In this document: piece after piece, positions 1-64,000 of the stretch
Numbering within the stretch: the first letter of the stretch is position 1
Layout of the letters: the number at the start of each line of letters is the position of its first letter
Virus record (IMG/VR): IMGVR_UViG_3300036770_007621
Origin: a virus
Direction: 5' to 3' (one strand)
Length of the DNA stretch: 64,000 bases
Position numbers and translations under genes: made by a program
Notes under the pieces: generated by a model
Databases searched by the model: none
Told to the model about the DNA's origin: nothing
What the model saw: only the letters and a program-made list of their open reading frames with translations

Positions 1-1275
1 ACCAACTCCCATAGCGCCACCAGCACCTCTACCGCCCCTTCCTCCTGCTCCTCCTGCACCACCGGGACCACCACCGGCACCACCGGCACCACCACCGGCA
101 CCACCGGCACCACCACCGGCACCACCGGCTCCTGCTCCAGCACCACCACCACCGCCAGCACCTACTCCAACACCAGTTTGCCCAACTGCACCTGTAGTAG
201 TGCCTGGACCTGTAACAGAACAAGGCTTGTCATCAGCTCCCATAATCTGAGAGCCATATTGTTGAATAGATTTTAAATATAAATCTACAATTTTATCATA
301 ATCTGGAGCTATTCTCTTATCATACATCGCTGCTTTGTTTTTTAAATAAGAAGCCCTTTTGTACAAAATATGTACTGCTAAGCAAGGATCCGATTTAGGA
401 GCTAACACTGGAGAAGTTACAATCATTTTATCAGGAGTCTTATATTTAATCATCATATCCTTTAACCAATTGAAAAAGGCTGATTGATCTGCTAAATCTT
501 TAACAGTTAATTGTACAGGTAAACCAGTAAAAGTAGGCGCTCTCTCTAATCCATTTTCCCAAGTCTCTATAGATAATTCTTTAGATGGGAAAGCATCTAC
601 CAATGCATCTTGATTTAAAGTAGATTTAGCCGCTTCAGGACCTGCTTTAGATGCAATTGGCTCTCCAGTTAATTTGCTGTTAATTTCTTCAATAATTGCT
701 TTTAACATGACCTCTAGTACTTTATTACTACGAGCATCATTGTCTCTTAAATATGATAAATATCCTTTTAATGGATCTTTTAAAGCATATACATCTATTT
801 TATTAATATCCCTACTAACAGGATCTCTGTCTTTTCTATCTCTAGGAAAACTATTAAACTCTAAAGCACCAGCATCAATAGCCGCTTGTTTTTCATCGGC
901 TTTCCAAGCAAAACGATTTCCTTGCCAAGTTAATTTGTTCTCTGCTGCCCATTGAATAAAATCACCTAATGTTCTAAAATCTTGCACATTGGCAACTGGA
1001 GCAGGCTTAGTAGGATCTGTTCCTAATGGAATTCCTTTGAACTCTGGAGGTGCGTTTTTAGGATCAATTATTCTTTGTAAATTAACTAATAATGGCTTAG
1101 CTGCACGATAAGCATTTAAATCTACAGCCGGTCCTGTAGTAGTGGTTTGAGTAAAAGATGTTACTGCAGGGGCTGCCGCAGGAGGTTGTGCTAGAGCTGA
1201 TTTTTTTAATTGATCACCACCAGCTATATTGAATAATTGTTCTAATAAATTTCGATCTCTATATAAAAAAGACAT
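1..1275 (-). CDS. Hypothetical (probably virion) protein, partial, running off the left edge; Gly/Ala-rich tail
   Basis: Not in the ORF track because it has no stop in the window. ATG at 1275 preceded by TAAGGA; open for 425 codons (MSFLYRDRNLLEQLFNIAGGDQLKKSALAQPPAAAP...GAGGGAGGAGGG). Confidence 0.85.
   Translation of the reverse strand, partial: MSFLYRDRNLLEQLFNIAGGDQLKKSALAQPPAAAPAVTSFTQTTTTGPAVDLNAYRAAKPLLVNLQRIIDPKNAPPEFKGIPLGTDPTKPAPVANVQDFRTLGDFIQWAAENKLTWQGNRFAWKADEKQAAIDAGALEFNSFPRDRKDRDPVSRDINKIDVYALKDPLKGYLSYLRDNDARSNKVLEVMLKAIIEEINSKLTGEPIASKAGPEAAKSTLNQDALVDAFPSKELSIETWENGLERAPTFTGLPVQLTVKDLADQSAFFNWLKDMMIKYKTPDKMIVTSPVLAPKSDPCLAVHILYKRASYLKNKAAMYDKRIAPDYDKIVDLYLKSIQQYGSQIMGADDKPCSVTGPGTTTGAVGQTGVGVGAGGGGGAGAGAGGAGGGAGGAGGGAGGAGGGPGGAGGAGGRGGRGAGGAMGVG
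55..150 (-). repeat. Gly/Ala-coding tandem repeat (GGT/GCC units)
   Basis: ccaccggcac units repeated; encodes GGAGGGAGGAGGG in the partial ORF. Confidence 0.85.
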
Positions 1276-1283
1276 ATAAATCC

Positions 1284-2288
1284 TTAAGCATTAGGAGATA
1301 CTGCATTAACGTGAGCTAAAAAGGCTTGCAATACTACATTTTGTTTTTCTTTGTTTTGAGCATCTTGTATTGGATAGCCTAAAAATAACATTAGCTTTTC
1401 TAATTCTCCCACACTCTTTAATGCATCAATAGATACTGGAGAAAATAATTTTGGACCAGTAGGAGTGGGTAATGTTACATTTATGAGAGCTAACGCATGA
1501 GGCTTCTTTAATATATCTACTAAATCATCAGGTACTTTTCCTGGATCTACTCCGCCTGGTTTAGCAGTTAATAAAGGCTTGTCTTGCTTAATATAAGAAG
1601 CATATTCAGGAGATTGAATAATTGAATTATAGTAAGCTGAATAAAAACGATCTAATTTTTCTACCAATGGAGCAATTTTCTTAGCATGCTCAATTTTCTT
1701 TTTTTGATCATATTTAGCTATGTCATTAGTCTTAGGAATTTCATTGGCTAATTCTTGTAAATCAGATCTAGTAAAATTGTCTCTTAATTTAGAACCAAAG
1801 TCTTCAGTTACTCTTACTAATGCATCGGCTACTGCCCATACGTTTTTAACTGCATTTTGAGTGCGCCAATCCCACATACCATCTTGCATGGCTTCTGAAC
1901 TGCCTGGTCCAATTCTGCGTAATCCATCAATTACGTTGTCTAACTCAATAATGCCAGTTGGTAACTTTTGTTCTTTTTTAGTGGCTTTTACGTCAGTGGT
2001 CCATTCTTCTCCACGAATAGATGAACCAGCAGAATATTGCTCCGCTAAGAAATCATTAAAGTCTTTTCTTTTATCAGTTACATCTACGACTTCTTTAAAT
2101 TTACCAGGAGCTGATGGATCTGGAACTCTTTTGGTATTGTACTTAGCCATGTTGCTAGCAAAATTCTTAATGGCTCGCTGCATGTTGACAATATCAGGCT
2201 GTGGTGGAGCTACTGGATCTTTATCAGACAAAACATCAGCATATTTTTTAATATAGTCAACTAAATATTTATTACGATAGTTTATCAT
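1284..2288 (-). CDS. Hypothetical protein with a possible peptidoglycan-binding-like motif
   Basis: 334 aa ORF; DGMWDWRTQNAVK resembles the DGxxGxxTxxA motif of PG_binding_1 domains. Confidence 0.55.
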   Translation of the reverse strand: MINYRNKYLVDYIKKYADVLSDKDPVAPPQPDIVNMQRAIKNFASNMAKYNTKRVPDPSAPGKFKEVVDVTDKRKDFNDFLAEQYSAGSSIRGEEWTTDVKATKKEQKLPTGIIELDNVIDGLRRIGPGSSEAMQDGMWDWRTQNAVKNVWAVADALVRVTEDFGSKLRDNFTRSDLQELANEIPKTNDIAKYDQKKKIEHAKKIAPLVEKLDRFYSAYYNSIIQSPEYASYIKQDKPLLTAKPGGVDPGKVPDDLVDILKKPHALALINVTLPTPTGPKLFSPVSIDALKSVGELEKLMLFLGYPIQDAQNKEKQNVVLQAFLAHVNAVSPNA

Positions 2289-2310
2289 TTTATTTCCTAT
2301 ATTCTATGCC

Positions 2311-3861
2311 TTATTTAGGTGTGCTAGCGCCCGATTTTTTATTTTTTATTTCTTGATTATGTCTTAGAACGTTAGCTTTAGATGCTTCAAAATCAGATTG
2401 AATACTTGTTATTGTAGCTGCTAAATTAGTGTTAATTTGTTTTGCCTCTTCTATAAGGTCATTAATTTCACTTTCAGTAGATTCATCAGTTACTCTAGAA
2501 GTTATTTTTAATAATTCAGATTTTGCTTTTGCAATTTCAGAATTAATTTTTGCCATTTGCCCATTAAAATATCCTCGCCTCATACTTTGTTTTGCAATAA
2601 AATCTTCACCCATAATATTAGGAGATTTATTAAAAGAATCAATCTCATCTTTTAATGCATTCATTCTTGAAATGTTAGACGTTAAAATATTATTTAATGC
2701 ATTTTTCTTTTTAATAATTTTTCTTTTTTTAGATTCTTCTATTGCTGCAGGATTGCCTTGGACTGTGTAGCCATATAATTCTTTATCTGTAGCAACAGAA
2801 AAATCATTATTTTCAAGTTTCTCTAATCTTGCATCTTCTGCAGTTTCTTTTCTTTCCTCTTCAGCCTCTTCTCTTTCCCGTTTTTTTTCATTTCTTAAAG
2901 TTTTTCTTTCTTCTCTTTTTAATTGTCTTTCCTTTTGTCTTATTTCAGCCGCTCTATCTGCAGTTAATGGAACCTTTTTAATTGCAGTATCTGGGACTTC
3001 TCCCGTAAGCTCTACTGCCTTAATTGCATTTAATTTTTCTATTGCAGAACTAATAATTGCAACACAAGCGTCATATTCTGACTTATATTTATCCCAATCT
3101 TCAGAACTAAACCCTGAATACAATGACAAAAAACCCAGACTACTTGGTCGAGCCTCTTCTTTAGCATCCATAACCTCCTCTTTAAGAGTATATAATGCTT
3201 CTACTGTCGGATTTGCCGAATCTACCCCCGAAACTGCTGTTTGAAGCCTTGTATGATCACTAGATCCGGTCAAGAGTGTTTTCCCTCTATCAGCTATAAC
3301 GGTAGCTCTTGCTTTTGCATCTTTTGTAAATTTTATAGCCTCATTTTTTAAAGAAGCCACATACTCATTTAGATTCATCTTTATGATCTCTTCAGCAGCA
3401 AATATTCTCTTCACCGCTTGTATCGCCTCCGCCACCGATAACTTGCCAGTAGGCTCCTTGCTTAAAGTCCTCTTAATCGCTTCCTGACGCTCTGTTACCG
3501 TCATCACCTTGTGCTTGCCCTCCACATCCTTAAGCACATGACCACCTTCAGGATGAGCAAAATCAATTAAATCCTCTCCAGTCTCCTTAGATGTCTCATA
3601 CAATGTCTGAGCCTTCTTATAATGTACATAATTCTTCTCAATGTCCTCTGCGTGCTTGTGCAATCCCTCTCTGCGTAATCCCGCACATAATTTAATTATG
3701 CTCTCCGATAAATTAACGCCAGGTGTTAAATCACGCCCCATCATTAAATGCTCCGCAGATTTAATAGTAGGTGATCCCTTAACTAATCCCTTGTCAATTG
3801 CGATCTTCTCCAAAGAACGAAGTACTGCTGAATCATCAAATTTGCCATGTTTAAAAGTCAT
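2311..3861 (-). CDS. Hypothetical head-region protein with a long charged helical segment
   Basis: Start refined to MTFKHGKF (ATG 3861) using the GAGG Shine-Dalgarno 6 nt upstream; E/K/R-rich centre. Confidence 0.75.
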   Translation of the reverse strand: MTFKHGKFDDSAVLRSLEKIAIDKGLVKGSPTIKSAEHLMMGRDLTPGVNLSESIIKLCAGLRREGLHKHAEDIEKNYVHYKKAQTLYETSKETGEDLIDFAHPEGGHVLKDVEGKHKVMTVTERQEAIKRTLSKEPTGKLSVAEAIQAVKRIFAAEEIIKMNLNEYVASLKNEAIKFTKDAKARATVIADRGKTLLTGSSDHTRLQTAVSGVDSANPTVEALYTLKEEVMDAKEEARPSSLGFLSLYSGFSSEDWDKYKSEYDACVAIISSAIEKLNAIKAVELTGEVPDTAIKKVPLTADRAAEIRQKERQLKREERKTLRNEKKREREEAEEERKETAEDARLEKLENNDFSVATDKELYGYTVQGNPAAIEESKKRKIIKKKNALNNILTSNISRMNALKDEIDSFNKSPNIMGEDFIAKQSMRRGYFNGQMAKINSEIAKAKSELLKITSRVTDESTESEINDLIEEAKQINTNLAATITSIQSDFEASKANVLRHNQEIKNKKSGASTPK

Positions 3862-3892
3862 TACACGCCTCAATAAGTTAAATTATTTCTAT

Positions 3893-3901
3893 AATATACC
3901 A
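3893..3901 (-). promoter_or_regulatory. Extended -10-like motif TGGTATATT
   Basis: One of seven TGnTATAT(A/T) copies found upstream of gene starts. Confidence 0.4.
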
Positions 3902-3931
3902 AATTATAGAAAGAGTCTATTAAATAAATGT

Positions 3932-5104
3932 TTATGCAGATAATTTATTTTTATATTCTTTTCTTATCCTACATATTACTTTTCTTCCTATCCCCATCAC
4001 CCTGCTCAACTCCATAATAGATCTACTATCATTTACTATCATATCCATCTGCTCTTGCGTTAAACTCGCTTTGTTGTGCGGTATCCTGCCACAACCCTTA
4101 CCCTTTCTATTCTCACTTATCTTTTTCCTAGTCTCATCCGTCACCAATACCGGCTTCTTCGGTAATACCTCTAATATCCCATTTCTAAGCAATCTAGATC
4201 CATGTACGGTACAATATCTAACATTATTAACAATCTTATATTTTGCTCTTCCAGCTACCATGCAACCATCAGCATGACAATAAATTTCTTCTGTTGCATA
4301 CCTAATTGCAGCCTTCTTTTCCCAAGTAGCCTTAATCCCAGCTGCCATTTTTTCCAATTGCTCTTTAGGTATTTTTTTTCCTTTATGAGATTCTGACATC
4401 TTCTTGCGAACCTCTTCCGTATAAATAGAATCTTTATTCAAAGAAGATCTCCATTTAGAATATCTTTCCTTCTGCTCATCAGTCCATTTGTGACCCTGCG
4501 CCGGATGACCCTTTGTCATAATTTGCTTTTTAGTCGCCTCAGATAACTTTCTTTTTAATTCTTGTCGCTGCTCGTCAGATAGTGATTTCCAACGATTGCT
4601 TAAATTTTTTTTCCAAGCTTCAGATTTAGGAGCGTTATATCCTCCCAATGTAGCATTGTATCCCTTACCATTTTGGATATAACTATCATATTTAGTAACA
4701 AATTTTGTTTCTAATTCATTGGCAGCATCTGTATTATTGCAAGAATCTATAATATCAAATTTAAAATTATTTGCCCCATGTTTTTTTATAGCTAAATGAA
4801 ATGGTAAGTCAGAATTTTCAGAACTTTTTATATGAGCCTGCCACCTAGCAATAGGATTTACAGATTGACCAATATAAATTTTGTTGTTTATTAAACATTT
4901 TGCACGATAAATATAAATTGTTCTATCTTCTTTATTAGTATTAGATCTTTTTTCTTCTCTAATTTTTTTTGCCACATCTTTAGGACTAATTAAAATTACA
5001 TCCTCTATTGCAGCAACTTCTACTGCGTTAATTTCTAATGAATTAACCTCTGCGTTTTGATTTTCTAAATTTTTATTATCAGTTGGTTGAATTTCTTGAG
5101 TCAT
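3932..5104 (-). CDS. GIY-YIG homing endonuclease with NUMOD3-type repeats
   Basis: YIYRAKCLINNKIYIGQS motif, conserved E and YN residues, TEEVRKKMSESHKGKK-type repeats. Start refined to ATG 5104 (GGAGGA SD). Confidence 0.9.
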   Translation of the reverse strand: MTQEIQPTDNKNLENQNAEVNSLEINAVEVAAIEDVILISPKDVAKKIREEKRSNTNKEDRTIYIYRAKCLINNKIYIGQSVNPIARWQAHIKSSENSDLPFHLAIKKHGANNFKFDIIDSCNNTDAANELETKFVTKYDSYIQNGKGYNATLGGYNAPKSEAWKKNLSNRWKSLSDEQRQELKRKLSEATKKQIMTKGHPAQGHKWTDEQKERYSKWRSSLNKDSIYTEEVRKKMSESHKGKKIPKEQLEKMAAGIKATWEKKAAIRYATEEIYCHADGCMVAGRAKYKIVNNVRYCTVHGSRLLRNGILEVLPKKPVLVTDETRKKISENRKGKGCGRIPHNKASLTQEQMDMIVNDSRSIMELSRVMGIGRKVICRIRKEYKNKLSA

Positions 5105-5121
5105 ATGTTCCTCCAACTTCA

Positions 5122-5130
5122 TATATATCA
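5122..5130 (-). promoter_or_regulatory. Extended -10-like motif TGATATATA
   Basis: 17 nt upstream of the GIY-YIG ATG. Confidence 0.4.
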
Positions 5131-5144
5131 TCAAAATCAAAATT

Positions 5145-5834
5145 CTAAAGCCATAAAAATTCTAGAGATACATTGAGCGGAGAAGGTGGGGCGGTAACCA
5201 TAGCTACAGCTGGGTGGATACTACTAGGTCTTCTAGTGGTTAAGAAGCCATATTCGCTGACGTACAAATTAGCTCTAACGGGATATTGTTGATTTGTTTC
5301 GTACTGATCGGTTTGGGCGAACATTCTATTAAACCACACGGTCATTCTACCGGATCCTTGGGTACTATCATCACCTGGGATATTGGCGACTTGGTAGGTA
5401 TAGTTAACGATAGTACGGATGGCATTAGGTTTACCTGAGCCGGTGAGGTCGAAGTTAAGAGGAGTACCTGCGACGAAGGTAATTACGCCATTTACGGGGT
5501 TAAGGACAACGTTAACGGTGGAGGTAAAGCTATTGGCTATGATATTAGGTTTACGCAATTCTGCTTTAATATCTATGGGTGTGACGAGATATCCATCTGG
5601 ACCTGGGACACCGACAGCGGGAACAATAACGACTTCGTTCCAGGAGACGTTGGTGAAGGCACGAGTTTTGATATCATCGATAATACCTAAAGGTGCGGTA
5701 CCATTGGAGACGGTTGCCATAACTTGATTACCGATGACGGTGAGTTCGGCTATCATGCCAGGTTGAAATTCTGCCGAAGGGTCACAAATAAAGCTGGCTG
5801 GCAAGGCATTAGAGACTTGTACTAAGCGTAACAT
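5145..5834 (-). CDS. Putative head decoration/cement-like structural protein
   Basis: 229 aa, beta-rich; FQPGMIAEL...GTAPLGIIDD pattern resembles capsid decoration proteins; lies downstream of the protease/scaffold gene. Confidence 0.45.
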   Translation of the reverse strand: MLRLVQVSNALPASFICDPSAEFQPGMIAELTVIGNQVMATVSNGTAPLGIIDDIKTRAFTNVSWNEVVIVPAVGVPGPDGYLVTPIDIKAELRKPNIIANSFTSTVNVVLNPVNGVITFVAGTPLNFDLTGSGKPNAIRTIVNYTYQVANIPGDDSTQGSGRMTVWFNRMFAQTDQYETNQQYPVRANLYVSEYGFLTTRRPSSIHPAVAMVTAPPSPLNVSLEFLWL

Positions 5835-5865
5835 TCTAGCTCCAAAAAATAATAGACGACGTTCT

Positions 5866-5874
5866 TGTTATATA
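5866..5874 (+). promoter_or_regulatory. Extended -10-like motif TGTTATATA
   Basis: 7 nt upstream of the LAGLIDADG ATG; no SD visible. Confidence 0.4.
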
Positions 5875-5881
5875 TAAATTT

Positions 5882-6709
5882 ATGCAGAAAACAAAAAGAA
5901 ACCACCAAATTGATCAAGAAATAATTTCTTTGTACAATAGTGGTTTAACGACATATGAGGTTGGAGAAAAAGTAAAATGTTCTCAAACATGTGTTTTAAA
6001 TTGTTTGAAAGAGAATAACATTTGTAGAAGATCTACTTCTTCATATAATACTAAGTATATAACCAACTTATATTTTTTTAATAAAATAGATAATGAGGCG
6101 AAGGCATATTTTCTTGGATTATTATATGCAGATGGAAATAATTATGTGAGGAGGAAGCATAGTTATGAGGTATCTATTAAGTTAAAGGCAGAAGATAAAT
6201 ACATATTAGAAAAGTTAAGAGATTATTTATGTCCTGAGATGAGTTTAAAAGAAGTAGTAGATAAGAGAACGGGCAATTTGCATTATTTATTAAAAATAAA
6301 TAGCAAAGAATTATCTGAGCAATTATTTAAATTAGGGTGTATACCGAATAAAAGTTTGATATTAAAATTTCCTATGATTGAGGAGGATTTAATATCTCAT
6401 TTTGTACGTGGATATTTTGATGGGGATGGGAGTTTATATAGTAGAAAGGCTAATAAGAGTGGGCATATAAATTATATTTGGCAGATTACATCTACTAGAT
6501 TTTTTTGTGAATATTTAAAAAATTATTTATTGAATAAATATAAAATAAATGGGACTATGAAATTGGCGTGTAGGAAAAGTAATTTAATAACTACGACATT
6601 ATCGGTGGGAGGCAATAAGCAGGTAGAAAAGTTATTAGTTTGGATGTATGGTGGGGCGAGTTTGTATTTAGATAGAAAATATAAAAAGCCTCTGTTAAGA
6701 GGCTTTTAA
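5882..6709 (+). CDS. Free-standing double-motif LAGLIDADG homing endonuclease
   Basis: YFLGLLYADGN and FVRGYFDGDGS motifs, N-terminal HTH, C-terminal LDRKY; antisense to its neighbours. Confidence 0.92.
   Translation: MQKTKRNHQIDQEIISLYNSGLTTYEVGEKVKCSQTCVLNCLKENNICRRSTSSYNTKYITNLYFFNKIDNEAKAYFLGLLYADGNNYVRRKHSYEVSIKLKAEDKYILEKLRDYLCPEMSLKEVVDKRTGNLHYLLKINSKELSEQLFKLGCIPNKSLILKFPMIEEDLISHFVRGYFDGDGSLYSRKANKSGHINYIWQITSTRFFCEYLKNYLLNKYKINGTMKLACRKSNLITTTLSVGGNKQVEKLLVWMYGGASLYLDRKYKKPLLRGF
6684..6707. terminator. Hairpin, likely bidirectional intrinsic terminator
   Basis: AAAAGCCTCT-GTTA-AGAGGCTTTT between convergent genes. Confidence 0.7.
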
Positions 6710-6736
6710 AGTAAAGTAAGTTAAGATAAGTTAAGA

Positions 6737-7114
6737 TCAAGGTTCTTCTTCGAAGACTTCTTGGAAGACATCTTCGACTAAAATATCATCTGCCATATTT
6801 ATGTCTGGCATATTAAATACGGTTCCATGATTTTTTAAATTTTTAACCATTTTATCAGAAGTTAATTTTTTAGTATGACTATCTGATACTTTGGTGGGAT
6901 TTTTAGGTTTACGGTGTTTGGTGGCAATTTTGTGTAAAATATGTAGTAATTGATCTGCATGAGCGGTGAAGCCACTGGTTTCTAGCACATCGATAGCAGA
7001 GTTAACATAATCTACAGCTTGAGTAATGTCAGATAAATCTTGATTACTGGCTTTTTTAACTAATTGTTGATGCATGAGTTCAACAATTTCATTTTCTAAT
7101 TTTGGTTTTAGCAT
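6737..7114 (-). CDS. Small head-region protein with shared helical motif
   Basis: 125 aa; AVDYVNSAIDVLETSGFTAHADQLLHILHKIA; paralogous to 7135..7362. Confidence 0.75.
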   Translation of the reverse strand: MLKPKLENEIVELMHQQLVKKASNQDLSDITQAVDYVNSAIDVLETSGFTAHADQLLHILHKIATKHRKPKNPTKVSDSHTKKLTSDKMVKNLKNHGTVFNMPDINMADDILVEDVFQEVFEEEP

Positions 7115-7134
7115 ATTACCTTTATTTTTAATAA

Positions 7135-7362
7135 TTAAAACTTTTTTAATTTAGAAGCAAAGCTAGTTATTACTTGAGTAATTTCATTTGCTTCTTGGTT
7201 CATTCCGGCTTTGTCAAAAATATCGGCAGCTTTATGCAAATAATCAATTGTTCTGGCAAATTTATTAAAAGCATATTTATTTTCTAGTTGGTTATTAACT
7301 AGTTGTTTTTCCATTGTGCGATAAAGTTCGTTGGAAATATCTTTTTCATCATCGTAAAACAT
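7135..7362 (-). CDS. Small head-region protein with shared helical motif
   Basis: 75 aa; TIDYLHKAADIFDKAGMNQEANEITQVI; GAGG SD. Confidence 0.75.
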   Translation of the reverse strand: MFYDDEKDISNELYRTMEKQLVNNQLENKYAFNKFARTIDYLHKAADIFDKAGMNQEANEITQVITSFASKLKKF

Positions 7363-7401
7363 AAAACCTCAGTATTATGTAATAATAAACATAGAAAAAA
7401 C

Positions 7402-7437
7402 AAAAGTGCTATAAGAAATATTTCTTATAGCACTTTT
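7402..7437 (-). terminator. 36-bp perfect palindrome, intrinsic terminator
   Basis: AAAAGTGCTATAAGAAATATTTCTTATAGCACTTTT followed by a T-rich tail on the minus strand. Confidence 0.8.
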
Positions 7438-7540
7438 TTTATACTACATCATTTTTTAAATTGAGCTTTAAAATCGACTGCAGTAATTTTATTGTCTCCG
7501 CCTACATTTCTTTCATGCATTTGTTTAAAATCTTTAGACG

Positions 7541-8203
7541 TTAGACTTTTTTTTTACCGTTTGAGCTACCTGAGCCATTTGATTTGCCTTTCATAGCAGG
7601 CTTACCCTTCATGGCTGGTTTTTTCTTAGATTTTTCTTCTTCTTCTTTTTCTTCTTGTTTTTTAGCTTTTTTAGCTTCAACAATTAAGGATGCTAATTTT
7701 AAGCTAACGCTAGAGCTATTTTCCATTCCAACTGCATCTAAAGCTGCTGAAGCGGTTAATAAGCTGTCAATGGCTACATCAAAAGCGGCGGTAGCTGATA
7801 AATCTTCTACCATATCTGTGTCTAATTCATCAAGATCAAGATCAAGATCAAGATCATCTGACATTCCATAATCATCTGACATAGCATCATCGCTTGACAT
7901 GCCGTCGTATGACATAAGATCATCATATACTAATCCAGTGTCTTGCATACCCATATCTTCAGTATGCATCTTGTCTTTGGAATGCATCTTGTCTTTGGCA
8001 TACATTTTATCACCACATTGACAGCTATCCATCATGGCTGAATCCATGACTTTATTGCAATCTGGGCATTTTTGTTTGCCTTTAGCTTGATTCATATCTT
8101 GAGCATATTTATAGTGACCATTAAATAATGATTTGTGTTCTTTGCTGTTTAACACTGCATCCATTGTTGCAGCAACAAAATCTGATACGCTTTTATTATT
8201 CAT
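7541..8203 (-). CDS. Acidic Met/Asp-rich head-region protein (may extend to 7449 in the -1 frame)
   Basis: 220 aa; CPDC motif, DLDLDL repeat, basic tail ending in an A9 run. Confidence 0.75.
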   Translation of the reverse strand: MNNKSVSDFVAATMDAVLNSKEHKSLFNGHYKYAQDMNQAKGKQKCPDCNKVMDSAMMDSCQCGDKMYAKDKMHSKDKMHTEDMGMQDTGLVYDDLMSYDGMSSDDAMSDDYGMSDDLDLDLDLDELDTDMVEDLSATAAFDVAIDSLLTASAALDAVGMENSSSVSLKLASLIVEAKKAKKQEEKEEEEKSKKKPAMKGKPAMKGKSNGSGSSNGKKKV

Positions 8204-8222
8204 AATATCCCTCTATGTAAGA

Positions 8223-11200
8223 TCAGAACATTCTCTTTGAAGTCTTAGCGAATGCTGCAGACAATTGTGACCAATCATCAGATTGTGCGGTGTTGACTTC
8301 ACCTGAACCAATCATACCTACTTGTGGCATACGTCCAGCTTCTTTTTGTAGAGTTGGTGCATGTTTAGCTACTACTCTCTTTAATGACTGGAATGACTCA
8401 TCATTAAACTTCATGATTTCGTCTACTTGAGCTGAGACAGCATAGCTATCATTGACGCAAAGACCACGATCTACCATTTCATGAGCTAATTCATAGGCTC
8501 TAGCTAATTTAACACGATAACCATTTAATTCATCTTCTACTTGAGCTTTGACGTGTTCTTTTACTAATTCGCTAGCAAATTCTGAACCACCGTCTACTTG
8601 ACCGTAGTATTGCTTGTAGTACTTAACTGCGGCAGGATCTAAGCCTTCTGCTACTAAAGCGGGGAAGTCAGCAGTATCAAGCTTGCCTTCGCTAACTAAA
8701 CGAGCAATTGCTTCTGCTTCTTTGCGAACTTTAACTGGAGCAGTAGCAACGTCCATCATCTTACGGCTTCTTTGTTCGACTGTTTCTACTAGACCTAATT
8801 CATCGCTAGGCTTGACATCAAGTTTAGTTTGACCATTGGTAAGTCTGTGTGCTTGATCTAACATATCGCTAAATTCTGCTTTTGACATATCGTGTAATTC
8901 TCCATCATCCATCTTACCAAGGGCGTCTGCAGCAAGTTTGGCGCGAAGAGCAGAGCGACCACTCTTGGTGTCAAATGCAGTGGCTTTCTTAACTGCAACT
9001 GTTTTGCCAGGATTTGCACTCATTGCATCATTTACCTTTGATGCATCATCTACATAAACCATATCGCTATCCATATCGTTAGTATCACCGTCATCATCGT
9101 ATGACATGAGGTCATCGGCGCTGCTTTCATCTGACGTGAATAAATTTTCATTTAAGCCAGAACCCAATGGCATATTTAATAAGTCTGCAAGATCTGATTC
9201 GGAACCTTGAGCAGATTTCTTTAGAGCTGCTTTTCTACGTTGTGCTGTCTTTTTCAATGAAGCCTCCATTTGTGCACGTTTGACAAGAGCCTTGGTGCCA
9301 CGAGCATATTTAACAAAGGCTGTCATTAATTTTAAACCATCAGCGATAGCTGTTTTAGCTTCTGCAAAAGCATCTGAAGCTAATGTATTTACTAATTCTT
9401 TATTAGCTCTGTTTACGCTACCATTTTTGTGAATAGTAGATAGCATGCCTAATTCTTGATAGTGATCATTTAATTCTGCAATTGATTCTTTCATAGCGCG
9501 AGTTAATGCGCCATTTAATTCTTTGCGAAGTGTGTTGAGAGTAGATACGCTAAAGCTAGATGCTGCTGTAGCTAATTCTCCACCAGCTTCTGCACCGGCT
9601 TCAGGAACTTCTGCGCCAGCTTCAGGGGCTTCTTTGCCTAATTCTTCAATGGCTCCCATTTCAGCTTTTTCACCAGTAAGGGCTCTTACTGCCTCTACTA
9701 GATCTGAGCTAAGGTCTCTTACCTTTTCAGATAGTCTAAGAGCTGTTTCTTTAGGATCACCTTTCATACCCTCATCTTCTACATCCTCTTCGCCAGCAGC
9801 TGGTGCGGCAGGAGCAGCTGCGCCCATATCAGCAGGTGGTGCAGCAGGAGCAGCAGCAGCAGGAGGAGCGGCTGGGGCAGGAGGAGCAGGAAGAGCAGGA
9901 GGAGCAGCTTGAGCTTGTCTTACTAGTGTGCGAACTCCATCAGGACCATATGATTTTACTTTATCAAGTAATCTGGCTCCAAAGTCTTTTGTAGCAATAG
10001 AATCATACATCATATTAGTATTGCCACCAGATAATTCACGAACTGATGCTGTAAGTAATAGTTTATCTCCAAGAAGAACTTGCCAACCGCTGTTTTCAAA
10101 ATTAGTAGTACCGTCTAAGTTAGCTGCTTTTACAAATCTTGCTTTTAGACCTGCGCGAGCTAACATCTGCTTGCGCTTTAGTTCATTTGCCTCATCAGAA
10201 GAAGCAGGTGAAGGGTGTAAACTATTTACATCACCAACGCCAGGAAATGGCTTCTGTCCTACCATTTGCTTGTCTTCTGAACGAGCATCCATATTTAATG
10301 AATCAACTGGATATTTAACTTTTCCAGGGGTGGGTTCATTTACACCACCGCCACCTTGATAATAAGCTCTTTTATCTTCTAATGCTTGTTTTGCCATGTT
10401 GACAATAGCAGTACGACGCATAGCGCGCTCTTCAGCTTCTGCACGAGCTAACATCTTTTTACGCTGTAACTCATCAGACTCATCAGATGAAGCAGGTGAT
10501 GGATGTAATCCTGTTACGTCGCCAACTCCAGGGAATGGTGATTGACCTACCATTTGCTTGTCACCATTCATTCTCATATCCTCATTTAAAGGATCTTTTG
10601 TATACTTGGCTTGACCTGGGGTAGGCTCATTAACGCCACCGCCACCTTGAAAATAACCTCTTTTATCAAAATTTGATCCAGACATATGTTGTTCCTCTTG
10701 TATGTTTGATGTATTTGCTAACTTATTCAATTTGTTTTTCATTAATTGTAACTTCGTTTCAATAGCAGCGGTAACTTCACGAAGTTCATTAATAGAATTT
10801 AAATCTGTAATGTCTTCTAAATTATTAGAAGCATATCTTGCATTTTGCGGGATACCCGGAGGCATCATGTTGTTAGAATCTTGAGTATCTGTTTTTAATG
10901 CTCCATTATTAGCATTTTCTTTCATTTGTTTTACTTGAGATAAAATATTCTGTATTTCTTGCTCAAAACCATCTAAAGTATTTGACTCACATGTGAAATT
11001 AGCTGTATCACCAGGCTGATCTCCTTGAGTGGAAATACTAGCATGGAATACATCGGCAAATTTATTTAACTCATTAGATTTATTTTCTACATAAGTATTT
11101 AATGTGTTAGCTGCTGCAATAATATGCTTTATATGAGCTTTTGGATCTGCCCCATTAACTACAATTGATAATTCAATTGGAGCCAAATCAATATTAATTT

Positions 11201-12971
11201 CTCCGTAACAAGTTTTTTTGCGCATATGGTCACAAAAATCATGTTCTGCTTTAGCTACTCTTCCACAGTCGCTACAAATGGCTCGACCTACTGCCGTACC
11301 CATTGACACACTGGTTTGCATCATAGATGCGACCTTCTTAGCTAAATCTGGATAATTTGCCTTGTCTAGGGCGCATAAAGCAACTACTCTTTTTAAATTG
11401 CGATCATAATATGTATCTACAATAAAACCACGAGTATGATCTACTGAACTAGATTTATGATCAATGCACAATGGCTTATGTACCCATTTTTTATGGGCTT
11501 TTATTAGCTCTTCTTCAGGGAAAATATCGCCGTTGCAGTTAGAAACTACAATCCAGTTAGCTACATAAGAATTGTCTTCCTCTACTTCTAAATTATAAAC
11601 ATCGCCACTATAAAATACTTTTTCTACTCCTAAAATAGAGTGAATACAGTATTGATCAATAAATTTATTTAAATTTTTATTTTTAGAAGTTTTATTAAGA
11701 TTTAATTTTTCTGAGTTTTTAATGATCTTTTGACCATTAGTAGAATTAATTCTTATTCTAAATACATTATGCTTACCATTTATCTCTCTTCCATTAATTT
11801 GAGAAGATGAGGGAGGTGTTTCATAAATAGTATTATGAACTCCTAAGCTATATAACATTAATCTAACTTGAGAAGCTAAATTAGGAGAAATAGTAGTTCC
11901 AGTGATTCTAGCGGTATCTTTTCCTATGCTTCCATCACCTTCTAACCAGCCTAAAATAAATTGTTGTTTTACTTCATCTGAACCGAATACTAATTCAGGG
12001 CTGAGTGTCTTAGTAAGGCTATATTCTCCTACATGATTTAAAAAGAACTTATAAATATCTTTTTGATAAGCAGTTACTGTACATTTATGATTTTTCTCAT
12101 CTACCTTAACAGTAACATTTACATTATTAAATTCTGACTGTAATAGTTGCTTAGTAAGTAAACCAAGTGTATTGTATTCATCAGCCGAATATGTAAAACA
12201 AACAACATTTCTGTGTTTGTTATGAGTTTTGTTTAAACTACCTTCTGCGGCGTATAAGCCTAATAATCTAGCTTGATTCGGCGTAAGATCTGAATCTACT
12301 TTTTTATTTAAATTAATAGATAATAGAAAATCTTTTAAATTTAAATCTTTGGCGGAAACAAATGAAAATTCTTTATTTGTATTTTTTTGATTCCATATTC
12401 TAAATTTAGAAGTAGTAGATTTCCATTTATTGTTAGAAACTTGTAAACGATAAAGTGGATGATTATCAGTAGTAGACAATTTAATATTGTTATTAACATT
12501 AAATTGAAGTAAGTTGTCATGATGAGGAGTAATAAACTTTCTTAATACTTTTTTGGCTCTACCTTTATGGGTAATAACCATATCTCCTGGCTCTACATCT
12601 TCTATGTTTTTAACTGCTCCATTTTCTAAAAGAATTTTGGTTCTTGGAGGAAAACAATTTTTATATGGTTTGATATTTGGATCATTTGTTTGCCAACGCC
12701 AAGTATTACCAGTTTTATCCCAACCTACTTGAACTGCTTCTCCTTTAACATTTAATTTAGGAGTGCCATCTTCATTTAAAGCAGCAGCTTCGGCAGCATG
12801 CATCATAACAGCTGAGAAATAAAGAAAATCATTTGCTTTAGGAGCAATCTTTTTTAAAGCAGATGCAGTTTTTTTAAAACTATCAAGCATTTCTTGATTT
12901 ACAGCAGGAATACAAGAATCTGCATTCTCGATTCTGCTAATTTCGTGAGTTTCGCCTATTTTGATAAACAT
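8223..12971 (-). CDS. Prohead maturation protease fused to a scaffolding domain, intein-containing
   Basis: After removing the intein: N-x-NGDIFPEEEL, WVHKPLCIDH, RGFIVD, TSVSMG, CSDC...CDH (HK97/herpes-type prohead protease pattern), then about 800 aa of low-complexity/coiled-coil scaffold. Confidence 0.8.
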   Translation of the reverse strand: MFIKIGETHEISRIENADSCIPAVNQEMLDSFKKTASALKKIAPKANDFLYFSAVMMHAAEAAALNEDGTPKLNVKGEAVQVGWDKTGNTWRWQTNDPNIKPYKNCFPPRTKILLENGAVKNIEDVEPGDMVITHKGRAKKVLRKFITPHHDNLLQFNVNNNIKLSTTDNHPLYRLQVSNNKWKSTTSKFRIWNQKNTNKEFSFVSAKDLNLKDFLLSINLNKKVDSDLTPNQARLLGLYAAEGSLNKTHNKHRNVVCFTYSADEYNTLGLLTKQLLQSEFNNVNVTVKVDEKNHKCTVTAYQKDIYKFFLNHVGEYSLTKTLSPELVFGSDEVKQQFILGWLEGDGSIGKDTARITGTTISPNLASQVRLMLYSLGVHNTIYETPPSSSQINGREINGKHNVFRIRINSTNGQKIIKNSEKLNLNKTSKNKNLNKFIDQYCIHSILGVEKVFYSGDVYNLEVEEDNSYVANWIVVSNCNGDIFPEEELIKAHKKWVHKPLCIDHKSSSVDHTRGFIVDTYYDRNLKRVVALCALDKANYPDLAKKVASMMQTSVSMGTAVGRAICSDCGRVAKAEHDFCDHMRKKTCYGEINIDLAPIELSIVVNGADPKAHIKHIIAAANTLNTYVENKSNELNKFADVFHASISTQGDQPGDTANFTCESNTLDGFEQEIQNILSQVKQMKENANNGALKTDTQDSNNMMPPGIPQNARYASNNLEDITDLNSINELREVTAAIETKLQLMKNKLNKLANTSNIQEEQHMSGSNFDKRGYFQGGGGVNEPTPGQAKYTKDPLNEDMRMNGDKQMVGQSPFPGVGDVTGLHPSPASSDESDELQRKKMLARAEAEERAMRRTAIVNMAKQALEDKRAYYQGGGGVNEPTPGKVKYPVDSLNMDARSEDKQMVGQKPFPGVGDVNSLHPSPASSDEANELKRKQMLARAGLKARFVKAANLDGTTNFENSGWQVLLGDKLLLTASVRELSGGNTNMMYDSIATKDFGARLLDKVKSYGPDGVRTLVRQAQAAPPALPAPPAPAAPPAAAAPAAPPADMGAAAPAAPAAGEEDVEDEGMKGDPKETALRLSEKVRDLSSDLVEAVRALTGEKAEMGAIEELGKEAPEAGAEVPEAGAEAGGELATAASSFSVSTLNTLRKELNGALTRAMKESIAELNDHYQELGMLSTIHKNGSVNRANKELVNTLASDAFAEAKTAIADGLKLMTAFVKYARGTKALVKRAQMEASLKKTAQRRKAALKKSAQGSESDLADLLNMPLGSGLNENLFTSDESSADDLMSYDDDGDTNDMDSDMVYVDDASKVNDAMSANPGKTVAVKKATAFDTKSGRSALRAKLAADALGKMDDGELHDMSKAEFSDMLDQAHRLTNGQTKLDVKPSDELGLVETVEQRSRKMMDVATAPVKVRKEAEAIARLVSEGKLDTADFPALVAEGLDPAAVKYYKQYYGQVDGGSEFASELVKEHVKAQVEDELNGYRVKLARAYELAHEMVDRGLCVNDSYAVSAQVDEIMKFNDESFQSLKRVVAKHAPTLQKEAGRMPQVGMIGSGEVNTAQSDDWSQLSAAFAKTSKRMF
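10152..10667 (-). repeat. Two ~76-aa direct repeats in the scaffold region (10440-10667 and 10152-10376)
   Basis: DKR-YxQGGGGVNEPTPG...DKQMVGQxPFPGVGDVxxLHPSPASSDExxELxRKxMLARA occurs twice. Confidence 0.9.
11538..12656 (-). mobile_element. Intein (373 aa) with LAGLIDADG endonuclease, in the prohead protease
   Basis: Starts CFPPRTKILL, ends VYNLEVEEDNSYVANWIVVSN followed by Cys+1; LLGLYAAEGS and FILGWLEGDGS motifs. Confidence 0.92.
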
Positions 12972-12978
12972 TATTCAC

Positions 12979-13578
12979 CTATAATATGAGGTTTCTATTT
13001 ATAATAGATAAAAATTCTTCTGAAGTTTTAGTGCCTTTTTGTAAATTGCAAGAGGCGCAAGATGGCACTAAATTACTAATACAATGATTTCCGCCTCTAC
13101 TTAATGGAACTTTATGATCTAAATGCAGATTTATTCCTCGTTTAACAAAAATTTTACAATAAAAACATTGATTGTTATTATTAATTAATAAATTATTAAT
13201 TTCTATTTGACTGATATTTTCTGCATTAATTAACTTTTTTCTTTTATTATTTTTTAATAAAATATATTCTTTATTATTTTCTCTATACTTTTTGTTTTTA
13301 TTTTTAAAATATTCTTTATTGTTTTGATAATAAATTCTTTGTTTTTGCAATCTTTCTTCTCTATGTAAAGCATGTGATTTCTTACAACTATCTCTACATT
13401 TATCTATATTTTTTATATATTGTTGTTTGCGCAATTGCTTAATATGTTCTTTATTTTTTTGAGCATATTCTTTTACACATTGCTTGCATCTTATTGCATG
13501 ATCATCTAAATAAGATTTATTTTTAGAAAATTCTTGTAATTGTTTTAATAAATTACAAGTGCAACATATTTTTTGCAT
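12979..13578 (-). CDS. HNH endonuclease
   Basis: CFYC...LHLDHKVPLSRGGNHCISNLVPSCASCNLQKG; N-terminal CxxC zinc motifs. Confidence 0.92.
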   Translation of the reverse strand: MQKICCTCNLLKQLQEFSKNKSYLDDHAIRCKQCVKEYAQKNKEHIKQLRKQQYIKNIDKCRDSCKKSHALHREERLQKQRIYYQNNKEYFKNKNKKYRENNKEYILLKNNKRKKLINAENISQIEINNLLINNNNQCFYCKIFVKRGINLHLDHKVPLSRGGNHCISNLVPSCASCNLQKGTKTSEEFLSIINRNLIL

Positions 13579-13730
13579 TAGTTTTTTAAATTTTTAGAGT
13601 TATTTTCTGATTCTTTTGATTTTTCAGCAAGCAAAGAAGCTTCTTTTAAAGCTTTCTTTTGTTCTTCTGTTAATTGTTCTGGTTCAACTACTGAGAGTAT
13701 TTTACCATCGCCATGTTTAATAAAAGCCAT
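13578..13730 (-). CDS. Small hypothetical protein (50 aa)
   Basis: Below the ORF-track cutoff. GAGG SD; MAFIKHGDGKILSVVEPEQLTEEQKKALKEAS...; TAATG overlap with the HNH start. Confidence 0.65.
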   Translation of the reverse strand: MAFIKHGDGKILSVVEPEQLTEEQKKALKEASLLAEKSKESENNSKNLKN

Positions 13731-13741
13731 ATAAACCTCGA

Positions 13742-14395
13742 CTATCCTTGCACTAAGTTATTACGTTCTTTAATAGTATCATTTAATTGATCTTCTCTTC
13801 TATTAAATAATTCTAATATTAATGGTTTTTTGTGTTCTAATTTCATATTTAATTCATCGCCAACGGCATCTACCCAGCTGCTAGCTAAAATGTTTTCTTG
13901 AACATATGAAATAATTCTTTCTTCTACTAATTTATCTATTTCTTCAGATTTGTCTTGAATTTTTTCAATGGAAGAGACAATGTTTTTAGTAAATTCTTTA
14001 GAATTTAAATCATCAAATAAATCTACGAAATCATTTACAGCTTCTTCTAGTTCATCTACTGAATTAATATATGATTTCATTATTTTAATAATTTGAGTAT
14101 CAGAGCCGAAAGTTTGCATAACTTTTACACATTTAAAAGCGACTTGTTTAAAGTCGTTAAAGTTTTTAACAGACTCATCACGATATCTTCTAATAGCGGC
14201 TCTGGTTTTAATAATTTCTTCAGTAGGAACTTCTGGGTTATCTTTAAAAGATGTTTTCATGATATTCAAATGATCACTTGCTTTTTTCAATTTTTTATTA
14301 GCATAATTAAAGCAAATAATAGCATTTTTTGCCTGATGCTTTTCAGCAACAGTCACGTCATAGCTCATTTGAACAGAAGCGGCATTTTTTTTCAT
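13742..14395 (-). CDS. Hypothetical coiled-coil protein
   Basis: 217 aa helical ORF. Confidence 0.7.
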   Translation of the reverse strand: MKKNAASVQMSYDVTVAEKHQAKNAIICFNYANKKLKKASDHLNIMKTSFKDNPEVPTEEIIKTRAAIRRYRDESVKNFNDFKQVAFKCVKVMQTFGSDTQIIKIMKSYINSVDELEEAVNDFVDLFDDLNSKEFTKNIVSSIEKIQDKSEEIDKLVEERIISYVQENILASSWVDAVGDELNMKLEHKKPLILELFNRREDQLNDTIKERNNLVQG

Positions 14396-14415
14396 AATAA
14401 TATTGTGTTTTATGC

Positions 14416-15189
14416 CTAATCATAAAAGAAGCCAGAGTAGTTTTCTACTGGACCTACTCCACGAATTCCTGCATCGTTATTAAATAATCCTACTAAAGGT
14501 ACTATATCTTTGTTTTCAGCAGGTTGTACAGGTCTATTATAATTTTCTCTAGTAGGAGATTGATCATTTATATACACATACAATGCATCCATAGGATATT
14601 GCCTTGTAGGAGTTAAATATGGGGCGAATGATCCTCGTCTGCCTTCATCTAAAAAAGTGTCTCTATTATCTGAAATATATTCTCTTTGATTAGATACAAT
14701 ATTAGATCCATCTAATTTAGACATTAAATTATCTTTTTCTAATTTAGAGTTTCTAATTAATTTTTTAAACAAAGTAACGACTTTAGGATCTAAACCAACT
14801 CCAAATCCTAATGAAACGGCTTCATTAATAGCATCTTCTGGGTCCATTCCTAAATATTTTGTTTTAAATAATCCAATTAATAATCCAGTGCGGTCTTTTC
14901 CTGCATGACAATGTACGAAAGTAGGAGCATTATCTAATAAAAGTTCTTTTAGATTAAATTTTAATAATTTGAAAATATCTTCATATAAAGAATCAAATTC
15001 AATTGGAATAATAACTTGTTCAATATCTAATAGTTTACAAGCTCTTGAAATTCTATCAGCATCTAGTTGATCTAAGCTAATAATTTTATTAATTTTTAAC
15101 TTTTCTTTTAATAAACGAACATCGTCAGGGCTAGGAGCACTGCCTCGAAATAATAAATTAGGGATTACTTCTACAAAGCGATGTATCAT
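14416..15189 (-). CDS. Protein tyrosine/dual-specificity phosphatase
   Basis: Catalytic CX5R motif FVHCHAGKDRTG; LFRGSAP and KIISLD motifs. Confidence 0.9.
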   Translation of the reverse strand: MIHRFVEVIPNLLFRGSAPSPDDVRLLKEKLKINKIISLDQLDADRISRACKLLDIEQVIIPIEFDSLYEDIFKLLKFNLKELLLDNAPTFVHCHAGKDRTGLLIGLFKTKYLGMDPEDAINEAVSLGFGVGLDPKVVTLFKKLIRNSKLEKDNLMSKLDGSNIVSNQREYISDNRDTFLDEGRRGSFAPYLTPTRQYPMDALYVYINDQSPTRENYNRPVQPAENKDIVPLVGLFNNDAGIRGVGPVENYSGFFYD

Positions 15190-15923
15190 AAATACCTAAC
15201 TAAGTTGTTAAGTACTTCTCTAATATACCTAGGATTATGGTTGAAAAGTACAGTTTTAACGAAGGTGATTGATTGCCCTAAAGAAGATGAGGCGGGCATT
15301 TTTTTAGAACCTAGCTCATTTTCATTTAAATAATAAAATTTTTGTTTTAGTCTATTAATAGATTTTTGTCTTTTTGCTGGAGAGATTCTATTTAGGATAA
15401 ATTTAACAATATTAGCTAAATAGTTGCCAACTGTTTTTGGATCACCTAAACTAGGTAGGGAGGCGGCTACTTTGACTAATTTATTTTTTATTTTAATTTT
15501 ATATAATTTTTTAAACTTTTTTAAAGCATGATCTAAGGCAACATTAGGAACATTCTTCATTTTGCTTTTAACAGCTTGATCAAAATAAAATTTATATTCT
15601 TTTATAAACTCATTAGCAATATCGGGATCAATTTTGTTTAATTCTCTCATGATAGCAGATAAAGAAAAGAACTTAATTTTAGATAAGTCTAATTCTTTTT
15701 TAGGCTTTAAATCTAAGGTATCTAAGTATTTAAAATATTCAACTTGTTTTAATCTTTTTTCAGCTGCCTTTTTAGAAGAAAAAGTACCTAAATTCCTATT
15801 TCTTTGAGAAAGGACTCTATATTTACCACTAGGCAATTTTTTTATTTTTGCAGATTTGACTATGGTATTCTGACAATGTTGTTGATAGATGTCAGATATT
15901 TTAACAAATTGATCTATTGTCAT
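15186..15923 (-). CDS. Hypothetical basic protein, possible small DNA-binding domain
   Basis: 245 aa; KKLPSGKYRVLSQRNRNLGTFSSKKAAEKRLKQVEYFK beta-beta-beta-alpha-like segment; ATGA overlap with the next gene. Confidence 0.65.
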   Translation of the reverse strand: MTIDQFVKISDIYQQHCQNTIVKSAKIKKLPSGKYRVLSQRNRNLGTFSSKKAAEKRLKQVEYFKYLDTLDLKPKKELDLSKIKFFSLSAIMRELNKIDPDIANEFIKEYKFYFDQAVKSKMKNVPNVALDHALKKFKKLYKIKIKNKLVKVAASLPSLGDPKTVGNYLANIVKFILNRISPAKRQKSINRLKQKFYYLNENELGSKKMPASSSLGQSITFVKTVLFNHNPRYIREVLNNLVRYL

Positions 15924-16306
15924 CTCCCAAAATTCTTTACTATTTCAGAGGCTTCTCTACTTCTTAAAAACATATCTTCTAGGTTAACGCCATCGCATAC
16001 GCTTAATGTTCTAATGGCTCTTTCACTAATAAACATTAATTTTCCTGTTTTTAATTGCTTATTGTTATCAACATAAGCAGCACTAATTACAAGACATTCT
16101 CGATATGCTCCAACAACTTTACCGCAAAAAACAGCTGGATATTCTATTGAAATTTGCTCAATAGATACTTGTTCATAAGCATCACCAAGATAAATCTCTA
16201 CAAATTTATCTTTAAATAGTTCTGCTAAAAACTCAGCAAAAGTTTTACAAGAATTTTCTAATTTTTTAGATAATTCTTGCACTTCGAATTCATTAACATG
16301 TTCCAT
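15920..16306 (-). CDS. Hypothetical protein, possible Sm/SH3-like fold
   Basis: Start refined to ATG 16306 (GAGGA SD); FVEIYLG...FCGKVVGAYRECLVIS...LMFISERAIRTL pattern. Confidence 0.55.
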   Translation of the reverse strand: MEHVNEFEVQELSKKLENSCKTFAEFLAELFKDKFVEIYLGDAYEQVSIEQISIEYPAVFCGKVVGAYRECLVISAAYVDNNKQLKTGKLMFISERAIRTLSVCDGVNLEDMFLRSREASEIVKNFGR

Positions 16307-16313
16307 GTTTTCC

Positions 16314-17369
16314 TCAAGCAAATTTAAGTAAAAATTTTCTACGATTAGAGTTAATTGCAGCAGAAGTTAATTCTGTAATAGATGACTTTTTATTCAGTAA
16401 AATTTTTGCATTTATTTGATATTCTGGAGAGTCTTCTATTTTATTATTAAAATAATTGATATTTTTTTGTATAATTTCTTGTGCGGCTTGAACTGCTAAA
16501 TATTTTGGAGCTGGGAAAGAAAAATTAATTTCTACTTTATTATTGTTTGAGTGAATGCTACAATTAGAAGAGAGTTCTTGTTCTAAATTAAAAGCCAATC
16601 TATTAGCAAATTCTATATTATTAACTATATCAGGAGAGCTGATTTTAATTAAAGCATGATAAGTTGGAATATCAGATGCTGCAGACTCAAATTGTTTTAT
16701 TAATTGTTCTACTTCATTAATATTTGAAGGCTCTTCTGATAATTGTTCTAATTCAGCCATAAAATTTTCTAATTGTGGTTGAGATAAATTTTTTTCTTCA
16801 ATTATTTTTTCTATTTTTTGTTGATATTTAGGTAGATTATATTTTTTATAAAAATTTGTTAATCTTTCAGAATAAACTTCTGGAGGTGCAAGATAGTATT
16901 TAGCAGTTCTTTTTGATTTAGGGTCGCTAGACTTTTCTAATCCAGTTAATAATCCTTTAGAAAAATGGTAAGGATCTGGTTTAGCAGATTTAACTGCTTC
17001 CCAGGCATCTGGATATTTTTTCTTAATTAATTGTACATAGTCTCTGACTCCTGATTTTAAATCAGGGTAAGCTTTATATTTATTTTTAATTTTTTGACCA
17101 GGAATACCTGAAGTTTCTTCTACTGTTTTTTCATCAAAAACATATGGGTCATTACCAGTGGCAACAATATGACCTACGTTATAATTGCTAATTAATTGAG
17201 CGTCACCTATTTCAAAAGCACTATGTGATAATAATAAAGTTAATTGTTCTTGGGTAGGAGGGACTCCTTCTATTTCAGCAAATACATCTGCAATAGTTTT
17301 AGCTAACTCCTCTATAGGAACAGGGGTTTTTTGTCTAGGAACAGATGGTCCGGCGCCTAATTTAAACAT
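16314..17369 (-). CDS. GH73/glucosaminidase-like peptidoglycan hydrolase (putatively virion-associated)
   Basis: HSAFEIG...YNVGHI...KYKAYPDLKSGVRDYVQLIKKKY...YYLAPPEVY parallels the GH73 LExG / NNxFG / FxxY / YATDPxY motifs. Confidence 0.6.
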   Translation of the reverse strand: MFKLGAGPSVPRQKTPVPIEELAKTIADVFAEIEGVPPTQEQLTLLLSHSAFEIGDAQLISNYNVGHIVATGNDPYVFDEKTVEETSGIPGQKIKNKYKAYPDLKSGVRDYVQLIKKKYPDAWEAVKSAKPDPYHFSKGLLTGLEKSSDPKSKRTAKYYLAPPEVYSERLTNFYKKYNLPKYQQKIEKIIEEKNLSQPQLENFMAELEQLSEEPSNINEVEQLIKQFESAASDIPTYHALIKISSPDIVNNIEFANRLAFNLEQELSSNCSIHSNNNKVEINFSFPAPKYLAVQAAQEIIQKNINYFNNKIEDSPEYQINAKILLNKKSSITELTSAAINSNRRKFLLKFA

Positions 17370-17379
17370 AATTTCCTTA

Positions 17380-19569
17380 TTATCTAATTCTAGATGCTAT
17401 TCTATATAGACTGGTCGATAAGTTTTTGTTTTTATTTTGAATTAATTTAGCGTATTTCTTCATAAATGAAGAAACTAAGATAGGTGACTCAGAGGATAAA
17501 GATTGTAAAGTGTGCATAAAATTACTAATAAAAGCATTTGCTTCAAGTTCGTTGATTGGTATTTTTGATAAAACTGTTGCAGTAACAAAAATTGAATCCT
17601 TTGGCAGAGAGAAAATTTCTCCAGAAATTTTAAAAACTTTACTATTTTCATCTGACATATTTTCGACAAGCGTAGCTTTGATAGGATCAGATGTCCCCAC
17701 AATTGCATCAAATATTCCTTTAATAGAATATTCTATATCGTTAAAACTTTCAATATCTTTAAAATAATCATTTAATTTTATTTTATTATTAAGATCTTCA
17801 ACGACAGCCTGAATTTCTTTACCTTGAACATTTGCTATAAGTAATATGCTGTCTAAATTATTACTATCAGCAAATATATCTTTTTTAATTAAACGCTGAT
17901 CGGGTTCAAGGACATCGTCAGAGTTAGTAGCTGGGTTTTCTTTAGCGGGTTCTAATTGTTCTTCAGGAGAGGGAGTATTTTCTTTTTCTTTTTCTTCTTT
18001 TGGATATATTAAATCATTTTTAGTTACAGAAGCTAAATAATTATTATATTTTATAGTAATTTTTCCAGTCACTGGATTATCATTAACTATTTTAACTGAG
18101 ATATTTTCTTCTAAATCTCTAGTATCATTGTCAAAATTATTTTGTTTATCGATTAAAGATTCAGCAGATCTACTTTGTAAAAAAATATTTTTTTTAAAAA
18201 TATTTTTTTTAATTAATATATTATTCTCAGATTTAGGAGAATCTGGAGGCGATACCTCTGGAGGAGGTGCTTCTGGAGTGGGTTCTACGGCAGGCTCTAC
18301 GGCAGGCACTTGTGGTTCTGCAGCAGCCTCTTGAACTTGTTTAGCGCCTTCATTTATTTGCTTAGCTGGAGTTGCCCCATCAACTTGCAATTCACTTACA
18401 TCAACGTCTATCTCTTCACCTTCACTTTCTAATACAGCAGTATTATCATCATTTATCCTAGAAATAACTGCTTCTCTTTCATCACTTGTTTTTACAGGTG
18501 TACCAGGGGTTAAATCGCGTTGAGGAGAAGTATTTTGGTCAGGCAATAAAGAAGGCTGTGCCGCAGGGGCGCCTTTAGGTGCTGGTGGAGGTGCTACTAC
18601 ACCCGCATCTGCAACATTTGCTGCTAAAGCAGCAGAATCTACTGTCGGTTCAGATTCAGATTGCTGTATTGCCTCTGGAGGAGCAATATCTTCCAATATA
18701 TTATTTAAATTACTTTTATGTTTTTGAAAATTAGCGCTATTAATTACGCCAGAATATCTATCAACTTGATCAATTATTGTTTTAGAAGCTTTGACATAAT
18801 CTGCAATTTTTCTTTCTGCTCTAGCTCTAGACATAATATTGAGCTGATTTTGCAATACATTTAACAATCTATCTGAAGCAGATAAAACAGATCTAATATC
18901 GTTTCTTAAATCTTTACTTATTCCTGGTTGAATTCTTTCCCATAAATCTAAAGCAGATTTTCTTTGCATTTTAGAAAATAAAGAACGAACCCAATTAATT
19001 AATCCTGCTTTTTTATAAAAGCCAGCTTTTTTAAATAATTTTTTGTTTTTAGAATAAGCAGTAACGGCAGGAACATCTTGTGATGGAATATATTTTGGAT
19101 CTTTTGATTTAGTTAAAAATCTTAATACAGATTCTGCTTGTTCTTCGGTTAATGGGTCTGCTAGAGAAGAAAAATACTCTGCATTCAAAGAAACTATGAT
19201 ATGTTCTGCATTTTTTAATAATTGTGCACAGTATAGTACTTTTACATAAAACTGTTCTAAGTAAGAGATAGAAACTAGATATTCTTTATTTTCATAAGCA
19301 TCTTTAGCATTATCCAATATATTTTTAATAGGACCTGATGCTTCTGATAAATATGGTATTTGATCTCCAATTTTTCTATTTAATAGAGTAGCTCTAACTT
19401 GATTATCTACTTCACGCAATTGGTTCATCATTGTACCAAAGACATTGCTTTTGCCTTCTAAATATCTGCCGCCTAAGAAAGTAAACTCTCTGAATCTATC
19501 AGAACGAGATCGTTCTTGGGCTACTTTTAATAAATTTTGATTGCGTGAAATAGTTGAAGATCTAGACAT
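17380..19569 (-). CDS. Paralog 1 of a four-gene family (729 aa), putative internal head protein
   Basis: Shared N-terminal domain (LRxxDNxVRATLL, NKEYLVSISYLEQFY, FYKKAG, SALDLWERI) and C-terminal ESPILVSSFMKKYA motif. Confidence 0.8.
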   Translation of the reverse strand: MSRSSTISRNQNLLKVAQERSRSDRFREFTFLGGRYLEGKSNVFGTMMNQLREVDNQVRATLLNRKIGDQIPYLSEASGPIKNILDNAKDAYENKEYLVSISYLEQFYVKVLYCAQLLKNAEHIIVSLNAEYFSSLADPLTEEQAESVLRFLTKSKDPKYIPSQDVPAVTAYSKNKKLFKKAGFYKKAGLINWVRSLFSKMQRKSALDLWERIQPGISKDLRNDIRSVLSASDRLLNVLQNQLNIMSRARAERKIADYVKASKTIIDQVDRYSGVINSANFQKHKSNLNNILEDIAPPEAIQQSESEPTVDSAALAANVADAGVVAPPPAPKGAPAAQPSLLPDQNTSPQRDLTPGTPVKTSDEREAVISRINDDNTAVLESEGEEIDVDVSELQVDGATPAKQINEGAKQVQEAAAEPQVPAVEPAVEPTPEAPPPEVSPPDSPKSENNILIKKNIFKKNIFLQSRSAESLIDKQNNFDNDTRDLEENISVKIVNDNPVTGKITIKYNNYLASVTKNDLIYPKEEKEKENTPSPEEQLEPAKENPATNSDDVLEPDQRLIKKDIFADSNNLDSILLIANVQGKEIQAVVEDLNNKIKLNDYFKDIESFNDIEYSIKGIFDAIVGTSDPIKATLVENMSDENSKVFKISGEIFSLPKDSIFVTATVLSKIPINELEANAFISNFMHTLQSLSSESPILVSSFMKKYAKLIQNKNKNLSTSLYRIASRIR

Positions 19570-19600
19570 GTATAATCCCTTTTATCATATAAGGTAATAA

Positions 19601-22168
19601 TCACATTATTCTTTTAGAAATTTTCATTAATTTTTGAGATAAATGTTTGTTGTTGGTAAGACGAGCATATTTCTTCATAAATGAAGAAACTATAATAGGT
19701 GACTCATGAGATAATGCTTCTAAAGTGTAAATAAAATTGCTTTGTTTGTTTTGGTTGTCCTTATTTTGTTTATATAAAGCAATAGGAATTTTCTTTTCTG
19801 GATTAGTTAATATTTTATTTCCATTAGCTTTAAAAGTTATAACTCTACCTTTATCATCTTTTTCAATATTTTCAAGATCATCAGGTAATGTGTAAGTTAA
19901 ATAATATTTTCCTATGTCATAAGTTTTTAAATCTACTGCGGCAACTTTTACAGGTATTCTGTCTGGTATTTTGGATTGATATTTATCAAATAATTGTTTA
20001 GAAATATTTTCCCCATATTCATTAAATCCAAAAATTTCTATTCTATGATTAACAACATCAGATTTATTAATTTCTACATCGCTATCAATATTATAAATCG
20101 GTATTTCGCTTTCTAATTGAGATTCATCTATCTCTTTTTCTGGTTCTTTTCCTTTTGTTGAAATTTCTACATCGCTACTTAAAGTAACTATCAAATATTC
20201 ATTTTGCATTTGTACTTTAACATTAACTCCAGTAAGATCGCCCCCGCTAAAAATATCAATATTTTCTAAAATAATTTTTCTTTCTTTTAAAGCCCTTCTT
20301 AATTTGCCAACAACTATTCTTATAGGATATGAGCTAAAAGTTAAATTAATTATTAACTTAGCTCCTTTTTCAGGCAGCGTATCAGGTATTCCAGACTCTT
20401 TATCAAATCTATTTTTAATTGAATTTAATTGTTCTAGTGTTACGCCATTAATTTCAGCATTTATACTTTTAATATTGCAGGTAGTAAACATACCTGCATT
20501 TTTATTTAAGTCTAGTTTATTATATTTAATTTTTATTCTACCAATATTAGATCTAGCTCCAAGGACCTCTACCTGACTACCAAGATCTAATTCTACTTCC
20601 GTCATATTAGTTTCATCTACAGGAGCAGGTGCGTCGCCAGTAGGATTTCCTTCAGGAGATGCTGGTTCGGCTGGTGAGGCACCACCAGCTTCACCGTCAG
20701 ATCCTCCACCAGCTTCTCCACCAACACCAGCTTCTTCACCAACACCAGCTTCTCCACCAGCAGCTTCTCCACCAGCAGCTTCTGGAGCAGCTGGTACGCT
20801 TGGTTGTCTAGGAGGAGGTAAATTTACTCCGCCATTTTCAACAATTACTTGAGCATCTGCAGCTTCTAATGGTATTTGCGCTACAGGAACAACTTGCTCT
20901 TGACCATTTTCCTTATTTTCTACAGTAGCTTGATTATTATCTACACTTTTTACAGTAAACAAGCCTCTAATTCCATTTATAACACCCCTAAAAAATTTGC
21001 CAATTAAACCTTTAGCATCATTAGGAATAGCTGCTGCTGGTGGTGGTGTAGCAGGATCAGCGGCAGCTTGAGCTTGTTGTTGTTGAAGTTGTTGCTGTTG
21101 AGGAGCATTAGCTGCAGGAGCACTAGTATTAGTTGGATTTTCTACTTGTGCCGCTAATTGAGGAGTAGGTTGAGCTACATTAGAATTATCTTTAGCTGCT
21201 TGTGCTTGCGCAGGAGTAGCCATTTGCTCTAATATTTTATTTAAACTGTCTGTATGCTTATTAAAATTTGCATTAGTAATAGTTCCGGAATAATTAGTAA
21301 CTTTATTAACTAAGTCTTGAGAAAAACGATCATAATCTGCTATTTTTCTACCTGCCCTAGCCTCAGACATTTTATTTAAATTAGTTTGAAAATTATTTAA
21401 TAACCTATCAGAAGCAGATAATACTGTCCTGATATCGCGACTTAATTGCTTGCCAGCTCCAGGTTGAATTCTTTCCCATAAATTCAAAGCAGATAATCTA
21501 GAATCAAATAACTCTTTTACCCAATCAATTAATCCAGCTGTTTTATGAAATTGAGCCTGCTTCCTCATATTATAATTAATAGAAGATAGAGCAGCTAAAT
21601 CTTTTGCATTCTGCTCTTTCATTCTCTTAATTTCTTCTCTGACTTCTGGAGAAAGATATTGTTCATTTTTTTGTTCTATTAAATAATTATAAATTCTTCT
21701 TTTTTGATCATCGGTTAAATCTTCTGCTAATGCTTTAAAATATTCTGCATTTAAATTTTTATTAATTTCACTTACATTTTTTAATACTTGAGCACAATAT
21801 AAAACTTTTTGATAAAATTGCTCTAAATAAGAAATAGAAACTAAATATTCTTTATTTTCATAATTTTTCTTGGCAGATTCCAATAAATCTTTTGCAGAAA
21901 CTTCTCCAGCATATGGAATTTGATCTCCATATTTTTTACCAAGAAGAGTAGCTCTGACTAAATTGTCAGCCTGTCTTAATTGACCCATCATAACGCCAAA
22001 AATTTGTGTTTTATTTTCTAATCTTTTACCACCAAAATTTGACCATTCCAAAAACCTATCCGTCCAACCCCTATCTTGAGCAGTAACTATAATTTGGTTT
22101 GAGGTTTGGGCTGAGCTATAAACTTTTTGACTTGCTTTATAAACATTTAATGATGAAGTTCTAGACAT
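19601..22168 (-). CDS. Paralog 2 of the four-gene family
   Basis: Start refined to MSRTSS (ATG 22168, AAGGA SD); same N-terminal domain and ESPIIVSSFMKKYA C-terminus. Confidence 0.8.
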   Translation of the reverse strand: MSRTSSLNVYKASQKVYSSAQTSNQIIVTAQDRGWTDRFLEWSNFGGKRLENKTQIFGVMMGQLRQADNLVRATLLGKKYGDQIPYAGEVSAKDLLESAKKNYENKEYLVSISYLEQFYQKVLYCAQVLKNVSEINKNLNAEYFKALAEDLTDDQKRRIYNYLIEQKNEQYLSPEVREEIKRMKEQNAKDLAALSSINYNMRKQAQFHKTAGLIDWVKELFDSRLSALNLWERIQPGAGKQLSRDIRTVLSASDRLLNNFQTNLNKMSEARAGRKIADYDRFSQDLVNKVTNYSGTITNANFNKHTDSLNKILEQMATPAQAQAAKDNSNVAQPTPQLAAQVENPTNTSAPAANAPQQQQLQQQQAQAAADPATPPPAAAIPNDAKGLIGKFFRGVINGIRGLFTVKSVDNNQATVENKENGQEQVVPVAQIPLEAADAQVIVENGGVNLPPPRQPSVPAAPEAAGGEAAGGEAGVGEEAGVGGEAGGGSDGEAGGASPAEPASPEGNPTGDAPAPVDETNMTEVELDLGSQVEVLGARSNIGRIKIKYNKLDLNKNAGMFTTCNIKSINAEINGVTLEQLNSIKNRFDKESGIPDTLPEKGAKLIINLTFSSYPIRIVVGKLRRALKERKIILENIDIFSGGDLTGVNVKVQMQNEYLIVTLSSDVEISTKGKEPEKEIDESQLESEIPIYNIDSDVEINKSDVVNHRIEIFGFNEYGENISKQLFDKYQSKIPDRIPVKVAAVDLKTYDIGKYYLTYTLPDDLENIEKDDKGRVITFKANGNKILTNPEKKIPIALYKQNKDNQNKQSNFIYTLEALSHESPIIVSSFMKKYARLTNNKHLSQKLMKISKRIM
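20680..20790 (-). repeat. AGGEAG-type coding repeats
   Basis: ccagcttctcca units; EAAGGEAAGGEAGVGEEAGVGGEAG. Confidence 0.75.
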
Positions 22169-22212
22169 AAATTTTTCCTTATAAAAATCTAAATATAATA
22201 TCAGATTATTAA

Positions 22213-25200
22213 TCAAACCATCATAGAAGCTATCTTTTTTAATTTATATGATATTTTTTTATTTTTCTTATTAATTAAATTAGCGTACTTCCTAATAAAA
22301 GAAGCTACTATAATTGGAGATTCATAAGATAATTTTTCTAAAATATAAACAAAAGAAGCTTTTTTAGCGTTTTTGAGATCTTGCTCAGGAATTAAGGCAG
22401 TTAAAGTAGTTGGAGTATCAGATGTAGGATCTGCTATATCTGCCTCAACTAAATAATAAACTATATTATCTATATTTTGCTTTTCTTTAATAGTTACTGT
22501 GATTGGATCATTTATATTATTAAGTATTTCTGGCAAACTTTTATGTTGTGGTTTTAAATTGTTAATAAAAATATTTTTACTAATACTTATTTTATCATTT
22601 ACAGAAAATTTTATTTCTGATGAGATACTATCTGCTATAACTCTATAGTTATCTATTATTTTTTGTTGATAATCTTTATTATTTGAACGCATCATCAATT
22701 CTTTAACTATTGTCTGAATTTCCCAAAGATGAGCGGTTGGTTCTAAGTTAAAAAACTTATAAGCTTTCTGTAATGGTGTAAGATCTTCTTCAGGCTCTAC
22801 AGATGGAGCTACGGCAATTGTAGACTGTACACTTTGAGATCCATCAGGAATAGATTCAGAACCACCTTGAGATGATTCAAATTCTTGATAAATTTCTGGC
22901 ATCATACTTCTTATGACATTAGGAAAGGCTCGTTCAGTAAAATTTTCAAATAACCCATATAATGGGCCATATGTTTTATCTTGATAAAAAATAATAAAAT
23001 CATATTTATCATTAGATGATGATAAAGAATATAATTCTGCTTGCAAATAATCCGGATTATTTACAATATTTTCTTTTACTTCTCTTTTTACTTGTTCTTT
23101 TATATTTTTAACATCTTTAACATCTTTTAATTCTAAAATATTTTGTAAAGATGGCGACATTCCGGTTGTCAAATTTTCAAAAAAATATTCAGTAGGTATT
23201 TTTACATTTATTTTATTTGTTTTTAATTTTTCTTTAATTATATTATATAGTTTTTGTGCGGGACTTTGTTGTACAACGCTCGGTACACCTGAACTCTCAT
23301 CAGGAATCGATACACCAACCTCACCACTGCTTAAAGTTGCAAATTGATTTAATTTGTTAAAACTAATTTCTATTTTAGGAGAATCAAATTTAGGTCCTAA
23401 TACTGATTTTAAATCATTAATAATAACAAATGCTTTTTTGTTTTGTTCATCAATTGATTCTATTTTAATTGTAACAATGTTTTTATCACTTAATGTAAAA
23501 TGACTCAACTTCTCTGTACTTAAATCGTCCTCTGTTACTTTTTTATATCCCTTTTTTTCTAGATATAATTGTAGCACATAATTATTTATTGCCGAGAAAC
23601 CTTCTTTAGTATTAAAATCAAATAATTCTGCAACAGAAATACTTAAAATATCTCCTACTTTAAACTTAGACTCTAATCCCTCTGCTCCAGGAATATCTGA
23701 TGGCTCTTGACTTGGAACAGGAGTTTTAAATTTATTAAATTTATTTCTTATAAATTTATCAAAAAATTTATCATATAATTTTTCATATTCTTGTAAAGAG
23801 TATTTTTTGCTTTGTTCAGGATCTTTTGCAATAATATCTTTAACTCTATCAATAGCGGCAAGTAATTCTGCTATCGGAATAGCTAAATTTGGATTTTCTA
23901 TGTCATCATATTTATTTAAATTATTTAAAATAAAATTATTTTTATCTTTAATATACTGATCAAGATCTGCAACTCCTGATACATCAGGAGTTATTCCCGC
24001 GAGATTTGCTAATTTGCCAAATCTAATTCTTGCCTCATCTATTTCAATATTTTCTGGTGGTAAAGATAATTGTTTGCCATCAGGAGTAATGACGGAAATT
24101 TGATTACTTTCCCTATCAATTCCTTGTATCTTAACTTCCTGCTCTTTACCATCAATAGTAGCCTTGGCTCCAGTATTTGCAGGTATTCCAATAAAATCTC
24201 TAAGAGAAATAACCGCCCTAGCAAACCAACTTTTATTAGGAATCGGTGGAACTGCATCTTGTAATGCTTTAGATGCCTCTGCTACAACCTCTACTGTAAC
24301 AGGAGATAATTCTCCTGCTTGTTGTTTTGATAATTCTTCAATATTATCTAATTTTTGTTGCGCATCTTGCGCAGCATTAATAAGACTAGCCGCTGCCGCT
24401 TGTACTTGCTCAACCTTAGCCTTACCCATATTCTTAATAGATTTAATTAACCTATTAAAAAATCCAGCAGCCTCTCTAGCTTTAGGCTGATCTTGTTCTT
24501 GATTTAATTGTTCTTCAACTCGTTGTAAATCAGGTAATACTGCCTGTAATTGTTCAGGGGTTTTTCTATCTAAATTTTCTAAATTTGCTTTAACTTCTGG
24601 CTTAATAGATAAATTAAGATCATTTAAATCAATTTCTATACTAGGAATGTTGGCTTCAGCTTGACCTACTTGTCTAACTTGCTCAATACTCTGCTGTAAA
24701 TTACTTAAAGAAGCCGCAGCTTGTTGAGCAGCTTCTTTAATTTCTGGAGTTGCTGGATTAGCAGCAGCTAATTGTTGTTGAGCAGCTTGTATTTGTGGTT
24801 GGGCTGCAACTACTGCTTGTACTACAGCAACTGTGGCGGCTGGAGTGGCAGGAGCAGCTGCAACTTGAGCAGGAGAGGGCGCTGGAGCAGAAGTATTAGA
24901 GTTATTTTTAACTTGAGCGGACAATTGTGAGCTTGGTGCGCTGGTAGTATTACCAACTTCTTTTTGTTGTTCTGGAGGAACAACATTATTTAAAATATTT
25001 TGCAATTGATCTGCATACTGACTAAAATTAACTCTATCAATAGAAGAAGAGTATTGATTTACTTGATCAACAATATTTTTAGATGTTTTAACGTAATCTG
25101 CTACTTGTCTATCTATTCTGGCTTGAGACATCTTATTAAGATTAGTTTGTAAAACATTTAATAATCTATTAGATGCTGATAAAACTATTCTTAAATTTTT

Positions 25201-25938
25201 TTTTAAGTCTGTGCTTGCTTTAGGATAAATTTTTTCCCATAAATTTAAAGCAGATAATCTAGAACTAAAAAGTTGTTGTATCCAATCAGTTAAGCCAGCA
25301 GTTTTATAAAATTGTCCATGTTTTTGTATTTTATATTTGGTGTTACTGGTAACATTACCAAGATCTCTTTGTATGTTTTCTTTTAAATCTTTTAATTTTT
25401 TTCTTTCATCTTCAGAAAGATATTCTTCACCTTTAGCTTTAGCTAAATAATTTTTGATTCTCTCTTTCTGTTCATCGGTCAAATTCTCTGCTAAAGATTT
25501 AAAATATTCTTGATTTAAACTAATTGTTAATGAGTCTAAACTTTTTAATAATTGTGCACAGTATAATACTTTTTGGTAAAATTGATCTAAATAAGAAATT
25601 GCTAACAAATACTCTTTGTTATTATAATTTTGTTGAGCTAAATCTAATACTTTTTTAATAGGTAAATCTCCAGCATATGGTGCTTGATCGCCCATTTTCT
25701 TTCCTAATAAAGTAGCTCTAATTCCGTTATCTACAGAACGCAAATTATTCATTATTAATTGAAATAAATCGCTTTTTTTCTCTACTCTAGCTCCACCAAA
25801 ATTAGCCCACTCTTTAAATGATTCGGTCCATCCCCAATCTTGAGCCAACTTGTTAAATTTATTTTGATTAGAAAATTGATATTTTTTTTGCATTTTGTCG
25901 TTTCCAAATAAAACTCTACTAAATACTGTTTTAACCAT
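22213..25938 (-). CDS. Paralog 3 of the four-gene family (1241 aa)
   Basis: Same N-terminal domain; ESPIIVASFIRKYA C-terminus. Confidence 0.8.
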   Translation of the reverse strand: MVKTVFSRVLFGNDKMQKKYQFSNQNKFNKLAQDWGWTESFKEWANFGGARVEKKSDLFQLIMNNLRSVDNGIRATLLGKKMGDQAPYAGDLPIKKVLDLAQQNYNNKEYLLAISYLDQFYQKVLYCAQLLKSLDSLTISLNQEYFKSLAENLTDEQKERIKNYLAKAKGEEYLSEDERKKLKDLKENIQRDLGNVTSNTKYKIQKHGQFYKTAGLTDWIQQLFSSRLSALNLWEKIYPKASTDLKKNLRIVLSASNRLLNVLQTNLNKMSQARIDRQVADYVKTSKNIVDQVNQYSSSIDRVNFSQYADQLQNILNNVVPPEQQKEVGNTTSAPSSQLSAQVKNNSNTSAPAPSPAQVAAAPATPAATVAVVQAVVAAQPQIQAAQQQLAAANPATPEIKEAAQQAAASLSNLQQSIEQVRQVGQAEANIPSIEIDLNDLNLSIKPEVKANLENLDRKTPEQLQAVLPDLQRVEEQLNQEQDQPKAREAAGFFNRLIKSIKNMGKAKVEQVQAAAASLINAAQDAQQKLDNIEELSKQQAGELSPVTVEVVAEASKALQDAVPPIPNKSWFARAVISLRDFIGIPANTGAKATIDGKEQEVKIQGIDRESNQISVITPDGKQLSLPPENIEIDEARIRFGKLANLAGITPDVSGVADLDQYIKDKNNFILNNLNKYDDIENPNLAIPIAELLAAIDRVKDIIAKDPEQSKKYSLQEYEKLYDKFFDKFIRNKFNKFKTPVPSQEPSDIPGAEGLESKFKVGDILSISVAELFDFNTKEGFSAINNYVLQLYLEKKGYKKVTEDDLSTEKLSHFTLSDKNIVTIKIESIDEQNKKAFVIINDLKSVLGPKFDSPKIEISFNKLNQFATLSSGEVGVSIPDESSGVPSVVQQSPAQKLYNIIKEKLKTNKINVKIPTEYFFENLTTGMSPSLQNILELKDVKDVKNIKEQVKREVKENIVNNPDYLQAELYSLSSSNDKYDFIIFYQDKTYGPLYGLFENFTERAFPNVIRSMMPEIYQEFESSQGGSESIPDGSQSVQSTIAVAPSVEPEEDLTPLQKAYKFFNLEPTAHLWEIQTIVKELMMRSNNKDYQQKIIDNYRVIADSISSEIKFSVNDKISISKNIFINNLKPQHKSLPEILNNINDPITVTIKEKQNIDNIVYYLVEADIADPTSDTPTTLTALIPEQDLKNAKKASFVYILEKLSYESPIIVASFIRKYANLINKKNKKISYKLKKIASMMV

Positions 25939-25990
25939 AGAAAACCAAAAACCCCTTTACAGAGGCTTTTGTTTTTATTTAAGTATTTTT

Positions 25991-28900
25991 TTATTTATTT
26001 AATAGTCTTAATCTTCTTAAAAAAGATTGAACAATTATAGGGGATTCTTTATTTTTAATTTGATTAAATGCTTTCTTATAGTCTAACTCATCCTCATCTT
26101 CTTCTTCAAATTCTTCTTCCTCTTCCCCCAATCCTAATTCTTGTAAAAATTCTCTTTCTAAATCTTCATCAGGACCTTCCCCTTCTCCTTCTCCTTGATC
26201 TTCTTCCCTTTCTTCTCCCGCAACCTCTTCTTTTTCTACCTCTTCTTCACTTACTTGTTTTCTTATATTTTTTTTATTTTCTTCAACTATATTTTTTAAA
26301 ATATTATCTAAATATTCAGCTTTTTCGCTTTCTGATTTATTTTCTATGTCAGTTTGAATTTTTTCAAATTTATTTGGAATCAACATGTTTAATAAATTTA
26401 ATTTTTCATCAATAGTCATTTTTTTAGCAGGAGTTCTAGTTTCAACAATTGGGGAAGGCTTAATAGAAACTGCAGGCTCATATCTATAGTCTTTATTACT
26501 TAAATAGTTTTCTAAAGTTGTTAAATTTCCTGATATTTGTTTAGTCACTAGACGGCTTTTGATAACTTCATCCTCACCTTTTTCTTTATATTTTGCAGTC
26601 TCTTCTAATGATAACTCAAAATTTAAACTATTTTTATCTTTATTAAAAGTTAAAATTTTTATTTTTTTTGGTTGAGTTTGCATCGTTCCTAAAATTTTAA
26701 GCTTAGGAATATTTATTTTTTTTGTTTCAATTGGAGCATCTTCAAAAGAAAAAGTATCTCCTGCTTTAATATTTTTTAATATTTCTTTTAATTGAGACTG
26801 GTTTGTAACCCCTTGCACTGATTCTACTGCTGGAGGAACTTTTTGTTCTGCAGGAGGAGAATCCTCCTCTGGAGAAAGAGGCGCTTCCTCATCTCTTTCT
26901 GTAAGTGTAGGCGGAGATGATGTAAATATTACTTTTTGTATTTTATTATTTTCTAAATCATTTGCATTAACTGTAATAGTATGTGTACGATTACCATCAG
27001 TAAATGAAACTCTGGCAAATTGCTCATTTTCGTTTTCAATTAAAGTAGTATTTAAAATAAATCCAAAATATTCATCATTCTCAACAGGAGTATACTTAAT
27101 AGCATCATCATTTTTAATTTCATTTAAATTACTATATTTTGTTAAAGTAAATTTGCTTGAATCAAAAAATATAGCAAATCTATCAAGATTTTTTACTGCT
27201 TTTGCTGGTGACTGCCCACCTACTTCTGCTGGCGACTCCCCTGCTAGTGGTGGTTGCTCGCCTCCTGCTACTGGTGGTTTTGCTGCTGGTTCAATCACTT
27301 TAACCAAATAATATTGTTTGGGATTAATTGTAAATATCGGGTCTATATTATCAAATCTTACTTCAATGCTTCCAGGATTATTATACTCTGCTCTATTTAC
27401 ATTAGTAACTGTTCCAGTTAAAATATTATTATTATTATTTTGCGCCTGTGCCAAAGAAACAAGCCTGTATAATTCCATGTATGCTGTAGCAGTTTTAATA
27501 ACTCCACTAGTATTATCAAATGTAATTCTATCTCCTACGTTATAATCTTTAGTATAAATATATTTTGGTAAAGCTGTTTTTTGATCGAGTAACTCTAAAT
27601 GCTGTATAAAAATACTAAAGTTTCTACGACCAATTAAATATTTATGTTTATTTTCTAATGCACTATCAGAAACATTACAAACATATCTTAAAAATGGAAA
27701 ATCTACTTGAACTTCTACTGCTGATATAATATTTGTAACTTTTCCTATTAATTGGGATGCAATTACATTATCGTCAAAATCTTGTTGTCTAATAAAATTA
27801 AGAAAATCTTGAGAAATTCCAGCAACTTTACCCTGTACTATTGTGTCTGGCATAAAGCTAGAAATGTCTTTTTTAGTAGAGGCGGCTGATGGAGCAGGCT
27901 GTTTCTGAGGAGGAGTAGCAGTTTTAGGCGTAGCTCTAATTTTTGATGTTAAATCGTTCTCATAAATCACTACCTCATAGCCAGGTCCGCTTGGATGGTT
28001 TTCAAAATTAAAATAATAACGATTGGAAATCGTATCGCCCTCTTGTGCTGTGTCTACTTTAACCAAAGTTCCATTACCCCAATCTGGTTCTTCAATATAT
28101 TCAATACTGGCATTTTTAAGCCGCTTTTCAATCTTATTTTCAGTCGTACCACCAGGAGCACCAGCACCAGCACCAGCACCAGCACCAGCACCAGCACCAG
28201 CACCAGAAGCACCAGCACCAGAAGCACCAGCACCAGCAGGAGCAGCAGGAGTATTTGTTGAAAACAAATTTTGTTGAATCAAATTGTCTTTAGAAGCAGA
28301 TTCAGGGGATACTTCATCATAACCGTCAGCATTTTTATAATGTAAAAATACATTATTGTTATTGTTTTTATCTTCAGAGAATTTAACGGTCTTGTTAATA
28401 TTGATTTTGCTTGTATCTATGCCAAACATAGGACCTATAGTTCTTAACGCCAGTGGATTTATTACATGCTCTAAATTAATATTTAAATCTGTTACAGATT
28501 GCTTATACTCAATCGCATCTATTAAGTCTTTTAATTTATCTTTTGAAATTAATACGGGGGGGGTGGATCTTTCTTGAGTAGCTATATATCTATTGTTGTT
28601 TCGATCAAACACAATAGCAATAGGTCCTGGTTTTAAACCTTTTAAAATGCTTTTAACACCTCTACCAACTGCTTTGGCAGAATACCCGTACATTACATTG
28701 TTTGATAATGCACTTGTAATTTCATCAATTTTTTTCTGAGCTTTTATCTGCTCATCTTCTGCAGTTATATTTTTAATTATCTGTTTAGTAAAGATATTTG
28801 CCTTGGTGTTTCTAGGTAGTAAGAGTGCTTCCCAATCTCCTCTAGTTTTATCTGCTATCTCTTTTTTTAAAATATATCTATATGGTCTATTATCAGGACC

Positions 28901-30583
28901 AGTTATCTCAACAACATCTTCCTTTTTAAAAGTCTTTCGTAATTCTGCTGTTATTCTGCCACCTTTAACAACAGTCTTTGTCTCTGGCTCTAGTTCCGCA
29001 GGTGCTGCTGCCGCTGCCGGTTCTGCTGCCGCTGGTGCTGCCGCTGCTCCTGCTGCTGCTTCCGGTTCTGCTGCTTCCAGTGGAGGTGAGGGCTTCGCAG
29101 CCGCCGCAGCTTGATTATTTGTATTTTTAACTTGAGTAATTGCATCATCACTTGCCGGAGCAACAACATTTTTATTTGTATTTTGACTAGCTAATTTATT
29201 TGTAAAAAATGTTTTTAATTCTGCTAAACTTGTACTATATATTGGTCTGTTTGTATCAGATTCTGGCAAATTACTAATTTTACTTGCTAAAGAATCTAAT
29301 AAAGAAATAATGTTAGTAACTTCTTCTTGAGTATAATTACCTTCTTTATTAATTAAATCTTTAGCTTCATTTAAACTCTGTTGAATATCAGTAATATTTT
29401 GTGGAGTAACAGGTGCTTGACTTAATTGCTGCCGGACTACAGTAGCACGAGCCAACTCACTATCACTAGCACGAGCTTGAGTTACTGGGACAGTTACATT
29501 TTTACCCTCTACCTCTACTACTACCTCACCAACATTTGGTCCAGGAGCAACCACCATTCCAGTAGCAGCTTGACCATTTACAGGTAAAACAACTGTATTC
29601 CCAGGACTAACGTCAACAGGCAATTGACTTTGTAAAGCTGTTGCAGTAGCAGAGTTAGTATTTACTTTAGGAGCAGCTGGTCTAGATGCATCATCTGCAT
29701 TTTCAACCGCAGCACCTAAAGAAGCAGCACTAGGAGCCGTAGCTTGCTCTTTAGCTTCTTGCATTACCGTTTCAGGAATTTTAGTTCCTAGTACTTCTAA
29801 GATCTGACTCTTATATGTATTTAAATTTAAACTATTTAGTTTACCACTGTAAACTTGAATTGCATTTACCGTGGCATCAGCAAGTAATACATAATTAGTT
29901 ATGTGCCTTTCTGAACGATATCTAGACATCCTTACTAAATTATTTTTAATAGTATTTAAAATATTATTGGTAATAGAATATGCTTGTGTTAATACTGCGC
30001 GTAACTCTTTGGCAGCAGCTGGATTAATACTAGACCATAACTCTAACGCCGATTTGCGATCATTAAAAAATCCACTATTGAAAATATGTGAAATAAAATC
30101 AAAAAATGCCGCAGTCTTTACAAAATTATGATCACTAGCTGTAGCTTTCTTGCTATTTAAATAATTACTAACTTGCTCCGCTTGCTCTGGTGTAATGTTT
30201 CCAGCCAAAAATTGTAAATATGCCTTGTTTAAAACAGTTAAATCTTGTTCAATTTTTTTAAATGTTTGACATGTATATGCAATCTTAGAATATAATTGAT
30301 CTAAATCTGATATTACTTGCAAATATTCTAAATTGTCTAAATTCTTTTTAGCACTTCTAAGTAACTCGTCTGCTGATACGTCGCCACCAAAAGGCATCGC
30401 CACGCCAACCGTCTTGCCAAGCAAAGTTGCTCGCACCTCATTATCGTGCTCTCGCAACCTGTCCATCATATCCCTAAAAATATCTACTTCGTTCTCAATC
30501 TTGCGAGCCCCAAAATTAGTCCATTCACGAAATAAGTCAGATAAAGATCTTTTTTGTGCAACTTTGTACATTTTTAACCTCAA
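25991..30583 (-). CDS. Paralog 4 of the four-gene family (1530 aa)
   Basis: Diverged N-terminal domain (LREHDNEVRATLLGK, FVKTAA, SALELW); poly-Glu tract; shortened ESPIIVQSFLRR C-terminus. Confidence 0.8.
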   Translation of the reverse strand: MRLKMYKVAQKRSLSDLFREWTNFGARKIENEVDIFRDMMDRLREHDNEVRATLLGKTVGVAMPFGGDVSADELLRSAKKNLDNLEYLQVISDLDQLYSKIAYTCQTFKKIEQDLTVLNKAYLQFLAGNITPEQAEQVSNYLNSKKATASDHNFVKTAAFFDFISHIFNSGFFNDRKSALELWSSINPAAAKELRAVLTQAYSITNNILNTIKNNLVRMSRYRSERHITNYVLLADATVNAIQVYSGKLNSLNLNTYKSQILEVLGTKIPETVMQEAKEQATAPSAASLGAAVENADDASRPAAPKVNTNSATATALQSQLPVDVSPGNTVVLPVNGQAATGMVVAPGPNVGEVVVEVEGKNVTVPVTQARASDSELARATVVRQQLSQAPVTPQNITDIQQSLNEAKDLINKEGNYTQEEVTNIISLLDSLASKISNLPESDTNRPIYSTSLAELKTFFTNKLASQNTNKNVVAPASDDAITQVKNTNNQAAAAAKPSPPLEAAEPEAAAGAAAAPAAAEPAAAAAPAELEPETKTVVKGGRITAELRKTFKKEDVVEITGPDNRPYRYILKKEIADKTRGDWEALLLPRNTKANIFTKQIIKNITAEDEQIKAQKKIDEITSALSNNVMYGYSAKAVGRGVKSILKGLKPGPIAIVFDRNNNRYIATQERSTPPVLISKDKLKDLIDAIEYKQSVTDLNINLEHVINPLALRTIGPMFGIDTSKININKTVKFSEDKNNNNNVFLHYKNADGYDEVSPESASKDNLIQQNLFSTNTPAAPAGAGASGAGASGAGAGAGAGAGAGAGAPGGTTENKIEKRLKNASIEYIEEPDWGNGTLVKVDTAQEGDTISNRYYFNFENHPSGPGYEVVIYENDLTSKIRATPKTATPPQKQPAPSAASTKKDISSFMPDTIVQGKVAGISQDFLNFIRQQDFDDNVIASQLIGKVTNIISAVEVQVDFPFLRYVCNVSDSALENKHKYLIGRRNFSIFIQHLELLDQKTALPKYIYTKDYNVGDRITFDNTSGVIKTATAYMELYRLVSLAQAQNNNNNILTGTVTNVNRAEYNNPGSIEVRFDNIDPIFTINPKQYYLVKVIEPAAKPPVAGGEQPPLAGESPAEVGGQSPAKAVKNLDRFAIFFDSSKFTLTKYSNLNEIKNDDAIKYTPVENDEYFGFILNTTLIENENEQFARVSFTDGNRTHTITVNANDLENNKIQKVIFTSSPPTLTERDEEAPLSPEEDSPPAEQKVPPAVESVQGVTNQSQLKEILKNIKAGDTFSFEDAPIETKKINIPKLKILGTMQTQPKKIKILTFNKDKNSLNFELSLEETAKYKEKGEDEVIKSRLVTKQISGNLTTLENYLSNKDYRYEPAVSIKPSPIVETRTPAKKMTIDEKLNLLNMLIPNKFEKIQTDIENKSESEKAEYLDNILKNIVEENKKNIRKQVSEEEVEKEEVAGEEREEDQGEGEGEGPDEDLEREFLQELGLGEEEEEFEEEDEDELDYKKAFNQIKNKESPIIVQSFLRRLRLLNK
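28158..28250 (-). repeat. gcacca hexamer tandem repeat (Gly-Ala)
   Basis: Encodes GAGASGAGASGAGAGAGAGAGAGAG. Confidence 0.9.
28995..29110 (-). repeat. Ala/Pro/Glu-rich coding repeat
   Basis: EAAEPEAAAGAAAAPAAAEPAAAAAPAE linker. Confidence 0.75.
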
Positions 30584-30631
30584 AAATATAAACTATTTAT
30601 ATGTTAAACTAATAGTATCTTTTTTATTTTT

Positions 30632-33600
30632 TTATGGAGGAGGTGGCGCTTCTCCAGGTGGTGCCCCTAAATCTGGCGGAGGTCCTCCAGGTGGCGCCTC
30701 TCCAGGTAATGGTGCCCCTCCACCTGCACCCTCTTCCACCGGCTCTGGAATCTCGTCTTCCTCATCCAATGCACGCAATGTATTCAAATCCAATGCCGCC
30801 AATGCCGTCTTTTCTTTCTTGGAAATCTCTGATTGAATTGCTTCCTTGCGCATCTTGCGTACCTCATCGTCAAACTCTAATCCCAAAGAATGATACAATG
30901 TATGCAATGATGCCCGCTTCTGATCTCCCTCGCCCTGTGTCAAAGTACTTAATATGTTAATATAATCCCCTGTGTCAAACAAAGACATGTGATTCCATGT
31001 TATCTCAGGTACTATTAACTGCTTCTCTCCACCCGAATAATCATAAAAACCCTGAATCTTAGATATAGGTGCAAAAATCTTTCTCTTCAACCAACTAGAT
31101 AACATGTTCCTAAATTGCATGTACCTTTGACGTAATACATCCAATGCCACACCACCGTTGGCATATGTAGTGTCAGCTCCACCATCCATTATCACAGATG
31201 GTGCCTGTAACCCCGTATAAATCTCTTTGATCAATTGTGTTATGTCCCCAGAAATATCATAAATTCCTGCCCCATAACCCACTCTCTCTACCGTCACTCC
31301 CTCGTGCGTAAATACTTTAAAGTCCTTGTCGTATTGCGCTTCTTCAAAAATATTGCGCCACGCTTCTAAATCAGCAAAAGTAGGCTTGAACTCCGCTGAA
31401 CCTATCTTGACTAGGGTCAATGGATTTATCATATTGTCCGCTTGAGCGTATTTAGAATTGCCTTGAATCGTAATTTTCCCATTGCGTCGGGTCACAAACA
31501 ATCCAGTTGGTACCTCAAAACACCAAACTACACCATTATAGTCTTTTTCTATAATTCTGGCCCCGCCACCATTGTTATTTTTCTTTGGTAAAGAACTAAC
31601 GTTTGGCTCAACTCCATAATTTGTATCTGACCACATAACAATATATTCTGTGACAATTCTTTTATCAGATTTTGCAGCCGTACTAACACAAATATTTGGC
31701 ACATAACCTAACTTATAAACAAGCTCATATACATCGTCAGCTAATTGCTTAGAAACAGTAGAGTATCTATAATTTTTAGATCCAGTACCGTATTTACTAA
31801 ATCCTTCAGTACCATCACCTTTTACTAATGCTTCTAATAAAATAGACATTAATTCTGGTTTTAGTTCAAGTGTCCATCTAGGTAATTTTTTAAAGTGAGA
31901 AGATACTTGGTTATTTGTCCCTAACTCATTTGAAAAATGAGCAACAATATCTTTTCCATGAATTGATACGCTCCAAATTTCTTTAGGAGTCAAAGCAGAG
32001 TATCCTGTTCCTGCGGTTTTAATAAAATGATTTGCTTTTTTACCCATAAAAGTTGCAAATTTAGAAAATGCATCTTTCATATCTTGATAACAATCGCTAG
32101 AAGTTAATTGATTAACAGAAATAATTGCATCATATCTTCCGTTTTCAAAATTAGAATAAATACATCCTTCAGATGCCAAATAACCTAATACTTTTAAATA
32201 TAAGTCTGTAGGAATATTATGCCCACAAACATTAATTGATTCAGGATCATTAGTTAAATTAAAATTAGCTTTAGAGCTTAATTTGTAACCCTTCTTTTTA
32301 CTTAAAAGAGAGGATGCTGTTCTTTTCTGAAAATTACCCCATTTTCCATTAGTGCTTTCTTTTACCCACATCTTGTGGTTAGGTGTAACTAAACAGTCTA
32401 CTTTTTTACCAGTAAAATGAAGCATCTTGCCTTCGTAATGCGACATGTGCATCTCAATTGGCGCGTGATACTCTACCTGATTGTTTTGCGGATTCACACA
32501 TGCCACTTTGAACCCCTCTTTCATTGACAGTATTTTAATACTGTCTGGGCTCAAGTTTTTACTGTCTTGGTTCATATTTTTACTGTCTAGGTTCAATAAA
32601 ACGCCATTAACAAAATTTGAATTAACGTTAATATCTGAGGTAAAATGCAGTAAATCAGTGATTTTCTTGAATCCTTTGTCGGTTAGAACCTCTGTGTCTT
32701 CATCGTAACACTCCCTTAATTTATCAAATAACATAAGCTGCCTGAACACACACACAGGCAGACCGGTTCCTCTAATTTCGTATGGGCTAATTTTTCTGGC
32801 CAAGTGGGAGATATTATAATTTTCCAGCGGGATATTATCTCCACGTTTCACGGAGTCGATGATATGTTGATTTAGTTGTTTTTTCTGTTCGATATCGGCG
32901 GGTTTATTGGAGAAGATAATTTTCTTTAAATTTTCATCAGGGCGGAGCATGATGAGGGGTTCATCAGCGATGACGGTGCGTTTGACGACCATGTAGTCTG
33001 GGTTTTGGATTAGTAATCGATCCCATTTACCTTTAGTTTCATTTAATTCTGCGTAGATGAAGGATTCACCTAGTAGCCAATATTCTTGGGCTATTTGAAC
33101 GCAGATATTCATTAGATTAAGTTCTTCGATCATATCGTTGAAGAACTTTTCAATTTCTTTGTTAGGGCATTTGATGTTCATTTTGCTGATGGGGTAAGTA
33201 CTATGTAGATTGATAGCATTATGAACAAAAGGATTTAAAGCATAAAAGCTTCTGCACCAAGCATTAATAGTGGCACGGTCTCTTGGAAGATTAAGATTGC
33301 TATTAAGCCATAGAGGAGAATAGACTTCAGGAGTTTGTTTAACAGAGTCTCCATTACCTCCACGGAAGCCTCCACCTGTACCAACGACTTGACCTACTTT
33401 TTTAAAACCGATAGAAGAGACTACGTTTGAATTTTGGGTAGGAGTATAATTTTTAGATGGGGTAGCGGATCCATCACGAAAGAATCCTTGTTCTACTTCA
33501 TTGGCGAGATTATCTCTTCTAGATTGAGAGACACTTTGAGCCATGAGGGCACTGACTTGAGGGACTTGAGATTTATTTTGTAGATATTGTTCAGAATTTG

Positions 33601-33640
33601 ATGGACCTGTCCAAATCTTACCATTTTTTGAAATTGACAT
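30632..33640 (-). CDS. Portal protein, intein-containing
   Basis: Adjacent to the terminase; RKISPYEIRGTG portal-like motif; about 584 aa after intein removal; acidic/Pro-rich tail. Confidence 0.75.
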   Translation of the reverse strand: MSISKNGKIWTGPSNSEQYLQNKSQVPQVSALMAQSVSQSRRDNLANEVEQGFFRDGSATPSKNYTPTQNSNVVSSIGFKKVGQVVGTGGGFRGGNGDSVKQTPEVYSPLWLNSNLNLPRDRATINAWCRSFYALNPFVHNAINLHSTYPISKMNIKCPNKEIEKFFNDMIEELNLMNICVQIAQEYWLLGESFIYAELNETKGKWDRLLIQNPDYMVVKRTVIADEPLIMLRPDENLKKIIFSNKPADIEQKKQLNQHIIDSVKRGDNIPLENYNISHLARKISPYEIRGTGLPVCVFRQLMLFDKLRECYDEDTEVLTDKGFKKITDLLHFTSDINVNSNFVNGVLLNLDSKNMNQDSKNLSPDSIKILSMKEGFKVACVNPQNNQVEYHAPIEMHMSHYEGKMLHFTGKKVDCLVTPNHKMWVKESTNGKWGNFQKRTASSLLSKKKGYKLSSKANFNLTNDPESINVCGHNIPTDLYLKVLGYLASEGCIYSNFENGRYDAIISVNQLTSSDCYQDMKDAFSKFATFMGKKANHFIKTAGTGYSALTPKEIWSVSIHGKDIVAHFSNELGTNNQVSSHFKKLPRWTLELKPELMSILLEALVKGDGTEGFSKYGTGSKNYRYSTVSKQLADDVYELVYKLGYVPNICVSTAAKSDKRIVTEYIVMWSDTNYGVEPNVSSLPKKNNNGGGARIIEKDYNGVVWCFEVPTGLFVTRRNGKITIQGNSKYAQADNMINPLTLVKIGSAEFKPTFADLEAWRNIFEEAQYDKDFKVFTHEGVTVERVGYGAGIYDISGDITQLIKEIYTGLQAPSVIMDGGADTTYANGGVALDVLRQRYMQFRNMLSSWLKRKIFAPISKIQGFYDYSGGEKQLIVPEITWNHMSLFDTGDYINILSTLTQGEGDQKRASLHTLYHSLGLEFDDEVRKMRKEAIQSEISKKEKTALAALDLNTLRALDEEDEIPEPVEEGAGGGAPLPGEAPPGGPPPDLGAPPGEAPPPP
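31457..32710 (-). mobile_element. Intein (418 aa) with LAGLIDADG endonuclease, in the portal
   Basis: Starts CYDEDTEVLTDKGFK, ends VWCFEVPTGLFVTRRNGKITIQGN followed by Ser+1; VLGYLASEGC and LLEALVKGDGT motifs. Confidence 0.92.
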
Positions 33641-33685
33641 GAGACCTCGATTAATAGACTTATACTTTATATATACATGATAAAT

Positions 33686-33694
33686 AATATATCA
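33686..33694 (-). promoter_or_regulatory. Extended -10-like motif TGATATATT
   Basis: In the AT-rich divergent intergenic region upstream of the portal gene. Confidence 0.4.
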
Positions 33695-33774
33695 ATTTTA
33701 AAATTATTAGTTGTTAAATATAATTTAATTATGTTGGTATTTCAATAATATAGTATTTTAAAATAGGAGATAAA

Positions 33775-34299
33775 ATGGATAATTATTTAAAATTTTTAAT
33801 TGAGTTGTATGCTGATTCTAAAATAAAACAAATTAGAAAAAATAGTTTTAGGGATGAGAAGGCAGAAATTAAGTTAATGTTAGAAAATTTAGTTAATAGT
33901 TGGTTTGATAAAAATTATGATGAATTAAAAAGCAGTATTAATTTTGATAAATTAGAAAAAATTATTGATAAGGATGCTTACATTCAAAATCTTATTGATC
34001 CTGGATTGAGGTTAGAGGCTCGCAGGAAATTATTTTTAATAAAGCGATTAGCCGATTACAGGGGTGAGAGGTGGTATGAGGAGGAGTCGGTAGATAGTCC
34101 TAGGACATATACAAATGTGGGAAAAGCTATTTCAGGATTATTGATGGCGGTAACTTCTCTTGGGGAGGATAGGGTATTTAGTATGGTATCTCCTTTAGTT
34201 AGAGAGATTGAGAATTTAGATACTCCTACAAAGGCTGCTATTTGGGTAGCTCCAACGATACTTGGCATGATGATTGATGCTTTCAAAAGATTAAAGTGA
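33775..34299 (+). CDS. Hypothetical protein (174 aa), antisense to the cluster
   Basis: AGGAG SD before the ATG; no overlapping long minus-strand ORF. Confidence 0.75.
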   Translation: MDNYLKFLIELYADSKIKQIRKNSFRDEKAEIKLMLENLVNSWFDKNYDELKSSINFDKLEKIIDKDAYIQNLIDPGLRLEARRKLFLIKRLADYRGERWYEEESVDSPRTYTNVGKAISGLLMAVTSLGEDRVFSMVSPLVREIENLDTPTKAAIWVAPTILGMMIDAFKRLK

Positions 34300-35034
34300 G
34301 AAATATTTTAAATAATTGCAATTAAAGCATAATAGTTGAAAATTATTAGGATAATAGTTGGCATTTAGCCAAGCGTATATGTTTTTAATTTTTTTACGAT
34401 GGATGGCACCATCATTGTTAATATGATCAATGGTTAAGAACTGTAGTTTATTACATTTGCAGTTATTGCAGCAATTATTATAATGTTGATAAGCTTTTAA
34501 TTTTAAAGTAATTTGATAATTAATTTTTTGTTTATTACGGCAGAGGTTACAGGTGTACTTTTTTACATTATTGTTGGAGTGGCAGTACTTACAACATTTA
34601 TTGATTAGATAATTTTTATTAGTGATAGTTAGGGTATGTTTAGTGATTGAGTGTTGGCAATTGCAATTATAGCATAGGATTCTAATATTATTAGGTTTAT
34701 GTTTATGAACATATTTATAAAAGCTTGTACCTGAGTCTGTGGTTAAGATAGATTTTCTATGCTGTCTACCATTTTTATCAATATGATCTAGGGATAATTT
34801 TTGATAGTTTGATTCATTGCATAGTTGGCATTTACCGCCGTAGTAATCAAAGACTTGTTGTTTGATTGATGCGCGGTTGATTTTAAGAAAAGATAAATAT
34901 TGTATTTTTTTAAGTTGATATCTTTGATTATTATCTTTTTGGATGCAAGATTTGCAGATTAATTGGTTTCTTTTTTTTCTGCTGGGGAGCCAATTAAGAT
35001 TATTTAGTAATTGAGAGCATTGATTGCATTGCAT
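34291..35034 (-). CDS. HNH-type homing endonuclease with a duplicated nuclease-like motif
   Basis: LSLDHIDKNG...ILCYNCN and LTIDHINNDG...LLCFNCN; many CxxC motifs. Confidence 0.85.
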   Translation of the reverse strand: MQCNQCSQLLNNLNWLPSRKKRNQLICKSCIQKDNNQRYQLKKIQYLSFLKINRASIKQQVFDYYGGKCQLCNESNYQKLSLDHIDKNGRQHRKSILTTDSGTSFYKYVHKHKPNNIRILCYNCNCQHSITKHTLTITNKNYLINKCCKYCHSNNNVKKYTCNLCRNKQKINYQITLKLKAYQHYNNCCNNCKCNKLQFLTIDHINNDGAIHRKKIKNIYAWLNANYYPNNFQLLCFNCNYLKYFSL

Positions 35035-35036
35035 GA

Positions 35037-36896
35037 TTAAAATTTTCTAGGGATATAGCCGGTTAAGATCATTGGTTTATTTAAATCTTTTACATTTTTA
35101 TCTTTGTAAGCAGGGTTGAGATTACTAAATGCTTTAGTAATAAAAAATTTATAAGCTAAGTAAGCATTGAGCAAAGCCATAAACCCATCGTTTGGGGTAC
35201 CACCTTTTACATAGTGGATGGTAGGGTCACCACCACGGGAGATAGACGGTTTAATTTCCATACTAGCGCAGTGGTCGATGAGCCAGGCAATTTTTTCATA
35301 ATCACCGAATGGGAATTTGACCATACCTTTTTTCATTTGTTCAAACAGTTCTCCAATATAATGATCTCGTTCAAAGACTAATTCTTTAGGGTAGGCTTCT
35401 TGGTTATACTTGACGAAGTTATTTACTTTATTATGGGCTCTGGAGACGATGTATCTATCGCCATAGGTATTGTGCATAACTTCGGAGAAGTCGTTAGAGT
35501 AACCGATATCTCCGATGGCTAATTGAACGCTATATTGTCTCATTAGTTGATCGATGATACCTTTTTTGCTTTCGAAGTCATTTCTTTTAAATTTAGTAGC
35601 GAACTCAATAGATAGTAATCCTGCACCTTTGGCGGTTAGGACTACGGCAGTAGAATAAGATTGCCCGCCTTTAACTTGTTCTGGATTGGCTAATTGTTCT
35701 AGGTCTGCACGAGCGCCGTAATCGATACCTAGCACAACAATTTCTTCTTCTCCTGGAGAGATTCTAGCTCTAAATTTACGACCTGGTTCTCCGCAATTTT
35801 CTCTTATTTCTTCTACTGTAATTGGGCTACTGTCACCTTGGAAGAACTCTCCTAATACTTCATTTTGGTAAAGTCTTTCATTATTGACTGGATGTATTCC
35901 TGGTTTTTCGTTTAAGATATCTTCTTTAGTAAAGAAGGGCATGTACAATTGGTTAATATGAAAACCGATCATTTTACAATCTTCATCGGTTTCTGATTTT
36001 AGAGCAACCCATTTACCATTTTCTGCGGCTTGTCTTTTATCTTGTTCGTGCCCGCAATGAGTACATTTAACAATGTAGCTATGCAGCCAAATTTTTTCCC
36101 ATTCATCAGATCCTGGGGTATATAATGGAAAATGTTTTTTGCATTGGGAGCAGCCTAGATAATAATATTGTTGAGTAGAGCTAGCCCATCTTTTGTAGTA
36201 TCCGGATCCTTTACGACGAGGGGTTCCAAAGAATACTTGTACGCCTTTATTGCCGTATTTGGCGGTAGTTAAGATTTTTAAAGCATTACCGATGGCATGA
36301 TCTGGAGTTCTTTGACATTCGTCGATAAACATAACATCGGCGGTTCTACCGATTAAGCGATCTGCATCCATACCAGTAGATTCGATCCACAAATGGTTTC
36401 CGTTTAAAAATTGTTTAAAATGAAGTGAGTCATTGGTAGAGGAGGAGGTATCTAATAAAGCCTGCATGTAAGATTTAGGTTTTAAACCTTTTTTATCTGA
36501 TTGTTCTTCTAATTGAATAGAAGAGTTAATCATATGGCTTAATTTTGTTTTTGAGTAGGCGGCAGCTAATTCTAATTGTGGGAAAGTATGGATAATACGG
36601 ATGGGAGGTCTATTTCCTGTACCAAATAATCCACATCCCATAAAATACATTTCAAGGGCACTTGCCATGGTAGTTGCGCCTACCTGACGACCTTTGACAA
36701 TAATAACAGGTTTAGCATTAGGTTCTAAGGCTTTAATTCCGACATAACGATAAATATCAGAAAATGGTTTATAACCATTCCCATTGATTCTAAAAGGTTT
36801 ACCATCTAAAGTAAGATATTTTTCACAAAAGCTTACAGGATCAATGCTTAATAATTGTTTTTTTAATTTAATAAATAATTCGTCGTCTTTATTCAT
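35037..36896 (-). CDS. Terminase large subunit (lambda gpA-like)
   Basis: Deviant Walker A KGRQVGAT, Walker B MFIDE, GTP coupling motif, CxxC...CxxC zinc motif, nuclease GIDYG. Confidence 0.9.
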   Translation of the reverse strand: MNKDDELFIKLKKQLLSIDPVSFCEKYLTLDGKPFRINGNGYKPFSDIYRYVGIKALEPNAKPVIIVKGRQVGATTMASALEMYFMGCGLFGTGNRPPIRIIHTFPQLELAAAYSKTKLSHMINSSIQLEEQSDKKGLKPKSYMQALLDTSSSTNDSLHFKQFLNGNHLWIESTGMDADRLIGRTADVMFIDECQRTPDHAIGNALKILTTAKYGNKGVQVFFGTPRRKGSGYYKRWASSTQQYYYLGCSQCKKHFPLYTPGSDEWEKIWLHSYIVKCTHCGHEQDKRQAAENGKWVALKSETDEDCKMIGFHINQLYMPFFTKEDILNEKPGIHPVNNERLYQNEVLGEFFQGDSSPITVEEIRENCGEPGRKFRARISPGEEEIVVLGIDYGARADLEQLANPEQVKGGQSYSTAVVLTAKGAGLLSIEFATKFKRNDFESKKGIIDQLMRQYSVQLAIGDIGYSNDFSEVMHNTYGDRYIVSRAHNKVNNFVKYNQEAYPKELVFERDHYIGELFEQMKKGMVKFPFGDYEKIAWLIDHCASMEIKPSISRGGDPTIHYVKGGTPNDGFMALLNAYLAYKFFITKAFSNLNPAYKDKNVKDLNKPMILTGYIPRKF

Positions 36897-36967
36897 ATAT
36901 AAAGATATATCTAAAAAAAATAACTCATAGATATCTATGAGTTATTAAGTAAGTTTATTTAATTGTA

Positions 36968-37612
36968 TTATATTTTAGCTGGCATTAGAGCGCTAAAATA
37001 ATCGGAGTTTAGTTCATCAGAGCTTAATTGGTTATTGTCTTGTGATCTACCTAATTGCATTTCTCCTTGCATATTTGAGTTAGATGCTTTTTCTTTTAAA
37101 TTAAGTTCATTAGTTAATTTTAATAAATTTTCATCTTCCCAATATTTATCTTCTGAAACATCTTTTCGGTGAATAGATTTAATTTTTTCTAAAATAGCTG
37201 GTAAAGGCAAATTGCCCTTAGTACTAGAAATAAAGTTTTTTATTGTAATTAAGATTTGGGGTCGTTCTTTTAGGACTAACACTTGGTCTAAATGTTGTAG
37301 ATCAGATTCAGAGATAGGTCCGGCGATTTTTTTATTTGTTATTTCTTGTTCAGATTGTTTAACATTTTTTAAATAACTGGTTAATCCGCTACGCTGCATC
37401 ATATCTTCTACAGCTGCGGCTACAGAGGTATATTTAGATTTTTTGTTGATTACGGCATTGATTTGATCGAACATTGATTGATCAACTCTTCTTGGCTGTA
37501 CTGCATTTTTTTCTAAATTTTTTTCAAATTGTCTAAGCCAATAATCATCATCAATATGAGCATCTTTTTCTCTATTGATTACGGCTTGATGTCTAGAATA
37601 TCTGTTTGACAT
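36968..37612 (-). CDS. Hypothetical head-region protein
   Basis: 214 aa ORF with AAGGA SD. Confidence 0.7.
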   Translation of the reverse strand: MSNRYSRHQAVINREKDAHIDDDYWLRQFEKNLEKNAVQPRRVDQSMFDQINAVINKKSKYTSVAAAVEDMMQRSGLTSYLKNVKQSEQEITNKKIAGPISESDLQHLDQVLVLKERPQILITIKNFISSTKGNLPLPAILEKIKSIHRKDVSEDKYWEDENLLKLTNELNLKEKASNSNMQGEMQLGRSQDNNQLSSDELNSDYFSALMPAKI

Positions 37613-37614
37613 AA

Positions 37615-38547
37615 TTATCCTTTATAATTTGAAGCCCAGTCAATACCGTCGCTGCTAGATACTTCTAATGCATCTTCTGGCAAATATCCACGATCTTGAC
37701 GTAAAGGATAGCCCATATCATCTAATAACTGTCTTACTTCTGCTTGTTCACGAACGCTTAATTTATATAATTTAACTTGTTTTTCGTATGTATTTTCAAT
37801 ATCATGACCAGCAGAAACCATACCGTTAATACAAACTCTAGCAATTCTAGAAATCAATAAAGGAACAGTAACATACACACCTTGTACGCCTGTAATTTTT
37901 TGAGCTTCTTTTACAAAACCCATAGGAATTACTTCTGCTTCAGATTTTTTCTTTTTCTTGGTTTTTCTTACTTTTTCTAATCTATCTTCTAATCTTTGTA
38001 ATCCATCATCAATAGTTGATCTGATTGCTTCTACTTTATCTGCATCTAAAGCTCCATCTAAATCTAGTCTCATAGCTTTAGATATTTCATTATCTAATCT
38101 TTGTAGATATGAGATGGCTCTTTCTAATCCAGCAGTATCCATACCTGAGTGGCGGGGGACAGAATCTACTCTATCTTTTACCCAGACAACAAATCCATGA
38201 TGACCTTTGGATTCCCAGTCCCATTTATCTTCTTTTTTAGATTTGCGGGCATCATTGGTATCGCCTTTATCTTCTTTGTCTTCTTTATCTTCCACTATAA
38301 TTTCAGGTGCATCTTCTGCGCCAGGAACATCTGGTAATGTAATCTCAATCTCTACTTTCTCAGGATGCAAAATATTTAAGCTATTTGGAGCCTCATGCAT
38401 ATGCTGATGTTCTCCATGAGAATGAGATGGCATAGCTGGTAACATAGGAGATAATACGGGCTCTAAAGAAGATAAAGGAGGAGATACATCACCTTCAAAA
38501 GATGGATCCACGACTACTAATTCTTGAGCAAGAGTCATTAATGACAT
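37615..38547 (-). CDS. Hypothetical head-region protein
   Basis: 310 aa ORF with GAGG SD; VKEAQ motif. Confidence 0.7.
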   Translation of the reverse strand: MSLMTLAQELVVVDPSFEGDVSPPLSSLEPVLSPMLPAMPSHSHGEHQHMHEAPNSLNILHPEKVEIEITLPDVPGAEDAPEIIVEDKEDKEDKGDTNDARKSKKEDKWDWESKGHHGFVVWVKDRVDSVPRHSGMDTAGLERAISYLQRLDNEISKAMRLDLDGALDADKVEAIRSTIDDGLQRLEDRLEKVRKTKKKKKSEAEVIPMGFVKEAQKITGVQGVYVTVPLLISRIARVCINGMVSAGHDIENTYEKQVKLYKLSVREQAEVRQLLDDMGYPLRQDRGYLPEDALEVSSSDGIDWASNYKG

Positions 38548-38602
38548 TGGTACCTCTAAAGTAAAAATCTTTTAACATTTATATATTATAATAATCACTG
38601 AT

Positions 38603-38611
38603 TATATAACA
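38603..38611 (-). promoter_or_regulatory. Extended -10-like motif TGTTATATA
   Basis: Intergenic, upstream of 37615..38547. Confidence 0.35.
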
Positions 38612-38613
38612 AT

Positions 38614-39264
38614 TTACACAAACCACATTTTATTATAAATTTTGTTTCCTGAGTTAGTTACATCATAATATTGATTAATATTGTTAACTGTTTTATCTGC
38701 ATCTAAATCTTCTTCTGGATCAAAACCATTTGGAAACAATAAATCTGGTTCTTTAGGTTGTAATAAAATAGTAGCCAATCCTTTTAGATATGGAGAAGGC
38801 TCTTCGTCTTCGACATAATCTCTTCCAAAATTTAATTGTTCTGGTCTTTTGCCTTCAAAATCATTTAAGGCAAAATAATAATCGCCTCTTCCGCCAATCG
38901 GAATAGAATTTACATAAGCACCATTTTCTCCTAATATAGGAGTTACATATTGGTCTAATGAAAAATCAATGGCTTTTTTTATAATTTGATTTAACAAATT
39001 GATTCTAGCTTTTGTTTTTTTATTTTTATATTTATTTTTTAATTTTTTTCTTCTTTTATTTAAAAAGTCTTTTACGCTTTTATACTGTAATATTTCATTC
39101 CAGCCTGATCCAGGACCATATTTACCAGGCACATCATATAAATCATAATTTTTATAAAATATTTCTTCAAATCTAGGTTGTACCAATACAGCTTTTTCTG
39201 GCTTATATTGTTGTTTTTTAGGTTTAGGCTTTTCAGTTCCTTGAAAATAAGAATGTTTAAGCAT
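38614..39264 (-). CDS. Hypothetical protein
   Basis: 216 aa ORF with GAGGA SD. Confidence 0.7.
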   Translation of the reverse strand: MLKHSYFQGTEKPKPKKQQYKPEKAVLVQPRFEEIFYKNYDLYDVPGKYGPGSGWNEILQYKSVKDFLNKRRKKLKNKYKNKKTKARINLLNQIIKKAIDFSLDQYVTPILGENGAYVNSIPIGGRGDYYFALNDFEGKRPEQLNFGRDYVEDEEPSPYLKGLATILLQPKEPDLLFPNGFDPEEDLDADKTVNNINQYYDVTNSGNKIYNKMWFV

Positions 39265-40024
39265 TGGATCCTCTTAAATGTTTTAAATAATAAGGATAAA
39301 TTACCTCATTAACAGGAACATGATTCCACAAATTCATTTTATTTAAATAATAATTAGCCCTTTCAGGGTCAAGAGAAAAAGATTTATCTAATTTTTCTGA
39401 AATATAAGCGGGATTTACATCTTGTAATGGATTTTGTTGATTATTGACATAATCAATAATAGGTTGGTCTATATCAAAACCTAACTTACATGCAATATAA
39501 ATTGCTCTCACTATTCTTTTTTTTTGTTCTAAATCTTGAAAAGTATATTCTGGAGATAAACAAGTTTTTATTTTCTTTTGTTTAATATCTTGAAAAGCTC
39601 TTTCAGTAGGATCATAGATTGTAGTTAAATTAAAATCCATTAAAAGAGCATTACATGTAAAGTCTCTACTAAATGTCTCTTTCTTTATATTAGTCGGATT
39701 AACATTCATATCTCTTAATATATTTTGTATATTAGGATAATTATAATTAGAAGAAAAATCTAATTTAATCTTGCCCAAGAAAATAGAAATATGTCCATCT
39801 AACATTGTTTTTTTAGTTACTGTATAATTTTGTTTTAAAGCATCAAATAATTTAATAGCAACTAAATCAATTGTTTTATCACCTGTTGTTAGATCTATAT
39901 CTTCTAATTTATCTAACCGATCCATATAGCGATCACGAGCCGCACCTCCACAAAGATATACCGTAGAAGCGTTTATATCCTCTTGTGTTCTTCTAATTTG
40001 AGATAATAGGTCTCGTAATTTCAT
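39257..40024 (-). CDS. Class II nucleotidyltransferase (CCA-adding/poly(A) polymerase family), head and neck only
   Basis: GGAARD, catalytic DID, RDFTCNALL and RIVRA motifs; only 255 aa. Confidence 0.85.
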   Translation of the reverse strand: MKLRDLLSQIRRTQEDINASTVYLCGGAARDRYMDRLDKLEDIDLTTGDKTIDLVAIKLFDALKQNYTVTKKTMLDGHISIFLGKIKLDFSSNYNYPNIQNILRDMNVNPTNIKKETFSRDFTCNALLMDFNLTTIYDPTERAFQDIKQKKIKTCLSPEYTFQDLEQKKRIVRAIYIACKLGFDIDQPIIDYVNNQQNPLQDVNPAYISEKLDKSFSLDPERANYYLNKMNLWNHVPVNEVIYPYYLKHLRGSNA

Positions 40025-40025
40025 A

Positions 40026-41933
40026 TTACACTACTGGTGGAGGTGTGACGGCTGGGGCTGGAGCTACGGGAGCAGGCGGTAATGCTGGTGCAGGAGGTGC
40101 AGGCATCAAGTCTTCATCAATCTCTATTTCTGGAGACTCTTGAACCCTACTCAAAGCTTCGTTAATTTCTTGATCTTTTCTTACTTGTTTTCTAATTTTT
40201 TCTTTAACTTCTCCAGATTCTAAGTTTTTCTTGATAGCATCAATTTGAGGAGATGTAGAAGGCAAGCTGTCTCCATACAAATTTATTTCTTTAGTCTGGG
40301 TTGCTCCATGTAATTTAGAAAGAATTGTATCAATACGAGTAGAGATATAGTTGTTTGACTCTAGTGCTTTGTTAGTTGCTTCAGATAAGTCTGGGAAGTA
40401 TGAAGCCAATCCCAAACTATCTAACATCATATCTACAATAGCTAATTGTCTTGGAACTTCTCTTACTTTAAAGATTTTAGACAAATCTTCTAATTTAGAA
40501 ATAATATCTTCTACTGTAATTTTAGAAAAAATTTCATTTACTTTGTTATCGAAAGTTTGTAAACTAGGAGAAGTTGACTTGTCAACAGCAGGAGCAGTTA
40601 CTTCATCTTCTGATACTTCTAATGAAGGAGCAGCAGGCTCTGTAACAGGAGCTACTGGAGCAGGCGTCATCGCAGGCAATGCTGGCGCAGGAGAACTTAC
40701 TGCGGGCTCAGGGGCTAATTGAGCTTCTACTATTAACTCATCATCAATTGATAAATTATCTTCATCATATACCTCTAATTCATCAATTGAATTAGAGTCT
40801 ACGCCTTTTAATCCTTTTAAAAAGCTAGTAATACCAGGAGATTTGGGCTCTTTGGGAGCAGCAGGTGCAGCGGGAGCAGCAGGCATTGCTGGAATAGGAG
40901 GCGTTCCAGGTACTGGAGGTGCGCCACCAAGAGGAGGTATAGGTGTAGGAGGCATATTTGCGGTAGAGGGTGGCGCAGTAGGATCTGGAGGAGTTGCTGG
41001 GACAGTAGGAGAATTATCATTCTTAGGAGCTTCTGGCGCATTAGGCTGAGCAGGAATTGAAGCTGGTAATCCGCCAGCAGAACCTGAACCACCAGCAGTA
41101 TCGCTTCCAGTCATAGGATTAGGGGCAGGACTGACATTGGCTGCTGCTGCCGCAGCTGCTGGGTCATCTGCTAAAGCAAATAATAATTCGGCAGCATCAA
41201 AATATCCTCTTTTAACAAGAACATTGGCTTCACGAATAATCATATCTTGATACATTTTGTTAGAAGTGCTAACTTTATTTAAAGTACTTACTTTTTTCTT
41301 TAATCCAAAGATAGCTTCCATTAACGATTCTAATTCTTTTCCAGCAAACAAACTACCATCATCACTTCGTAATAGTTTTTCAATAGAATCTAGTCTACTG
41401 ATTACTTTTTTTCTTTGTTTATTGATAATTTCTTTTCTTTCTTTATCTGTTAATTCGTTGCTAACTTTTTCTTTTACAGAATTAATATCTGATCCAGAAA
41501 CTACTGCTTCTGATTTAATTGGGTCAGGTCTAATAGATAGAAAATATCCAGGATCGTCACCAAGGTAATAATTATTTTGAGCAAATTTGTATTTCAAGTG
41601 ATTACCCTCTTCGTAAAATCTAAGCCAATTTTTAAAATCTAATTTTTCATTATTAGACCAATTTGCAGTTGCCTGCGACAAAGCACTTGTTCGATCTAAA
41701 CCATCTTTTTCTTTTGTGTATAATTCTCTTACCGCTACCAACCATTTATCTGTATTATGCTGCCCAGGAATATGTAGCATGTACTCAGAATTAGGATATG
41801 CATACTTAATATCTGCTTCAGTCACTATTTCTATAGGCTCATCTGAAACGTCGGCATTTACAATACCACCATCTACCAAAATATCTTCATCTAAAATATC
41901 TTTAGCCCCAGTTTCTAAAACTTCTATTTTCAT
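40026..41933 (-). CDS. Pro/Ala-rich head-region protein
   Basis: 635 aa; globular segments separated by PAAP-type linkers. Confidence 0.75.
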   Translation of the reverse strand: MKIEVLETGAKDILDEDILVDGGIVNADVSDEPIEIVTEADIKYAYPNSEYMLHIPGQHNTDKWLVAVRELYTKEKDGLDRTSALSQATANWSNNEKLDFKNWLRFYEEGNHLKYKFAQNNYYLGDDPGYFLSIRPDPIKSEAVVSGSDINSVKEKVSNELTDKERKEIINKQRKKVISRLDSIEKLLRSDDGSLFAGKELESLMEAIFGLKKKVSTLNKVSTSNKMYQDMIIREANVLVKRGYFDAAELLFALADDPAAAAAAANVSPAPNPMTGSDTAGGSGSAGGLPASIPAQPNAPEAPKNDNSPTVPATPPDPTAPPSTANMPPTPIPPLGGAPPVPGTPPIPAMPAAPAAPAAPKEPKSPGITSFLKGLKGVDSNSIDELEVYDEDNLSIDDELIVEAQLAPEPAVSSPAPALPAMTPAPVAPVTEPAAPSLEVSEDEVTAPAVDKSTSPSLQTFDNKVNEIFSKITVEDIISKLEDLSKIFKVREVPRQLAIVDMMLDSLGLASYFPDLSEATNKALESNNYISTRIDTILSKLHGATQTKEINLYGDSLPSTSPQIDAIKKNLESGEVKEKIRKQVRKDQEINEALSRVQESPEIEIDEDLMPAPPAPALPPAPVAPAPAVTPPPVV

Positions 41934-41936
41934 AAA

Positions 41937-42692
41937 CTACTCATTTAATTTTTGGGTAATGGTTTCATTTAATAGTTTTGCCTCTGCCAACTTCATATCA
42001 GTATTTAATATATTATTTTTCTCAGGACTTTTTAAACTTTCCATTTTTTTATGAAATACTTCCATAAAATATAAAGATGTCTGCAAATCCATCTGAGATA
42101 ACACATCTCGTATCACATCATGAAATACCGAAATATGCTGATCTACTACCTGTAAAGTAACATTATGCTGAACTACATTATTAGCCGGAACTTCTGTGAA
42201 CTTATAATACTTTTCCAAAATATTACCTAATGTATCTGCATATTCAATCAACAACCTATCAATTCTTGTATTTATATTTCTAGGATCTGCTTGTACTTCA
42301 TCGAATACTTGTGCTAAACGAGTTTCAATCGCTACACATAAATTAGCAACAATCTTCCTAACGTCTATTTCTTTGCTAGCTAACTCCATCATTTTGCTTC
42401 TATAAGCACTATTGTTTTGAACAGATAAAGTTAGCTGCTCTTCTGTGTTAGTAGCTACTGCCATTTTTGATTTTGCAATGTCTTCTTGAATTAAATTATA
42501 AATATCTAAATAATTATCTTTAAAAGATTGAATAGACTTTTCAGCAATCACAAACTTAGCCTCACTAACATTTGTGTATTTTGCCTGTAACCATTCGTGT
42601 ACATCGTTAGCAGATGTTCCAATAACTAATTTAGAAATAATTTCATCTTTATCCGGATGATCTATTATTTTTTTTAAAGCGGTTTTGTTCAT
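41937..42692 (-). CDS. Candidate terminase small subunit (HTH plus coiled coil)
   Basis: N-terminus KKIIDHPDKDEIISKL...DVHEWL resembles Mu gp27/DUF3486-type HTH proteins; lies upstream of the terminase cluster. Confidence 0.35.
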   Translation of the reverse strand: MNKTALKKIIDHPDKDEIISKLVIGTSANDVHEWLQAKYTNVSEAKFVIAEKSIQSFKDNYLDIYNLIQEDIAKSKMAVATNTEEQLTLSVQNNSAYRSKMMELASKEIDVRKIVANLCVAIETRLAQVFDEVQADPRNINTRIDRLLIEYADTLGNILEKYYKFTEVPANNVVQHNVTLQVVDQHISVFHDVIRDVLSQMDLQTSLYFMEVFHKKMESLKSPEKNNILNTDMKLAEAKLLNETITQKLNE

Positions 42693-42739
42693 ACATAATA
42701 CCTAATTTTGTTATAATATATGCAAAATTATATACAAAT

Positions 42740-42928
42740 TTATAATGACTTTGGTTTTTTCCAATCAGATTCCCACATAGTAATTAAGTTATATCCAGCT
42801 AATTTTATCAAACTTTCTCTTAAAAGCGTATTATCATATAACTCTTTCATGGTTTTATTAAGTTTAATATTTATTTCTTCTGGCTTAAAAATTTTTGGAT
42901 TACCATGAAAATAATCTCCATAAAATTT
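42740..42928 (-). pseudogene. Truncated Vsr/DUF559-like endonuclease remnant
   Basis: KFYGDYFHGNPK...ELYDNTLLRESLIKLAGYNLITMWESDWKK*; in-frame stop just upstream and no start codon ahead of the motif. Confidence 0.7.
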
Positions 42929-42943
42929 ATTTGCTCTTTAATG

Positions 42944-42977
42944 CAAAAGAGCAGTCAGAAAGATCTGCTGCTCTTTG
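42944..42977 (-). terminator. Hairpin terminator
   Basis: AAAGAGCAG...CTGCTCTTT stem with inner CAG/CTG pairing, downstream of 43006..43719. Confidence 0.6.
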
Positions 42978-43005
42978 TAAATTATACTTACAAGATTGAA
43001 CCATG

Positions 43006-43719
43006 TCAGTTATTATAACCCAAGCGTCCCTCTCGTGTATCGAAGATAGCATGTGCTGGTTCGCTTAAGTGTTGAGTCTGCTGTGAAACACTGCCTCCAG
43101 GCACTTTACCACCATTGCTTAAAGTAAATCCAGTGTCATAATTATAGATTTTTTTATCTAAATCACATTGCCAAGTATGCTCTCCTACTCTGGCAATTTG
43201 CGCACCGGGATGGTCAGGACATGTACGAGTGCTAAGGGGTGCTTGCAAAATTCTATAATCCTTTGTCATACCGCTATCTTCTACTGCTTTTTGAGCATCA
43301 GCTAACATATTAGTTTCTACTAAATCTTGACGAGGATCTATATATTTTTTTCTTAAAGCATCCATCCTAGCATCTTCTGAAGCTTTTTTAGCAGCTATAG
43401 CTCCTGGAGGAGCGGCAATGCTTAACAATAATTCATCTAATACAGAGGCTTGCTTTTTTAATTCTAAATCACCAGAAGCATCAAATACAGCAGCTAAGTT
43501 AGCTAGTTTTTCTACTGCTTCTGGAGTAATCTTAGATTCTTCTGGAGGCTCTATATGATCTACTTCTTCTGCTGCATTTTTTAATAAAGCGGCAGCCAAT
43601 ACGCAAGAATTAGCAACTACTTTCATGCATTTTGCATCAGCTTCGGCTAACATCAAAGCTTCATTGTTTGGACTTTCTAGCCAGGATGCAATTGAATATA
43701 ACATTTCAGAAATTCTCAT
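43006..43719 (-). CDS. Hypothetical head-region protein with possible zinc-binding C-terminus
   Basis: 237 aa; LAAVFDASG...KQASVLDELL helical motif; CPDH...WQC. Confidence 0.7.
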   Translation of the reverse strand: MRISEMLYSIASWLESPNNEALMLAEADAKCMKVVANSCVLAAALLKNAAEEVDHIEPPEESKITPEAVEKLANLAAVFDASGDLELKKQASVLDELLLSIAAPPGAIAAKKASEDARMDALRKKYIDPRQDLVETNMLADAQKAVEDSGMTKDYRILQAPLSTRTCPDHPGAQIARVGEHTWQCDLDKKIYNYDTGFTLSNGGKVPGGSVSQQTQHLSEPAHAIFDTREGRLGYNN

Positions 43720-43729
43720 AATGCCTCAT

Positions 43730-45346
43730 TTATCCAAAGATTTTAGCATTCATAAAAGAAGCGCCTTCATAACTCTCTGACATGCCTCTACGATATAGTG
43801 GTCTGTGATTGCCTTCGTTATCAATATATATTTTGTTGATGGGTAATCCAGTTTGCTTGGAGATAGGAAGTTTGCTATGTGCAGTTACATAGAAGTCATT
43901 TGCATTATACATAGGATGTTGTGTAATGTCTTGCTTCTTGTAATTTAACCCAGAAGCATATACATGGAAACCAGTAGCATATGCTTTAGTATCGCCGCTA
44001 GAAGCAAGTACATTTAATGCATCTTCTGCCTTAGCAAGATTACCTTCTGATATTGCTTCTCTAATATTATTAATTAAATCACTGGGTTTAACGCTAAACA
44101 ATGGAGATGCTGTAGCAGCAACTTTGTAATCTGTTTGATTGTCGATGTATAGTTGATTAATGCCGTCTTCATCAAATGATGATACAGATCCATTGCAAAT
44201 TAACATTCCAGGCTTTTGTAATTTGTTGTTAGCAAATTTAACAGGAACGGTAAAGGCTACTTTGCCAGCATCTAATGAAACTCCGTAGAAAATAGTAGAT
44301 TGATCACTGCCAGTAACTATAATTTGTGGGTTCTTATGACCAAATCCATGGAGTTCACGAGCAATATGGCTCATAGCTAGTTTTACCTTATCTTCGCCAA
44401 ATTGGAAAGAAACTTGACCATAAGGAGAGGTAAATTGCTCTTCAAATGACTTAAATTCGTCAGACTGAGCTAATTTAATTTCTCCTGGAGCTTTTTCATC
44501 TACTTTAAGACCTAACACTTGATTTTGAGTAAAATCTGATTGAACTTGGCGAGAAGCATTTAATCTAACTACAGCTAATTCTGCATCACTCACTTCACGA
44601 TTATCAGAAGCTGCTTTAGTTAATACTTCTAAAATATTAGAACCAGTAACTTTTAATTTGCTACCAGCATTTTTACGTAAATAGCCTTTTACGTTGTTAT
44701 TATTAAGCTCTTGGGGTCCAGCGTTACCCATAAATACCATGGCTTGTGATACTTTGTTGGAGCGAACTTCTACTGGAACATAAAAACTAGTAATTCCTTT
44801 AGGAGTATCGTAATCTGCTTTAATAACTAAGAATTTCTCATTACCATCTATTACTTGTAGATTGGAGGGTCTTAAATTCCAAGAATCTAAATTTTTGCTT
44901 ACATCACTGGCAGCTTTATCGGCTAAAGCTTGAGAATACATTTTTAATGGAACATTCTTATCAAAAACACTATTTAAAGCGTTGCTAAGAACAGGATTTG
45001 CTGCCGCATACACATTAACCTCACCAGCATCGTCTCTTTGATGTAAGGTAGGTTCTGGTAATTGATCTGATAATCCTAATTCCTCAGAAAATAATTGAGC
45101 AAATTTAGTGTTTCTAGAAAAAAGTTTATGATATAAATTTTTAAATTCAGCTTTACGAATAAACAAATTATTGTTATCCGCCATTTTTTCAATCACTCTA
45201 GCCATAGAACCAAGTGTTTGATCCTCTGGATATGAATGCAAGCATTTAGCCAATTTCACAGATAATACTGGAATTGCTAATCTTTCATGATCCTCTACTC
45301 TTTGAGCGAGGGAACCTACTAATTGCTGTATTTTATCGAAGCTCAT
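43730..45346 (-). CDS. Hypothetical structural protein with an internally duplicated alpha/beta domain
   Basis: 538 aa; SFYVPVEV and AFTVPVKF segments suggest two related units. Confidence 0.65.
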   Translation of the reverse strand: MSFDKIQQLVGSLAQRVEDHERLAIPVLSVKLAKCLHSYPEDQTLGSMARVIEKMADNNNLFIRKAEFKNLYHKLFSRNTKFAQLFSEELGLSDQLPEPTLHQRDDAGEVNVYAAANPVLSNALNSVFDKNVPLKMYSQALADKAASDVSKNLDSWNLRPSNLQVIDGNEKFLVIKADYDTPKGITSFYVPVEVRSNKVSQAMVFMGNAGPQELNNNNVKGYLRKNAGSKLKVTGSNILEVLTKAASDNREVSDAELAVVRLNASRQVQSDFTQNQVLGLKVDEKAPGEIKLAQSDEFKSFEEQFTSPYGQVSFQFGEDKVKLAMSHIARELHGFGHKNPQIIVTGSDQSTIFYGVSLDAGKVAFTVPVKFANNKLQKPGMLICNGSVSSFDEDGINQLYIDNQTDYKVAATASPLFSVKPSDLINNIREAISEGNLAKAEDALNVLASSGDTKAYATGFHVYASGLNYKKQDITQHPMYNANDFYVTAHSKLPISKQTGLPINKIYIDNEGNHRPLYRRGMSESYEGASFMNAKIFG

Positions 45347-45368
45347 GTAAGCATCCTATTCGGTAATA

Positions 45369-45836
45369 TTAAACTAATTCAGGGTACTTATTTAATACCG
45401 CATTTTTAGCTGAAACAGATAATTCATTCAACAATGACTTAACTAATTTCTTATTCTCGGCTAACTTAGCAGGCAAATAACTTTCAACTTGATTTAATTC
45501 TTGTGGAGGTATCCCTAATTTACTAGCTGAAACTCTAACAATAGGATCTCCTTTATAAGAAACTTCTACTGCATTTGCTGTTTTAAGCACATTAACTTCC
45601 CATTCAGATTTCTTGATAGTATCTTCTGGATTGTAAATAGCTATGATATAGTCCCCATCATCAGCATTTTGAATCTGCCATAAATTAGCCGCCGCATCAT
45701 TTTCTTTAAATCTAACAATATCAAAAGCTACTTTCTCTATTTTGTCTTGTACCTCTGATAGTTTATAAGCTTTTTTATAAATTTTGTTATCTAATTTTGA
45801 GTAATCAAGATTAAATTTTGGCATCATATCTCCCAT
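45369..45836 (-). CDS. Hypothetical protein
   Basis: About 150 aa; the real start may be 45827 (GGAG SD). Confidence 0.7.
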   Translation of the reverse strand: MGDMMPKFNLDYSKLDNKIYKKAYKLSEVQDKIEKVAFDIVRFKENDAAANLWQIQNADDGDYIIAIYNPEDTIKKSEWEVNVLKTANAVEVSYKGDPIVRVSASKLGIPPQELNQVESYLPAKLAENKKLVKSLLNELSVSAKNAVLNKYPELV

Positions 45837-45893
45837 TACATAATATGTATTCTATCATAGATAGACAAATATTGATAATATTATATGTTTTTA

Positions 45894-46781
45894 TTATATG
45901 TATTGGTTATTATTTTTTCTTCTTTGCCTTTTGTATTCCGCAAAACATAATCTACAATAAGTATTTAGCCCAGAAGATGATCTTTTGTCTTTATTAAAAG
46001 AATGTGCCATTTTAATATGTTTACATTTAAAACATTCTTTTAAACCTAATGACGCATCATAAAAGCATTTATATTGTTTTTCTGGAGCTTTTCTATTTAA
46101 ATTATATTTATTTTCTTTTTGCTCTATTATAGATTTTTTCCTATGACACAAAGCACAGAGAACTTGACACTTTGCTAATTCTTTTTGCAAAATGTCAAAA
46201 TTTCTATTTCTTAATTGACATATATTATACAATTTAGTGGAAGGGTCAATATGATCTAATTGCATATTGTAATAATCATATTGTTTTCCACAGTCAGCAC
46301 ATGGTTTGTTTTTAAATTTTTGAATCAATTCTACATTAGGTCTATGTTTTTTAGACGGAACTAATTTGCTGATTAATCTATTGTAAGACCTTTTATTATG
46401 ACAAAGTACGCAAACCAAATCACATTTTTGTATTTCTTCTAATATCTTTTCTTTAGGAGAATTAGATAAAACCATTCTAGACACACTTTGTACTTTTTGA
46501 CCCCTCTCAGGCACATGGTCAAAATCCATACAGTAAGGTTCATAGATATTATTGCAATCTAGGCATGGTTTAGATTTTTTTAAATCTTGCAGCCATTTAA
46601 TTCTTTCAGCCCGTCTATTGTTGGTATTTTGTCGGCTAAGCTCTATATTTTTACTATATCTTTCTTTTCTATATTCAGAAAAACATATTTTGCACCAACT
46701 AGCTAATTTATCAGTTGTCTTTTTATCTGGACTAAAACAACTATTTTCTCTTTCATTTTTACATCTTACGCATAGTTTCAT
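45894..46781 (-). CDS. HNH-type homing endonuclease with two HNH-like units and terminal zinc ribbons
   Basis: DFDHVP...KCDLVCVLCH and QLDHIDP...KCQVLCALCH; CxxC...CxxC at both ends. Confidence 0.85.
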   Translation of the reverse strand: MKLCVRCKNERENSCFSPDKKTTDKLASWCKICFSEYRKERYSKNIELSRQNTNNRRAERIKWLQDLKKSKPCLDCNNIYEPYCMDFDHVPERGQKVQSVSRMVLSNSPKEKILEEIQKCDLVCVLCHNKRSYNRLISKLVPSKKHRPNVELIQKFKNKPCADCGKQYDYYNMQLDHIDPSTKLYNICQLRNRNFDILQKELAKCQVLCALCHRKKSIIEQKENKYNLNRKAPEKQYKCFYDASLGLKECFKCKHIKMAHSFNKDKRSSSGLNTYCRLCFAEYKRQRRKNNNQYI

Positions 46782-46788
46782 GCATAAT

Positions 46789-46797
46789 TATATATCA
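46789..46797 (-). promoter_or_regulatory. Extended -10-like motif TGATATATA
   Basis: 7 nt upstream of the HNH ATG. Confidence 0.4.
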
Positions 46798-46798
46798 A

Positions 46799-47239
46799 TT
46801 ACCAACGCTCTTCCCGTAATTCAGACATTTTGCCCAAAATTTCTTTGATCTTCTCATCATTCTCTATGATTTTTTTGATCTTCTTCTTCGCACCACCGTA
46901 CACTCGCTTACCATTTTTATAGTCAACATTGCCATTCAATGACTTTGTTATACTGCTTTGGTTCACATTCAGCATTTTAGCAATTTCCATTTGAGTATAA
47001 CCATCGCTATACAATTTAATTACTTCTCGCTGTCTAGGGGTAAGTAATGTATTAATGACTCGCCAAAATTCTTTTTTTAATTGGTCTTCTAAATCAAGTA
47101 ACTCTTCATTATATTGAAAAGGATTTAGCTTGGCAGAAATACTATCATCATTAGAAAAAGCTTCCATCATGTCATTAGAGCAAACAGTTTCTAACAAAAT
47201 ATATTGATAATGGTCGCTCCTATTTTTTCTTTTTTCCAT
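46799..47239 (-). CDS. Sigma-70 region 4-like HTH protein
   Basis: LLTPRQREVIKLYSDGYTQMEIAKMLNVNQSSITKSL; no region 2 recognisable. Confidence 0.8.
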   Translation of the reverse strand: MEKRKNRSDHYQYILLETVCSNDMMEAFSNDDSISAKLNPFQYNEELLDLEDQLKKEFWRVINTLLTPRQREVIKLYSDGYTQMEIAKMLNVNQSSITKSLNGNVDYKNGKRVYGGAKKKIKKIIENDEKIKEILGKMSELREERW

Positions 47240-47245
47240 ACTACC

Positions 47246-47941
47246 TCAGTTATTATGAATGCCATACCTCAATAATATATCTCGGATTGTATTTTTGCTA
47301 CAACTAAATTTTTTAGCTAAATCCATTCTAGAATATTGACCCGTCTGATACAAATTGCAAATTTTCATTTCTTGTCGCTTAGAAAATAAATGCTGTGACT
47401 TATGATATGTTTTTCTTATTTTTATTTTATTTCTAAGCAAAATATCAGAAATAGTGGTTTTAGCGCAATTATATTGTTTAGCCAACCAATAAGCCGATTT
47501 GTTTTCTACACTATACAATCTACATATTTCTTTTTCAATAGCTTCACTAAATTTTCTTCTAGATTTAGCTGAAGTATTAGATCGAGATCTTGAAATATTT
47601 ATTTTCCATTGTCTGGGAAATTTTTTCCCACCATTAGTATTTCCACCATCTCCACCTTGAGTATCGTTGTATCCACGATCTGATTTATAGCTATCATAAA
47701 ATTTAATATAAAATTTTTCTCCTTGAATCATTGCTTCAAATGAAGAGTATTGTTTCAATAATTCAATATGAAAATTCTTTTCTCCATATTTCCTAATAGC
47801 TTTATGCAAGGAGCTAGAAGAATTTTTTCTTGCACTAAGACAATGCTGATACAATCTAGCAGATAAAGATCTTTGAGTGTATCCAATATATATTTTTTGA
47901 TTAACTAAATTAGTAATTTTATATATTTGATAGTAAGTCAT
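47246..47941 (-). CDS. GIY-YIG homing endonuclease with C-terminal HTH repeats
   Basis: QIYKITNLVNQKIYIGYT, GYN; two LAKxYxCxKxTIxDILLRxxI units. Confidence 0.9.
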   Translation of the reverse strand: MTYYQIYKITNLVNQKIYIGYTQRSLSARLYQHCLSARKNSSSSLHKAIRKYGEKNFHIELLKQYSSFEAMIQGEKFYIKFYDSYKSDRGYNDTQGGDGGNTNGGKKFPRQWKINISRSRSNTSAKSRRKFSEAIEKEICRLYSVENKSAYWLAKQYNCAKTTISDILLRNKIKIRKTYHKSQHLFSKRQEMKICNLYQTGQYSRMDLAKKFSCSKNTIRDILLRYGIHNN

Positions 47942-48684
47942 ATTTGTATAGTAAAAGATAAAGAATCATAACTATTTTGAGATAGATACTCATCTATATC
48001 TTTATATGGCAGTGGCAAATAAAAATTAGTAATATTAGCTAATCCTTTATATTTTTCAGTTATTTTTTTACGACCTTTTTCTCCTGCCTCATCATTATCT
48101 AACAAAAGACAAATATTATTGGTGTATCTTGTAAGTAAAGACAGTTGAGTGGCTGACATATCTGCTCCTCCCAAAGACACAATATTTTTAAAATTGTTTT
48201 GAGAAGCCTTGATAGTATCAAATTGACCTTCTACTACAAAGGCGCAGCCTTTTTCTAATATTTCTTTTTTGTTTTCATACAAACCAAACAAATGTTTGCT
48301 TTTAGCAAAGTTCGTATTTTTATACTTTGAAACTTTGCGTTGATGATCTGGTAGTAAAGATCTGCCTACTAAAGCAATTACGTTACCATATACATCTTTG
48401 TATGGCATTACTAAAGGATGATCTTCAAAAAAAGAAAATAAAATCTTTCTAGGAAATAAAGAATCTTCAATATCTCTAGAATAAAGAAGCGAATGTTGAG
48501 ATAAAACTTCTTCTCCTACAATAGAAGTTAATGCTTGGATATTTTCTAAATTAGGAAAATATCCAAACTGGAATAATTTTTGCCCAGATTCATCTAATCT
48601 ATTATTGATGTAATCTTTGCAATCTTGAGCTTGGCTATAGTTATTTAGCAAATAATGACAAGCATCTACGATTTTTTGTAGCAT
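47938..48684 (-). CDS. dnaG: DnaG-type primase catalytic core (TOPRIM), lacking the N-terminal zinc-binding domain
   Basis: GNVIALVGR, KYKN, LFGL, VVEGQFD, LLDNDEAG, KDIDEYL motifs; 248 aa. Confidence 0.88.
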   Translation of the reverse strand: MLQKIVDACHYLLNNYSQAQDCKDYINNRLDESGQKLFQFGYFPNLENIQALTSIVGEEVLSQHSLLYSRDIEDSLFPRKILFSFFEDHPLVMPYKDVYGNVIALVGRSLLPDHQRKVSKYKNTNFAKSKHLFGLYENKKEILEKGCAFVVEGQFDTIKASQNNFKNIVSLGGADMSATQLSLLTRYTNNICLLLDNDEAGEKGRKKITEKYKGLANITNFYLPLPYKDIDEYLSQNSYDSLSFTIQI

Positions 48685-48685
48685 A

Positions 48686-49021
48686 TTAAATATCTTGCGG
48701 TTTTTTTAATTGTTCTAATAGCATGATTTTAAAGGGCTGACTAAGATGCGAATGCAATGCTTTACATTTAGGGCAAATTACTTCTTTATTTTGAATTTGG
48801 GGACGCTCTTCTATATTACAATTTTTGCATTTAACTGCAAAAGAAATTGTTTTTTTAGGTCGATATTGCTTAAATTGTTTCATTTGCATTTTAATAAAAT
48901 GCGTAATATTGTTTAATTCTCTCTCACATTTAGAGCAATATACTTTATCTGTAGCTGGATCTAAGTATGGTTCCATTAAGTCTCCACAACCACGATTTGA
49001 GCAAACTATAGAAAATGGCAT
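48686..49021 (-). CDS. Small four-CxxC zinc-finger protein
   Basis: CSNRGC, CSKC, CKNC, CPKC in 111 aa. Confidence 0.75.
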   Translation of the reverse strand: MPFSIVCSNRGCGDLMEPYLDPATDKVYCSKCERELNNITHFIKMQMKQFKQYRPKKTISFAVKCKNCNIEERPQIQNKEVICPKCKALHSHLSQPFKIMLLEQLKKPQDI

Positions 49022-49953
49022 TAAGCGTCCTTATTTTGTAATAAATTAATGATTTGATCTGTATTTTGTGGATATTCCACTTCTAGATAAACTTTTTGAT
49101 TACCTTTTTTATTTACTCCTAGATTAGGAATTATTACTACGTCTTTGTTTTTAGACAAGGGCTTAATATTAATTTCTTTCTCATCTAACACTGTAGGAAC
49201 TACTTTTGCACAGCCTTGCAATGCCTCCAATAAAGAAATTTTAAGATAAGAAATTACATCTGATCCTTCTAAAGACAAATTAGTATTATTTTCCACATGA
49301 ATATACAGATGTACGTCACTAGACTGATCTAGTCCCATAAACTGACCGACATAGTTTCCCATACCAGCTAGTCTAAGAATATTGCCATCAGACACCCCTC
49401 CAGGAACAGAGACATGAATATTACACTCAGAATCTAAAGAACCTTCTCCTTTACAAGGAGAACATTTTTCTGTTTTAGTCTTACCCATGCATTTGTCGCA
49501 TGTTTGCACAAAAATCATCTGACCACGAGAAACAGTAATTTGCCCTCTTCCTTTACATTTGTCGCAGCCATTGTTTAATTTAATGAGACCATCTCCGTCA
49601 CAAGAATTGCATTTTGTTTTTCTAGAATAAGAAATATTCTTTTTTGTCCCTAATACTGATTCTTGGAAAGAAATAGTAGTTTGAATAGAGATATGCTGAG
49701 GGACAGCTTTTACTCTACCACCAAATGGATTAAATCCTGAAAACCCAGAAAATAAAGAATCAGGTTCTGGTTCATCGCCTTCTTTGATTCTAGTGTAAGC
49801 TTCATTTATTTTTTTAAATTTAGCATCAGCATCTGGCTCTTTATTTACATCTGGATGATATTTCCTAGTTAGCTCTTTATATTTCTTTTTTACTTCTTCT
49901 TCTGTTGCCTGATTTGATAAGCCAAGGGTAGAATAGGCTTCTTTTAAATTCAT
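49021..49953 (-). CDS. dnaJ: Type I DnaJ co-chaperone
   Basis: J domain with HPD, short G/F region, four CxxCxGxG-type repeats, C-terminal substrate-binding domain. Confidence 0.92.
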   Translation of the reverse strand: MNLKEAYSTLGLSNQATEEEVKKKYKELTRKYHPDVNKEPDADAKFKKINEAYTRIKEGDEPEPDSLFSGFSGFNPFGGRVKAVPQHISIQTTISFQESVLGTKKNISYSRKTKCNSCDGDGLIKLNNGCDKCKGRGQITVSRGQMIFVQTCDKCMGKTKTEKCSPCKGEGSLDSECNIHVSVPGGVSDGNILRLAGMGNYVGQFMGLDQSSDVHLYIHVENNTNLSLEGSDVISYLKISLLEALQGCAKVVPTVLDEKEINIKPLSKNKDVVIIPNLGVNKKGNQKVYLEVEYPQNTDQIINLLQNKDA

Positions 49954-50498
49954 TTTTTCTTACCTTTAATCTTTTTAGTTAACAATAATGAATAATATAA
50001 AGCAACAGCTATGCTGTCAGCCATATCATAATTTTCTACTTTAATACAACCTTTTTTGTTGATCTGATATGGAAATGTAATTTGTAAATGTTTGGCGACA
50101 AGATCTGGAATATCTTCTTTTTTTGGTAAGGTTTTTTCTAATTTTATTCCATGACGGATAGTCATGACATTAAAATAATTTGGTTCTTTCTTTAAGAAAT
50201 CATACGCCAATAAACCAATCATTCTATTAAAAGAAGTTAGTGTAATAATAGTCTTAGCGGTAGAAGCTCCAGACATAAATTGAATAATATCTTCTATTAC
50301 AATATGATCTGGAGATACTGATTCTATTATTTTCTTAATCTTGTCTCTAGTATCAGCTAATCTTGCAACTATGCTTTCTTTTTTTATAGGCTTAATGTAA
50401 TTACAAGATACAAATTTAATGTTATTAGAATCATCAATTTCTAATACGCAATATCCAATTGTTGTTGATGAGCAATCAATTCCCAGTATTTTAGTCAT
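49950..50498 (-). CDS. RuvC-like Holliday junction resolvase
   Basis: ILGIDCSSTTIG, HIVIED, DMADSIAVA acidic motifs. Confidence 0.85.
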   Translation of the reverse strand: MTKILGIDCSSTTIGYCVLEIDDSNNIKFVSCNYIKPIKKESIVARLADTRDKIKKIIESVSPDHIVIEDIIQFMSGASTAKTIITLTSFNRMIGLLAYDFLKKEPNYFNVMTIRHGIKLEKTLPKKEDIPDLVAKHLQITFPYQINKKGCIKVENYDMADSIAVALYYSLLLTKKIKGKKK

Positions 50499-50506
50499 TG
50501 AAAGCT

Positions 50507-50515
50507 AATATAACA
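50507..50515 (-). promoter_or_regulatory. Extended -10-like motif TGTTATATT
   Basis: 8 nt upstream of the resolvase ATG, immediately after a terminator. Confidence 0.45.
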
Positions 50516-50518
50516 GCT

Positions 50519-50552
50519 AAAAAGGAGCTAGGTTTAAACCTAGCTCCTTTTT
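50519..50552 (-). terminator. 34-bp perfect palindrome, intrinsic terminator
   Basis: AAAAAGGAGCTAGGTTTAAACCTAGCTCCTTTTT downstream of the SSB gene. Confidence 0.85.
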
Positions 50553-50572
50553 AATTCTAAGTGCTTTTAATG

Positions 50573-51262
50573 TCAGGCATCATAAGATGGAAATGCATCG
50601 TCGTCATCATCCATACTTACTGGCGCAGGTTTTGACTTTTGTTCAGGCTTTTTGCTGGGCATAGCCACAGAAGTAGTTTCTCCGCCGCCACTGATCTTTT
50701 CCATTCGCTTCAGAACTTGATCTGGAGTTAGCGGAGTTACTCTACGTTTGAGATCATCTAAATCCGCATTGTCTTTGATTTGTTGGTCTGCAGCTGATAG
50801 TGGTTCTTTAGAAATAGGTTGTACTGAGTAATACCCAGTTGCCCCACCATTCTTGTCTACTACGATATCAATGTCGTATTTGGTAGGATCGCCCCATCGT
50901 GCAGTGTTACGAGCCAATTTTCTAATTTGGCTAAATACTGCAAAAGAAACGTCTAATACTTTGTAAGTACCAGTCTTGCGACTAATCACTCCAAGCAACC
51001 AACGAGGTTTAGCCTTGTCTCCCATTGTGCAAAGTGGACAGCTGCCATGAATTGCTGAACAAGAAACTTTTTGACCAAAATCTTTTGGATTATTGGGATC
51101 TTTCTTATATTTATGTACTAAATATTGAAATGGTTGAGTGATGATTCGCATCTCATTTGAACCCTCGTCTAAACGAAGGAACAAATCTTTTGCATTGGAT
51201 TTTTGTTTGTCACCACCTGAAAAGACATCATCTTCCCAAGATACTTCACCGAATGTATTCAT
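50573..51262 (-). CDS. Single-stranded DNA-binding protein (gp32-like)
   Basis: FLRL...RII, CPLC, GDPTKYDI pattern; acidic C-terminal tail DDDDDAFPSYDA; near recA. Confidence 0.7.
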   Translation of the reverse strand: MNTFGEVSWEDDVFSGGDKQKSNAKDLFLRLDEGSNEMRIITQPFQYLVHKYKKDPNNPKDFGQKVSCSAIHGSCPLCTMGDKAKPRWLLGVISRKTGTYKVLDVSFAVFSQIRKLARNTARWGDPTKYDIDIVVDKNGGATGYYSVQPISKEPLSAADQQIKDNADLDDLKRRVTPLTPDQVLKRMEKISGGGETTSVAMPSKKPEQKSKPAPVSMDDDDDAFPSYDA

Positions 51263-51349
51263 ATTTTTCTCCTAACTGTTTTTTTTCTATTGTACACTAA
51301 CGGTACTTTTATCTGTTTAACAATAATCGGACTATTATAATCTAATTAT

Positions 51350-51640
51350 TCATCGTGTAAATTCAACATAACGTACACGAGCATGATCAGTAGTGCGACC
51401 AAAAGTAGCACGCACCTTTCGGGCTCGAAGACGACTTAGTACTCGATTTAGTACTACTCGTAGTGCACTAGGTGAGCCTGGAAGCATATTTCGCTGAGCA
51501 CGAGGAGTGATCTTACGAATTGCTGCACCAAGCTGTGTCATAGTACCTGTCCAAGCAACTTGCCCGCCATTTGGTACAACTACATTTAGTACGCCATTGA
51601 GAACTAGATCGTTTACGTTTGTTTCTGTATTTGATGTCAT
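51350..51640 (-). CDS. Small basic winged-helix-like DNA-binding protein
   Basis: WTGTMTQL...PGSPSALRVVLNRV...LRAR...R; Arg-rich, with strongly biased codons. Confidence 0.5.
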   Translation of the reverse strand: MTSNTETNVNDLVLNGVLNVVVPNGGQVAWTGTMTQLGAAIRKITPRAQRNMLPGSPSALRVVLNRVLSRLRARKVRATFGRTTDHARVRYVEFTR

Positions 51641-51656
51641 TTTATTACCCTTTCTT

Positions 51657-52004
51657 TCATTTCACTAATGTTTGCATTTTATTTGCGTTGAAAACTAAAC
51701 TTCTGATGCTGTGTACCCTGTGCCAGGGGAACCACATGTCTAGTATAAGTTCCTTAGGAGTCTGTGTCAACAGGTCGTTAAATGTTTTAATTATCTCTTC
51801 GTCTGATAATTCTGAAAAGAATCCTTTTGCTAAAATAAAACCATTCTGTGAGTCTGGCTTATCTATAGAAATAAATTTTTGATATGTAGTGCCTGATTTC
51901 CCACCGCTAGAATGAGATAGCGATACTAAATAAATAGGTTTTTTATTAATAGCCCCAACTGTAGGAATGGTAGCTACGCCAATTGAAAAATCTTTATCCA
52001 TCAC
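51657..52004 (-). CDS. Hypothetical protein
   Basis: 115 aa ORF coupled to the recA stop. Confidence 0.7.
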   Translation of the reverse strand: MMDKDFSIGVATIPTVGAINKKPIYLVSLSHSSGGKSGTTYQKFISIDKPDSQNGFILAKGFFSELSDEEIIKTFNDLLTQTPKELILDMWFPWHRVHSIRSLVFNANKMQTLVK

Positions 52005-53161
52005 TTTACCTTTCTTTTCTTTTTGCTATCTTCGTCTTCTTCTGATTTATTTTTTAATGCTTCTTGTTCTTGTCGTTTTGTTTCCCATTTCACATCACGA
52101 GCTTCTGAAATTTTTTGAACTAACTCTTCTGCTAAGGCAGGATCCTCTTTAATAGCTTCACAGAACTTTCCAAATCCAACCCATTTCTTATCACCATATT
52201 CATGTGTAACAGATGTTGGCTTGCTAACCACATTATAATCTAATGCTAGTTGTGCAATCTCTTCATGACGATCAATTACTCCAATTCCAAAGTCTACTTT
52301 AAATTCACATTTTTTTGGCCAAGCACAAAATTTTGATTTTTCTGTAGTTGCTCTTATGGTATGACCAATCTTATTATCTTTTTCATCTAAAATCATTGCA
52401 TCTTTTCTCATCACCGCTTCAAAATATAAATTGGCTGAAAGAAAGTGAGCATATGTATTTCCGCCAGAGAAAGTATGATCAGAGCCATAAGGATCCATAT
52501 TGTCTCTTTTATGATTGATAACTAAAAATGGAACATTAGCTTTATTTACTTCTAAAGCAAGCTTCTTAAATGTTGTAGTTAAGAATCTTGCCATTAGTGC
52601 CATGTTAGCTTTTCCAACAGCAGCTACATCCTCTCCTGGAGGAATTACGGCACCTAATGAATCTAGAATAATAAGATTTACATCTATTTCTTTAGAAACA
52701 ATCTTATCTAAGAGACCCTCTTTCTTTTTACCAACTAAAGCATGGGTTCTAGCATCTTCTTTGGGCTCTCCTAATAACATCTCGAAGCAACGACGACCGT
52801 TAACTGCTAAATCGCCATCAACGATAATAACTCTAGAAGTATCCAATCCTAGTTGCTCTGCCCACTCAACGTTAAATGTATTTTCTGCATCAATAAATAC
52901 TTGTTGAGACTCAGAGTTGAGTTGTTGCGCCTCTTTCATTGCCAACATAGCTAATAAGCTTTTGCCAGATCCAGGAGGTCCATATAATTGGATAATCCTG
53001 CCTAAAGGATATCCGCCACAACCTAGAATTTCATCCAATAATAGTGATCCGGTAGGGACTGATTTTAATTTGACATTTAACCTATCTTTTGCGACTTGAT
53101 AATTTAATTGCTCATCTGAGTTTGCATAACTTTTAAAAAATGCATCTAGTTTACTTGACAT
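52001..53161 (-). CDS. recA: RecA-family recombinase
   Basis: PTGSLLLD, GRIIQLYGPPGSGKS, FIDAEN, IILDSLGA, SGGN motifs. Confidence 0.95.
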   Translation of the reverse strand: MSSKLDAFFKSYANSDEQLNYQVAKDRLNVKLKSVPTGSLLLDEILGCGGYPLGRIIQLYGPPGSGKSLLAMLAMKEAQQLNSESQQVFIDAENTFNVEWAEQLGLDTSRVIIVDGDLAVNGRRCFEMLLGEPKEDARTHALVGKKKEGLLDKIVSKEIDVNLIILDSLGAVIPPGEDVAAVGKANMALMARFLTTTFKKLALEVNKANVPFLVINHKRDNMDPYGSDHTFSGGNTYAHFLSANLYFEAVMRKDAMILDEKDNKIGHTIRATTEKSKFCAWPKKCEFKVDFGIGVIDRHEEIAQLALDYNVVSKPTSVTHEYGDKKWVGFGKFCEAIKEDPALAEELVQKISEARDVKWETKRQEQEALKNKSEEDEDSKKKRKVK

Positions 53162-53233
53162 ATTTTCTTACTCCAAATAGACGTTGTGTCCGACAGTATA
53201 TACCCCACATTTGCAGGTTTTAAATATAAAAAA

Positions 53234-56200
53234 TTACTCAACAACACTTGCCCAAGAATCTATTCTTGTTACTTGTCTTGGTGCTGGTATCGCCCTAGTA
53301 ACAGTATTGGTTTTTGAATTATCAACGTTCTGACCAGTACTCACTGTTTGAAAACTTAACTGAAAAGATGTACTGCTAGCATTAGATACAGCAATCTTAC
53401 TACCTAAATACGGATCATTAAATACTTGAGTCTCTATACAAGTAGGAATTTGATTTAAAGATATTCCAAATATTAATGTCCCGTCTGGCTGCTTTACATT
53501 AGTTACATATCCTTGTGATAAATCATTAGGATCTACTGCGTACCTAGCTACTGGACCTCCATTGCTAGAAGCTAAGTAATCTACTCCCCAAATAGAACCA
53601 TAACCAATAGAACAAGCATTGCTATTATTTACTAAAGGAGAATAAGTAGAAAAATATACAATCCCATTAAATAAAACTAAATTTCCAGTTACTCTAGATC
53701 CATTATTTAATGGCTGTACCCAATTTTCAGAAACTTTAACAGTTGAATTAACTATAGATTCTTTTAATGACCATACTCGATTTACAGCCTGATCTCCATT
53801 GCTTAATTGTAATTGCTCTCCTGTAGTAAATAAAATTATATTATTTCCAAAAGAATCTACACTAACAATAGGCGCAGTATGAATCGCTTCCCCAGATAAA
53901 TAATTATCTGTAGGTAAAGAGTAAGCATCCCAAATTAAATCTGCGCTCCATAATTGAGGATCTGAGCTAGAAACATCTATTCTCCACAGAGATCCATCTG
54001 CATCTCCTACATAAATTTTAGAAGCTACTTGCCCTGTTTGAGATGGATATGCTACTGGAATTCCTGTAATAGGAGAATCAAATGGCACTACTTTCGACTT
54101 ACCCGCAGCAACTAAACCTGGAGGTCCTTCTGCATCAGAGCCTCTAAAGTTCATTAATACTTCTCCAGTATCTAGTCTAACAATAGTCAATGATCTGCCA
54201 GGACCTTCTTGACCATTGTTTTGCCAACACTTGACAGACCCCCGCACTCCATAAGATTCTTTAGGATTAAAGATAGTATAAGGCTTTGGCTGGCGATTGC
54301 AAGCCCCTGCTGCTAGGGGCGACTCTCCGCCTGATAAAATACCTACAGCTATTTCTTTAATTTGACCACTGCTGTCTTTAATAGATAAATTAGCAATTGT
54401 AGGAGTAGGGGATGTTCTTCCAAATAATTTATTTCCATTTACATCAGTAGATAATTGCCACAAAAATTTAGGATTAACTGGATCTGTTACATCTAAGGCA
54501 TAATAAAATCCACCGGCAGGACCACCACCTGCTAACAATATGCTATTCCAAACTGACCCATTATTTGATGCCTCAATAACATTTTTCTCATACACTACAT
54601 CTTTTACAATTGGCGAGCCATCTAATAATATAGATTGCTGATTAAAAGAGCCTAATAAACGAGGTAATACAATTGGAGGAATAAAGCTCCATAATTCATT
54701 ATTTTTTAATAAATCTACTTTTAATAAGTCATTGTTATCATTTGCTGAAACTTTAAAAGCATGTAGTTGACCATCTGTAGTTGCCGTGTATAACATTAAT
54801 GGTCTTTTGCTTTGAGTAACTGCAAAATTTGCGTATGACTCGTCTCTTAAATATTCTTTAGGAGTTCCAGTTACAAAAGGAGTAGAATGATAAATAGATC
54901 CTAATTCGCTACAAGTAGAATTAGCTGGGCAAAAAGCGGGTTCTCTAGTCAAAAAAAAACCTGGTGTAGTTTCTCCTACATTCCAACGAATTAATCGTAA
55001 AGCACATTCTGTAGCACTATCAGTTAAAAACTGATCGCACAAATTAGGTACATTCAACGGATCAATATTTAATGCTTTTAAATTATTTAAATTAGATAAT
55101 TGTGTGGAGAAGCTTTGACCATTTAATGGACCAATAATATTTCCAAAAGTAATACCTAAACCATCATTACTTAATAAATTTGGTCTAGCACTTCTATCTG
55201 AAAAAATATTAACACCCGTATTATTAATATAAGTAATAAATTTTCTTGGATTAGCTATGTCATTAGAATTAATATTCGAAGCAAAATCATCTCCCTTTAA
55301 TGGATCTACAGGGTTAATAACTGTTTGTAATACTCCATTTTGAGAAGAACAAGTATACCTTTTTCTATCTAAATTGCCCTGCCATAATCCAGTGCCTCCA
55401 GGAATAGAGAATGAGGACCCAAATTGATAACCAATAGCTGGTGCATTAGATAAGGAATTAGATGTAACTGTAGCAGAAGAAAAAACTGGCAATGTTCTAC
55501 TAGTAGAAGTATTAGTGATATTGGATAATACAGAAGATAAAACAGATTTTAATGAACCAAGATTATCTGCAAAATATGCTTTTTCTGTGCCGCCATTATA
55601 AGCAATTCTATGTAAATTACAACAAGCTTTTAATGTGCCAGATGCAGTAGTACAAATCCCATTAGCAGAAAAAGCAGTTACAGGATCTACCTGGCTACAA
55701 TCAAAACCTGCCCCTGATGCTAAACCAAATCCTACTGCAAAAGTTTTAACTTGCTGGTTAATATTCAAATCTTTAGCTAATTCATATGCAATTTGTTCTG
55801 GCAATGAATAAGGGCATTTGCCTCCAGGAGCAGCGCATTCAGGTCGTAAATCTAAATTAGGCTCTCCATCAGAAAGTACGATAATGTAATTTTTTCTACA
55901 TCCACCTAAAACATATGGATCAAAAGATGGACTAATTGGTTTATTATCAAGATCTTTAGAAAGATCTAATTTAAAATATCCTTGAGCGTCTGACAACATA
56001 CCAGCTAAAGGCGTAGCTCCATAAGGTCTCATGGCGAGCAATGCAGTTTGAATGAACTCTGTTCTAGCTTTAGAATTAGTTGGAGATTCATCAAATGGTC
56101 CAAATGGTACAAATCTACCTTCCCATGGAGGAGCTGCCTGATTACGGGCGCCTACTTCTAATTTTTTAGGAGAACATCCTGCTGGATTACCGCTAGCAAA

Positions 56201-56854
56201 CACTCCTCCATTACCCCAATTAGCGTAATAACTCCACAATCCATTCATACCAGAACTAATAGAATAATCAGGTCCATTAGATCCTGTAGATGAGTCTGGA
56301 GAAGTATCAAATGTCATTAGTCCAAATCTAGCTCTATCTCCAAATACGTCTAAAATTCCATCATAAGATGGTTTGAAAGCGCCAGGCGAACATAATTTGT
56401 TTAAATCATTATATGGATGAATTCTAAAAGCATTGCTTGGAACTGGCCAAGTTAGCCAAGAAAAGGGCAAAATACCAGGACCTAGAGCACAAATGTTGCC
56501 TGCACTATCTTTGGACAAAGGTCGATGATAAGATAAACTATATGGCTCATCGTAAGGCTCTACACTATTAATAGAATATTCTGCCTTAAAAGAAGATGTT
56601 GTTCTTTTTAGTTCTTGGCATGAATAATTATCAAGAGTTCCGTTCAAGACTGTAAGTAAGGTTGCCCAACGATTTAATGGAGTAGTAACTCCAGGATTGC
56701 ATTTAGGCAAAGAATTATCAATCATTCTTTCCATGGACCCAGAACTATCTACTAGCAATAGTACATTAGGCATGGGAGGATTAATATCTGATTGAGCGAA
56801 AGCATTAGAAGAATAACAGATAATAAATAAAATTAGTAATAAATACTTTTTCAT
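53234..56854 (-). CDS. pilY1: PilY1/PilC-type type IV pilus tip adhesin (signal peptide, vWA, beta-propeller)
   Basis: Signal peptide MKKYLLLILFIICYSSNAFA; MIDAS VDSSGSM, GATPL, LSDGEP; propeller motifs DGQLHAF, ELWSFIPP, LDGSP, YYALDVTDP, YVGDADGSLWRID. Confidence 0.85.
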   Translation of the reverse strand: MKKYLLLILFIICYSSNAFAQSDINPPMPNVLLLVDSSGSMERMIDNSLPKCNPGVTTPLNRWATLLTVLNGTLDNYSCQELKRTTSSFKAEYSINSVEPYDEPYSLSYHRPLSKDSAGNICALGPGILPFSWLTWPVPSNAFRIHPYNDLNKLCSPGAFKPSYDGILDVFGDRARFGLMTFDTSPDSSTGSNGPDYSISSGMNGLWSYYANWGNGGVFASGNPAGCSPKKLEVGARNQAAPPWEGRFVPFGPFDESPTNSKARTEFIQTALLAMRPYGATPLAGMLSDAQGYFKLDLSKDLDNKPISPSFDPYVLGGCRKNYIIVLSDGEPNLDLRPECAAPGGKCPYSLPEQIAYELAKDLNINQQVKTFAVGFGLASGAGFDCSQVDPVTAFSANGICTTASGTLKACCNLHRIAYNGGTEKAYFADNLGSLKSVLSSVLSNITNTSTSRTLPVFSSATVTSNSLSNAPAIGYQFGSSFSIPGGTGLWQGNLDRKRYTCSSQNGVLQTVINPVDPLKGDDFASNINSNDIANPRKFITYINNTGVNIFSDRSARPNLLSNDGLGITFGNIIGPLNGQSFSTQLSNLNNLKALNIDPLNVPNLCDQFLTDSATECALRLIRWNVGETTPGFFLTREPAFCPANSTCSELGSIYHSTPFVTGTPKEYLRDESYANFAVTQSKRPLMLYTATTDGQLHAFKVSANDNNDLLKVDLLKNNELWSFIPPIVLPRLLGSFNQQSILLDGSPIVKDVVYEKNVIEASNNGSVWNSILLAGGGPAGGFYYALDVTDPVNPKFLWQLSTDVNGNKLFGRTSPTPTIANLSIKDSSGQIKEIAVGILSGGESPLAAGACNRQPKPYTIFNPKESYGVRGSVKCWQNNGQEGPGRSLTIVRLDTGEVLMNFRGSDAEGPPGLVAAGKSKVVPFDSPITGIPVAYPSQTGQVASKIYVGDADGSLWRIDVSSSDPQLWSADLIWDAYSLPTDNYLSGEAIHTAPIVSVDSFGNNIILFTTGEQLQLSNGDQAVNRVWSLKESIVNSTVKVSENWVQPLNNGSRVTGNLVLFNGIVYFSTYSPLVNNSNACSIGYGSIWGVDYLASSNGGPVARYAVDPNDLSQGYVTNVKQPDGTLIFGISLNQIPTCIETQVFNDPYLGSKIAVSNASSTSFQLSFQTVSTGQNVDNSKTNTVTRAIPAPRQVTRIDSWASVVE

Positions 56855-56860
56855 AAATCC

Positions 56861-57865
56861 TCACTTATCGGCATAAGAGAATACTTTGTCTAATGACATT
56901 CCTTTGGTTTCTTCTACTAATTGTAGATTTTTCAGAATATTCATTCTTACTTCTTCATCTGGTGGACCTACTTCTTTCACAAATCTAAATCTAGAGGGTC
57001 GGCTTTTGATAGAATCATCTATTTTAGTAATATCATTAGCTGTCATAATAAACATAACTTGTTTATAATCATTATGAACGCCATCTAATGCATTAATAAA
57101 AGAATCAAAAGTAAATTTAACTTGATCATTTTTCATAGCACATTCTCTACCATGAAAATAATTATCAAAGTCCTCCATTAAAACAATACATCTTTGAGGA
57201 ATAGTAGAGAACATTAAAGAAATATCTAAGTTATTGTATTCAGGATTTAAATACACTATGTATATGGGCAAGCAGTATTTTTTGCTTAAATACTTAACAA
57301 ACTGTGATTTACCATTACCTGGAGGACCGTATAACAAACATCCTGTTTTTCTTTTTTTACCAGACAAAACTAATTTTAAATCTTCTTCAATGTCTTGATA
57401 AATTGATTTAGACAAATAAATATTAGGATTAGATTCGCAAATCAGCTGCCCTAATCTATCAGATCCTCTTGGCACTAAAGCCATGATAGAAATAGTACTA
57501 TCATCTTGATCTGAGCCATCTAACATATTATCAATTTTGCTTCTTTGCCATCTTGGAAAAATAATATAAGAAACACTTTCTTTACTTTCCCAACCAGTAG
57601 TTAGCAATCTTTCATTTTTACCAAAATAAAAAAAACAGCCATTTAAAAAAACTAAAGCTTCATATATTTCTGGATATTTAGGATCTTTTACTTTATCCTT
57701 AGATAAGACCCAAGCTTTAGAATTATTTTTTTTAATTTTATTAATTAATTTTTTACTTATTTCATTATCTAGTCTATAATTATTTAAAATTAGATACTTA
57801 AATACAGCCCAGCTAGAAACAAGAATTGTGCTAACAATACCAATAATAGTTAAAAAACTATTCAT
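56861..57865 (-). CDS. Membrane-anchored AAA+ ATPase (BCS1-like)
   Basis: N-terminal hydrophobic helix; GPPGNGKS, LMEDFD, MTAN...RPSRF. Confidence 0.85.
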   Translation of the reverse strand: MNSFLTIIGIVSTILVSSWAVFKYLILNNYRLDNEISKKLINKIKKNNSKAWVLSKDKVKDPKYPEIYEALVFLNGCFFYFGKNERLLTTGWESKESVSYIIFPRWQRSKIDNMLDGSDQDDSTISIMALVPRGSDRLGQLICESNPNIYLSKSIYQDIEEDLKLVLSGKKRKTGCLLYGPPGNGKSQFVKYLSKKYCLPIYIVYLNPEYNNLDISLMFSTIPQRCIVLMEDFDNYFHGRECAMKNDQVKFTFDSFINALDGVHNDYKQVMFIMTANDITKIDDSIKSRPSRFRFVKEVGPPDEEVRMNILKNLQLVEETKGMSLDKVFSYADK

Positions 57866-57868
57866 AAA

Positions 57869-58387
57869 TCATTCATATCCTTCTGGAATCTTTTCACGTT
57901 CAGTTGCTTGTGTGGGAGTATAGCCCAGAATAGTTCGACGTAAACCTGCGGCAATATCTTTATAATGATGGTGGCTTTTTATTATTATATCATATTTCTT
58001 TTCTAAGACTACTTTACTAGCTCTAGCTTTTGCTAAGCTAATAGAAATTTCATCTACTTCAGGAGATGAGTTACCAGCCCAAATTTTCATATCTGTAGTA
58101 GTCTTACTACCATCAGGAGCTTTATACTCTAAAGATGCTTTGTTTTTAACAGAATTAATTTTAGATTCTAAATAACCCACTGTTTTTACTATTTTACCTA
58201 AATATTCTGTTAGAATATCAGCTCCTCGCAAAGCTTGTTGTTGTAACAATTCTGCATGAGCTAAATCCACTGGGTCTGACTCTTGTAAATGTAATAATAC
58301 TTCTTGAATTTCAGTTAAGTCAAAATTAACAAAATCTTCTTCTAATTCATTTCCTAAAAAATCGCCTAATCTTACCTTGCGACTCAT
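57869..58387 (-). CDS. Coiled-coil protein, possibly a UvsY-like recombination mediator
   Basis: 172 aa helical protein; size and position near recA/SSB; functional guess is weak. Confidence 0.4.
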   Translation of the reverse strand: MSRKVRLGDFLGNELEEDFVNFDLTEIQEVLLHLQESDPVDLAHAELLQQQALRGADILTEYLGKIVKTVGYLESKINSVKNKASLEYKAPDGSKTTTDMKIWAGNSSPEVDEISISLAKARASKVVLEKKYDIIIKSHHHYKDIAAGLRRTILGYTPTQATEREKIPEGYE

Positions 58388-58397
58388 AAATACATTC

Positions 58398-58757
58398 CTA
58401 TTTCTTTTTTTGTTTATTATCTATTAAACTTATTTTTTCATCTAATGATTTAATTTTTGAATCTAATTCTTTTATTTTATCTTTGAATTGAGATACAATA
58501 TTACTAACCTCTGAATGCGCTGCGCGCAAGTGCTGATGTACCATTACGCTCATTAAAAATAAATAAACTTCAAAACTAGTTTGGCGCTTGGATGGAGGTT
58601 TTAAAAAAATAATAATACCTGCATCGTCTGTCTCAAATAAATCTATGAATAAATCTTCGCCTTTGTTGGTATTGGTAGTATAAGATTTTACAATCTTTTG
58701 ATACATCCCCCACTCATCTTCTGTCATATTTACTTTTTTATTATCAATTACTCTCAT
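58398..58757 (-). CDS. Hypothetical protein
   Basis: 119 aa with a C-terminal coiled coil. Confidence 0.7.
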   Translation of the reverse strand: MRVIDNKKVNMTEDEWGMYQKIVKSYTTNTNKGEDLFIDLFETDDAGIIIFLKPPSKRQTSFEVYLFLMSVMVHQHLRAAHSEVSNIVSQFKDKIKELDSKIKSLDEKISLIDNKQKKK

Positions 58758-58765
58758 ATTTTATC

Positions 58766-59581
58766 TCAAGACCTTGAAAAACTTCCTTTTCCACGATTTG
58801 AACCAGATTCAAAATTTTGCCTAGATTGATTTACCCTGCTGTGCAACTGCTGTAATTTAACTAAATCAGCCGGATTAGATCCACTTTTAGATTTAGCTCT
58901 ACTTGCCATATTTAATACTACCGAAGGAATGTCATCATCTATGCTCACATCACCTAAAGATGAAGAAATCTCATTTCCATCTAACAAAGACTGCATCTCT
59001 AATACTGCATCTGGATCTGCAGATTCTATTAACTCAGGTGATAAAAATTGAGAACTTCCACTTTCATTAGCCAATAAAGGAGTACCTACTCTTTTAATCT
59101 GCTGCGCCAATTTTTTTAAATGCTCTGTTTTTTCAGAAGCATTCTGAAATCCTTCTATTTTGGGCTTTACAGCCTCTGCCCTCTTAAAAAATTCATTGGT
59201 CTTGTCTTCAGATTGTATTCTTTCTGCCAATACCTCTTGCTCTCCAGCATCTGTCTTTACTTTTACAGTGAATTTTTTATTTTCTTTTCTTTCCTCAAAA
59301 TCTTTTTGATCTTCCACTCGCTTAATTTCTTTTAAAGCTTCTTTTGGAACATAATTAATTAATTTTTCAGAATCTGTTCTAATAAAATTAAAATTAGATA
59401 ACATCCAATCATTTAACTGATCAGAATAATCTTGCATTTTAACCATAGTGTCATTTAATATTGACAATAAGTTTTTTAACGCTTCATCCATAATAGACTG
59501 CCCACAATATGGGCAAATATTTTGATCAATGGCATGTTTCCATTTAGGATTAATATCTGATTCACATGAAATGCATTTCAT
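58766..59581 (-). CDS. Hypothetical protein with N-terminal zinc ribbon
   Basis: Start refined to ATG 59581 (AAGGA SD); CISC...CPYC. Confidence 0.7.
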   Translation of the reverse strand: MKCISCESDINPKWKHAIDQNICPYCGQSIMDEALKNLLSILNDTMVKMQDYSDQLNDWMLSNFNFIRTDSEKLINYVPKEALKEIKRVEDQKDFEERKENKKFTVKVKTDAGEQEVLAERIQSEDKTNEFFKRAEAVKPKIEGFQNASEKTEHLKKLAQQIKRVGTPLLANESGSSQFLSPELIESADPDAVLEMQSLLDGNEISSSLGDVSIDDDIPSVVLNMASRAKSKSGSNPADLVKLQQLHSRVNQSRQNFESGSNRGKGSFSRS

Positions 59582-59599
59582 AAGATTTCCTTTCAACAA

Positions 59600-59608
59600 T
59601 ATATATCA
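59600..59608 (-). promoter_or_regulatory. Extended -10-like motif TGATATATA
   Basis: Overlaps the dnaE stop; 18 nt upstream of the next ATG. Confidence 0.4.
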
Positions 59609-62600
59609 ATCATCTTCTTGTTCAGAATCTAAATCAATTAATCCCTGATCATAAAGATTGTTTTCTATTTCTTCCAATAAAGAAGATGCTGGCTTATCCA
59701 TTTCTTTTTTAGCATCTTTCAAAGATACTTTTTTAGATTTTAAATCTTCTGGCAAAGAAGGAGGCGGGGCTACATTATACATCTTTTCAAAAATAATACC
59801 AAGCTCTTGCTCATATATATTAGCCGTTCCAGAAAAATGAATACCCAAACCAACATCAAAAACTACTTTGTTATGCACCTTCTTTAAGTATTTTTGAAGA
59901 TCTGCCCACCTATCAGGAAAAATTGTCAAACTACAACGATCCCCATTTCTATCTTCAATTGTAGCCTTAATCATAGGCTGACCATAATATTTACTAGTCT
60001 CTTTCTTAACCTTAAATTCAAAAAAATCTTTGACAATTCCTTTCATAGAAGGTAATGGCGTTTTTTCTTTTGCATTTTTTAATTGCCTAATCACAATATG
60101 ATCATCTTTAAAGAAACTACCATATGCCACTGGCGGCTTACATACAAATGACTCGCCCATATAAAATTGCTCTAATGCATATTTTTCAGCAATACTCCAG
60201 TCTAATTCCTTTGACCATGGATAAATAAACTCTTCCTTAGATGGATCATGCTTTTTGCACCATACCTGTAGTTTCTTCCTGTAATCCGATACATACAAAA
60301 ACATAAGCTTGCGAGGTAAGTTGAAACAATCCATCGCCCCAGATGCAATCAATGCCTGTATATTGTTAGCTCGTACTTTCTTAGAATCTACCCTAACCAT
60401 AAAATCAAAGAAATTAGTAAAAGGTCTCTTCTCTACAATATCATTAATAGCCTCATCACCAACAAACTTCAATGCATCCAAACCAGTAATTAATTGATTC
60501 TCGCCTACAATAGAATATTGTAACTTAGATTTATTAATGTCTGGTGGTAAAATCTTAATCTTATTGGCTCGTAACTCCGATTTAATACGCTCAATATTAA
60601 CTTTAGCGTCTGGAGTATTAGACTTTACCTCTGCCATCAAGTTGGCTAACAAAAATTCAACAGGATAATGAGCTTTTAAATAGGCCGTCTTGTAAGAAAC
60701 CATAGAATATAAAACTGCGTGAGCCGCGTTGAACCCATACGAATTGAAGCCACTTACGACATCTATCCATATCCTCTCGGCAATATTTTCATTAATACCA
60801 TTCTTTACAGAATCTTCGATAAACTCCATTTTCCACTGTTGAACCTTCTTAGGATTCTTACCTTTTTCTTTAGTAAGTTTTCTAAGGCGATCCGCAGAAT
60901 GAAGACTCCAACCAGCTATGTCCTGAGCCAAATACATAAGACACTCTTCATATAAGCCAAACCCATAAGTATTAGCGAAGGCTCGTTTTAAATTAGGGTG
61001 TAATAATATTATAGGCTTCTTACCATCTCTGACTTTAATAAAATCATCTCGCATATCGCGAGCAGAAGGGCGAGCTAAGGCGTTAATGTTGGCTAGATCA
61101 TTGATACTTCTAGGCTTGATTCTCTTACACAAATCTACTGTTCCACCAGAAGTACCGAACTGGAAGACGGCAAAAGTATCACCTTTAGAAATTAGTTCAT
61201 ATGTTTTCTCATCATATTCTTCATAGTCTAAACTATCTGGGGGCAAAGGCTTACCTTGTTCTTTAATCAAGCGATAAGTCTCACCGATAATATCTAAGGT
61301 TGACAAGCCAAGAGTATCCATCTTGACCAATCCATTTTCTTCTGCTTTATCTTTATCATACTCTAGTGCTAGAGCACCATCTTTATCTCGGCGTAGTGGA
61401 ACCAAACCAGTAAGAGGTCTGGCAGAAATAATAATACCTCCAGCGTGGGTAGACCAAGCACGATATTTACCACAAATATCTTTGTACTTTAAGAACTCTG
61501 GATATTTCTTACAATACTCGGCAAAGAGTGGTACTTTTTCATAAGCATCATCAATAGAATGAATATCTGATGGAATACAATCTGCTACGTCGTTACCTAA
61601 TTTAATAGCTTCTTCTCTGGAGCCGCCTAGCTCACAGGCTCTAGAAATATCTCGAACATATACTTTTGGAGTGATGGTGTTAACGTTGGAGACGTGGGCA
61701 ACATGATCATCTCCGTATTTATGACGAAGATAGTTTTGAACCTTCTCCCTTCCAGAAGGAGCAAAGTCTAGGTCTATGTCTGGAAAGCTGCTCTTTTCTT
61801 TATTATGGAATCTGGCAAAGATAAGATTGTATTTAATAGGATCAGCTTGATGGATTCCTAATAGATAAGCGATTAAGGAGCCACCGACTGAGCCACGACC
61901 TTCACCTACTGGGATATTGTTCTTTCTGGCCCAGTTAACATAATCGGCAACGATTAGCATATAGCTAGAGAAGCCATGATATTCTAATACATCTAGTTCT
62001 TCATTGATTCTGTCGAGATAGAGAGATTTTTCTTCATCGGAAGAAAATTTAATACGAGGGAATTTATTTTCACAGGCAAAGCGAAGATATTGTTTATCTT
62101 CGGATAGTTGTTGGACAAATTCTGGTTGAGAGGAAGACCATTGTAAGAATTGTGGATAATCTAATTCATCTTTAACGGGAAAGATAGGAAGTTCTTTACC
62201 GGAGGGATTAGAGTATTTAGGATCGATCCAGTTGGGAATTTCGCACATATCAGCGAAGTGTATAGTATTTTGGCAGATTTGGGTGGCAAATTCTTCACCA
62301 TAGTTTCTTGAGAAGAAGTTTTTAACTTCCTCACCGGATTTGAGGTAGAAATCTGGTACTGGATATTTGAGGCGAAAATTGGAATATCTGGGCTGATGAG
62401 ATCCGATAGAAAGAAGAACATCATGGATATCATGATCTTCTTTATTTAGATAGTGGGCATTGCAGGCGGGGACGATTTTTACATCATGTTTTTTAGCCAG
62501 TTCAATAAGTCTACGGTTAAGGAATTGTTGATCAATTTCGTCATTATAGACATTGGAGCCACGTTTCATGTTATTGGGCTGAACTTCTACGCCTAATTTA

Positions 62601-63100
62601 TCTTGGAAGATTTCTTTTAATTTTAAGAGTGTACGTTCAGCTTCATCAAATTTACCTTTGGTGAGTAATTGGCTGATGATACCATTACCGCAGGCGGTGA
62701 GGCAGATAAGACCTTCTGAATAAGTTTGAAGTAGGTTCCAATCGATGACGGAATAGACTCTTTTACCGGAAAAGGAGTTATGATCGAAGCCTTTTTTGTT
62801 TAAGGTAAGTAGATTTCTATATCCAATAGCATTAGTTGCTAATAATACTAAATGTCTGAATTTATCTTCTGGATTTTTATTATCATTTTGAAAATAGCAT
62901 TCGCAGCCAATAATTAGTTTAACATTGGTATCTTTGGAGACTTTATAGGCTTCCCAGGCGGAGGCGAGGGTACCATGGTCGGTGATAGCGATGGCTGGAT
63001 AATCTAATTGTTTAGCTTTATTGAACAGGTTTTTGACGGAGATGGTAGAATCTAGGATAGAGTAATCGGTTTGATTATGTAGGCTTACGAAAGGTGTCAT
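59606..63100 (-). CDS. dnaE: DNA polymerase III alpha subunit (family C)
   Basis: PHP domain (AITDHG, GCECY, HLVLLA), GRGSVGGSL, SFPDIDLDF, STHAGG, KMDTLGL, YGFNAAHA. Confidence 0.97.
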   Translation of the reverse strand: MTPFVSLHNQTDYSILDSTISVKNLFNKAKQLDYPAIAITDHGTLASAWEAYKVSKDTNVKLIIGCECYFQNDNKNPEDKFRHLVLLATNAIGYRNLLTLNKKGFDHNSFSGKRVYSVIDWNLLQTYSEGLICLTACGNGIISQLLTKGKFDEAERTLLKLKEIFQDKLGVEVQPNNMKRGSNVYNDEIDQQFLNRRLIELAKKHDVKIVPACNAHYLNKEDHDIHDVLLSIGSHQPRYSNFRLKYPVPDFYLKSGEEVKNFFSRNYGEEFATQICQNTIHFADMCEIPNWIDPKYSNPSGKELPIFPVKDELDYPQFLQWSSSQPEFVQQLSEDKQYLRFACENKFPRIKFSSDEEKSLYLDRINEELDVLEYHGFSSYMLIVADYVNWARKNNIPVGEGRGSVGGSLIAYLLGIHQADPIKYNLIFARFHNKEKSSFPDIDLDFAPSGREKVQNYLRHKYGDDHVAHVSNVNTITPKVYVRDISRACELGGSREEAIKLGNDVADCIPSDIHSIDDAYEKVPLFAEYCKKYPEFLKYKDICGKYRAWSTHAGGIIISARPLTGLVPLRRDKDGALALEYDKDKAEENGLVKMDTLGLSTLDIIGETYRLIKEQGKPLPPDSLDYEEYDEKTYELISKGDTFAVFQFGTSGGTVDLCKRIKPRSINDLANINALARPSARDMRDDFIKVRDGKKPIILLHPNLKRAFANTYGFGLYEECLMYLAQDIAGWSLHSADRLRKLTKEKGKNPKKVQQWKMEFIEDSVKNGINENIAERIWIDVVSGFNSYGFNAAHAVLYSMVSYKTAYLKAHYPVEFLLANLMAEVKSNTPDAKVNIERIKSELRANKIKILPPDINKSKLQYSIVGENQLITGLDALKFVGDEAINDIVEKRPFTNFFDFMVRVDSKKVRANNIQALIASGAMDCFNLPRKLMFLYVSDYRKKLQVWCKKHDPSKEEFIYPWSKELDWSIAEKYALEQFYMGESFVCKPPVAYGSFFKDDHIVIRQLKNAKEKTPLPSMKGIVKDFFEFKVKKETSKYYGQPMIKATIEDRNGDRCSLTIFPDRWADLQKYLKKVHNKVVFDVGLGIHFSGTANIYEQELGIIFEKMYNVAPPPSLPEDLKSKKVSLKDAKKEMDKPASSLLEEIENNLYDQGLIDLDSEQEDD

Positions 63101-63194
63101 AATTATCCTTTAGGTATTATAATAAATGCAAGTCTTATAAAAAGCACTAAGCCGATGTGGCTTTGCATATTATTAGGGAATATAATATAATGGT

Positions 63195-63845
63195 TTACAG
63201 ACCAAATTTAATTTTTAGAGATTGCTCGTCAATGGTCTCTAAATTTTTAGAAATGTCTTCAATTATTTTAAATTGTTTTTTCCAAAATTTTTTATTTATA
63301 CTTTTACGAATTAAAATATTTTTTATATTTTGGAAGGGCAATTTTTTCTTAGCGAATAGGGAGTGAGCGATTAAGGAAACATCTGACCAATTATTTTGTA
63401 AAACAGATAATATTTCTTTTATTTTTTTCTTTTTAAAGTCGTATCTTTTTTTACCTGGTGGAGCGAGATTATGTTTTTTGATGATGGTAGCGGCTGATAA
63501 AGTATCATCGGAAGATCCATCTCTTAAAAAGAGTGGAAATTTATCAGAGCCGGATAATGTTTTAAAATGATATTTTTCTGCAGTTAGCCCGGCATATTTT
63601 ATACCGACTTCATTTTCTGCTAAAAATTTTGCAAGATAAGAATCTTTAAATTTAATTGGGTCTGGAATTTCGTATAGGCAGCAGCCTTCTATACGTTTAC
63701 TTTGCTTATTATAGGCGATGTATACTTCATATACTTTTGCTTTATGAAGCAGGGCATAGATAACATGTCCTGCTTCATGGAAGCTGGTGGTGATTAACTC
63801 AAATTGTCTAGAAATCTTGGCAAAAAGATCATATTGAGTCATCAT
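63195..63845 (-). CDS. M41/FtsH-like zinc metallopeptidase domain protein
   Basis: FHEAGH (HExxH), YAGLTAE, GSSDD; no AAA module. Confidence 0.65.
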   Translation of the reverse strand: MMTQYDLFAKISRQFELITTSFHEAGHVIYALLHKAKVYEVYIAYNKQSKRIEGCCLYEIPDPIKFKDSYLAKFLAENEVGIKYAGLTAEKYHFKTLSGSDKFPLFLRDGSSDDTLSAATIIKKHNLAPPGKKRYDFKKKKIKEILSVLQNNWSDVSLIAHSLFAKKKLPFQNIKNILIRKSINKKFWKKQFKIIEDISKNLETIDEQSLKIKFGL

Positions 63846-63873
63846 TATCTCCTTTATTTTAAGGGATAATATC

Positions 63874-64000
63874 TTATATTGATAGCAAAAATTGTTCTAA
63901 ACTATTTATTTTTTGTTCACAATCTATTGCTTTGCATTTGATTTGCAACCTATTAGATCCTAATGGACCGGTGATTACAAAATCTAAATTATCTACATAT
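63874..64000 (-). CDS. 3' end of a gene entering from the right edge
   Basis: Open frame YVDNLDFVITGPLGSNRLQIKC...FLLSI*. Confidence 0.6.
   Translation of the reverse strand, partial: YVDNLDFVITGPLGSNRLQIKCKAIDCEQKINSLEQFLLSI

Follow-up and report, generated by a model that had tools for sequence, protein, structure and literature searches.

The 64-kb window analysed here (positions are prefixed with w) belongs to a 361-kb phage genome, called G000 in comparisons with relatives, and raises the question of why the base composition of a DNA strand should reverse abruptly inside single genes. A first-pass annotation had claimed three such switches, and its counts on six single 60-nt lines were identical on recounting, all six. 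The switches are real local, mirror-image mutational footprints, each intragenic, and the question becomes what process wrote them.

Strand-Composition Switches

The GC skew of the whole sequence turns from negative to positive at approximately w4.5–5.5, w32–33, and w61–61.5 kb, and the plus-strand skew at third codon positions changes from C-rich to G-rich at approximately w5.2, w32.8, and w61.1 kb. Across the three switches, the third-position skew of the coding strand falls from +0.6 to −0.3, from +0.4 to −0.6, and from +0.6 to −0.77, and first codon positions shift in the same direction. According to a genome-wide dipole statistic D, defined as G3−C3 of the right 2.5 kb minus that of the left 2.5 kb, the three switches (dipoles A, B, and C) occupy ranks 1–3 of the 361-kb genome (D = 266, 252, and 237; SD 49). 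A fourth strong dipole is located at 101.45 kb of the genome (w−8.9 kb), about 14 kb upstream of the first.

The switch is sharp within individual genes; G3/C3 counts in dnaE are 19/146 at residues 1–476 versus 93/31 at residues 744–1164 (Fisher p = 3.5e-29). In dnaE and the portal gene, the CUSUM range exceeds that of synonymous-codon shuffles (z = 14.7 and 10.5, respectively), so amino acid composition, which the first-pass annotation had named as a possible refutation, does not explain the switch. GC3 is elevated in both arms of the dipoles, each arm extends over 1.5–4 kb before the composition returns to baseline, and the negative “counter-dipoles” merely flank each positive dipole. The polarity of all strong dipoles is identical, with each strand enriched in G in the 5′ to 3′ direction away from the centre.

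Genes at the Three Centres

Dipole A comprises the following features:

w2971–4570: left arm; plus strand C-rich, minus-strand genes G-ending
w3932–5140, minus strand: GIY-YIG homing endonuclease gene, 402 aa (PF01541, 1.4e-8, with NUMOD3; phrog_314, 1.9e-37)
w4571–5370: gap at the centre
w5145–5834, minus strand: conserved head-region gene, 229 aa, 78–96% amino acid identity to relatives
w5371 to about w9700: right arm; plus strand G-rich
w5882–6709, plus strand: free-standing LAGLIDADG homing endonuclease gene (PF14528, 1.1e-8)

The left arm spans the 5′ part of a 520-aa gene, whose G3 is 0.34 compared with 0.15 in its orthologs, and the 3′ part of the GIY-YIG gene; plus-strand third-position C reaches 0.18–0.38, and G/(A+G) at NNR codons is 0.50, compared with a baseline of 0.14–0.20. 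The GIY-YIG gene straddles the centre, and its presence at that position varies among 80 relatives. The sharpest stretch of the right arm (plus-strand G3 of 0.41 at w5371–5770) resides within the 229-aa gene, in which C3 is 0.35 compared with 0.13 in orthologs. The minus-strand genes of this arm show fourfold-site C of 0.25, NNY C/(C+T) of 0.35, and G of 0.01, while the plus-strand LAGLIDADG gene is G-ending (G3 0.21, C3 0.04), with the second-highest G3−C3 of 27 plus-strand genes.

Dipole B is centred on the portal gene:

w30171–31456: left arm, covering the portal C-extein plus the 5′ portion of the following gene; plus strand C-rich
w30632–33640, minus strand: portal gene, 1002 aa including the intein (phrog_16240)
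w31457–32707, minus strand: predicted LAGLIDADG intein at portal residues 312–728 (PF14528), the centre of the dipole
w32708–36570: right arm, covering the portal N-extein, a plus-strand ORF, the HNH gene, and the large terminase gene; plus strand G-rich
w33775–34299, plus strand: 174-aa ORF with no homolog in four relatives
w34291–35034, minus strand: HNH/endonuclease VII-like gene adjoining the terminase gene (phrog_2255, 7.6e-10)
w35037–36896, minus strand: large terminase subunit (PF05876; phrog_675, 1.2e-59)

The N-extein and C-extein match positions 78–262 and 290–420 of the phrog_16240 profile, respectively, and the insert between them is missing from the portal genes of 95 of about 107 relatives. 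It is in-frame, begins with Cys, ends with GN followed by Ser at +1, and contains a LAGLIDADG domain, features by which it is classed as a predicted intein. In the left arm, the G fraction at NNR codons is 0.52, and G3 of the C-extein is 0.30 versus 0.07–0.14 in most relatives; the right arm shows fourfold-site C of 0.27 and an ATC fraction of 0.59 for Ile. The 174-aa ORF uses G-ending codons (G3 0.23, C3 0.04) and has the highest G3−C3 of all plus-strand genes. When portal dipole indices are ranked across about 108 relatives, the top three all belong to intein-bearing portals, but most intein-bearing portals have no dipole. The HNH gene differs in place and orientation between relatives, and its homolog is the opposite-strand ORF that centres the dipole of relative G003 (272.0–272.7 kb), the only true dipole across the genomes of four relatives.

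Dipole C lies around dnaE, which is uninterrupted here and carries two sites that are occupied in relatives:

w58871–60870: left arm, covering the 3′ part of dnaE and a 277-aa gene; plus strand C-rich
w59606–63100, minus strand: dnaE (Pol III alpha), 1164 aa, with PHP, DNA_pol3_alpha, finger, and HHH_6 domains (phrog_405)
w60709–60721, minus strand: empty homing site 2, at about residues 793–797
w60871–61670: mixed zone between the two empty sites; G3 and C3 both elevated
w61671–63670: right arm, covering the 5′ part of dnaE and a 216-aa gene; plus strand G-rich
w61880–61890, minus strand: empty homing site 1, at about residue 405

Site 2 holds inserts of 0.44–2.76 kb in L012, L013, L014, L232 (0.44 kb), and L233 (2.76 kb; dnaE 84–90% identical in amino acids); stop codons occur in all three inserts that were translated, which suggests an intron. 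The inserts at site 1 are in-frame and 1.1–1.3 kb long, and those of L013 and L014 lack stops, consistent with an intein. The site 1 insert of L231 (94% amino acid identity) measures 1281 nt, and L231 differs from the query at 23 positions in the first 150 nt past the site and at 1–3 in later bins. The left arm (G fraction at NNR codons of 0.39) is common to relatives L233 and L234 (G3 0.19–0.20, C3 0.07–0.08), and the right arm (fourfold-site C 0.37, Ile ATC 0.51, G 0.02) to L225 (99% amino acid identity) and L231. In the mixed zone, an NNR G fraction of 0.36 occurs alongside fourfold-site C of 0.22, as expected for two overlapping dipoles.

Strand Dependence and Direction of Change

The effect tracks the DNA strand and not the coding sense. 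In minus-strand genes, codons tend to end in G on the left of a centre and in C on its right, the latter including the minus-strand HNH gene in the right arm of dipole B, and plus-strand genes within the right arms use G-ending codons. The two such plus-strand genes described above rank first and second in G3−C3 among the 27 plus-strand genes (P ~1/351).

The polarised changes indicate that the switches arose from directional A:T>G:C changes, in place, in this clade. At third positions of the terminase gene, 44 of the 70 coding-strand changes on the query lineage are T>C; C>T accounts for 5 and A>G for 6. T>C also accounts for 13–24 of the 29–50 query-lineage changes in the 229-aa gene, in parallel in three lineages. 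The portal gene changes from T>C in the N-extein (19), through a balance of A>G (14) and T>C (12) in the intein, to A>G in the C-extein (18). Forward and reverse changes are in balance in the dnaE subclade, which indicates that the composition is maintained there. The skew is absent from the orthologous genes of most relatives; the arms are a trait of the clade, not of the genes.

The A>G changes have no preferred sequence context among 81 polarised changes, and no rise in C>T is seen on the strand gaining G (0 in the terminase gene), so simple deamination of single-stranded DNA does not fit. Both a context preference and accompanying C>T on the same strand would be expected of deaminase-type hypermutation.

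Homing Sites and Recombination

Every centre is a homing site, represented by the endonuclease genes in dipole A, the portal intein in dipole B, and the two empty dnaE sites in dipole C. Three of the top four dipoles lie inside the 16% of the genome near endonuclease genes (P ~0.014, a post hoc statistic for which related lineages are non-independent), and the remaining one is flanked by two sites that are filled in relatives of 84–94% identity. An endonuclease is nevertheless insufficient, and a dipole is not a general consequence of its site: no dipole is found at five of nine endonuclease sites in G000, at any of the 18 sites tested in four relatives, or at the intein in a 1582-aa ORF. Since most endonuclease and intein sites lack a dipole, some additional factor specific to the clade must be invoked.

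The homing elements are present or absent among close strains, and sharp mosaic tracts, near-identical alternating with diverged, lie beside the sites, those in dnaE among them, with identity to close strains swinging between 76–79% and 95–99% within a few hundred bases; together these point to active recombination at the sites. The first-pass annotation had allowed that recombination patches might account for the skew, and this applies in part, given that the centres are hot spots of homing and recombination and carry mosaic tracts. Besides DnaE, the phage has genes for RecA and a DnaG-type primase; its recombinase is a component of the machinery required for recombination-dependent replication:

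w52001–53161, minus strand: phage RecA-family recombinase (PF00154, 7e-34)

Spacing of the Dipoles

The gaps between dipoles A and B and between B and C are 27.6 and 28.3 kb; this near-equality is real but limited to these three sites, and its chance probability, calculated post hoc, is about 0.006–0.027. The proposed period of about 28 kb does not hold, as the autocorrelation peak at 27–29 kb vanishes outside 98–176 kb. A periodic genome organisation is likewise contradicted by the fourth dipole, 14 kb from the first, and by the lack of any signal at further 28-kb multiples. The anchor genes of dipoles A and B are only about 12 kb apart in relatives G001, G003, G004, and G005, and a locus that is single in relatives is represented in G000 by four giant paralogs, so the A–B spacing depends on a paralog expansion specific to G000. 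Of the earlier suggestion of regularly spaced origins or priming sites, priming is compatible with the origin-like polarity; regular spacing is not supported.

The change of the plus strand from C-rich to G-rich matches the polarity of the GC-skew switch at bacterial and phage origins. However, the dipoles are local (1.5–4 kb per arm), involve a rise in GC3 and mainly A>G changes rather than a loss of C, and are unconserved among relatives. The centres sit inside ORFs, and neither repeats, iterons, or other shared elements nor a polar or enriched oligomer were found at them. In the local skew, its absence from most relatives, and the lack of shared repeats, the centres are unlike classical bidirectional origins.

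Alternative Explanations

A rather unlikely alternative is that true internal origins, started for example by R-loops or primase and perhaps regularly spaced, fire in each infection cycle independently of the endonucleases, with the skew arising from asymmetric handling of the strands nearby. T4 origins, too, are located within genes. The shared polarity, the almost equal gaps, and the persistent bias of the dnaE subclade, as expected of firing in every cycle, agree with such origins, but the skew fades within the arms rather than reaching a terminus, common elements are missing from the centres, dipoles are missing at the orthologous positions of most relatives, the spacing is aperiodic elsewhere and hinges on the paralog expansion, and such origins would not account for why the centres coincide with homing sites. 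It is also improbable that the arms were imported as co-converted flanks of homing elements from unsampled relatives already of such composition. Mosaic tracts adjoining the homing sites and elements polymorphic among relatives are what such import would leave; a diverged donor, however, would give a broad spectrum of changes and not the dominance of one transition in the terminase gene. T>C change is seen in parallel in three sister lineages. In addition, the sister lineages nearest to the arm proteins are those nearest to the surrounding proteins as well, and none of the GC-rich relatives comes closer within the arms. Mirror-image arms would also have to be present in the donor, so that import shifts the question to it.

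Mammalian divergent promoters are surrounded by the same mirror-image pattern of GC skew, and plus-strand genes begin to the right of centres A and B, as would be expected if divergent promoters at the centres exposed the non-template strand on both sides, for instance through R-loops. This transcription-associated asymmetry is most improbable, as dipole C lies wholly within dnaE without a plus-strand gene, the G-rich arm of dipole B begins about 1 kb to the left of the plus-strand ORF, and the sharpest part of that of dipole A lies to the left of the plus-strand endonuclease gene. Kilobase-long antisense transcription over the terminase, portal, and dnaE genes would be required, and sense transcription by itself predicts an equal sign in both arms. 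Selection for translation, with the favoured codon ending (C or G) differing between parts of genes, is scarcely credible: it is largely refuted by the complementary usage of plus-strand genes in the right arms, and the switch occurs within single genes, is lacking in orthologs, and extends to first positions. The major capsid gene is C-ending in relatives as well (C3 0.20 versus G3 0.10), and expression level may therefore account for some of the fourth dipole.

Proposed Mechanism

We consider it plausible, though somewhat short of probable, that the dipoles are footprints of outward, error-biased DNA synthesis from hot spots of recombination or breakage, akin to recombination-dependent replication of the T4 type. 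Situated in the most conserved genes, the centres are hot spots of homing and recombination, at which synthesis would recurrently begin and proceed outward, either in the repair of endonuclease-made breaks or in T4-style recombination-dependent replication primed there. The strand running 5′ to 3′ outward has gained G over 1.5–4 kb on each side, mostly through A>G transitions; either this synthesis or its product while single-stranded would be biased to G in place of A. The bias would be long-standing in the clade and still operating. The footprint with its strand dependence, direction, clade specificity, and coincidence with homing sites and mosaic tracts is observed, whereas we infer the present-day breaks or initiation at the centres and the biochemical source of the bias.

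The narrower proposal that homing sites in conserved genes of this clade of very large phages themselves act as recurrent outward, error-biased start points, de facto origins of break-induced replication that write kilobase-scale mirror-image dipoles into their flanks, is possible but on balance doubtful. In line with the broader mechanism, T4 homing takes place inside recombination-dependent replication, with co-conversion of the flanks (PMC2988022), and the long nascent single strand of break-induced synthesis is a mutation target (PMC9262586); the observed polarity fits a nascent outward strand.

A genome already bearing an element should be protected from the endonuclease of that element; growth of the portal dipole while the intein was in place runs against the proposed mechanism.

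Comparison with Known Systems

The endonuclease genes, intein, and polymorphic sites at the centres, the adjoining mosaic tracts, and the phage recombinase resemble T4-like homing with co-conversion (PMC2988022), which moves donor sequence, whereas the composition here changes strand-asymmetrically. Kilobase-scale, strand-asymmetric composition change around homing sites was not found in a literature search. Yeast strand-coordinated mutation clusters at breaks and along break-induced replication tracks (PMC6786661, PMC9262586) share the mirrored bias that switches at the break and the kilobase scale, and the polarity here fits damage to, or errors of, the nascent outward strand. Each yeast cluster arises in one event, through cytosine deaminases or alkylation (PMC6786661, PMC9262586), whereas the dipoles are a long-term evolutionary shift in composition, mainly A>G and with no sequence motif, and have the polarity opposite to the one of strands exposed by resection.

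In vertebrate mitochondrial DNA, A>G changes accumulate on the replication-displaced strand along a genome-wide gradient, together with C>T. That gradient is likewise a one-strand A>G change tied to the start of synthesis; the dipoles differ in being local and two-sided, with no excess of C>T.

Implications

A local GC-skew switch in a phage genome should not be taken for a classical origin, and a codon-usage outlier in a core gene need not signal horizontal transfer. If the proposed mechanism is true, the dipoles would be a natural case of break-associated mutagenesis over evolutionary time, and active homing or initiation sites, including the “empty” sites in dnaE, could be identified from sequence alone, providing a sequence-only marker of DNA synthesis starts in uncultured giant phages. 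Homing elements, or the hot spots they occupy, would then reshape base composition and codon usage and not just gene content, at a kilobase scale and strand-specifically, in the most conserved phage genes, namely those for the capsid, portal, terminase, and polymerase.

Skew switches in the phage genome

The record under study is a 361,490-bp genome (GC 33%) with about 88% of its genes on the minus strand, and the window, bases 110,332–174,331 of this IMG/VR record, carries head, packaging, and replication genes, including those for a portal (phrog_16240), large terminase, dnaE, RecA, and a DnaG-type primase. As a nucleotide search of a phage collection with two window segments gave no match, relatives were located through their proteins; they are uncultured phages of 250–450 kb with a conserved gene order.

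The first-pass annotation had reported three strand-asymmetry switches inside genes, and its six 60-nt line counts proved exact on recount. Plain GC skew rises from about −0.3 to between +0.2 and +0.4 at window positions 4.5–5.5, 32–33.5, and 61–62 kb, and in the fourfold-site check that it had proposed, coding-strand skew flips from between +0.4 and +0.65 to between −0.3 and −0.77, at third codon positions and fourfold sites alike. These switches, termed dipoles A (about 5.2 kb), B (about 32.8 kb, portal), and C (about 61.1 kb, dnaE), each consist of a C-rich left arm and a G-rich right arm on the + strand. They rank first to third genome-wide by the dipole statistic (third-position G3−C3 in the right 2.5 kb minus that in the left; 266, 252, and 237; SD 49), followed by a fourth, dipole D, at genome position 101.45 kb (188). 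Genome positions 25,951 (121) and 191,751 (113) mark two further, weaker dipoles with this polarity, and the 1.5 kb around each revealed no endonuclease gene. Within dnaE, G3/C3 is 19/146 over residues 1–476 and 93/31 over residues 744–1164 (p = 3.5e-29), and within-gene shuffles of synonymous codons never came near the observed CUSUM range (z = 14.7 for dnaE and 10.5 for the portal). The skew feature is real and statistically overwhelming.

The same annotation had proposed that the switches reflect several regularly spaced origins or priming sites, or else a periodic mutational footprint of how the genome is organised. The polarity stands, since all strong dipoles, here and in relatives, are oriented as at an origin, but regular spacing is not supported: the autocorrelation peak at 27–29 kb (r = 0.31–0.33) disappears once 98–176 kb is excluded. 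Successive dipoles are separated by 14.05, 27.6, and 28.3 kb. In relatives, about 12 kb lies between the genes that anchor A and B, and each of four relatives has just one locus matched by all four giant paralogs at window 17380–30583, which indicates an expansion specific to the query lineage that accounts for the 27.6-kb gap; the spacing thus follows gene layout. Two gaps this nearly equal would arise by chance with a post-hoc probability of 0.6–2.7%, and the match is treated as a coincidence.

Anatomy of the dipoles

In all three dipoles a central zone, mixed or close to baseline in composition, separates the arms (window coordinates):

Dipole A: central zone 4571–5370; GIY-YIG endonuclease gene at 3932–5140 and LAGLIDADG endonuclease gene at 5882–6709 (+ strand), on either side of a conserved 229-aa gene
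Dipole B: central zone 31457–32707; LAGLIDADG intein over the same interval (portal residues 312–728), with Cys at position 1 and a C-terminal Asn/Ser junction
Dipole C: central zone 60871–61670; dnaE, uninterrupted in this genome, with two empty sites at about 61885 and about 60715

GC3 is raised in both arms (0.30–0.36 vs. 0.13–0.20). In the left arms, purine-ending codons move to G, with G/(A+G) at 0.39–0.52 vs. 0.14–0.20, and in the right arms pyrimidine-ending and fourfold codons move to C, with C/(C+T) at 0.34–0.38, fourfold C at 0.25–0.37, and the isoleucine codon ATC at 0.51–0.59. First codon positions move in the same direction as third positions. Two + strand genes in the right arms (5882–6709 and 33775–34299) use G-ending codons and have the highest G3−C3 of 27 + strand genes, while the minus-strand HNH gene in the right arm of B uses C-ending codons. 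From every centre, G enrichment therefore extends rightward on the + strand and leftward on the minus strand, irrespective of gene orientation, which excludes translational selection, and also excludes sense transcription alone as the cause. An intrinsic preference of endonuclease genes for G-ending codons was ruled out by the same HNH gene and by endonuclease genes elsewhere, which are at baseline. The geometry is invariant under reverse complementation.

A GC-rich block (GC 50–58%) with short ORFs occurs in every genome of the clade, and the block or its gradient spans the following positions:

Genome under study: 290,000–361,490 (segment L319, 344,001–361,490)
Relative G001: 246–360 kb
Relative G003: 414–452 and 0–100 kb
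Relative G004: 0–80 kb

It has almost no family matches except one MYG1-family exonuclease, Rfam and tRNA scans of it were empty, and the block, labelled as a "provirus" flank, may belong to the phage. Downstream runs a 50–100 kb gradient of G-ending codons that resembles the left arms but is one-sided and much longer.

Homing sites at the centres

Both endonuclease genes at centre A vary in presence among 80 relatives, and the portal intein at centre B is missing in 95 of about 107. An HNH gene lies 2 kb from centre B, and the single dipole of relative G003 is centred on the homolog of this gene. At centre C, relatives carry an in-frame insert after dnaE residue ~405, consistent with an intein, and another after residues ~793–797, whose stop codons in the three copies translated suggest an intron:

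Site 1, intein-like, in-frame: contigs L013, 7466–8755; L014, 11225–12343; L231, 5222–6502
Site 2, intron-like: contigs L233, 748–3505; L013, 9947–11551

The two empty sites flank the mixed zone of C, where G3 and C3 are both elevated, as if two dipoles overlapped. Contigs 94% and 84–90% identical in dnaE contain the inserts and share the arms; contigs 98–99% identical are without inserts. The first 150 nt past site 1 hold 23 differences vs. 1–3 in later bins, and beside the dnaE sites identity to close strains switches between 76–79% and 95–99%.

Dipole D sits in a five-gene endonuclease cluster around a split major capsid gene. The split gene (L207, 8146–10406; genome 103,146–105,406, about 5–7 kb upstream of the window) comprises a 114-aa N-terminal and a 239-aa C-terminal piece, 95–97% identical to relatives, with a LAGLIDADG_2 endonuclease gene between them that is probably an intron; the four further genes encode HNH, HNH/DUF4379, a 714-aa LAGLIDADG-HTH protein, and a + strand HNH. 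In a census in which about 16% of the genome lies within 1.5 kb of an endonuclease-like gene, three of the four top dipoles are near one (P ~0.014). The three centres had no element in common in a window-wide search for repeats, and no polar oligomer of the Chi or KOPS type was enriched on the outward strands (maximum z = 2.9).

Homing sites are frequently free of dipoles: five of nine endonuclease sites in this genome, all 18 tested in four relatives, and most intein-bearing portals lack one, as do relatives with both endonuclease genes of locus A. The five include a second LAGLIDADG intein (window 11541–12455, residues 173–477 of a 1582-aa ORF; missing in four relatives), which is a useful negative control. 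A second GIY-YIG gene (window 47246–47941) also has no dipole, nor does the stretch at window 45885–46865 (genome 156,216–157,196), where HNH-endonuclease-like matches with internal stops adjoin a 295-aa ORF and appear to represent an endonuclease gene undergoing decay.

Lineage specificity and substitution spectra

Neither the whole genomes of four relatives nor dozens of contigs have the arms in their orthologous genes; 15 relatives have a flat skew profile across dnaE, and arm genes differ from their orthologs by 0.18–0.26. Only one true dipole was found in 1.5 Mb of relatives' sequence; a candidate at 411 kb in G003 is merely the edge of a GC-rich block. Dipoles A–D co-occur in one clade, strongest in the query and contig L241, weaker in a sister lineage (L093, L132, and L240), and absent elsewhere. 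Given the dipole-free homing sites, this restriction means that a site-specific factor would have to be multiplied by one peculiar to the clade.

With closer relatives, individual changes could be placed on lineages. In the terminase, 44 of 70 third-position changes on the query lineage are coding T>C (+ strand A>G), while C>T accounts for 5 and A>G for 6. In dipole A, the 229-aa gene has T>C as the prevailing change in three lineages in parallel, the query's and two sisters'. Portal changes comprise 19 T>C in the N-extein, 14 A>G and 12 T>C in the intein, and 18 A>G and 11 T>C in the C-extein; the portal dipole is weaker in the sister lineage, so the process predates the split and continued after it. 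Forward and reverse changes in the dnaE subclade offset one another at the skewed composition, indicating that the bias is maintained.

Origin of the dipoles

In the geometry common to all dipoles, the strand going 5′ to 3′ outward from the centre gains G. Any synthesis initiated at the centre and proceeding outward would produce this strand, whether as the leading strands of an origin, the extension of invading 3′ ends after a break, or the refilling of resected gaps. True replication origins at the centres would account for the polarity, yet we consider them unlikely. Imported patches as the source of the arms are quite unlikely, and for dnaE import from GC-richer relatives was rejected: identity to none of 13 relatives rises abruptly, and synonymous sites are saturated. 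Divergent transcription from the centres is very unlikely. GC-biased gene conversion could raise GC3 but, by reasoning, would not produce strand skew alone.

Break-related synthesis has precedents: in T4, recombination-dependent replication is the setting of homing, which converts the flanking sequence (PMC2988022), and break-induced synthesis in yeast leaves the nascent strand single-stranded and mutation-prone (PMC9262586). Damage to strands exposed by resection would be expected to give the opposite polarity. The A>G changes had no neighbouring-base preference of a deaminase-like kind in a sequence-context test, and the terminase has no C>T alongside A>G on the same strand, which together argue against deamination; the favoured source would be misincorporation biased towards G opposite T, or an effect of nucleotide pools. 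The mechanism behind the dipoles, as we infer it, is moderately supported.

The literature covered, which is incomplete, held no previous account of such composition dipoles around homing sites, and this is weak evidence of novelty. New information comes from the strand test, the polarised substitution spectra, and the association with homing sites.

Follow-up and report, generated by a model that had tools for sequence, protein, structure and literature searches.

The four large genes that follow the portal gene in this phage are lineage-specific tandem duplicates of a single head-module gene, which we term X. Ancestral X is a basic protein of ~450 aa, made up of a ~280-aa helical N-terminal bundle, a ~115-aa proline-rich tether and a basic C-terminal motif of ~50 aa, and it is found in many uncultivated jumbo phages of freshwater and groundwater, which form a large clade. 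The window, the whole stretch of 64,000 nucleotides analyzed here, is part of a 361-kb uncultivated phage (virus record of 361,490 bp, 33% GC). The four genes are numbered from the portal outward as paralogs 1 to 4 (p1 to p4), and their coordinates and those of the surrounding head genes are given in Table 1.

Table 1. Coordinates, in window positions, of the X paralogs, their parts and neighboring genes
Feature	Position	Strand	Remarks
Large terminase subunit	35037..36896	(-)	
Portal protein with LAGLIDADG intein	30632..33640	(-)	directly upstream of paralogs
Paralog 1	25991..30571	(-)	1526 aa from ATG at 30571
Paralog 1 ORF including alternative TTG start at 30583	25991-30583	(-)	
Paralog 1 N-domain	about 29747-30571	(-)	
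Paralog 1 middle	about 26081-29746	(-)	acidic, modular
Paralog 1 C-terminal motif	about 25994-26080	(-)	truncated
Paralog 2	22213..25938	(-)	1241 aa
Paralog 2 N-domain	about 24964-25857	(-)	
Paralog 2 middle	about 22369-24963	(-)	
Paralog 2 C-terminal motif	22216-22368	(-)	three-helix
Paralog 3	19601..22168	(-)	855 aa from ATG at 22168
Paralog 3 open reading frame	19601-22216	(-)	
Paralog 3 N-domain	about 21194-22090	(-)	
Paralog 3 middle	about 19754-21193	(-)	
Paralog 3 C-terminal motif	19604-19753	(-)	
Paralog 4	17380..19569	(-)	729 aa
Paralog 4 N-domain	about 18670-19536	(-)	
Paralog 4 middle	about 17536-18669	(-)	
Paralog 4 C-terminal motif	17383-17535	(-)	
Peptidoglycan-hydrolase-like protein	16314..17369	(-)	351 aa; directly downstream of paralogs
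Tyrosine/dual-specificity phosphatase	14416..15189	(-)	kept in the same block in all relatives examined
Prohead protease, intein-split, fused to scaffold-like C-terminal region	8223..12971	(-)	1582 aa

The four paralogs and the surrounding head module

The order of genes along the minus strand is large terminase subunit, HNH endonuclease, portal, the four paralogs, the 351-aa protein, three small genes and the tyrosine phosphatase, followed by another HNH endonuclease and by the prohead protease/scaffold gene, which closes a conserved portal-to-protease block. The paralog genes run in the direction of the head genes and are closely spaced, and non-structural genes (homing endonucleases, a nucleotidyltransferase and the phosphatase) are interspersed in the module. 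Over its full length (E 1e-42) the 351-aa protein is homologous to a PF01832 glucosaminidase protein that occupies the equivalent place in L005, and lineages differ in whether the product of this hydrolase slot has a glucosaminidase or an SLT domain. The large terminase shares only 25% identity with the terminases of Bacillus siphophages, and a profile of the prohead protease domain gave no usable match to the PDB. Seven of the nine occurrences of a K-x-A-Q motif in the genome lie within the head region; the motif was considered as a protease code and rejected, since the sites in the protease/scaffold protein are not kept in relatives.

A six-frame search of the phage's own genome found the N-domain in these four places only, with pairwise E-values of 1e-48 to 4e-90 and 39-53% identity. 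This agrees with the sequence-only reading made earlier of this DNA, which had described four consecutive genes with a common N-terminal domain, and every sequence motif quoted there was found in an alignment of the four minus-strand ORFs. The copies have in common a helical N-terminal domain of ~280 aa and a C-terminal helical motif. The motif is present in all four and, as had been reported, is shortened in the portal-proximal copy; the same truncation recurs in the portal-proximal orthologs P0015 and L013. HMMs of both ends matched the paralogs and no other protein of the genome. The ends are basic (net charge +7 to +14, with the C-terminal motif at +7 to +10) and the middles acidic (-19 to -33). 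The sizes of 1241 and 729 aa given earlier for p2 and p4 stand, p3 is 855 aa, and p1 was corrected to 1526 aa; its start is most likely the ATG at 30571, because the N-terminus of the family has the form M-x-K-x-A-Q.

AF2 modeling of paralog 4 with a 126-sequence alignment reached a pLDDT of about 90 in two stretches, residues 20-300 and 680-729, with a pTM of 0.49; the model from a four-sequence alignment, at a pLDDT of 45, was of no use. The model contains an all-helical N-domain (20-300) and three C-terminal helices (672-728), and the middle has no confident model. The N-domain is predicted to be an elongated all-helical bundle. Fold searches (PDB by Foldseek and VIA wide, BFVD, AFDB clusters and the ESM Atlas) matched it to generic helical bundles only; the sole exception to generic bundles, in BFVD, was one uncharacterized member of the X family. 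Three feature searches of the ESM Atlas found nothing.

Gene family X and the origin of the array

Searching 1.84 billion representative proteins with a profile built from the four N-domains recovered 307 cluster representatives, of which 231 reached E<=1e-10. Almost all of them have lengths of 390-570 aa, typically ~450 aa, and begin with M-x-K-x-A-Q-K-R. Both ends are present on 130 of the 143 representatives examined, and between them lies a linker with a median length of 115 aa and a proline content of 18%. Typical members have a median pI of 9.1. The C-terminal motif is marked by a Glu (93%), a Pro two residues on (94%) and K-Y-A (81-98%), and S, A or G stands at P3 before it in 92%. The linker is without cargo in 128 of the 130 representatives and exceeds 300 aa in only two outside the window's clade, its full span being 31 to 1200 aa. 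Because the cargo-less form is so common, the ends must do something by themselves for which no payload is needed. The termini had been regarded as packaging or ejection tags. These data do not bear out detachable tags, and the idea of a packaging tag shared with other proteins was rejected: the two ends together constitute the whole ancestral protein, and neither occurs on other proteins of the genome.

X is exactly one gene, of about 410-560 aa, in all 58 IMG/VR loci, on contigs of up to 447 kb, and it directly follows the portal gene in every one (58/58); it also lies directly downstream of the portal gene in L005, L007, L010 and L012. A 433-aa X was found on a 472-kb contig. Because forms of ~410-560 and 433 aa sit on contigs of up to 472 kb, the length of X is independent of genome size, and scaling with capsid or genome size was rejected (412-433-aa forms on 447-472-kb contigs). 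The conserved block consists of large terminase, portal, X, peptidoglycan hydrolase, a ~130-aa gene, a 246-aa gene, phosphatase, a 216-aa gene, a ~50-aa gene and protease/scaffold. It recurs in L005, L010, L012, L008 and L013. Among its occurrences are unrelated samples in which X is a single gene that encodes 433, 905 or 1255 aa.

Searches of Pfam and PHROGs with the four paralogs and 50 X members gave scattered single matches and no consistent family. The N-domain and a typical X member had no tblastn match in 50,697 phage records, and X was absent from cultured-phage records and from 185,579 prokaryotic species genomes, the latter yielding neither prophage copies nor a clue to the host. This phage is present at groundwater or freshwater sites (runs X1-X9), and X is frequent in freshwater viromes. 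None of the RNA sequencing runs searched holds the region.

The same four-gene array is present in close relatives, namely L013 and the L007 and L008 contigs of one sample, and no additional relative with four copies came up when IMG/VR was scanned with the N-domains of the window itself. The comparison of copy number across related phages that had been proposed thus gives four copies only here and in close relatives, and a single copy elsewhere. A maximum-likelihood tree of the N-domain recovers the four-copy clade as monophyletic (100/100), with a long stem and the topology (p1,(p2,(p3,p4))), and the earlier suggestion of expansion by gene duplication is upheld. Because each paralog groups with its own orthologs, the duplications are older than the radiation of the clade. 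X was duplicated three times in this clade, giving p1, then p2, then p3/p4, and the tether became the site of insertion, growing to acidic strings of 380-1200 aa composed of folded-looking modules and low-complexity linkers.

The lengths reached by these genes vary between phages. In L013 the four paralogs are roughly 1900 aa (by ORF span, with an assembly gap in the gene), 1054, 860 and 900 aa, and in another relative p1 is 1916 aa and p4 1126 aa. A rise in length toward the portal had been noted in the window; the gradient is not kept in L013 and is incidental, because paralog lengths are unstable among relatives.

Divergence, exchange and selection in the middles

The middles of the four window paralogs had been described as unrelated, and indeed they show no BLASTP or phmmer similarity to each other. 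One exception is borderline: paralogs 2 and 3 have in common a short amphipathic-helix element (iE 0.007-0.02). Crude order/disorder segmentation divides the middles into ordered stretches of 40-250 aa between low-complexity linkers. No known domain and no enzyme was found in them with Pfam, PHROGs or the ESM Atlas. A candidate J-domain within paralog 2 was rejected, being without Pfam DnaJ support at E<=0.1.

Comparison with L013 shows where the variation lies. The flanking DNA of the two phages is ~96% identical, and blastn finds no match over most of the p1 middle and parts of the p2 and p4 middles. At the protein level, identity is 96-100% at the ends and drops abruptly to 15-60% in the middles, with indels. 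In place of a segment of the p2 middle, at about 22600-24250, L013, L072 and run X5 have another allele; with a dS of about 1 relative to L013, this segment points to replacement by an allele that is distant. The p3 and p4 middles are collinear with those of L013. Selection was estimated there by pairwise dN/dS (NG86), which in this case compares two allele classes, with few alleles, in AT-rich DNA. For residues 482-805 of the p3 middle, dN is 0.279 and dS 0.153, giving an omega of 1.83 (bootstrap 1.35-2.82), and for residues 542-680 of p4 omega is 3.08 (interval 1.18-15.7). Omega is 0.17 in the N core and 0-0.12 in the C-terminal motif, and purifying selection on the ends is supported. The dS of the p3 middle is 0.15, as against 0.03 in the flanks, which shows that the alleles are old or have recombined; because dS is raised in this way, part of the signal of dN/dS >1 could come from relaxed constraint.

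Several observations bear on the movement of these segments. Because L072 combines the window's p3 middle with the p2 middle of L013, middle cassettes reassort between phages. Contigs from an independent freshwater study carry an alternative p2 cassette between window-like flanks, and in other sequencing runs coverage falls over the variable parts. Modules move between paralogs too: the p2 ortholog P0009 holds a ~230-aa module of p3. A diversity-generating retroelement was considered and rejected, since the genome has no match to the reverse transcriptase family PF00078; the variation in the middles extends over about 1 kb with indels and is not that of a short adenine-specific variable repeat. 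Of the earlier picture of a conserved anchor with a variable payload, the purifying selection on the ends and the hypervariable, exchanged middles are retained, and they fit an anchor that bears a host-facing variable part. Tags and effector cargo are not supported; searches of the middles detected neither an enzyme nor an effector domain.

Relation to known head proteins and possible roles of X

By analogy, the locus may work like known head-carried systems, but profile searches place it in none of them. Judged by its sequence, X is a family of its own and not a member of phiKZ_IP or MuF, because it has no consistent Pfam, PHROG, PDB or fold match. The phiKZ_IP family (PF12699) includes gp93-95, gp162 and gp163 of phiKZ and gp53/gp54 of SPN3US (PMC5694885, PMC10052503). 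Like X, these internal proteins are multi-copy paralogs of plastic copy number in the head module of jumbo phages, with a conserved part and a diverged remainder, and the four tandem copies between the portal and prohead protease genes of a 361-kb phage show the same multi-paralog trait. They are suspected of being packaged and ejected, as X may be. Membership of X in the phiKZ-like head families, to which the earlier reading had likened it, is not supported: PF12699 had no match at E<=0.1 in the four paralogs, in any of 50 family members or, in six frames, anywhere in the genome. In X, moreover, conservation is confined to the two ends, with the variable part inserted between them, and outside the window's clade the family is single-copy. 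N-terminal propeptides are removed from phiKZ_IP proteins at A/S-x-E, whereas the only conserved site of this kind in X precedes the C-terminal helices.

MuF proteins belong to the phage head, where SPP1 gp7 binds the portal (PMC5576092). MuF toxins (PMC5576092) and polyvalent proteins (PMC5512222) embody the concept considered here, a head anchor with variable domains that are delivered with the DNA, and X resembles MuF and SPP1 gp7 as a head-module gene next to that of the portal. However, PF04233 (MuF) had no match in the four paralogs or 50 family members. The variable region of MuF proteins is C-terminal, whereas that of X is internal and the C-terminus is conserved. Unlike the loci of MuF toxins, the X locus contains no detectable toxin or enzyme domain or obvious immunity gene, and the phages that carry X are large and apparently lytic, whereas MuF bearers are temperate siphophages.

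T4 internal proteins carry a capsid-targeting sequence, a cleaved N-terminal peptide of ~10-20 aa on small proteins, and the ip loci of T-even phages are hyperplastic. As is proposed for X, a conserved incorporation signal is joined to payloads that are replaced between close relatives, and in both cases a prohead protease is encoded. The role of the capsid-targeting sequence (CTS) of T4 internal proteins is mentioned in PMC10052503. In contrast to the CTS, the conserved part of X is a 280-aa domain plus a 50-aa motif, which form a complete protein alone, and its two ends are always together and on no other protein of the genome. P22-type gp8 is encoded next to the portal and is elongated and helical, with a small basic helical C-terminal element. 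X resembles it in its portal-adjacent gene, helical build and predicted small basic C-terminal helices. X differs in that it gives no sequence or structural match to gp8, is basic overall where gp8 is acidic, has hypervariable middles and occurs alongside a separate, protease-fused scaffold.

The reading we favor, to which we would give an even chance, is that the X paralogs are capsid-carried anchors with payloads inserted mid-protein, located inside the capsid and perhaps ejected. We favor it because the genes hold a fixed position in the portal-to-protease block; because a conserved peptidoglycan hydrolase and phosphatase, plausible ejected enzymes, adjoin them; because basic helical ends suit a DNA- or portal-facing site; and because diversifying, allele-swapping middles imply host contact. 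The two conserved ends would place the protein in the prohead, beside the portal, the DNA or the inner surface of the shell. It would stay in the filled head and exit with the DNA, together with the neighboring peptidoglycan hydrolase and phosphatase, and the variable middles would be the parts that meet host components. Precedents exist for head-carried paralog families and for head-anchored variable proteins (PMC5694885, PMC10052503, PMC5576092, PMC5512222). A more specific form of this reading, which we put forward tentatively and hold to be somewhat doubtful, makes X a new capsid-carried delivery scaffold in which a bipartite anchor, the N-terminal bundle with the C-terminal three-helix motif, bears a payload in its tether; in the four copies of this clade the payloads would be interchangeable cassettes of unknown folds, directed immediately after ejection against host defenses or the envelope. 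Alleles of the cassettes would then be kept by diversifying selection, and X would stand beside MuF toxins and T4 internal proteins as a "payload-in-the-middle" design.

We consider it unlikely that X is instead an accessory scaffold or prohead-core protein whose middles are tolerated spacers. Such a protein would oligomerize through its helical N-domain in the core or on the portal and bind the inner shell through its basic C-terminal helices; the protease would cut at S/A/G-x-E before these helices, and the protein would be gone before DNA enters. A gene directly after the portal and upstream of protease/scaffold is consistent with this, as is an all-helical protein with a separate C-terminal helical motif (AF2). 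In P22-type scaffolds, a C-terminal helix-loop-helix binds coat protein. T4 gp22 and P22 gp8 are acidic scaffolds displaced by DNA, and typical X members, being basic, differ from them; moreover, the protease already has a long scaffold-like region of its own. The conserved Glu before the C-terminal motif, with S/A/G at P3, resembles the S/A/G-x-E sites at which the prohead proteases of giant phages cleave (PMC5694885, PMC10052503), but [SAG]-x-E is not enriched in the paralogs, where observed numbers are about equal to expected. For a passive spacer, too, dN/dS should not exceed about 1 and alleles should not be maintained, whereas the interval for p3 excludes 1, and the 31-1200-aa range of the linker bears no relation to genome size. 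Finally, the X profile searched against PDB sequences, and three fold searches, detected generic helical bundles only and no solved scaffold protein.

The modular build of the middles, with ordered segments between low-complexity linkers, would also suit an external capsid decoration or fiber, in which the ends form one folded unit docked on the shell or portal vertex while the middle loops outward as a string of small binding domains, contacting the host surface or environmental polymers. Allele exchange with dN/dS >1 is typical of surface-exposed phage proteins, and the ends are always kept together, with a pTM weakly compatible with one unit. We nevertheless regard this as improbable: no Ig-like, lectin, BIG or fiber domains were detected with Pfam and PHROGs in the paralogs and 50 X members, helical and strongly basic ends better suit a DNA-facing interior, and most family members would display only a proline-rich loop. 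The gene, too, lies between portal and protease, with the hydrolase and phosphatase, and not beside capsid or tail-fiber genes. There is a slim chance that X is a non-virion assembly chaperone or host-interaction protein that lies in the head operon fortuitously. It has no homology to known structural proteins, and homing endonucleases, a nucleotidyltransferase and the phosphatase do occur within the module. Against such a role, the portal-to-protease position is invariant in every relative examined, the genes are packed together with the head genes in one direction, and the family is phage-only, as judged from the species genomes searched.

X is a widespread head-module family, without annotation in Pfam or PHROGs, of giant phages that are uncultivated. 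The family offers a rare clean case in which duplication was followed by insertion into a disordered tether and then by population-level exchange of cassettes with dN/dS >1. Should the proteins be packaged and ejected, their variable cassettes would be a pool of unknown host-directed phage proteins, and foreign proteins might be loaded into large capsids with the conserved ends as a candidate handle. If they are scaffold or core components, then assembly proteins would tolerate inserts of >1000 aa. Either outcome is relevant to the construction and the contents of giant capsids.

Elements shared among and within the paralogs

Only one element is common to different middles of the four tandem paralogs of X, the portal-adjacent head-module family. 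In this element, a small module that looks beta-structured comes after a short amphipathic helix (type G-F-F-x-R-L-I-x-S-I-K); it is found twice in paralog 2 and once in paralog 3, with borderline E values (0.007-0.02). In paralog 1, a Glu/Asp-rich tract of about 70 aa precedes the truncated C-terminal motif; the tract is longer still in P0015, the orthologue of this protein. In L013, a close four-copy relative, the paralog 1 gene is broken within a Gly/Ala-rich low-complexity linker (L013:3300-3700); the interruption is a run of Ns and represents an assembly gap rather than a frameshift.

K-[TSVEK]-A-Q is a motif with 9 occurrences in the approximately 110,000 aa encoded by the whole genome. 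Head-region proteins (window 1-38547) account for 7 of them; among these, two paralogs carry the motif at their N-termini, and the protease/scaffold contains it at two sites that showed no conservation in relatives.

Coordinates of features in the head module and in the corresponding loci of relatives
Feature	Residues	Window	Relatives
Amphipathic-helix element, paralog 2	around 505 and 575	about 24200-24430	
Amphipathic-helix element, paralog 3	around 395 (871-aa ORF)	about 20980-21040	
Glu/Asp-rich tract, paralog 1	about 1434-1501	about 26070-26270	
Peptidoglycan hydrolase		16314-17369	L005:11306-12319; L012:10631-11788; L010:13768-15015
Tyr/dual-specificity phosphatase		14416-15189	
HNH endonuclease		12979-13578	
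HNH endonuclease		34291-35034	
GIY-YIG homing endonuclease		3932-5140	
Portal gene, intein-split		30632-33640	
Prohead protease gene, intein-split		8223-12971	

Enzymes encoded beside the paralogs

The gene directly after X invariably encodes a peptidoglycan hydrolase whose catalytic domain depends on the lineage, being either a glucosaminidase (PF01832) or an SLT domain (PF01464), while a C-terminal region is retained across lineages. The catalytic domain has thus been swapped at a constant position in the head module. Every relative examined also keeps a tyrosine/dual-specificity phosphatase gene within the block from portal to protease, and its product is a candidate packaged enzyme.

Inteins and homing endonucleases

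Both the portal and the prohead protease genes are split by LAGLIDADG/Hint inteins. The portals of relatives lack an intein (615-620 aa in L005 and L010); in one of them, L010, it is instead the terminase (1314 aa) that carries one. Together with the two HNH endonucleases and the GIY-YIG homing endonuclease scattered through the module, the inteins make this head block unusually rich in selfish elements.

Follow-up and report, generated by a model that had tools for sequence, protein, structure and literature searches.

Why would a phage carry the gene of a pilus-tip adhesin, and can the product still act on pili? Type IV pili rank among the major receptors of phages; in myxobacteria, they also power motility, adhesion, and predation. 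To our knowledge, the only pilus part for which a takeover by phages has been demonstrated is the small minor pilin FimU of Pseudomonas prophages; we also know of hardly any phages of the Polyangiaceae and almost none of the phylum Myxococcota. Polyangiaceae matter for natural products and for soil and freshwater ecology. Here, we analysed a pilY1 gene in a 64,000-nt stretch of DNA (the window) from a 361-kb phage record with 33% GC.

The phage gene encodes a full-length PilY1

The open reading frame at 53234..56854 (minus strand, as are all features below) is intact and encodes a protein of 1206 aa (P0001), which we identified from the ORF list and its translation, from a match to the PilY1 family PF05567, and from its similarity to over 100 PilY1 homologues (42-78% identity over the full length). 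PF05567 matched aa 667-822 with 33.3 bits, above its cut-off of 28.1 bits, and the family profile of P0001 retrieved P. aeruginosa PilY1 (PDB 3HX6) with an E-value of 6.4e-16. The same structure was the top Foldseek match of an AF2 model of P0001 with a pLDDT of 84.7 and a pTM of 0.85 (E 1e-14, TM 0.56 by target). Profile and fold indicate a modified PilY1 beta-propeller at the C-terminus (aa about 651-1206; 53237..54904), ending in RIDSWASVVE (nt 53237-53266), a conserved motif that phage and bacterial copies alike retain. Upstream of it, a beta-rich middle region with a helical linker (aa 456-650; 54905..55489) was assigned from the secondary structure of the model and showed the lowest conservation between phage and bacterial proteins in a sliding-window comparison.

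The N-terminal part (aa 22-455; 55490..56791) comprises a vWA domain with Cys-rich inserts, as indicated by the AF2 model, Foldseek, and motifs. Pfam vWA models did not match this domain of P0001; modelled separately (AF2 m05ffb8706c84), it matched the vWA folds of PitA, BatB, SpaC, vWF-A3, CMG2, and integrin I domains in Foldseek. PitA and SpaC are pilus adhesins. Motif alignment placed the MIDAS sequence DSSGS at aa 36-40 (nt 56735-56749), with the pattern D36-x-S38-x-S40, and the motif SDGE at aa 328-331; both DxSxS and SDGE were invariant in an alignment of 58 homologues. The mature protein contains 21 cysteines, 19 of which are conserved family-wide. Read by eye, the N-terminus with MKK, 12 hydrophobic residues, and AFA followed by Q has the features of a type I (Sec) signal peptide (aa 1-20; 56795..56854), with the predicted sequence MKKYLLLILFIICYSSNAFA and predicted cleavage between AFA and QSD. 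The A-x-A/Q-x-D cleavage site aligns with that of the bacterial homologues. Together, these analyses confirm that the ORF is a genuine PilY1 gene of the phage. They bear out the initial annotation, which had described a full-length, Cys-rich PilY1 with signal peptide, vWA MIDAS, and propeller, and the propeller, whose absence that annotation had allowed for, is present.

The vWA-plus-propeller design is common to P0001 and P. aeruginosa PilY1 (PA4554), although their sequence identity is only about 15%. At what we take to be the position of the P. aeruginosa PilY1 calcium loop, the P0001 family reads FDSPITGxPV and lacks acidic ligands. Closer counterparts were found in the Myxococcota: the orthologues of Sorangium, Polyangium, and Minicystis (Polyangiaceae) and M. 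xanthus PilY1.3, a vWFA-containing paralogue (Treuner-Lange et al. 2020, PMC7541494), have the same signal peptide, vWA domain with MIDAS, and propeller. The Polyangiaceae proteins are 42-58% identical to P0001 over the full length and have the Cys pattern and the C-terminal motif in common with it. Unlike the PilY1 genes of Myxococcota, that of P0001 is phage-encoded, stands alone without fimU-pilVWX, and lies among replication genes.

pilY1 resides in the replication module of a jumbo phage

The downstream neighbour of pilY1, separated by a 72-nt gap, is a UvsX/RecA recombinase gene (52001..53161; PF00154, phrog_97), and its upstream neighbour encodes an AAA ATPase of 334 aa (56861..57865; PF00004, phrog_7485/2376). 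This places pilY1 within the replication module, among replication genes and without structural ones. The AAA ATPase is encoded by a core gene of the phage family that is near pilY1 in relatives as well, with 89% identity to the AAA gene of relative L015 and 52-55% to those of L004, L013, and L016. A Shine-Dalgarno sequence, GAGGA (56858..56862, read from the sequence), precedes the pilY1 ATG by 3 nt and overlaps the TGA stop of the AAA gene, with a stop-to-start spacing of 6 nt. No terminator-like site was found between the two genes, which are probably part of one transcript.

Terminase, UvsX, DnaE, RuvC, inteins, and homing endonucleases mark the record as phage. Neither a tyrosine integrase nor a serine recombinase was found in the 361 kb, and the record does not present a case of prophage expression (lysogenic conversion). 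IMG/VR labels the record 'provirus', probably due to its last ~13 kb, which are of foreign composition (GC 50-60%) and lie about 180 kb from pilY1. Pilin or minor-pilin genes were found neither in the window nor in the whole 361-kb record: PF07963 (N_methyl) had no match in the 361 kb, and tblastn with 14 proteins of three bacterial pilY1 operons (12 minor pilins and two downstream-gene products) returned nothing below an E-value of 0.25. Phage pilY1 is thus not accompanied by cognate minor pilins. A candidate PilB/PilT, the sole PF00437 match of the phage genome, was discarded as a sub-threshold P-loop rather than a pilus ATPase.

L014 and L015, two assemblies made independently from other samples, repeat the gene order AAA-pilY1-recA (95% and 77% nucleotide identity, respectively). 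Across both pilY1 junctions, every sampled word (100%) was present in three runs; no RNA run was listed for the stretch. The GC content of pilY1 is 35.2% compared with 32.9% in the flanks, and its GC3 of 0.168 is like that of its neighbours, in contrast to 0.96 in the bacterial sister gene and 0.83-0.96 in Myxococcota/Polyangiaceae genes (phage pilY1, 0.17). We conclude from the gene order in independent assemblies and the phage-like GC3 that pilY1 is not an assembly artefact. An apparent split of pilY1 in L014, considered as a pseudogene, proved to be a 100-N scaffold gap. Several points made from the sequence in the initial annotation hold at this larger scale: the replication-module setting between recA and an AAA ATPase, an AT-richness like that of the neighbours, a window without other pilus genes (also true across the 361 kb), and no mobile element abutting pilY1. 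Its inference of compositional amelioration and long residence is supported by the GC3 difference, and the junctions, for which it had considered a chimeric assembly, recur in independent assemblies.

Phages acquired PilY1 from Polyangiaceae in at least two captures

The relatives of P0001 in GTDB genomes belonged without exception (80/80) to Polyangiaceae, Polyangiales, or Myxococcota. Seven phage pilY1 copies, from phages of one family with 33-50% GC, formed one clade with a support of 100, sister to the bacterial protein P0009 and deep inside the Polyangiaceae. P0009 is encoded in a minor-pilin-pilY1-gcvTHP operon with 72% GC, and, like P0013 and P0014, is preceded by four minor-pilin-like genes with N_methyl matches. 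Phage pilY1 is accordingly orthologous to genes of chromosomal fimU-pilV-pilW-pilX-pilY1 operons. Among bacterial homologues, identity to P0001 reaches no more than 58%. As judged from this phylogeny, the ancestor of pilY1 is a gene captured by the jumbo-phage lineage from a Polyangiaceae (Myxococcota) host, which narrows the myxobacterial donor first proposed to a single family.

A second PilY1 type of ~1414 aa, about 30% identical to the first, was present in relatives of the same family (81%, 55%, and 59% identity for PrkA, AAA, and cupin, respectively). In the tree, another Polyangiaceae gene (L097) was the sister of this second type, and a single clade for both phage types was rejected by the AU test (p 0.0012). 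By tree topology, the second PilY1 is an independent capture in related phages, and phage pilY1 has been swapped at least once for another host allele. Three further prkA loci from the wider family had no PilY1 within 10 kb of that gene, and we therefore regard pilY1 as an accessory gene.

A tblastn search of the cultured and deposited phages in INPHARED gave no PilY1 match; relatives found there by terminase and DnaE reached only <34% identity, and a homologue search with PrkA matched metagenomic phage contigs only. Gene ancestry points to Polyangiaceae as the putative host. All Polyangiaceae loci compared here have 55-74% GC, in contrast to 33% in the phage. Phage-host GC gaps of such size are possible, as for phiKZ on Pseudomonas.

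Phage pilY1 is under strong purifying selection

Comparison of the P0001 gene with its 95% identical relative in L014 gave dN/dS values of 0.042 for the vWA domain, 0.016 for the middle region, and 0.075 for the propeller. These values, all read from the L014 comparison since synonymous sites were saturated in L015, L001/L004, and L016/L019, are at or below those of bacterial orthologue pairs (0.09-0.31). One distant copy gave an odd value of 0.87 in the middle region with a dS of 0.23, which is unreliable. Of the 217 positions with at least 95% conservation among the bacterial homologues, 201 were unchanged in all phage copies. The same holds for the conserved cysteines without exception and for RIDSWASVxE at the C-terminus. 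There were no phage-specific losses, and the three conserved positions that differ carry conservative or near-conservative changes. A Cys pair at aa 642/648 considered as phage-specific was dismissed, as bacterial sister lineages have the same pair. pilY1 is thus kept under strong purifying selection since its capture; the dN/dS test among phage homologues that had been suggested at the outset yielded 0.02-0.08.

Possible roles of PilY1 during infection

We consider it somewhat better than an even chance (probability about 0.55) that the captured gene encodes a genuine, functional PilY1 orthologue that primes and re-tips host pili via the minor pilins of the host. pilY1 would be transcribed with the replication genes and its translation coupled to that of the upstream AAA gene. 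The protein would then leave the cytoplasm through Sec and undergo oxidation in the periplasm, and its propeller and C-terminal end would dock on the FimU-PilV-PilW-PilX priming complex of the host, with whose present minor pilins we assume it to be compatible. As the phage lacks its own pilins, the docking partners would be those of the host. Pili of the infected cell would in this way be primed and tipped by the phage vWA adhesin, either replacing or joining that of the host. The likeliest pay-off would be an altered tip that shields infected cells from competing tip-binding phages or from progeny of the phage itself and, by analogy to prophage FimU, leaves pili functional. Nearly as likely, pilus-dependent adhesion or motility would be sustained through a long infection. 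We thus infer that phage PilY1 serves either superinfection exclusion or keeping pili working.

The closest known case is P-FimU of P. aeruginosa F10-like prophages, which enters pili, replaces the host part, and excludes tip-binding phages (Sztanko et al., Cell Rep 2026, PMC12952977). The same study reports PilA-like genes also in non-temperate phages, and its survey of phage type IV pilus homologues lists FimU and PilA only, without PilY1 (PMC12952977). As with P-FimU, the 361-kb record encodes a homologue of a tip component of host type IV pili. In contrast to P-FimU, a minor pilin of 160 aa, P0001 is a 1200-aa non-pilin adhesin and belongs to another host phylum; and whereas P-FimU is carried by prophages, PilY1 is carried by a virulent-looking jumbo phage that lacks an integrase. 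Two further phage-encoded proteins, Aqs1 of DMS3 and Tip of D3112, act on host type IV pili and cause superinfection exclusion (PMC13436744). Unlike P0001, they are small, cytoplasmic, and directed at the PilB motor, and they are unrelated in sequence, location, and mechanism. Our literature search yielded no description of PilY1 from a phage, prophage FimU being the nearest precedent.

Instead of re-tipping pili, over-produced phage PilY1 could titrate minor pilins or block the pilus machine in a dominant-negative manner and so turn pili off, which would exclude superinfecting phages and spare progeny from being trapped on infected cells or debris. Disabling type IV pili is a known phage strategy, as for Aqs1 (PMC13436744), and such a plug would fit a phage that has PilY1 but none of the four minor pilins that partner it, and in which the docking end is conserved. 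For this purpose, however, the docking propeller alone would suffice, whereas the outward-facing vWA domain, its MIDAS, and the disulfide cysteines are constrained as strongly (dN/dS of 0.042, compared with 0.075 for the propeller), and the retention of conserved positions without phage-specific losses also speaks against it; we regard a plug as improbable. A role outside the pilus appears slightly less probable still. PilY1 has been reported in membranes, at the cell surface, and in supernatants in addition to pili (PMC7541494), and vWA and propeller are general adhesion modules, with many phage propeller proteins in BFVD. The protein could hence be a free exported adhesin or signalling protein (periplasmic, outer-membrane, or secreted), with effects, for instance, on surface sensing or c-di-GMP like those of P. 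aeruginosa PilY1, or an adhesin of the virion. Against this speaks the strict conservation of both the C-terminal end and the whole propeller, the domain that the M. xanthus model positions at the minor-pilin complex (PMC7541494). A virion protein would, moreover, be at odds with a cleavable Sec signal peptide and periplasm-type disulfides, given that virions assemble in the cytoplasm, and with the position of pilY1 among replication and not structural genes; the resemblance in BFVD is that of a generic propeller (TM 0.18 or less).

The foreign last ~13 kb and the 'provirus' label could also raise the suspicion of a chimeric join, a mis-binned bacterial fragment, or a recent gene drifting to loss. 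We consider this very improbable, because the AAA-pilY1-recA order recurs in L014 and L015, the sampled junction words are complete in three runs, and the 6-nt spacing and the Shine-Dalgarno sequence join pilY1 to the AAA gene. A drifting passenger would likewise not be expected to have a fully phage-like GC3 and dN/dS values of this range; the break in L014 is a scaffold gap, and the odd end of the record is far away. The idea of the initial annotation that phage PilY1 may function by a tip swap, excluding other phages or reprogramming motility, is compatible with these data and gains plausibility from the purifying selection over the whole length, the retained docking motif, and the second, independent capture. 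The latter suggests that these phages may re-equip host pili during infection. The wider picture, in which a widespread freshwater/subsurface family of virulent jumbo phages on Polyangiaceae has made at least two PilY1 captures and expresses the protein to re-tip host pili, is one we hold tentatively, at slightly less than even odds.

If re-tipping takes place, the PilY1 described here would be the first encoded by a phage and would extend the FimU principle to the key tip adhesin and primer, to virulent jumbo phages, and to Polyangiaceae. It would also be a sign of an arms race at the pilus tip, be it phage-versus-phage or phage-versus-host. The ancestry of pilY1 makes it possible to predict a specific host for a large family of uncultivated phages, and the phage copies are natural divergent variants for studying how PilY1 docks on minor pilins. 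The strong selection on pilY1 holds across phages of 33% to 50% GC.

An intact PilY1 gene within a phage replication module

The gene at 53234-56854 (minus strand) is an uninterrupted 1206-codon ORF, whose product matched the PilY1 beta-propeller family PF05567 with 33.3 bits (curated cut-off, 28.1). A family profile built from the phage protein and 57 homologues had a single match among solved proteins, P. aeruginosa PilY1 (3HX6; E 6.4e-16), and the same structure was the top PDB match in a Foldseek search with the full AlphaFold2 model (residues 22-1206; pLDDT 84.7, pTM 0.85; E 1e-14). Modelled separately, the N-terminal 434 residues (pLDDT 80.8) matched vWA folds, among them those of PitA and SpaC, two pilus adhesins with a vWA domain, and the vWF-A3, CMG2 and integrin I domains. 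Both the MIDAS motif (D-x-S-x-S, aa 36-40) and the SDGE strand were without variation in 58 sequences, and the predicted Sec signal peptide, judged by eye, is of the classical type, with its site between AFA and Q, to which the bacterial homologues align with A-x-A before Q. Pfam, profile, models and alignment thus bear out the initial annotation of a Cys-rich protein with signal peptide, vWA domain with MIDAS and PilY1 propeller, and the PF05567 and 3HX6 matches exclude the alternative it had named, a vWA protein without the propeller. Within the PilY1 family the protein is unremarkable, and it is almost certainly a functional PilY1.

The window belongs to an IMG/VR virus record of 361,490 bp (33% GC; CheckV, 97% complete). 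Its gene order agrees with the placement of pilY1 between recA and an AAA ATPase gene in a replication module: on the same strand, the AAA ATPase gene (56861-57865) adjoins pilY1 and is separated by three small ORFs from DnaE (59606-63100), and on the other side lies UvsX/RecA (52001-53161), beyond which follow an SSB-like gene, RuvC, and DnaJ-like and primase-like genes. The AAA stop codon overlaps a GAGGA Shine-Dalgarno sequence 3 nt ahead of the pilY1 ATG, and no terminator-like site was found between the AAA gene and pilY1. The DnaJ-like gene (49021-49953, minus strand), flanked by RuvC and the primase-like gene, has a J domain, DnaJ_C and CXXCXGXG, to judge from the annotated counterpart in the related phage contig L014. 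Because the 361-kb record contains no integrase or serine recombinase, the phage looks virulent.

The same junctions were found in two independent assemblies from other samples, with the order AAA-pilY1-recA-...-ruvC-dnaJ-primase in L014 (95% nucleotide identity) and 172aa-AAA-pilY1-recA in the relative L015 (77%). In addition, all sampled 31-mers over 52600-57600 were present in three runs of one subsurface study, perhaps the source sample. The GC content of pilY1 (35.2%; flanks, 32.9%) and its GC3 (0.168; neighbouring AAA 0.176, recA 0.217) are phage-like, in keeping with the described AT-richness. Together with the recurring junctions, this GC3 rejects an assembly artefact and the chimeric junctions raised earlier as a concern, and its distance from the value in the nearest bacterial gene (0.96) upholds the proposed long residence. 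The apparent split of pilY1 in L014, called as 752 aa, reflects a scaffolding run of 100 N (L014:1532-1631) and not a mutation.

Capture of pilY1 from Polyangiaceae

A search of 5.8 billion clustered proteins returned full-length best matches, led by seven phage-relative clusters: P0002-P0007 (65-78% identity) and the fragment P0008 (97%). Their contigs (10-274 kb, GC 33-51%) are plainly kin of the window's phage, sharing with its genome PrkA (82% identity), a DCC1-like protein (86%), AAA (52%), cupin (56-65%) and others. The phage copies were followed by the nearest bacterial homologue, P0009 (58%), and by over 100 proteins at 42-52% identity; where named, these belonged to Sorangium, Polyangium, Minicystis or Polyangiaceae MAGs. 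Likewise, all 80 loci in a GTDB scan with one genome per species were from Polyangiaceae, Polyangiales or Myxococcota (GC 55-74%). P0009 and two further bacterial homologues, P0013 and P0014, each follow four minor-pilin-like genes and precede gcvTHP (GC 69-72%), which is the classical fimU-pilVWX-pilY1 arrangement. These bacterial operons also carry a small gene of about 180 aa after pilY1 (L009:13669-14193; L011:11299-11865; L010:14218-14757, there on the opposite strand), with a lipoprotein-like N-terminus in the L009 product; the phages left this gene behind.

In both a 120-sequence and a 93-sequence tree, one clade united the phage copies, with P0009 as its sister (support 100 for each), the pair being nested several nodes inside Polyangiaceae. 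The myxobacterial-type donor put forward for testing by BLASTp and phylogeny is hereby narrowed by trees and GTDB loci to Polyangiaceae. The simplest history would be a single capture by a phage ancestor from a Polyangiaceae host, followed by vertical descent with phage GC drifting over 33-50%.

A second PilY1 in the same phage family

Four further IMG/VR contigs of this phage family (L016-L019; up to 278 kb, GC 44-47%; AAA 55%, cupin 59% and PrkA/SpoVR/DUF444 64-81% identical to the window's genome) encode a different PilY1 of about 1414 aa that is 29-30% identical to that of the window (L016:10001-14134 and L019:8875-13014; also in L017 and L018). Its neighbourhood of cupin, AAA, ATP_bind_3 and prkA resembles that of the first type in the relatives L004 and L013. 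This second type was sister (support 100) to the PilY1 of a 67% GC Polyangiaceae MAG, whose locus (L097) has nothing else in common with the phage. Constraining both phage types to one clade cost 393 log-likelihood units and was rejected by the AU test (p 0.0012, the two groups having been defined after viewing the first tree). That capture or replacement took place twice, each time from this one bacterial family, is the best argument at hand that these phages infect Polyangiaceae and that they need a PilY1 fitting the host.

Constraint on the phage protein and its probable role

Compared with the 95% identical L014, dN/dS was 0.042 in the vWA domain, 0.016 in the middle and 0.075 in the propeller, as low as for recA, AAA and SSB nearby, and below three bacterial orthologue pairs (0.09-0.31); comparisons with more distant phage copies were saturated and set aside. 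Among 113 bacterial homologues, 217 positions were at least 95% conserved; all seven phage copies were identical at 201 of them, and the phage consensus differed at three only (N265T, R946K, D1013E). All conserved cysteines and the C-terminal ...R-I/V-D-S-W-A-x-V-x-E end, near-invariant family-wide, are present in the phage copies, whose specific indels span 1-5 residues.

Exported by means of a type I signal peptide, PilY1 primes T4aP extension together with minor pilins and resides at the pilus tip, where the variable N-terminal (vWA) domain is the outermost part; M. xanthus has three pilY1/minor-pilin clusters that it uses interchangeably (PMC7541494). No minor pilin, N-methyl motif or PilB/PilT gene was found in the 361-kb genome. 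For an orthodox exported PilY1 lacking its own pilins, the only route would be the host minor-pilin complex, which the phage protein would join after export. Polyangiaceae donor, PilY1 identity and long residence hold; as to function, we infer, at a probability of roughly 55%, that the phage PilY1 would serve as a working tip or primer docked on the minor pilins of the host. Alternatively, it might titrate minor pilins and so shut pili down. Constraint on the outward-facing adhesin domain matches that on the docking domain, which speaks against such a plug-like role and favours the working tip or primer. It might also act outside the pilus.

For the benefit to the phage, the closest demonstrated case is prophage FimU, which becomes part of P. 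aeruginosa pili, leaves them unimpaired and blocks tip-binding phages; the same study records PilA-like genes in non-temperate phages and mentions that virulent phages make exclusion proteins early (PMC12952977). By this analogy the phage PilY1 could exclude competitors, a purpose that we regard as plausible but less likely than not; another would be to sustain pilus-dependent adhesion, motility or predation through a long infection.

No PilY1 match was found in 50,697 deposited phage genomes, and a BFVD search gave generic propellers only. The full-text literature on PilY1 and phage covered FimU, PilA-like proteins and Aqs1, with no phage-encoded PilY1 found, and the survey of phage T4P components in the FimU paper lists FimU and PilA homologues only (PMC12952977). 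What is new is that PilY1 is carried by a phage, has long been kept there and was captured repeatedly; phage PilY1 would belong with the phage-encoded replacements of pilus parts.

Host range, distribution and other features of the genome

Gene ancestry points to Polyangiaceae as the putative host, across a gap between 33% GC in the phage and at least 55% in every Polyangiaceae locus seen. Large phage-host GC gaps occur in jumbo phages, e.g. phiKZ, and the relatives at 44-51% GC would better fit low-GC freshwater Polyangiaceae. Since the nearest bacterial homologue is only 58% identical, the PilY1 of the true host may be missing from sequence data so far.

PrkA recurred in more than 120 protein clusters at 79-100% identity on metagenomic contigs that reach 371 kb, several also encoding GroEL and ClpP, and the prkA-spoVR-DUF444 (yeaH-like) operon (G000:C1:263165-267840 of the full record, L100:1165-5840; minus strand) seems to mark out an uncultivated jumbo-phage family that is large and widespread. 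At three inspected loci of this wider family pilY1 was absent within 10 kb of prkA, so that PilY1 is accessory there.

The record's last ~13 kb, outside the window (G000:C1 ~348,000-361,490; L008:7000-20000), have a GC of 50-62% compared with ~33%, poor coding density and short, broken-looking ORFs, with a MYG1/UPF0160 exonuclease (PF03690, E 6e-76) as the single clear gene and two tRNA-Leu genes immediately ahead. This segment may stem from a chimeric join or be flanking DNA of host or eukaryote-like kind; it probably accounts for the IMG/VR 'provirus' label. Farther from pilY1, the window encodes a gpA-type large terminase. It also has genes with inteins and several homing endonucleases, a high load of selfish elements that includes a 1582-aa ORF with Hint/intein and LAGLIDADG inside (8223-12971, minus strand), a 1002-aa ORF with an internal LAGLIDADG match (30632-33640, minus strand), and separate genes for free-standing endonucleases of the LAGLIDADG, GIY-YIG and HNH types (5882-6709, plus strand; 3932-5140 and 12979-13578, minus strand).
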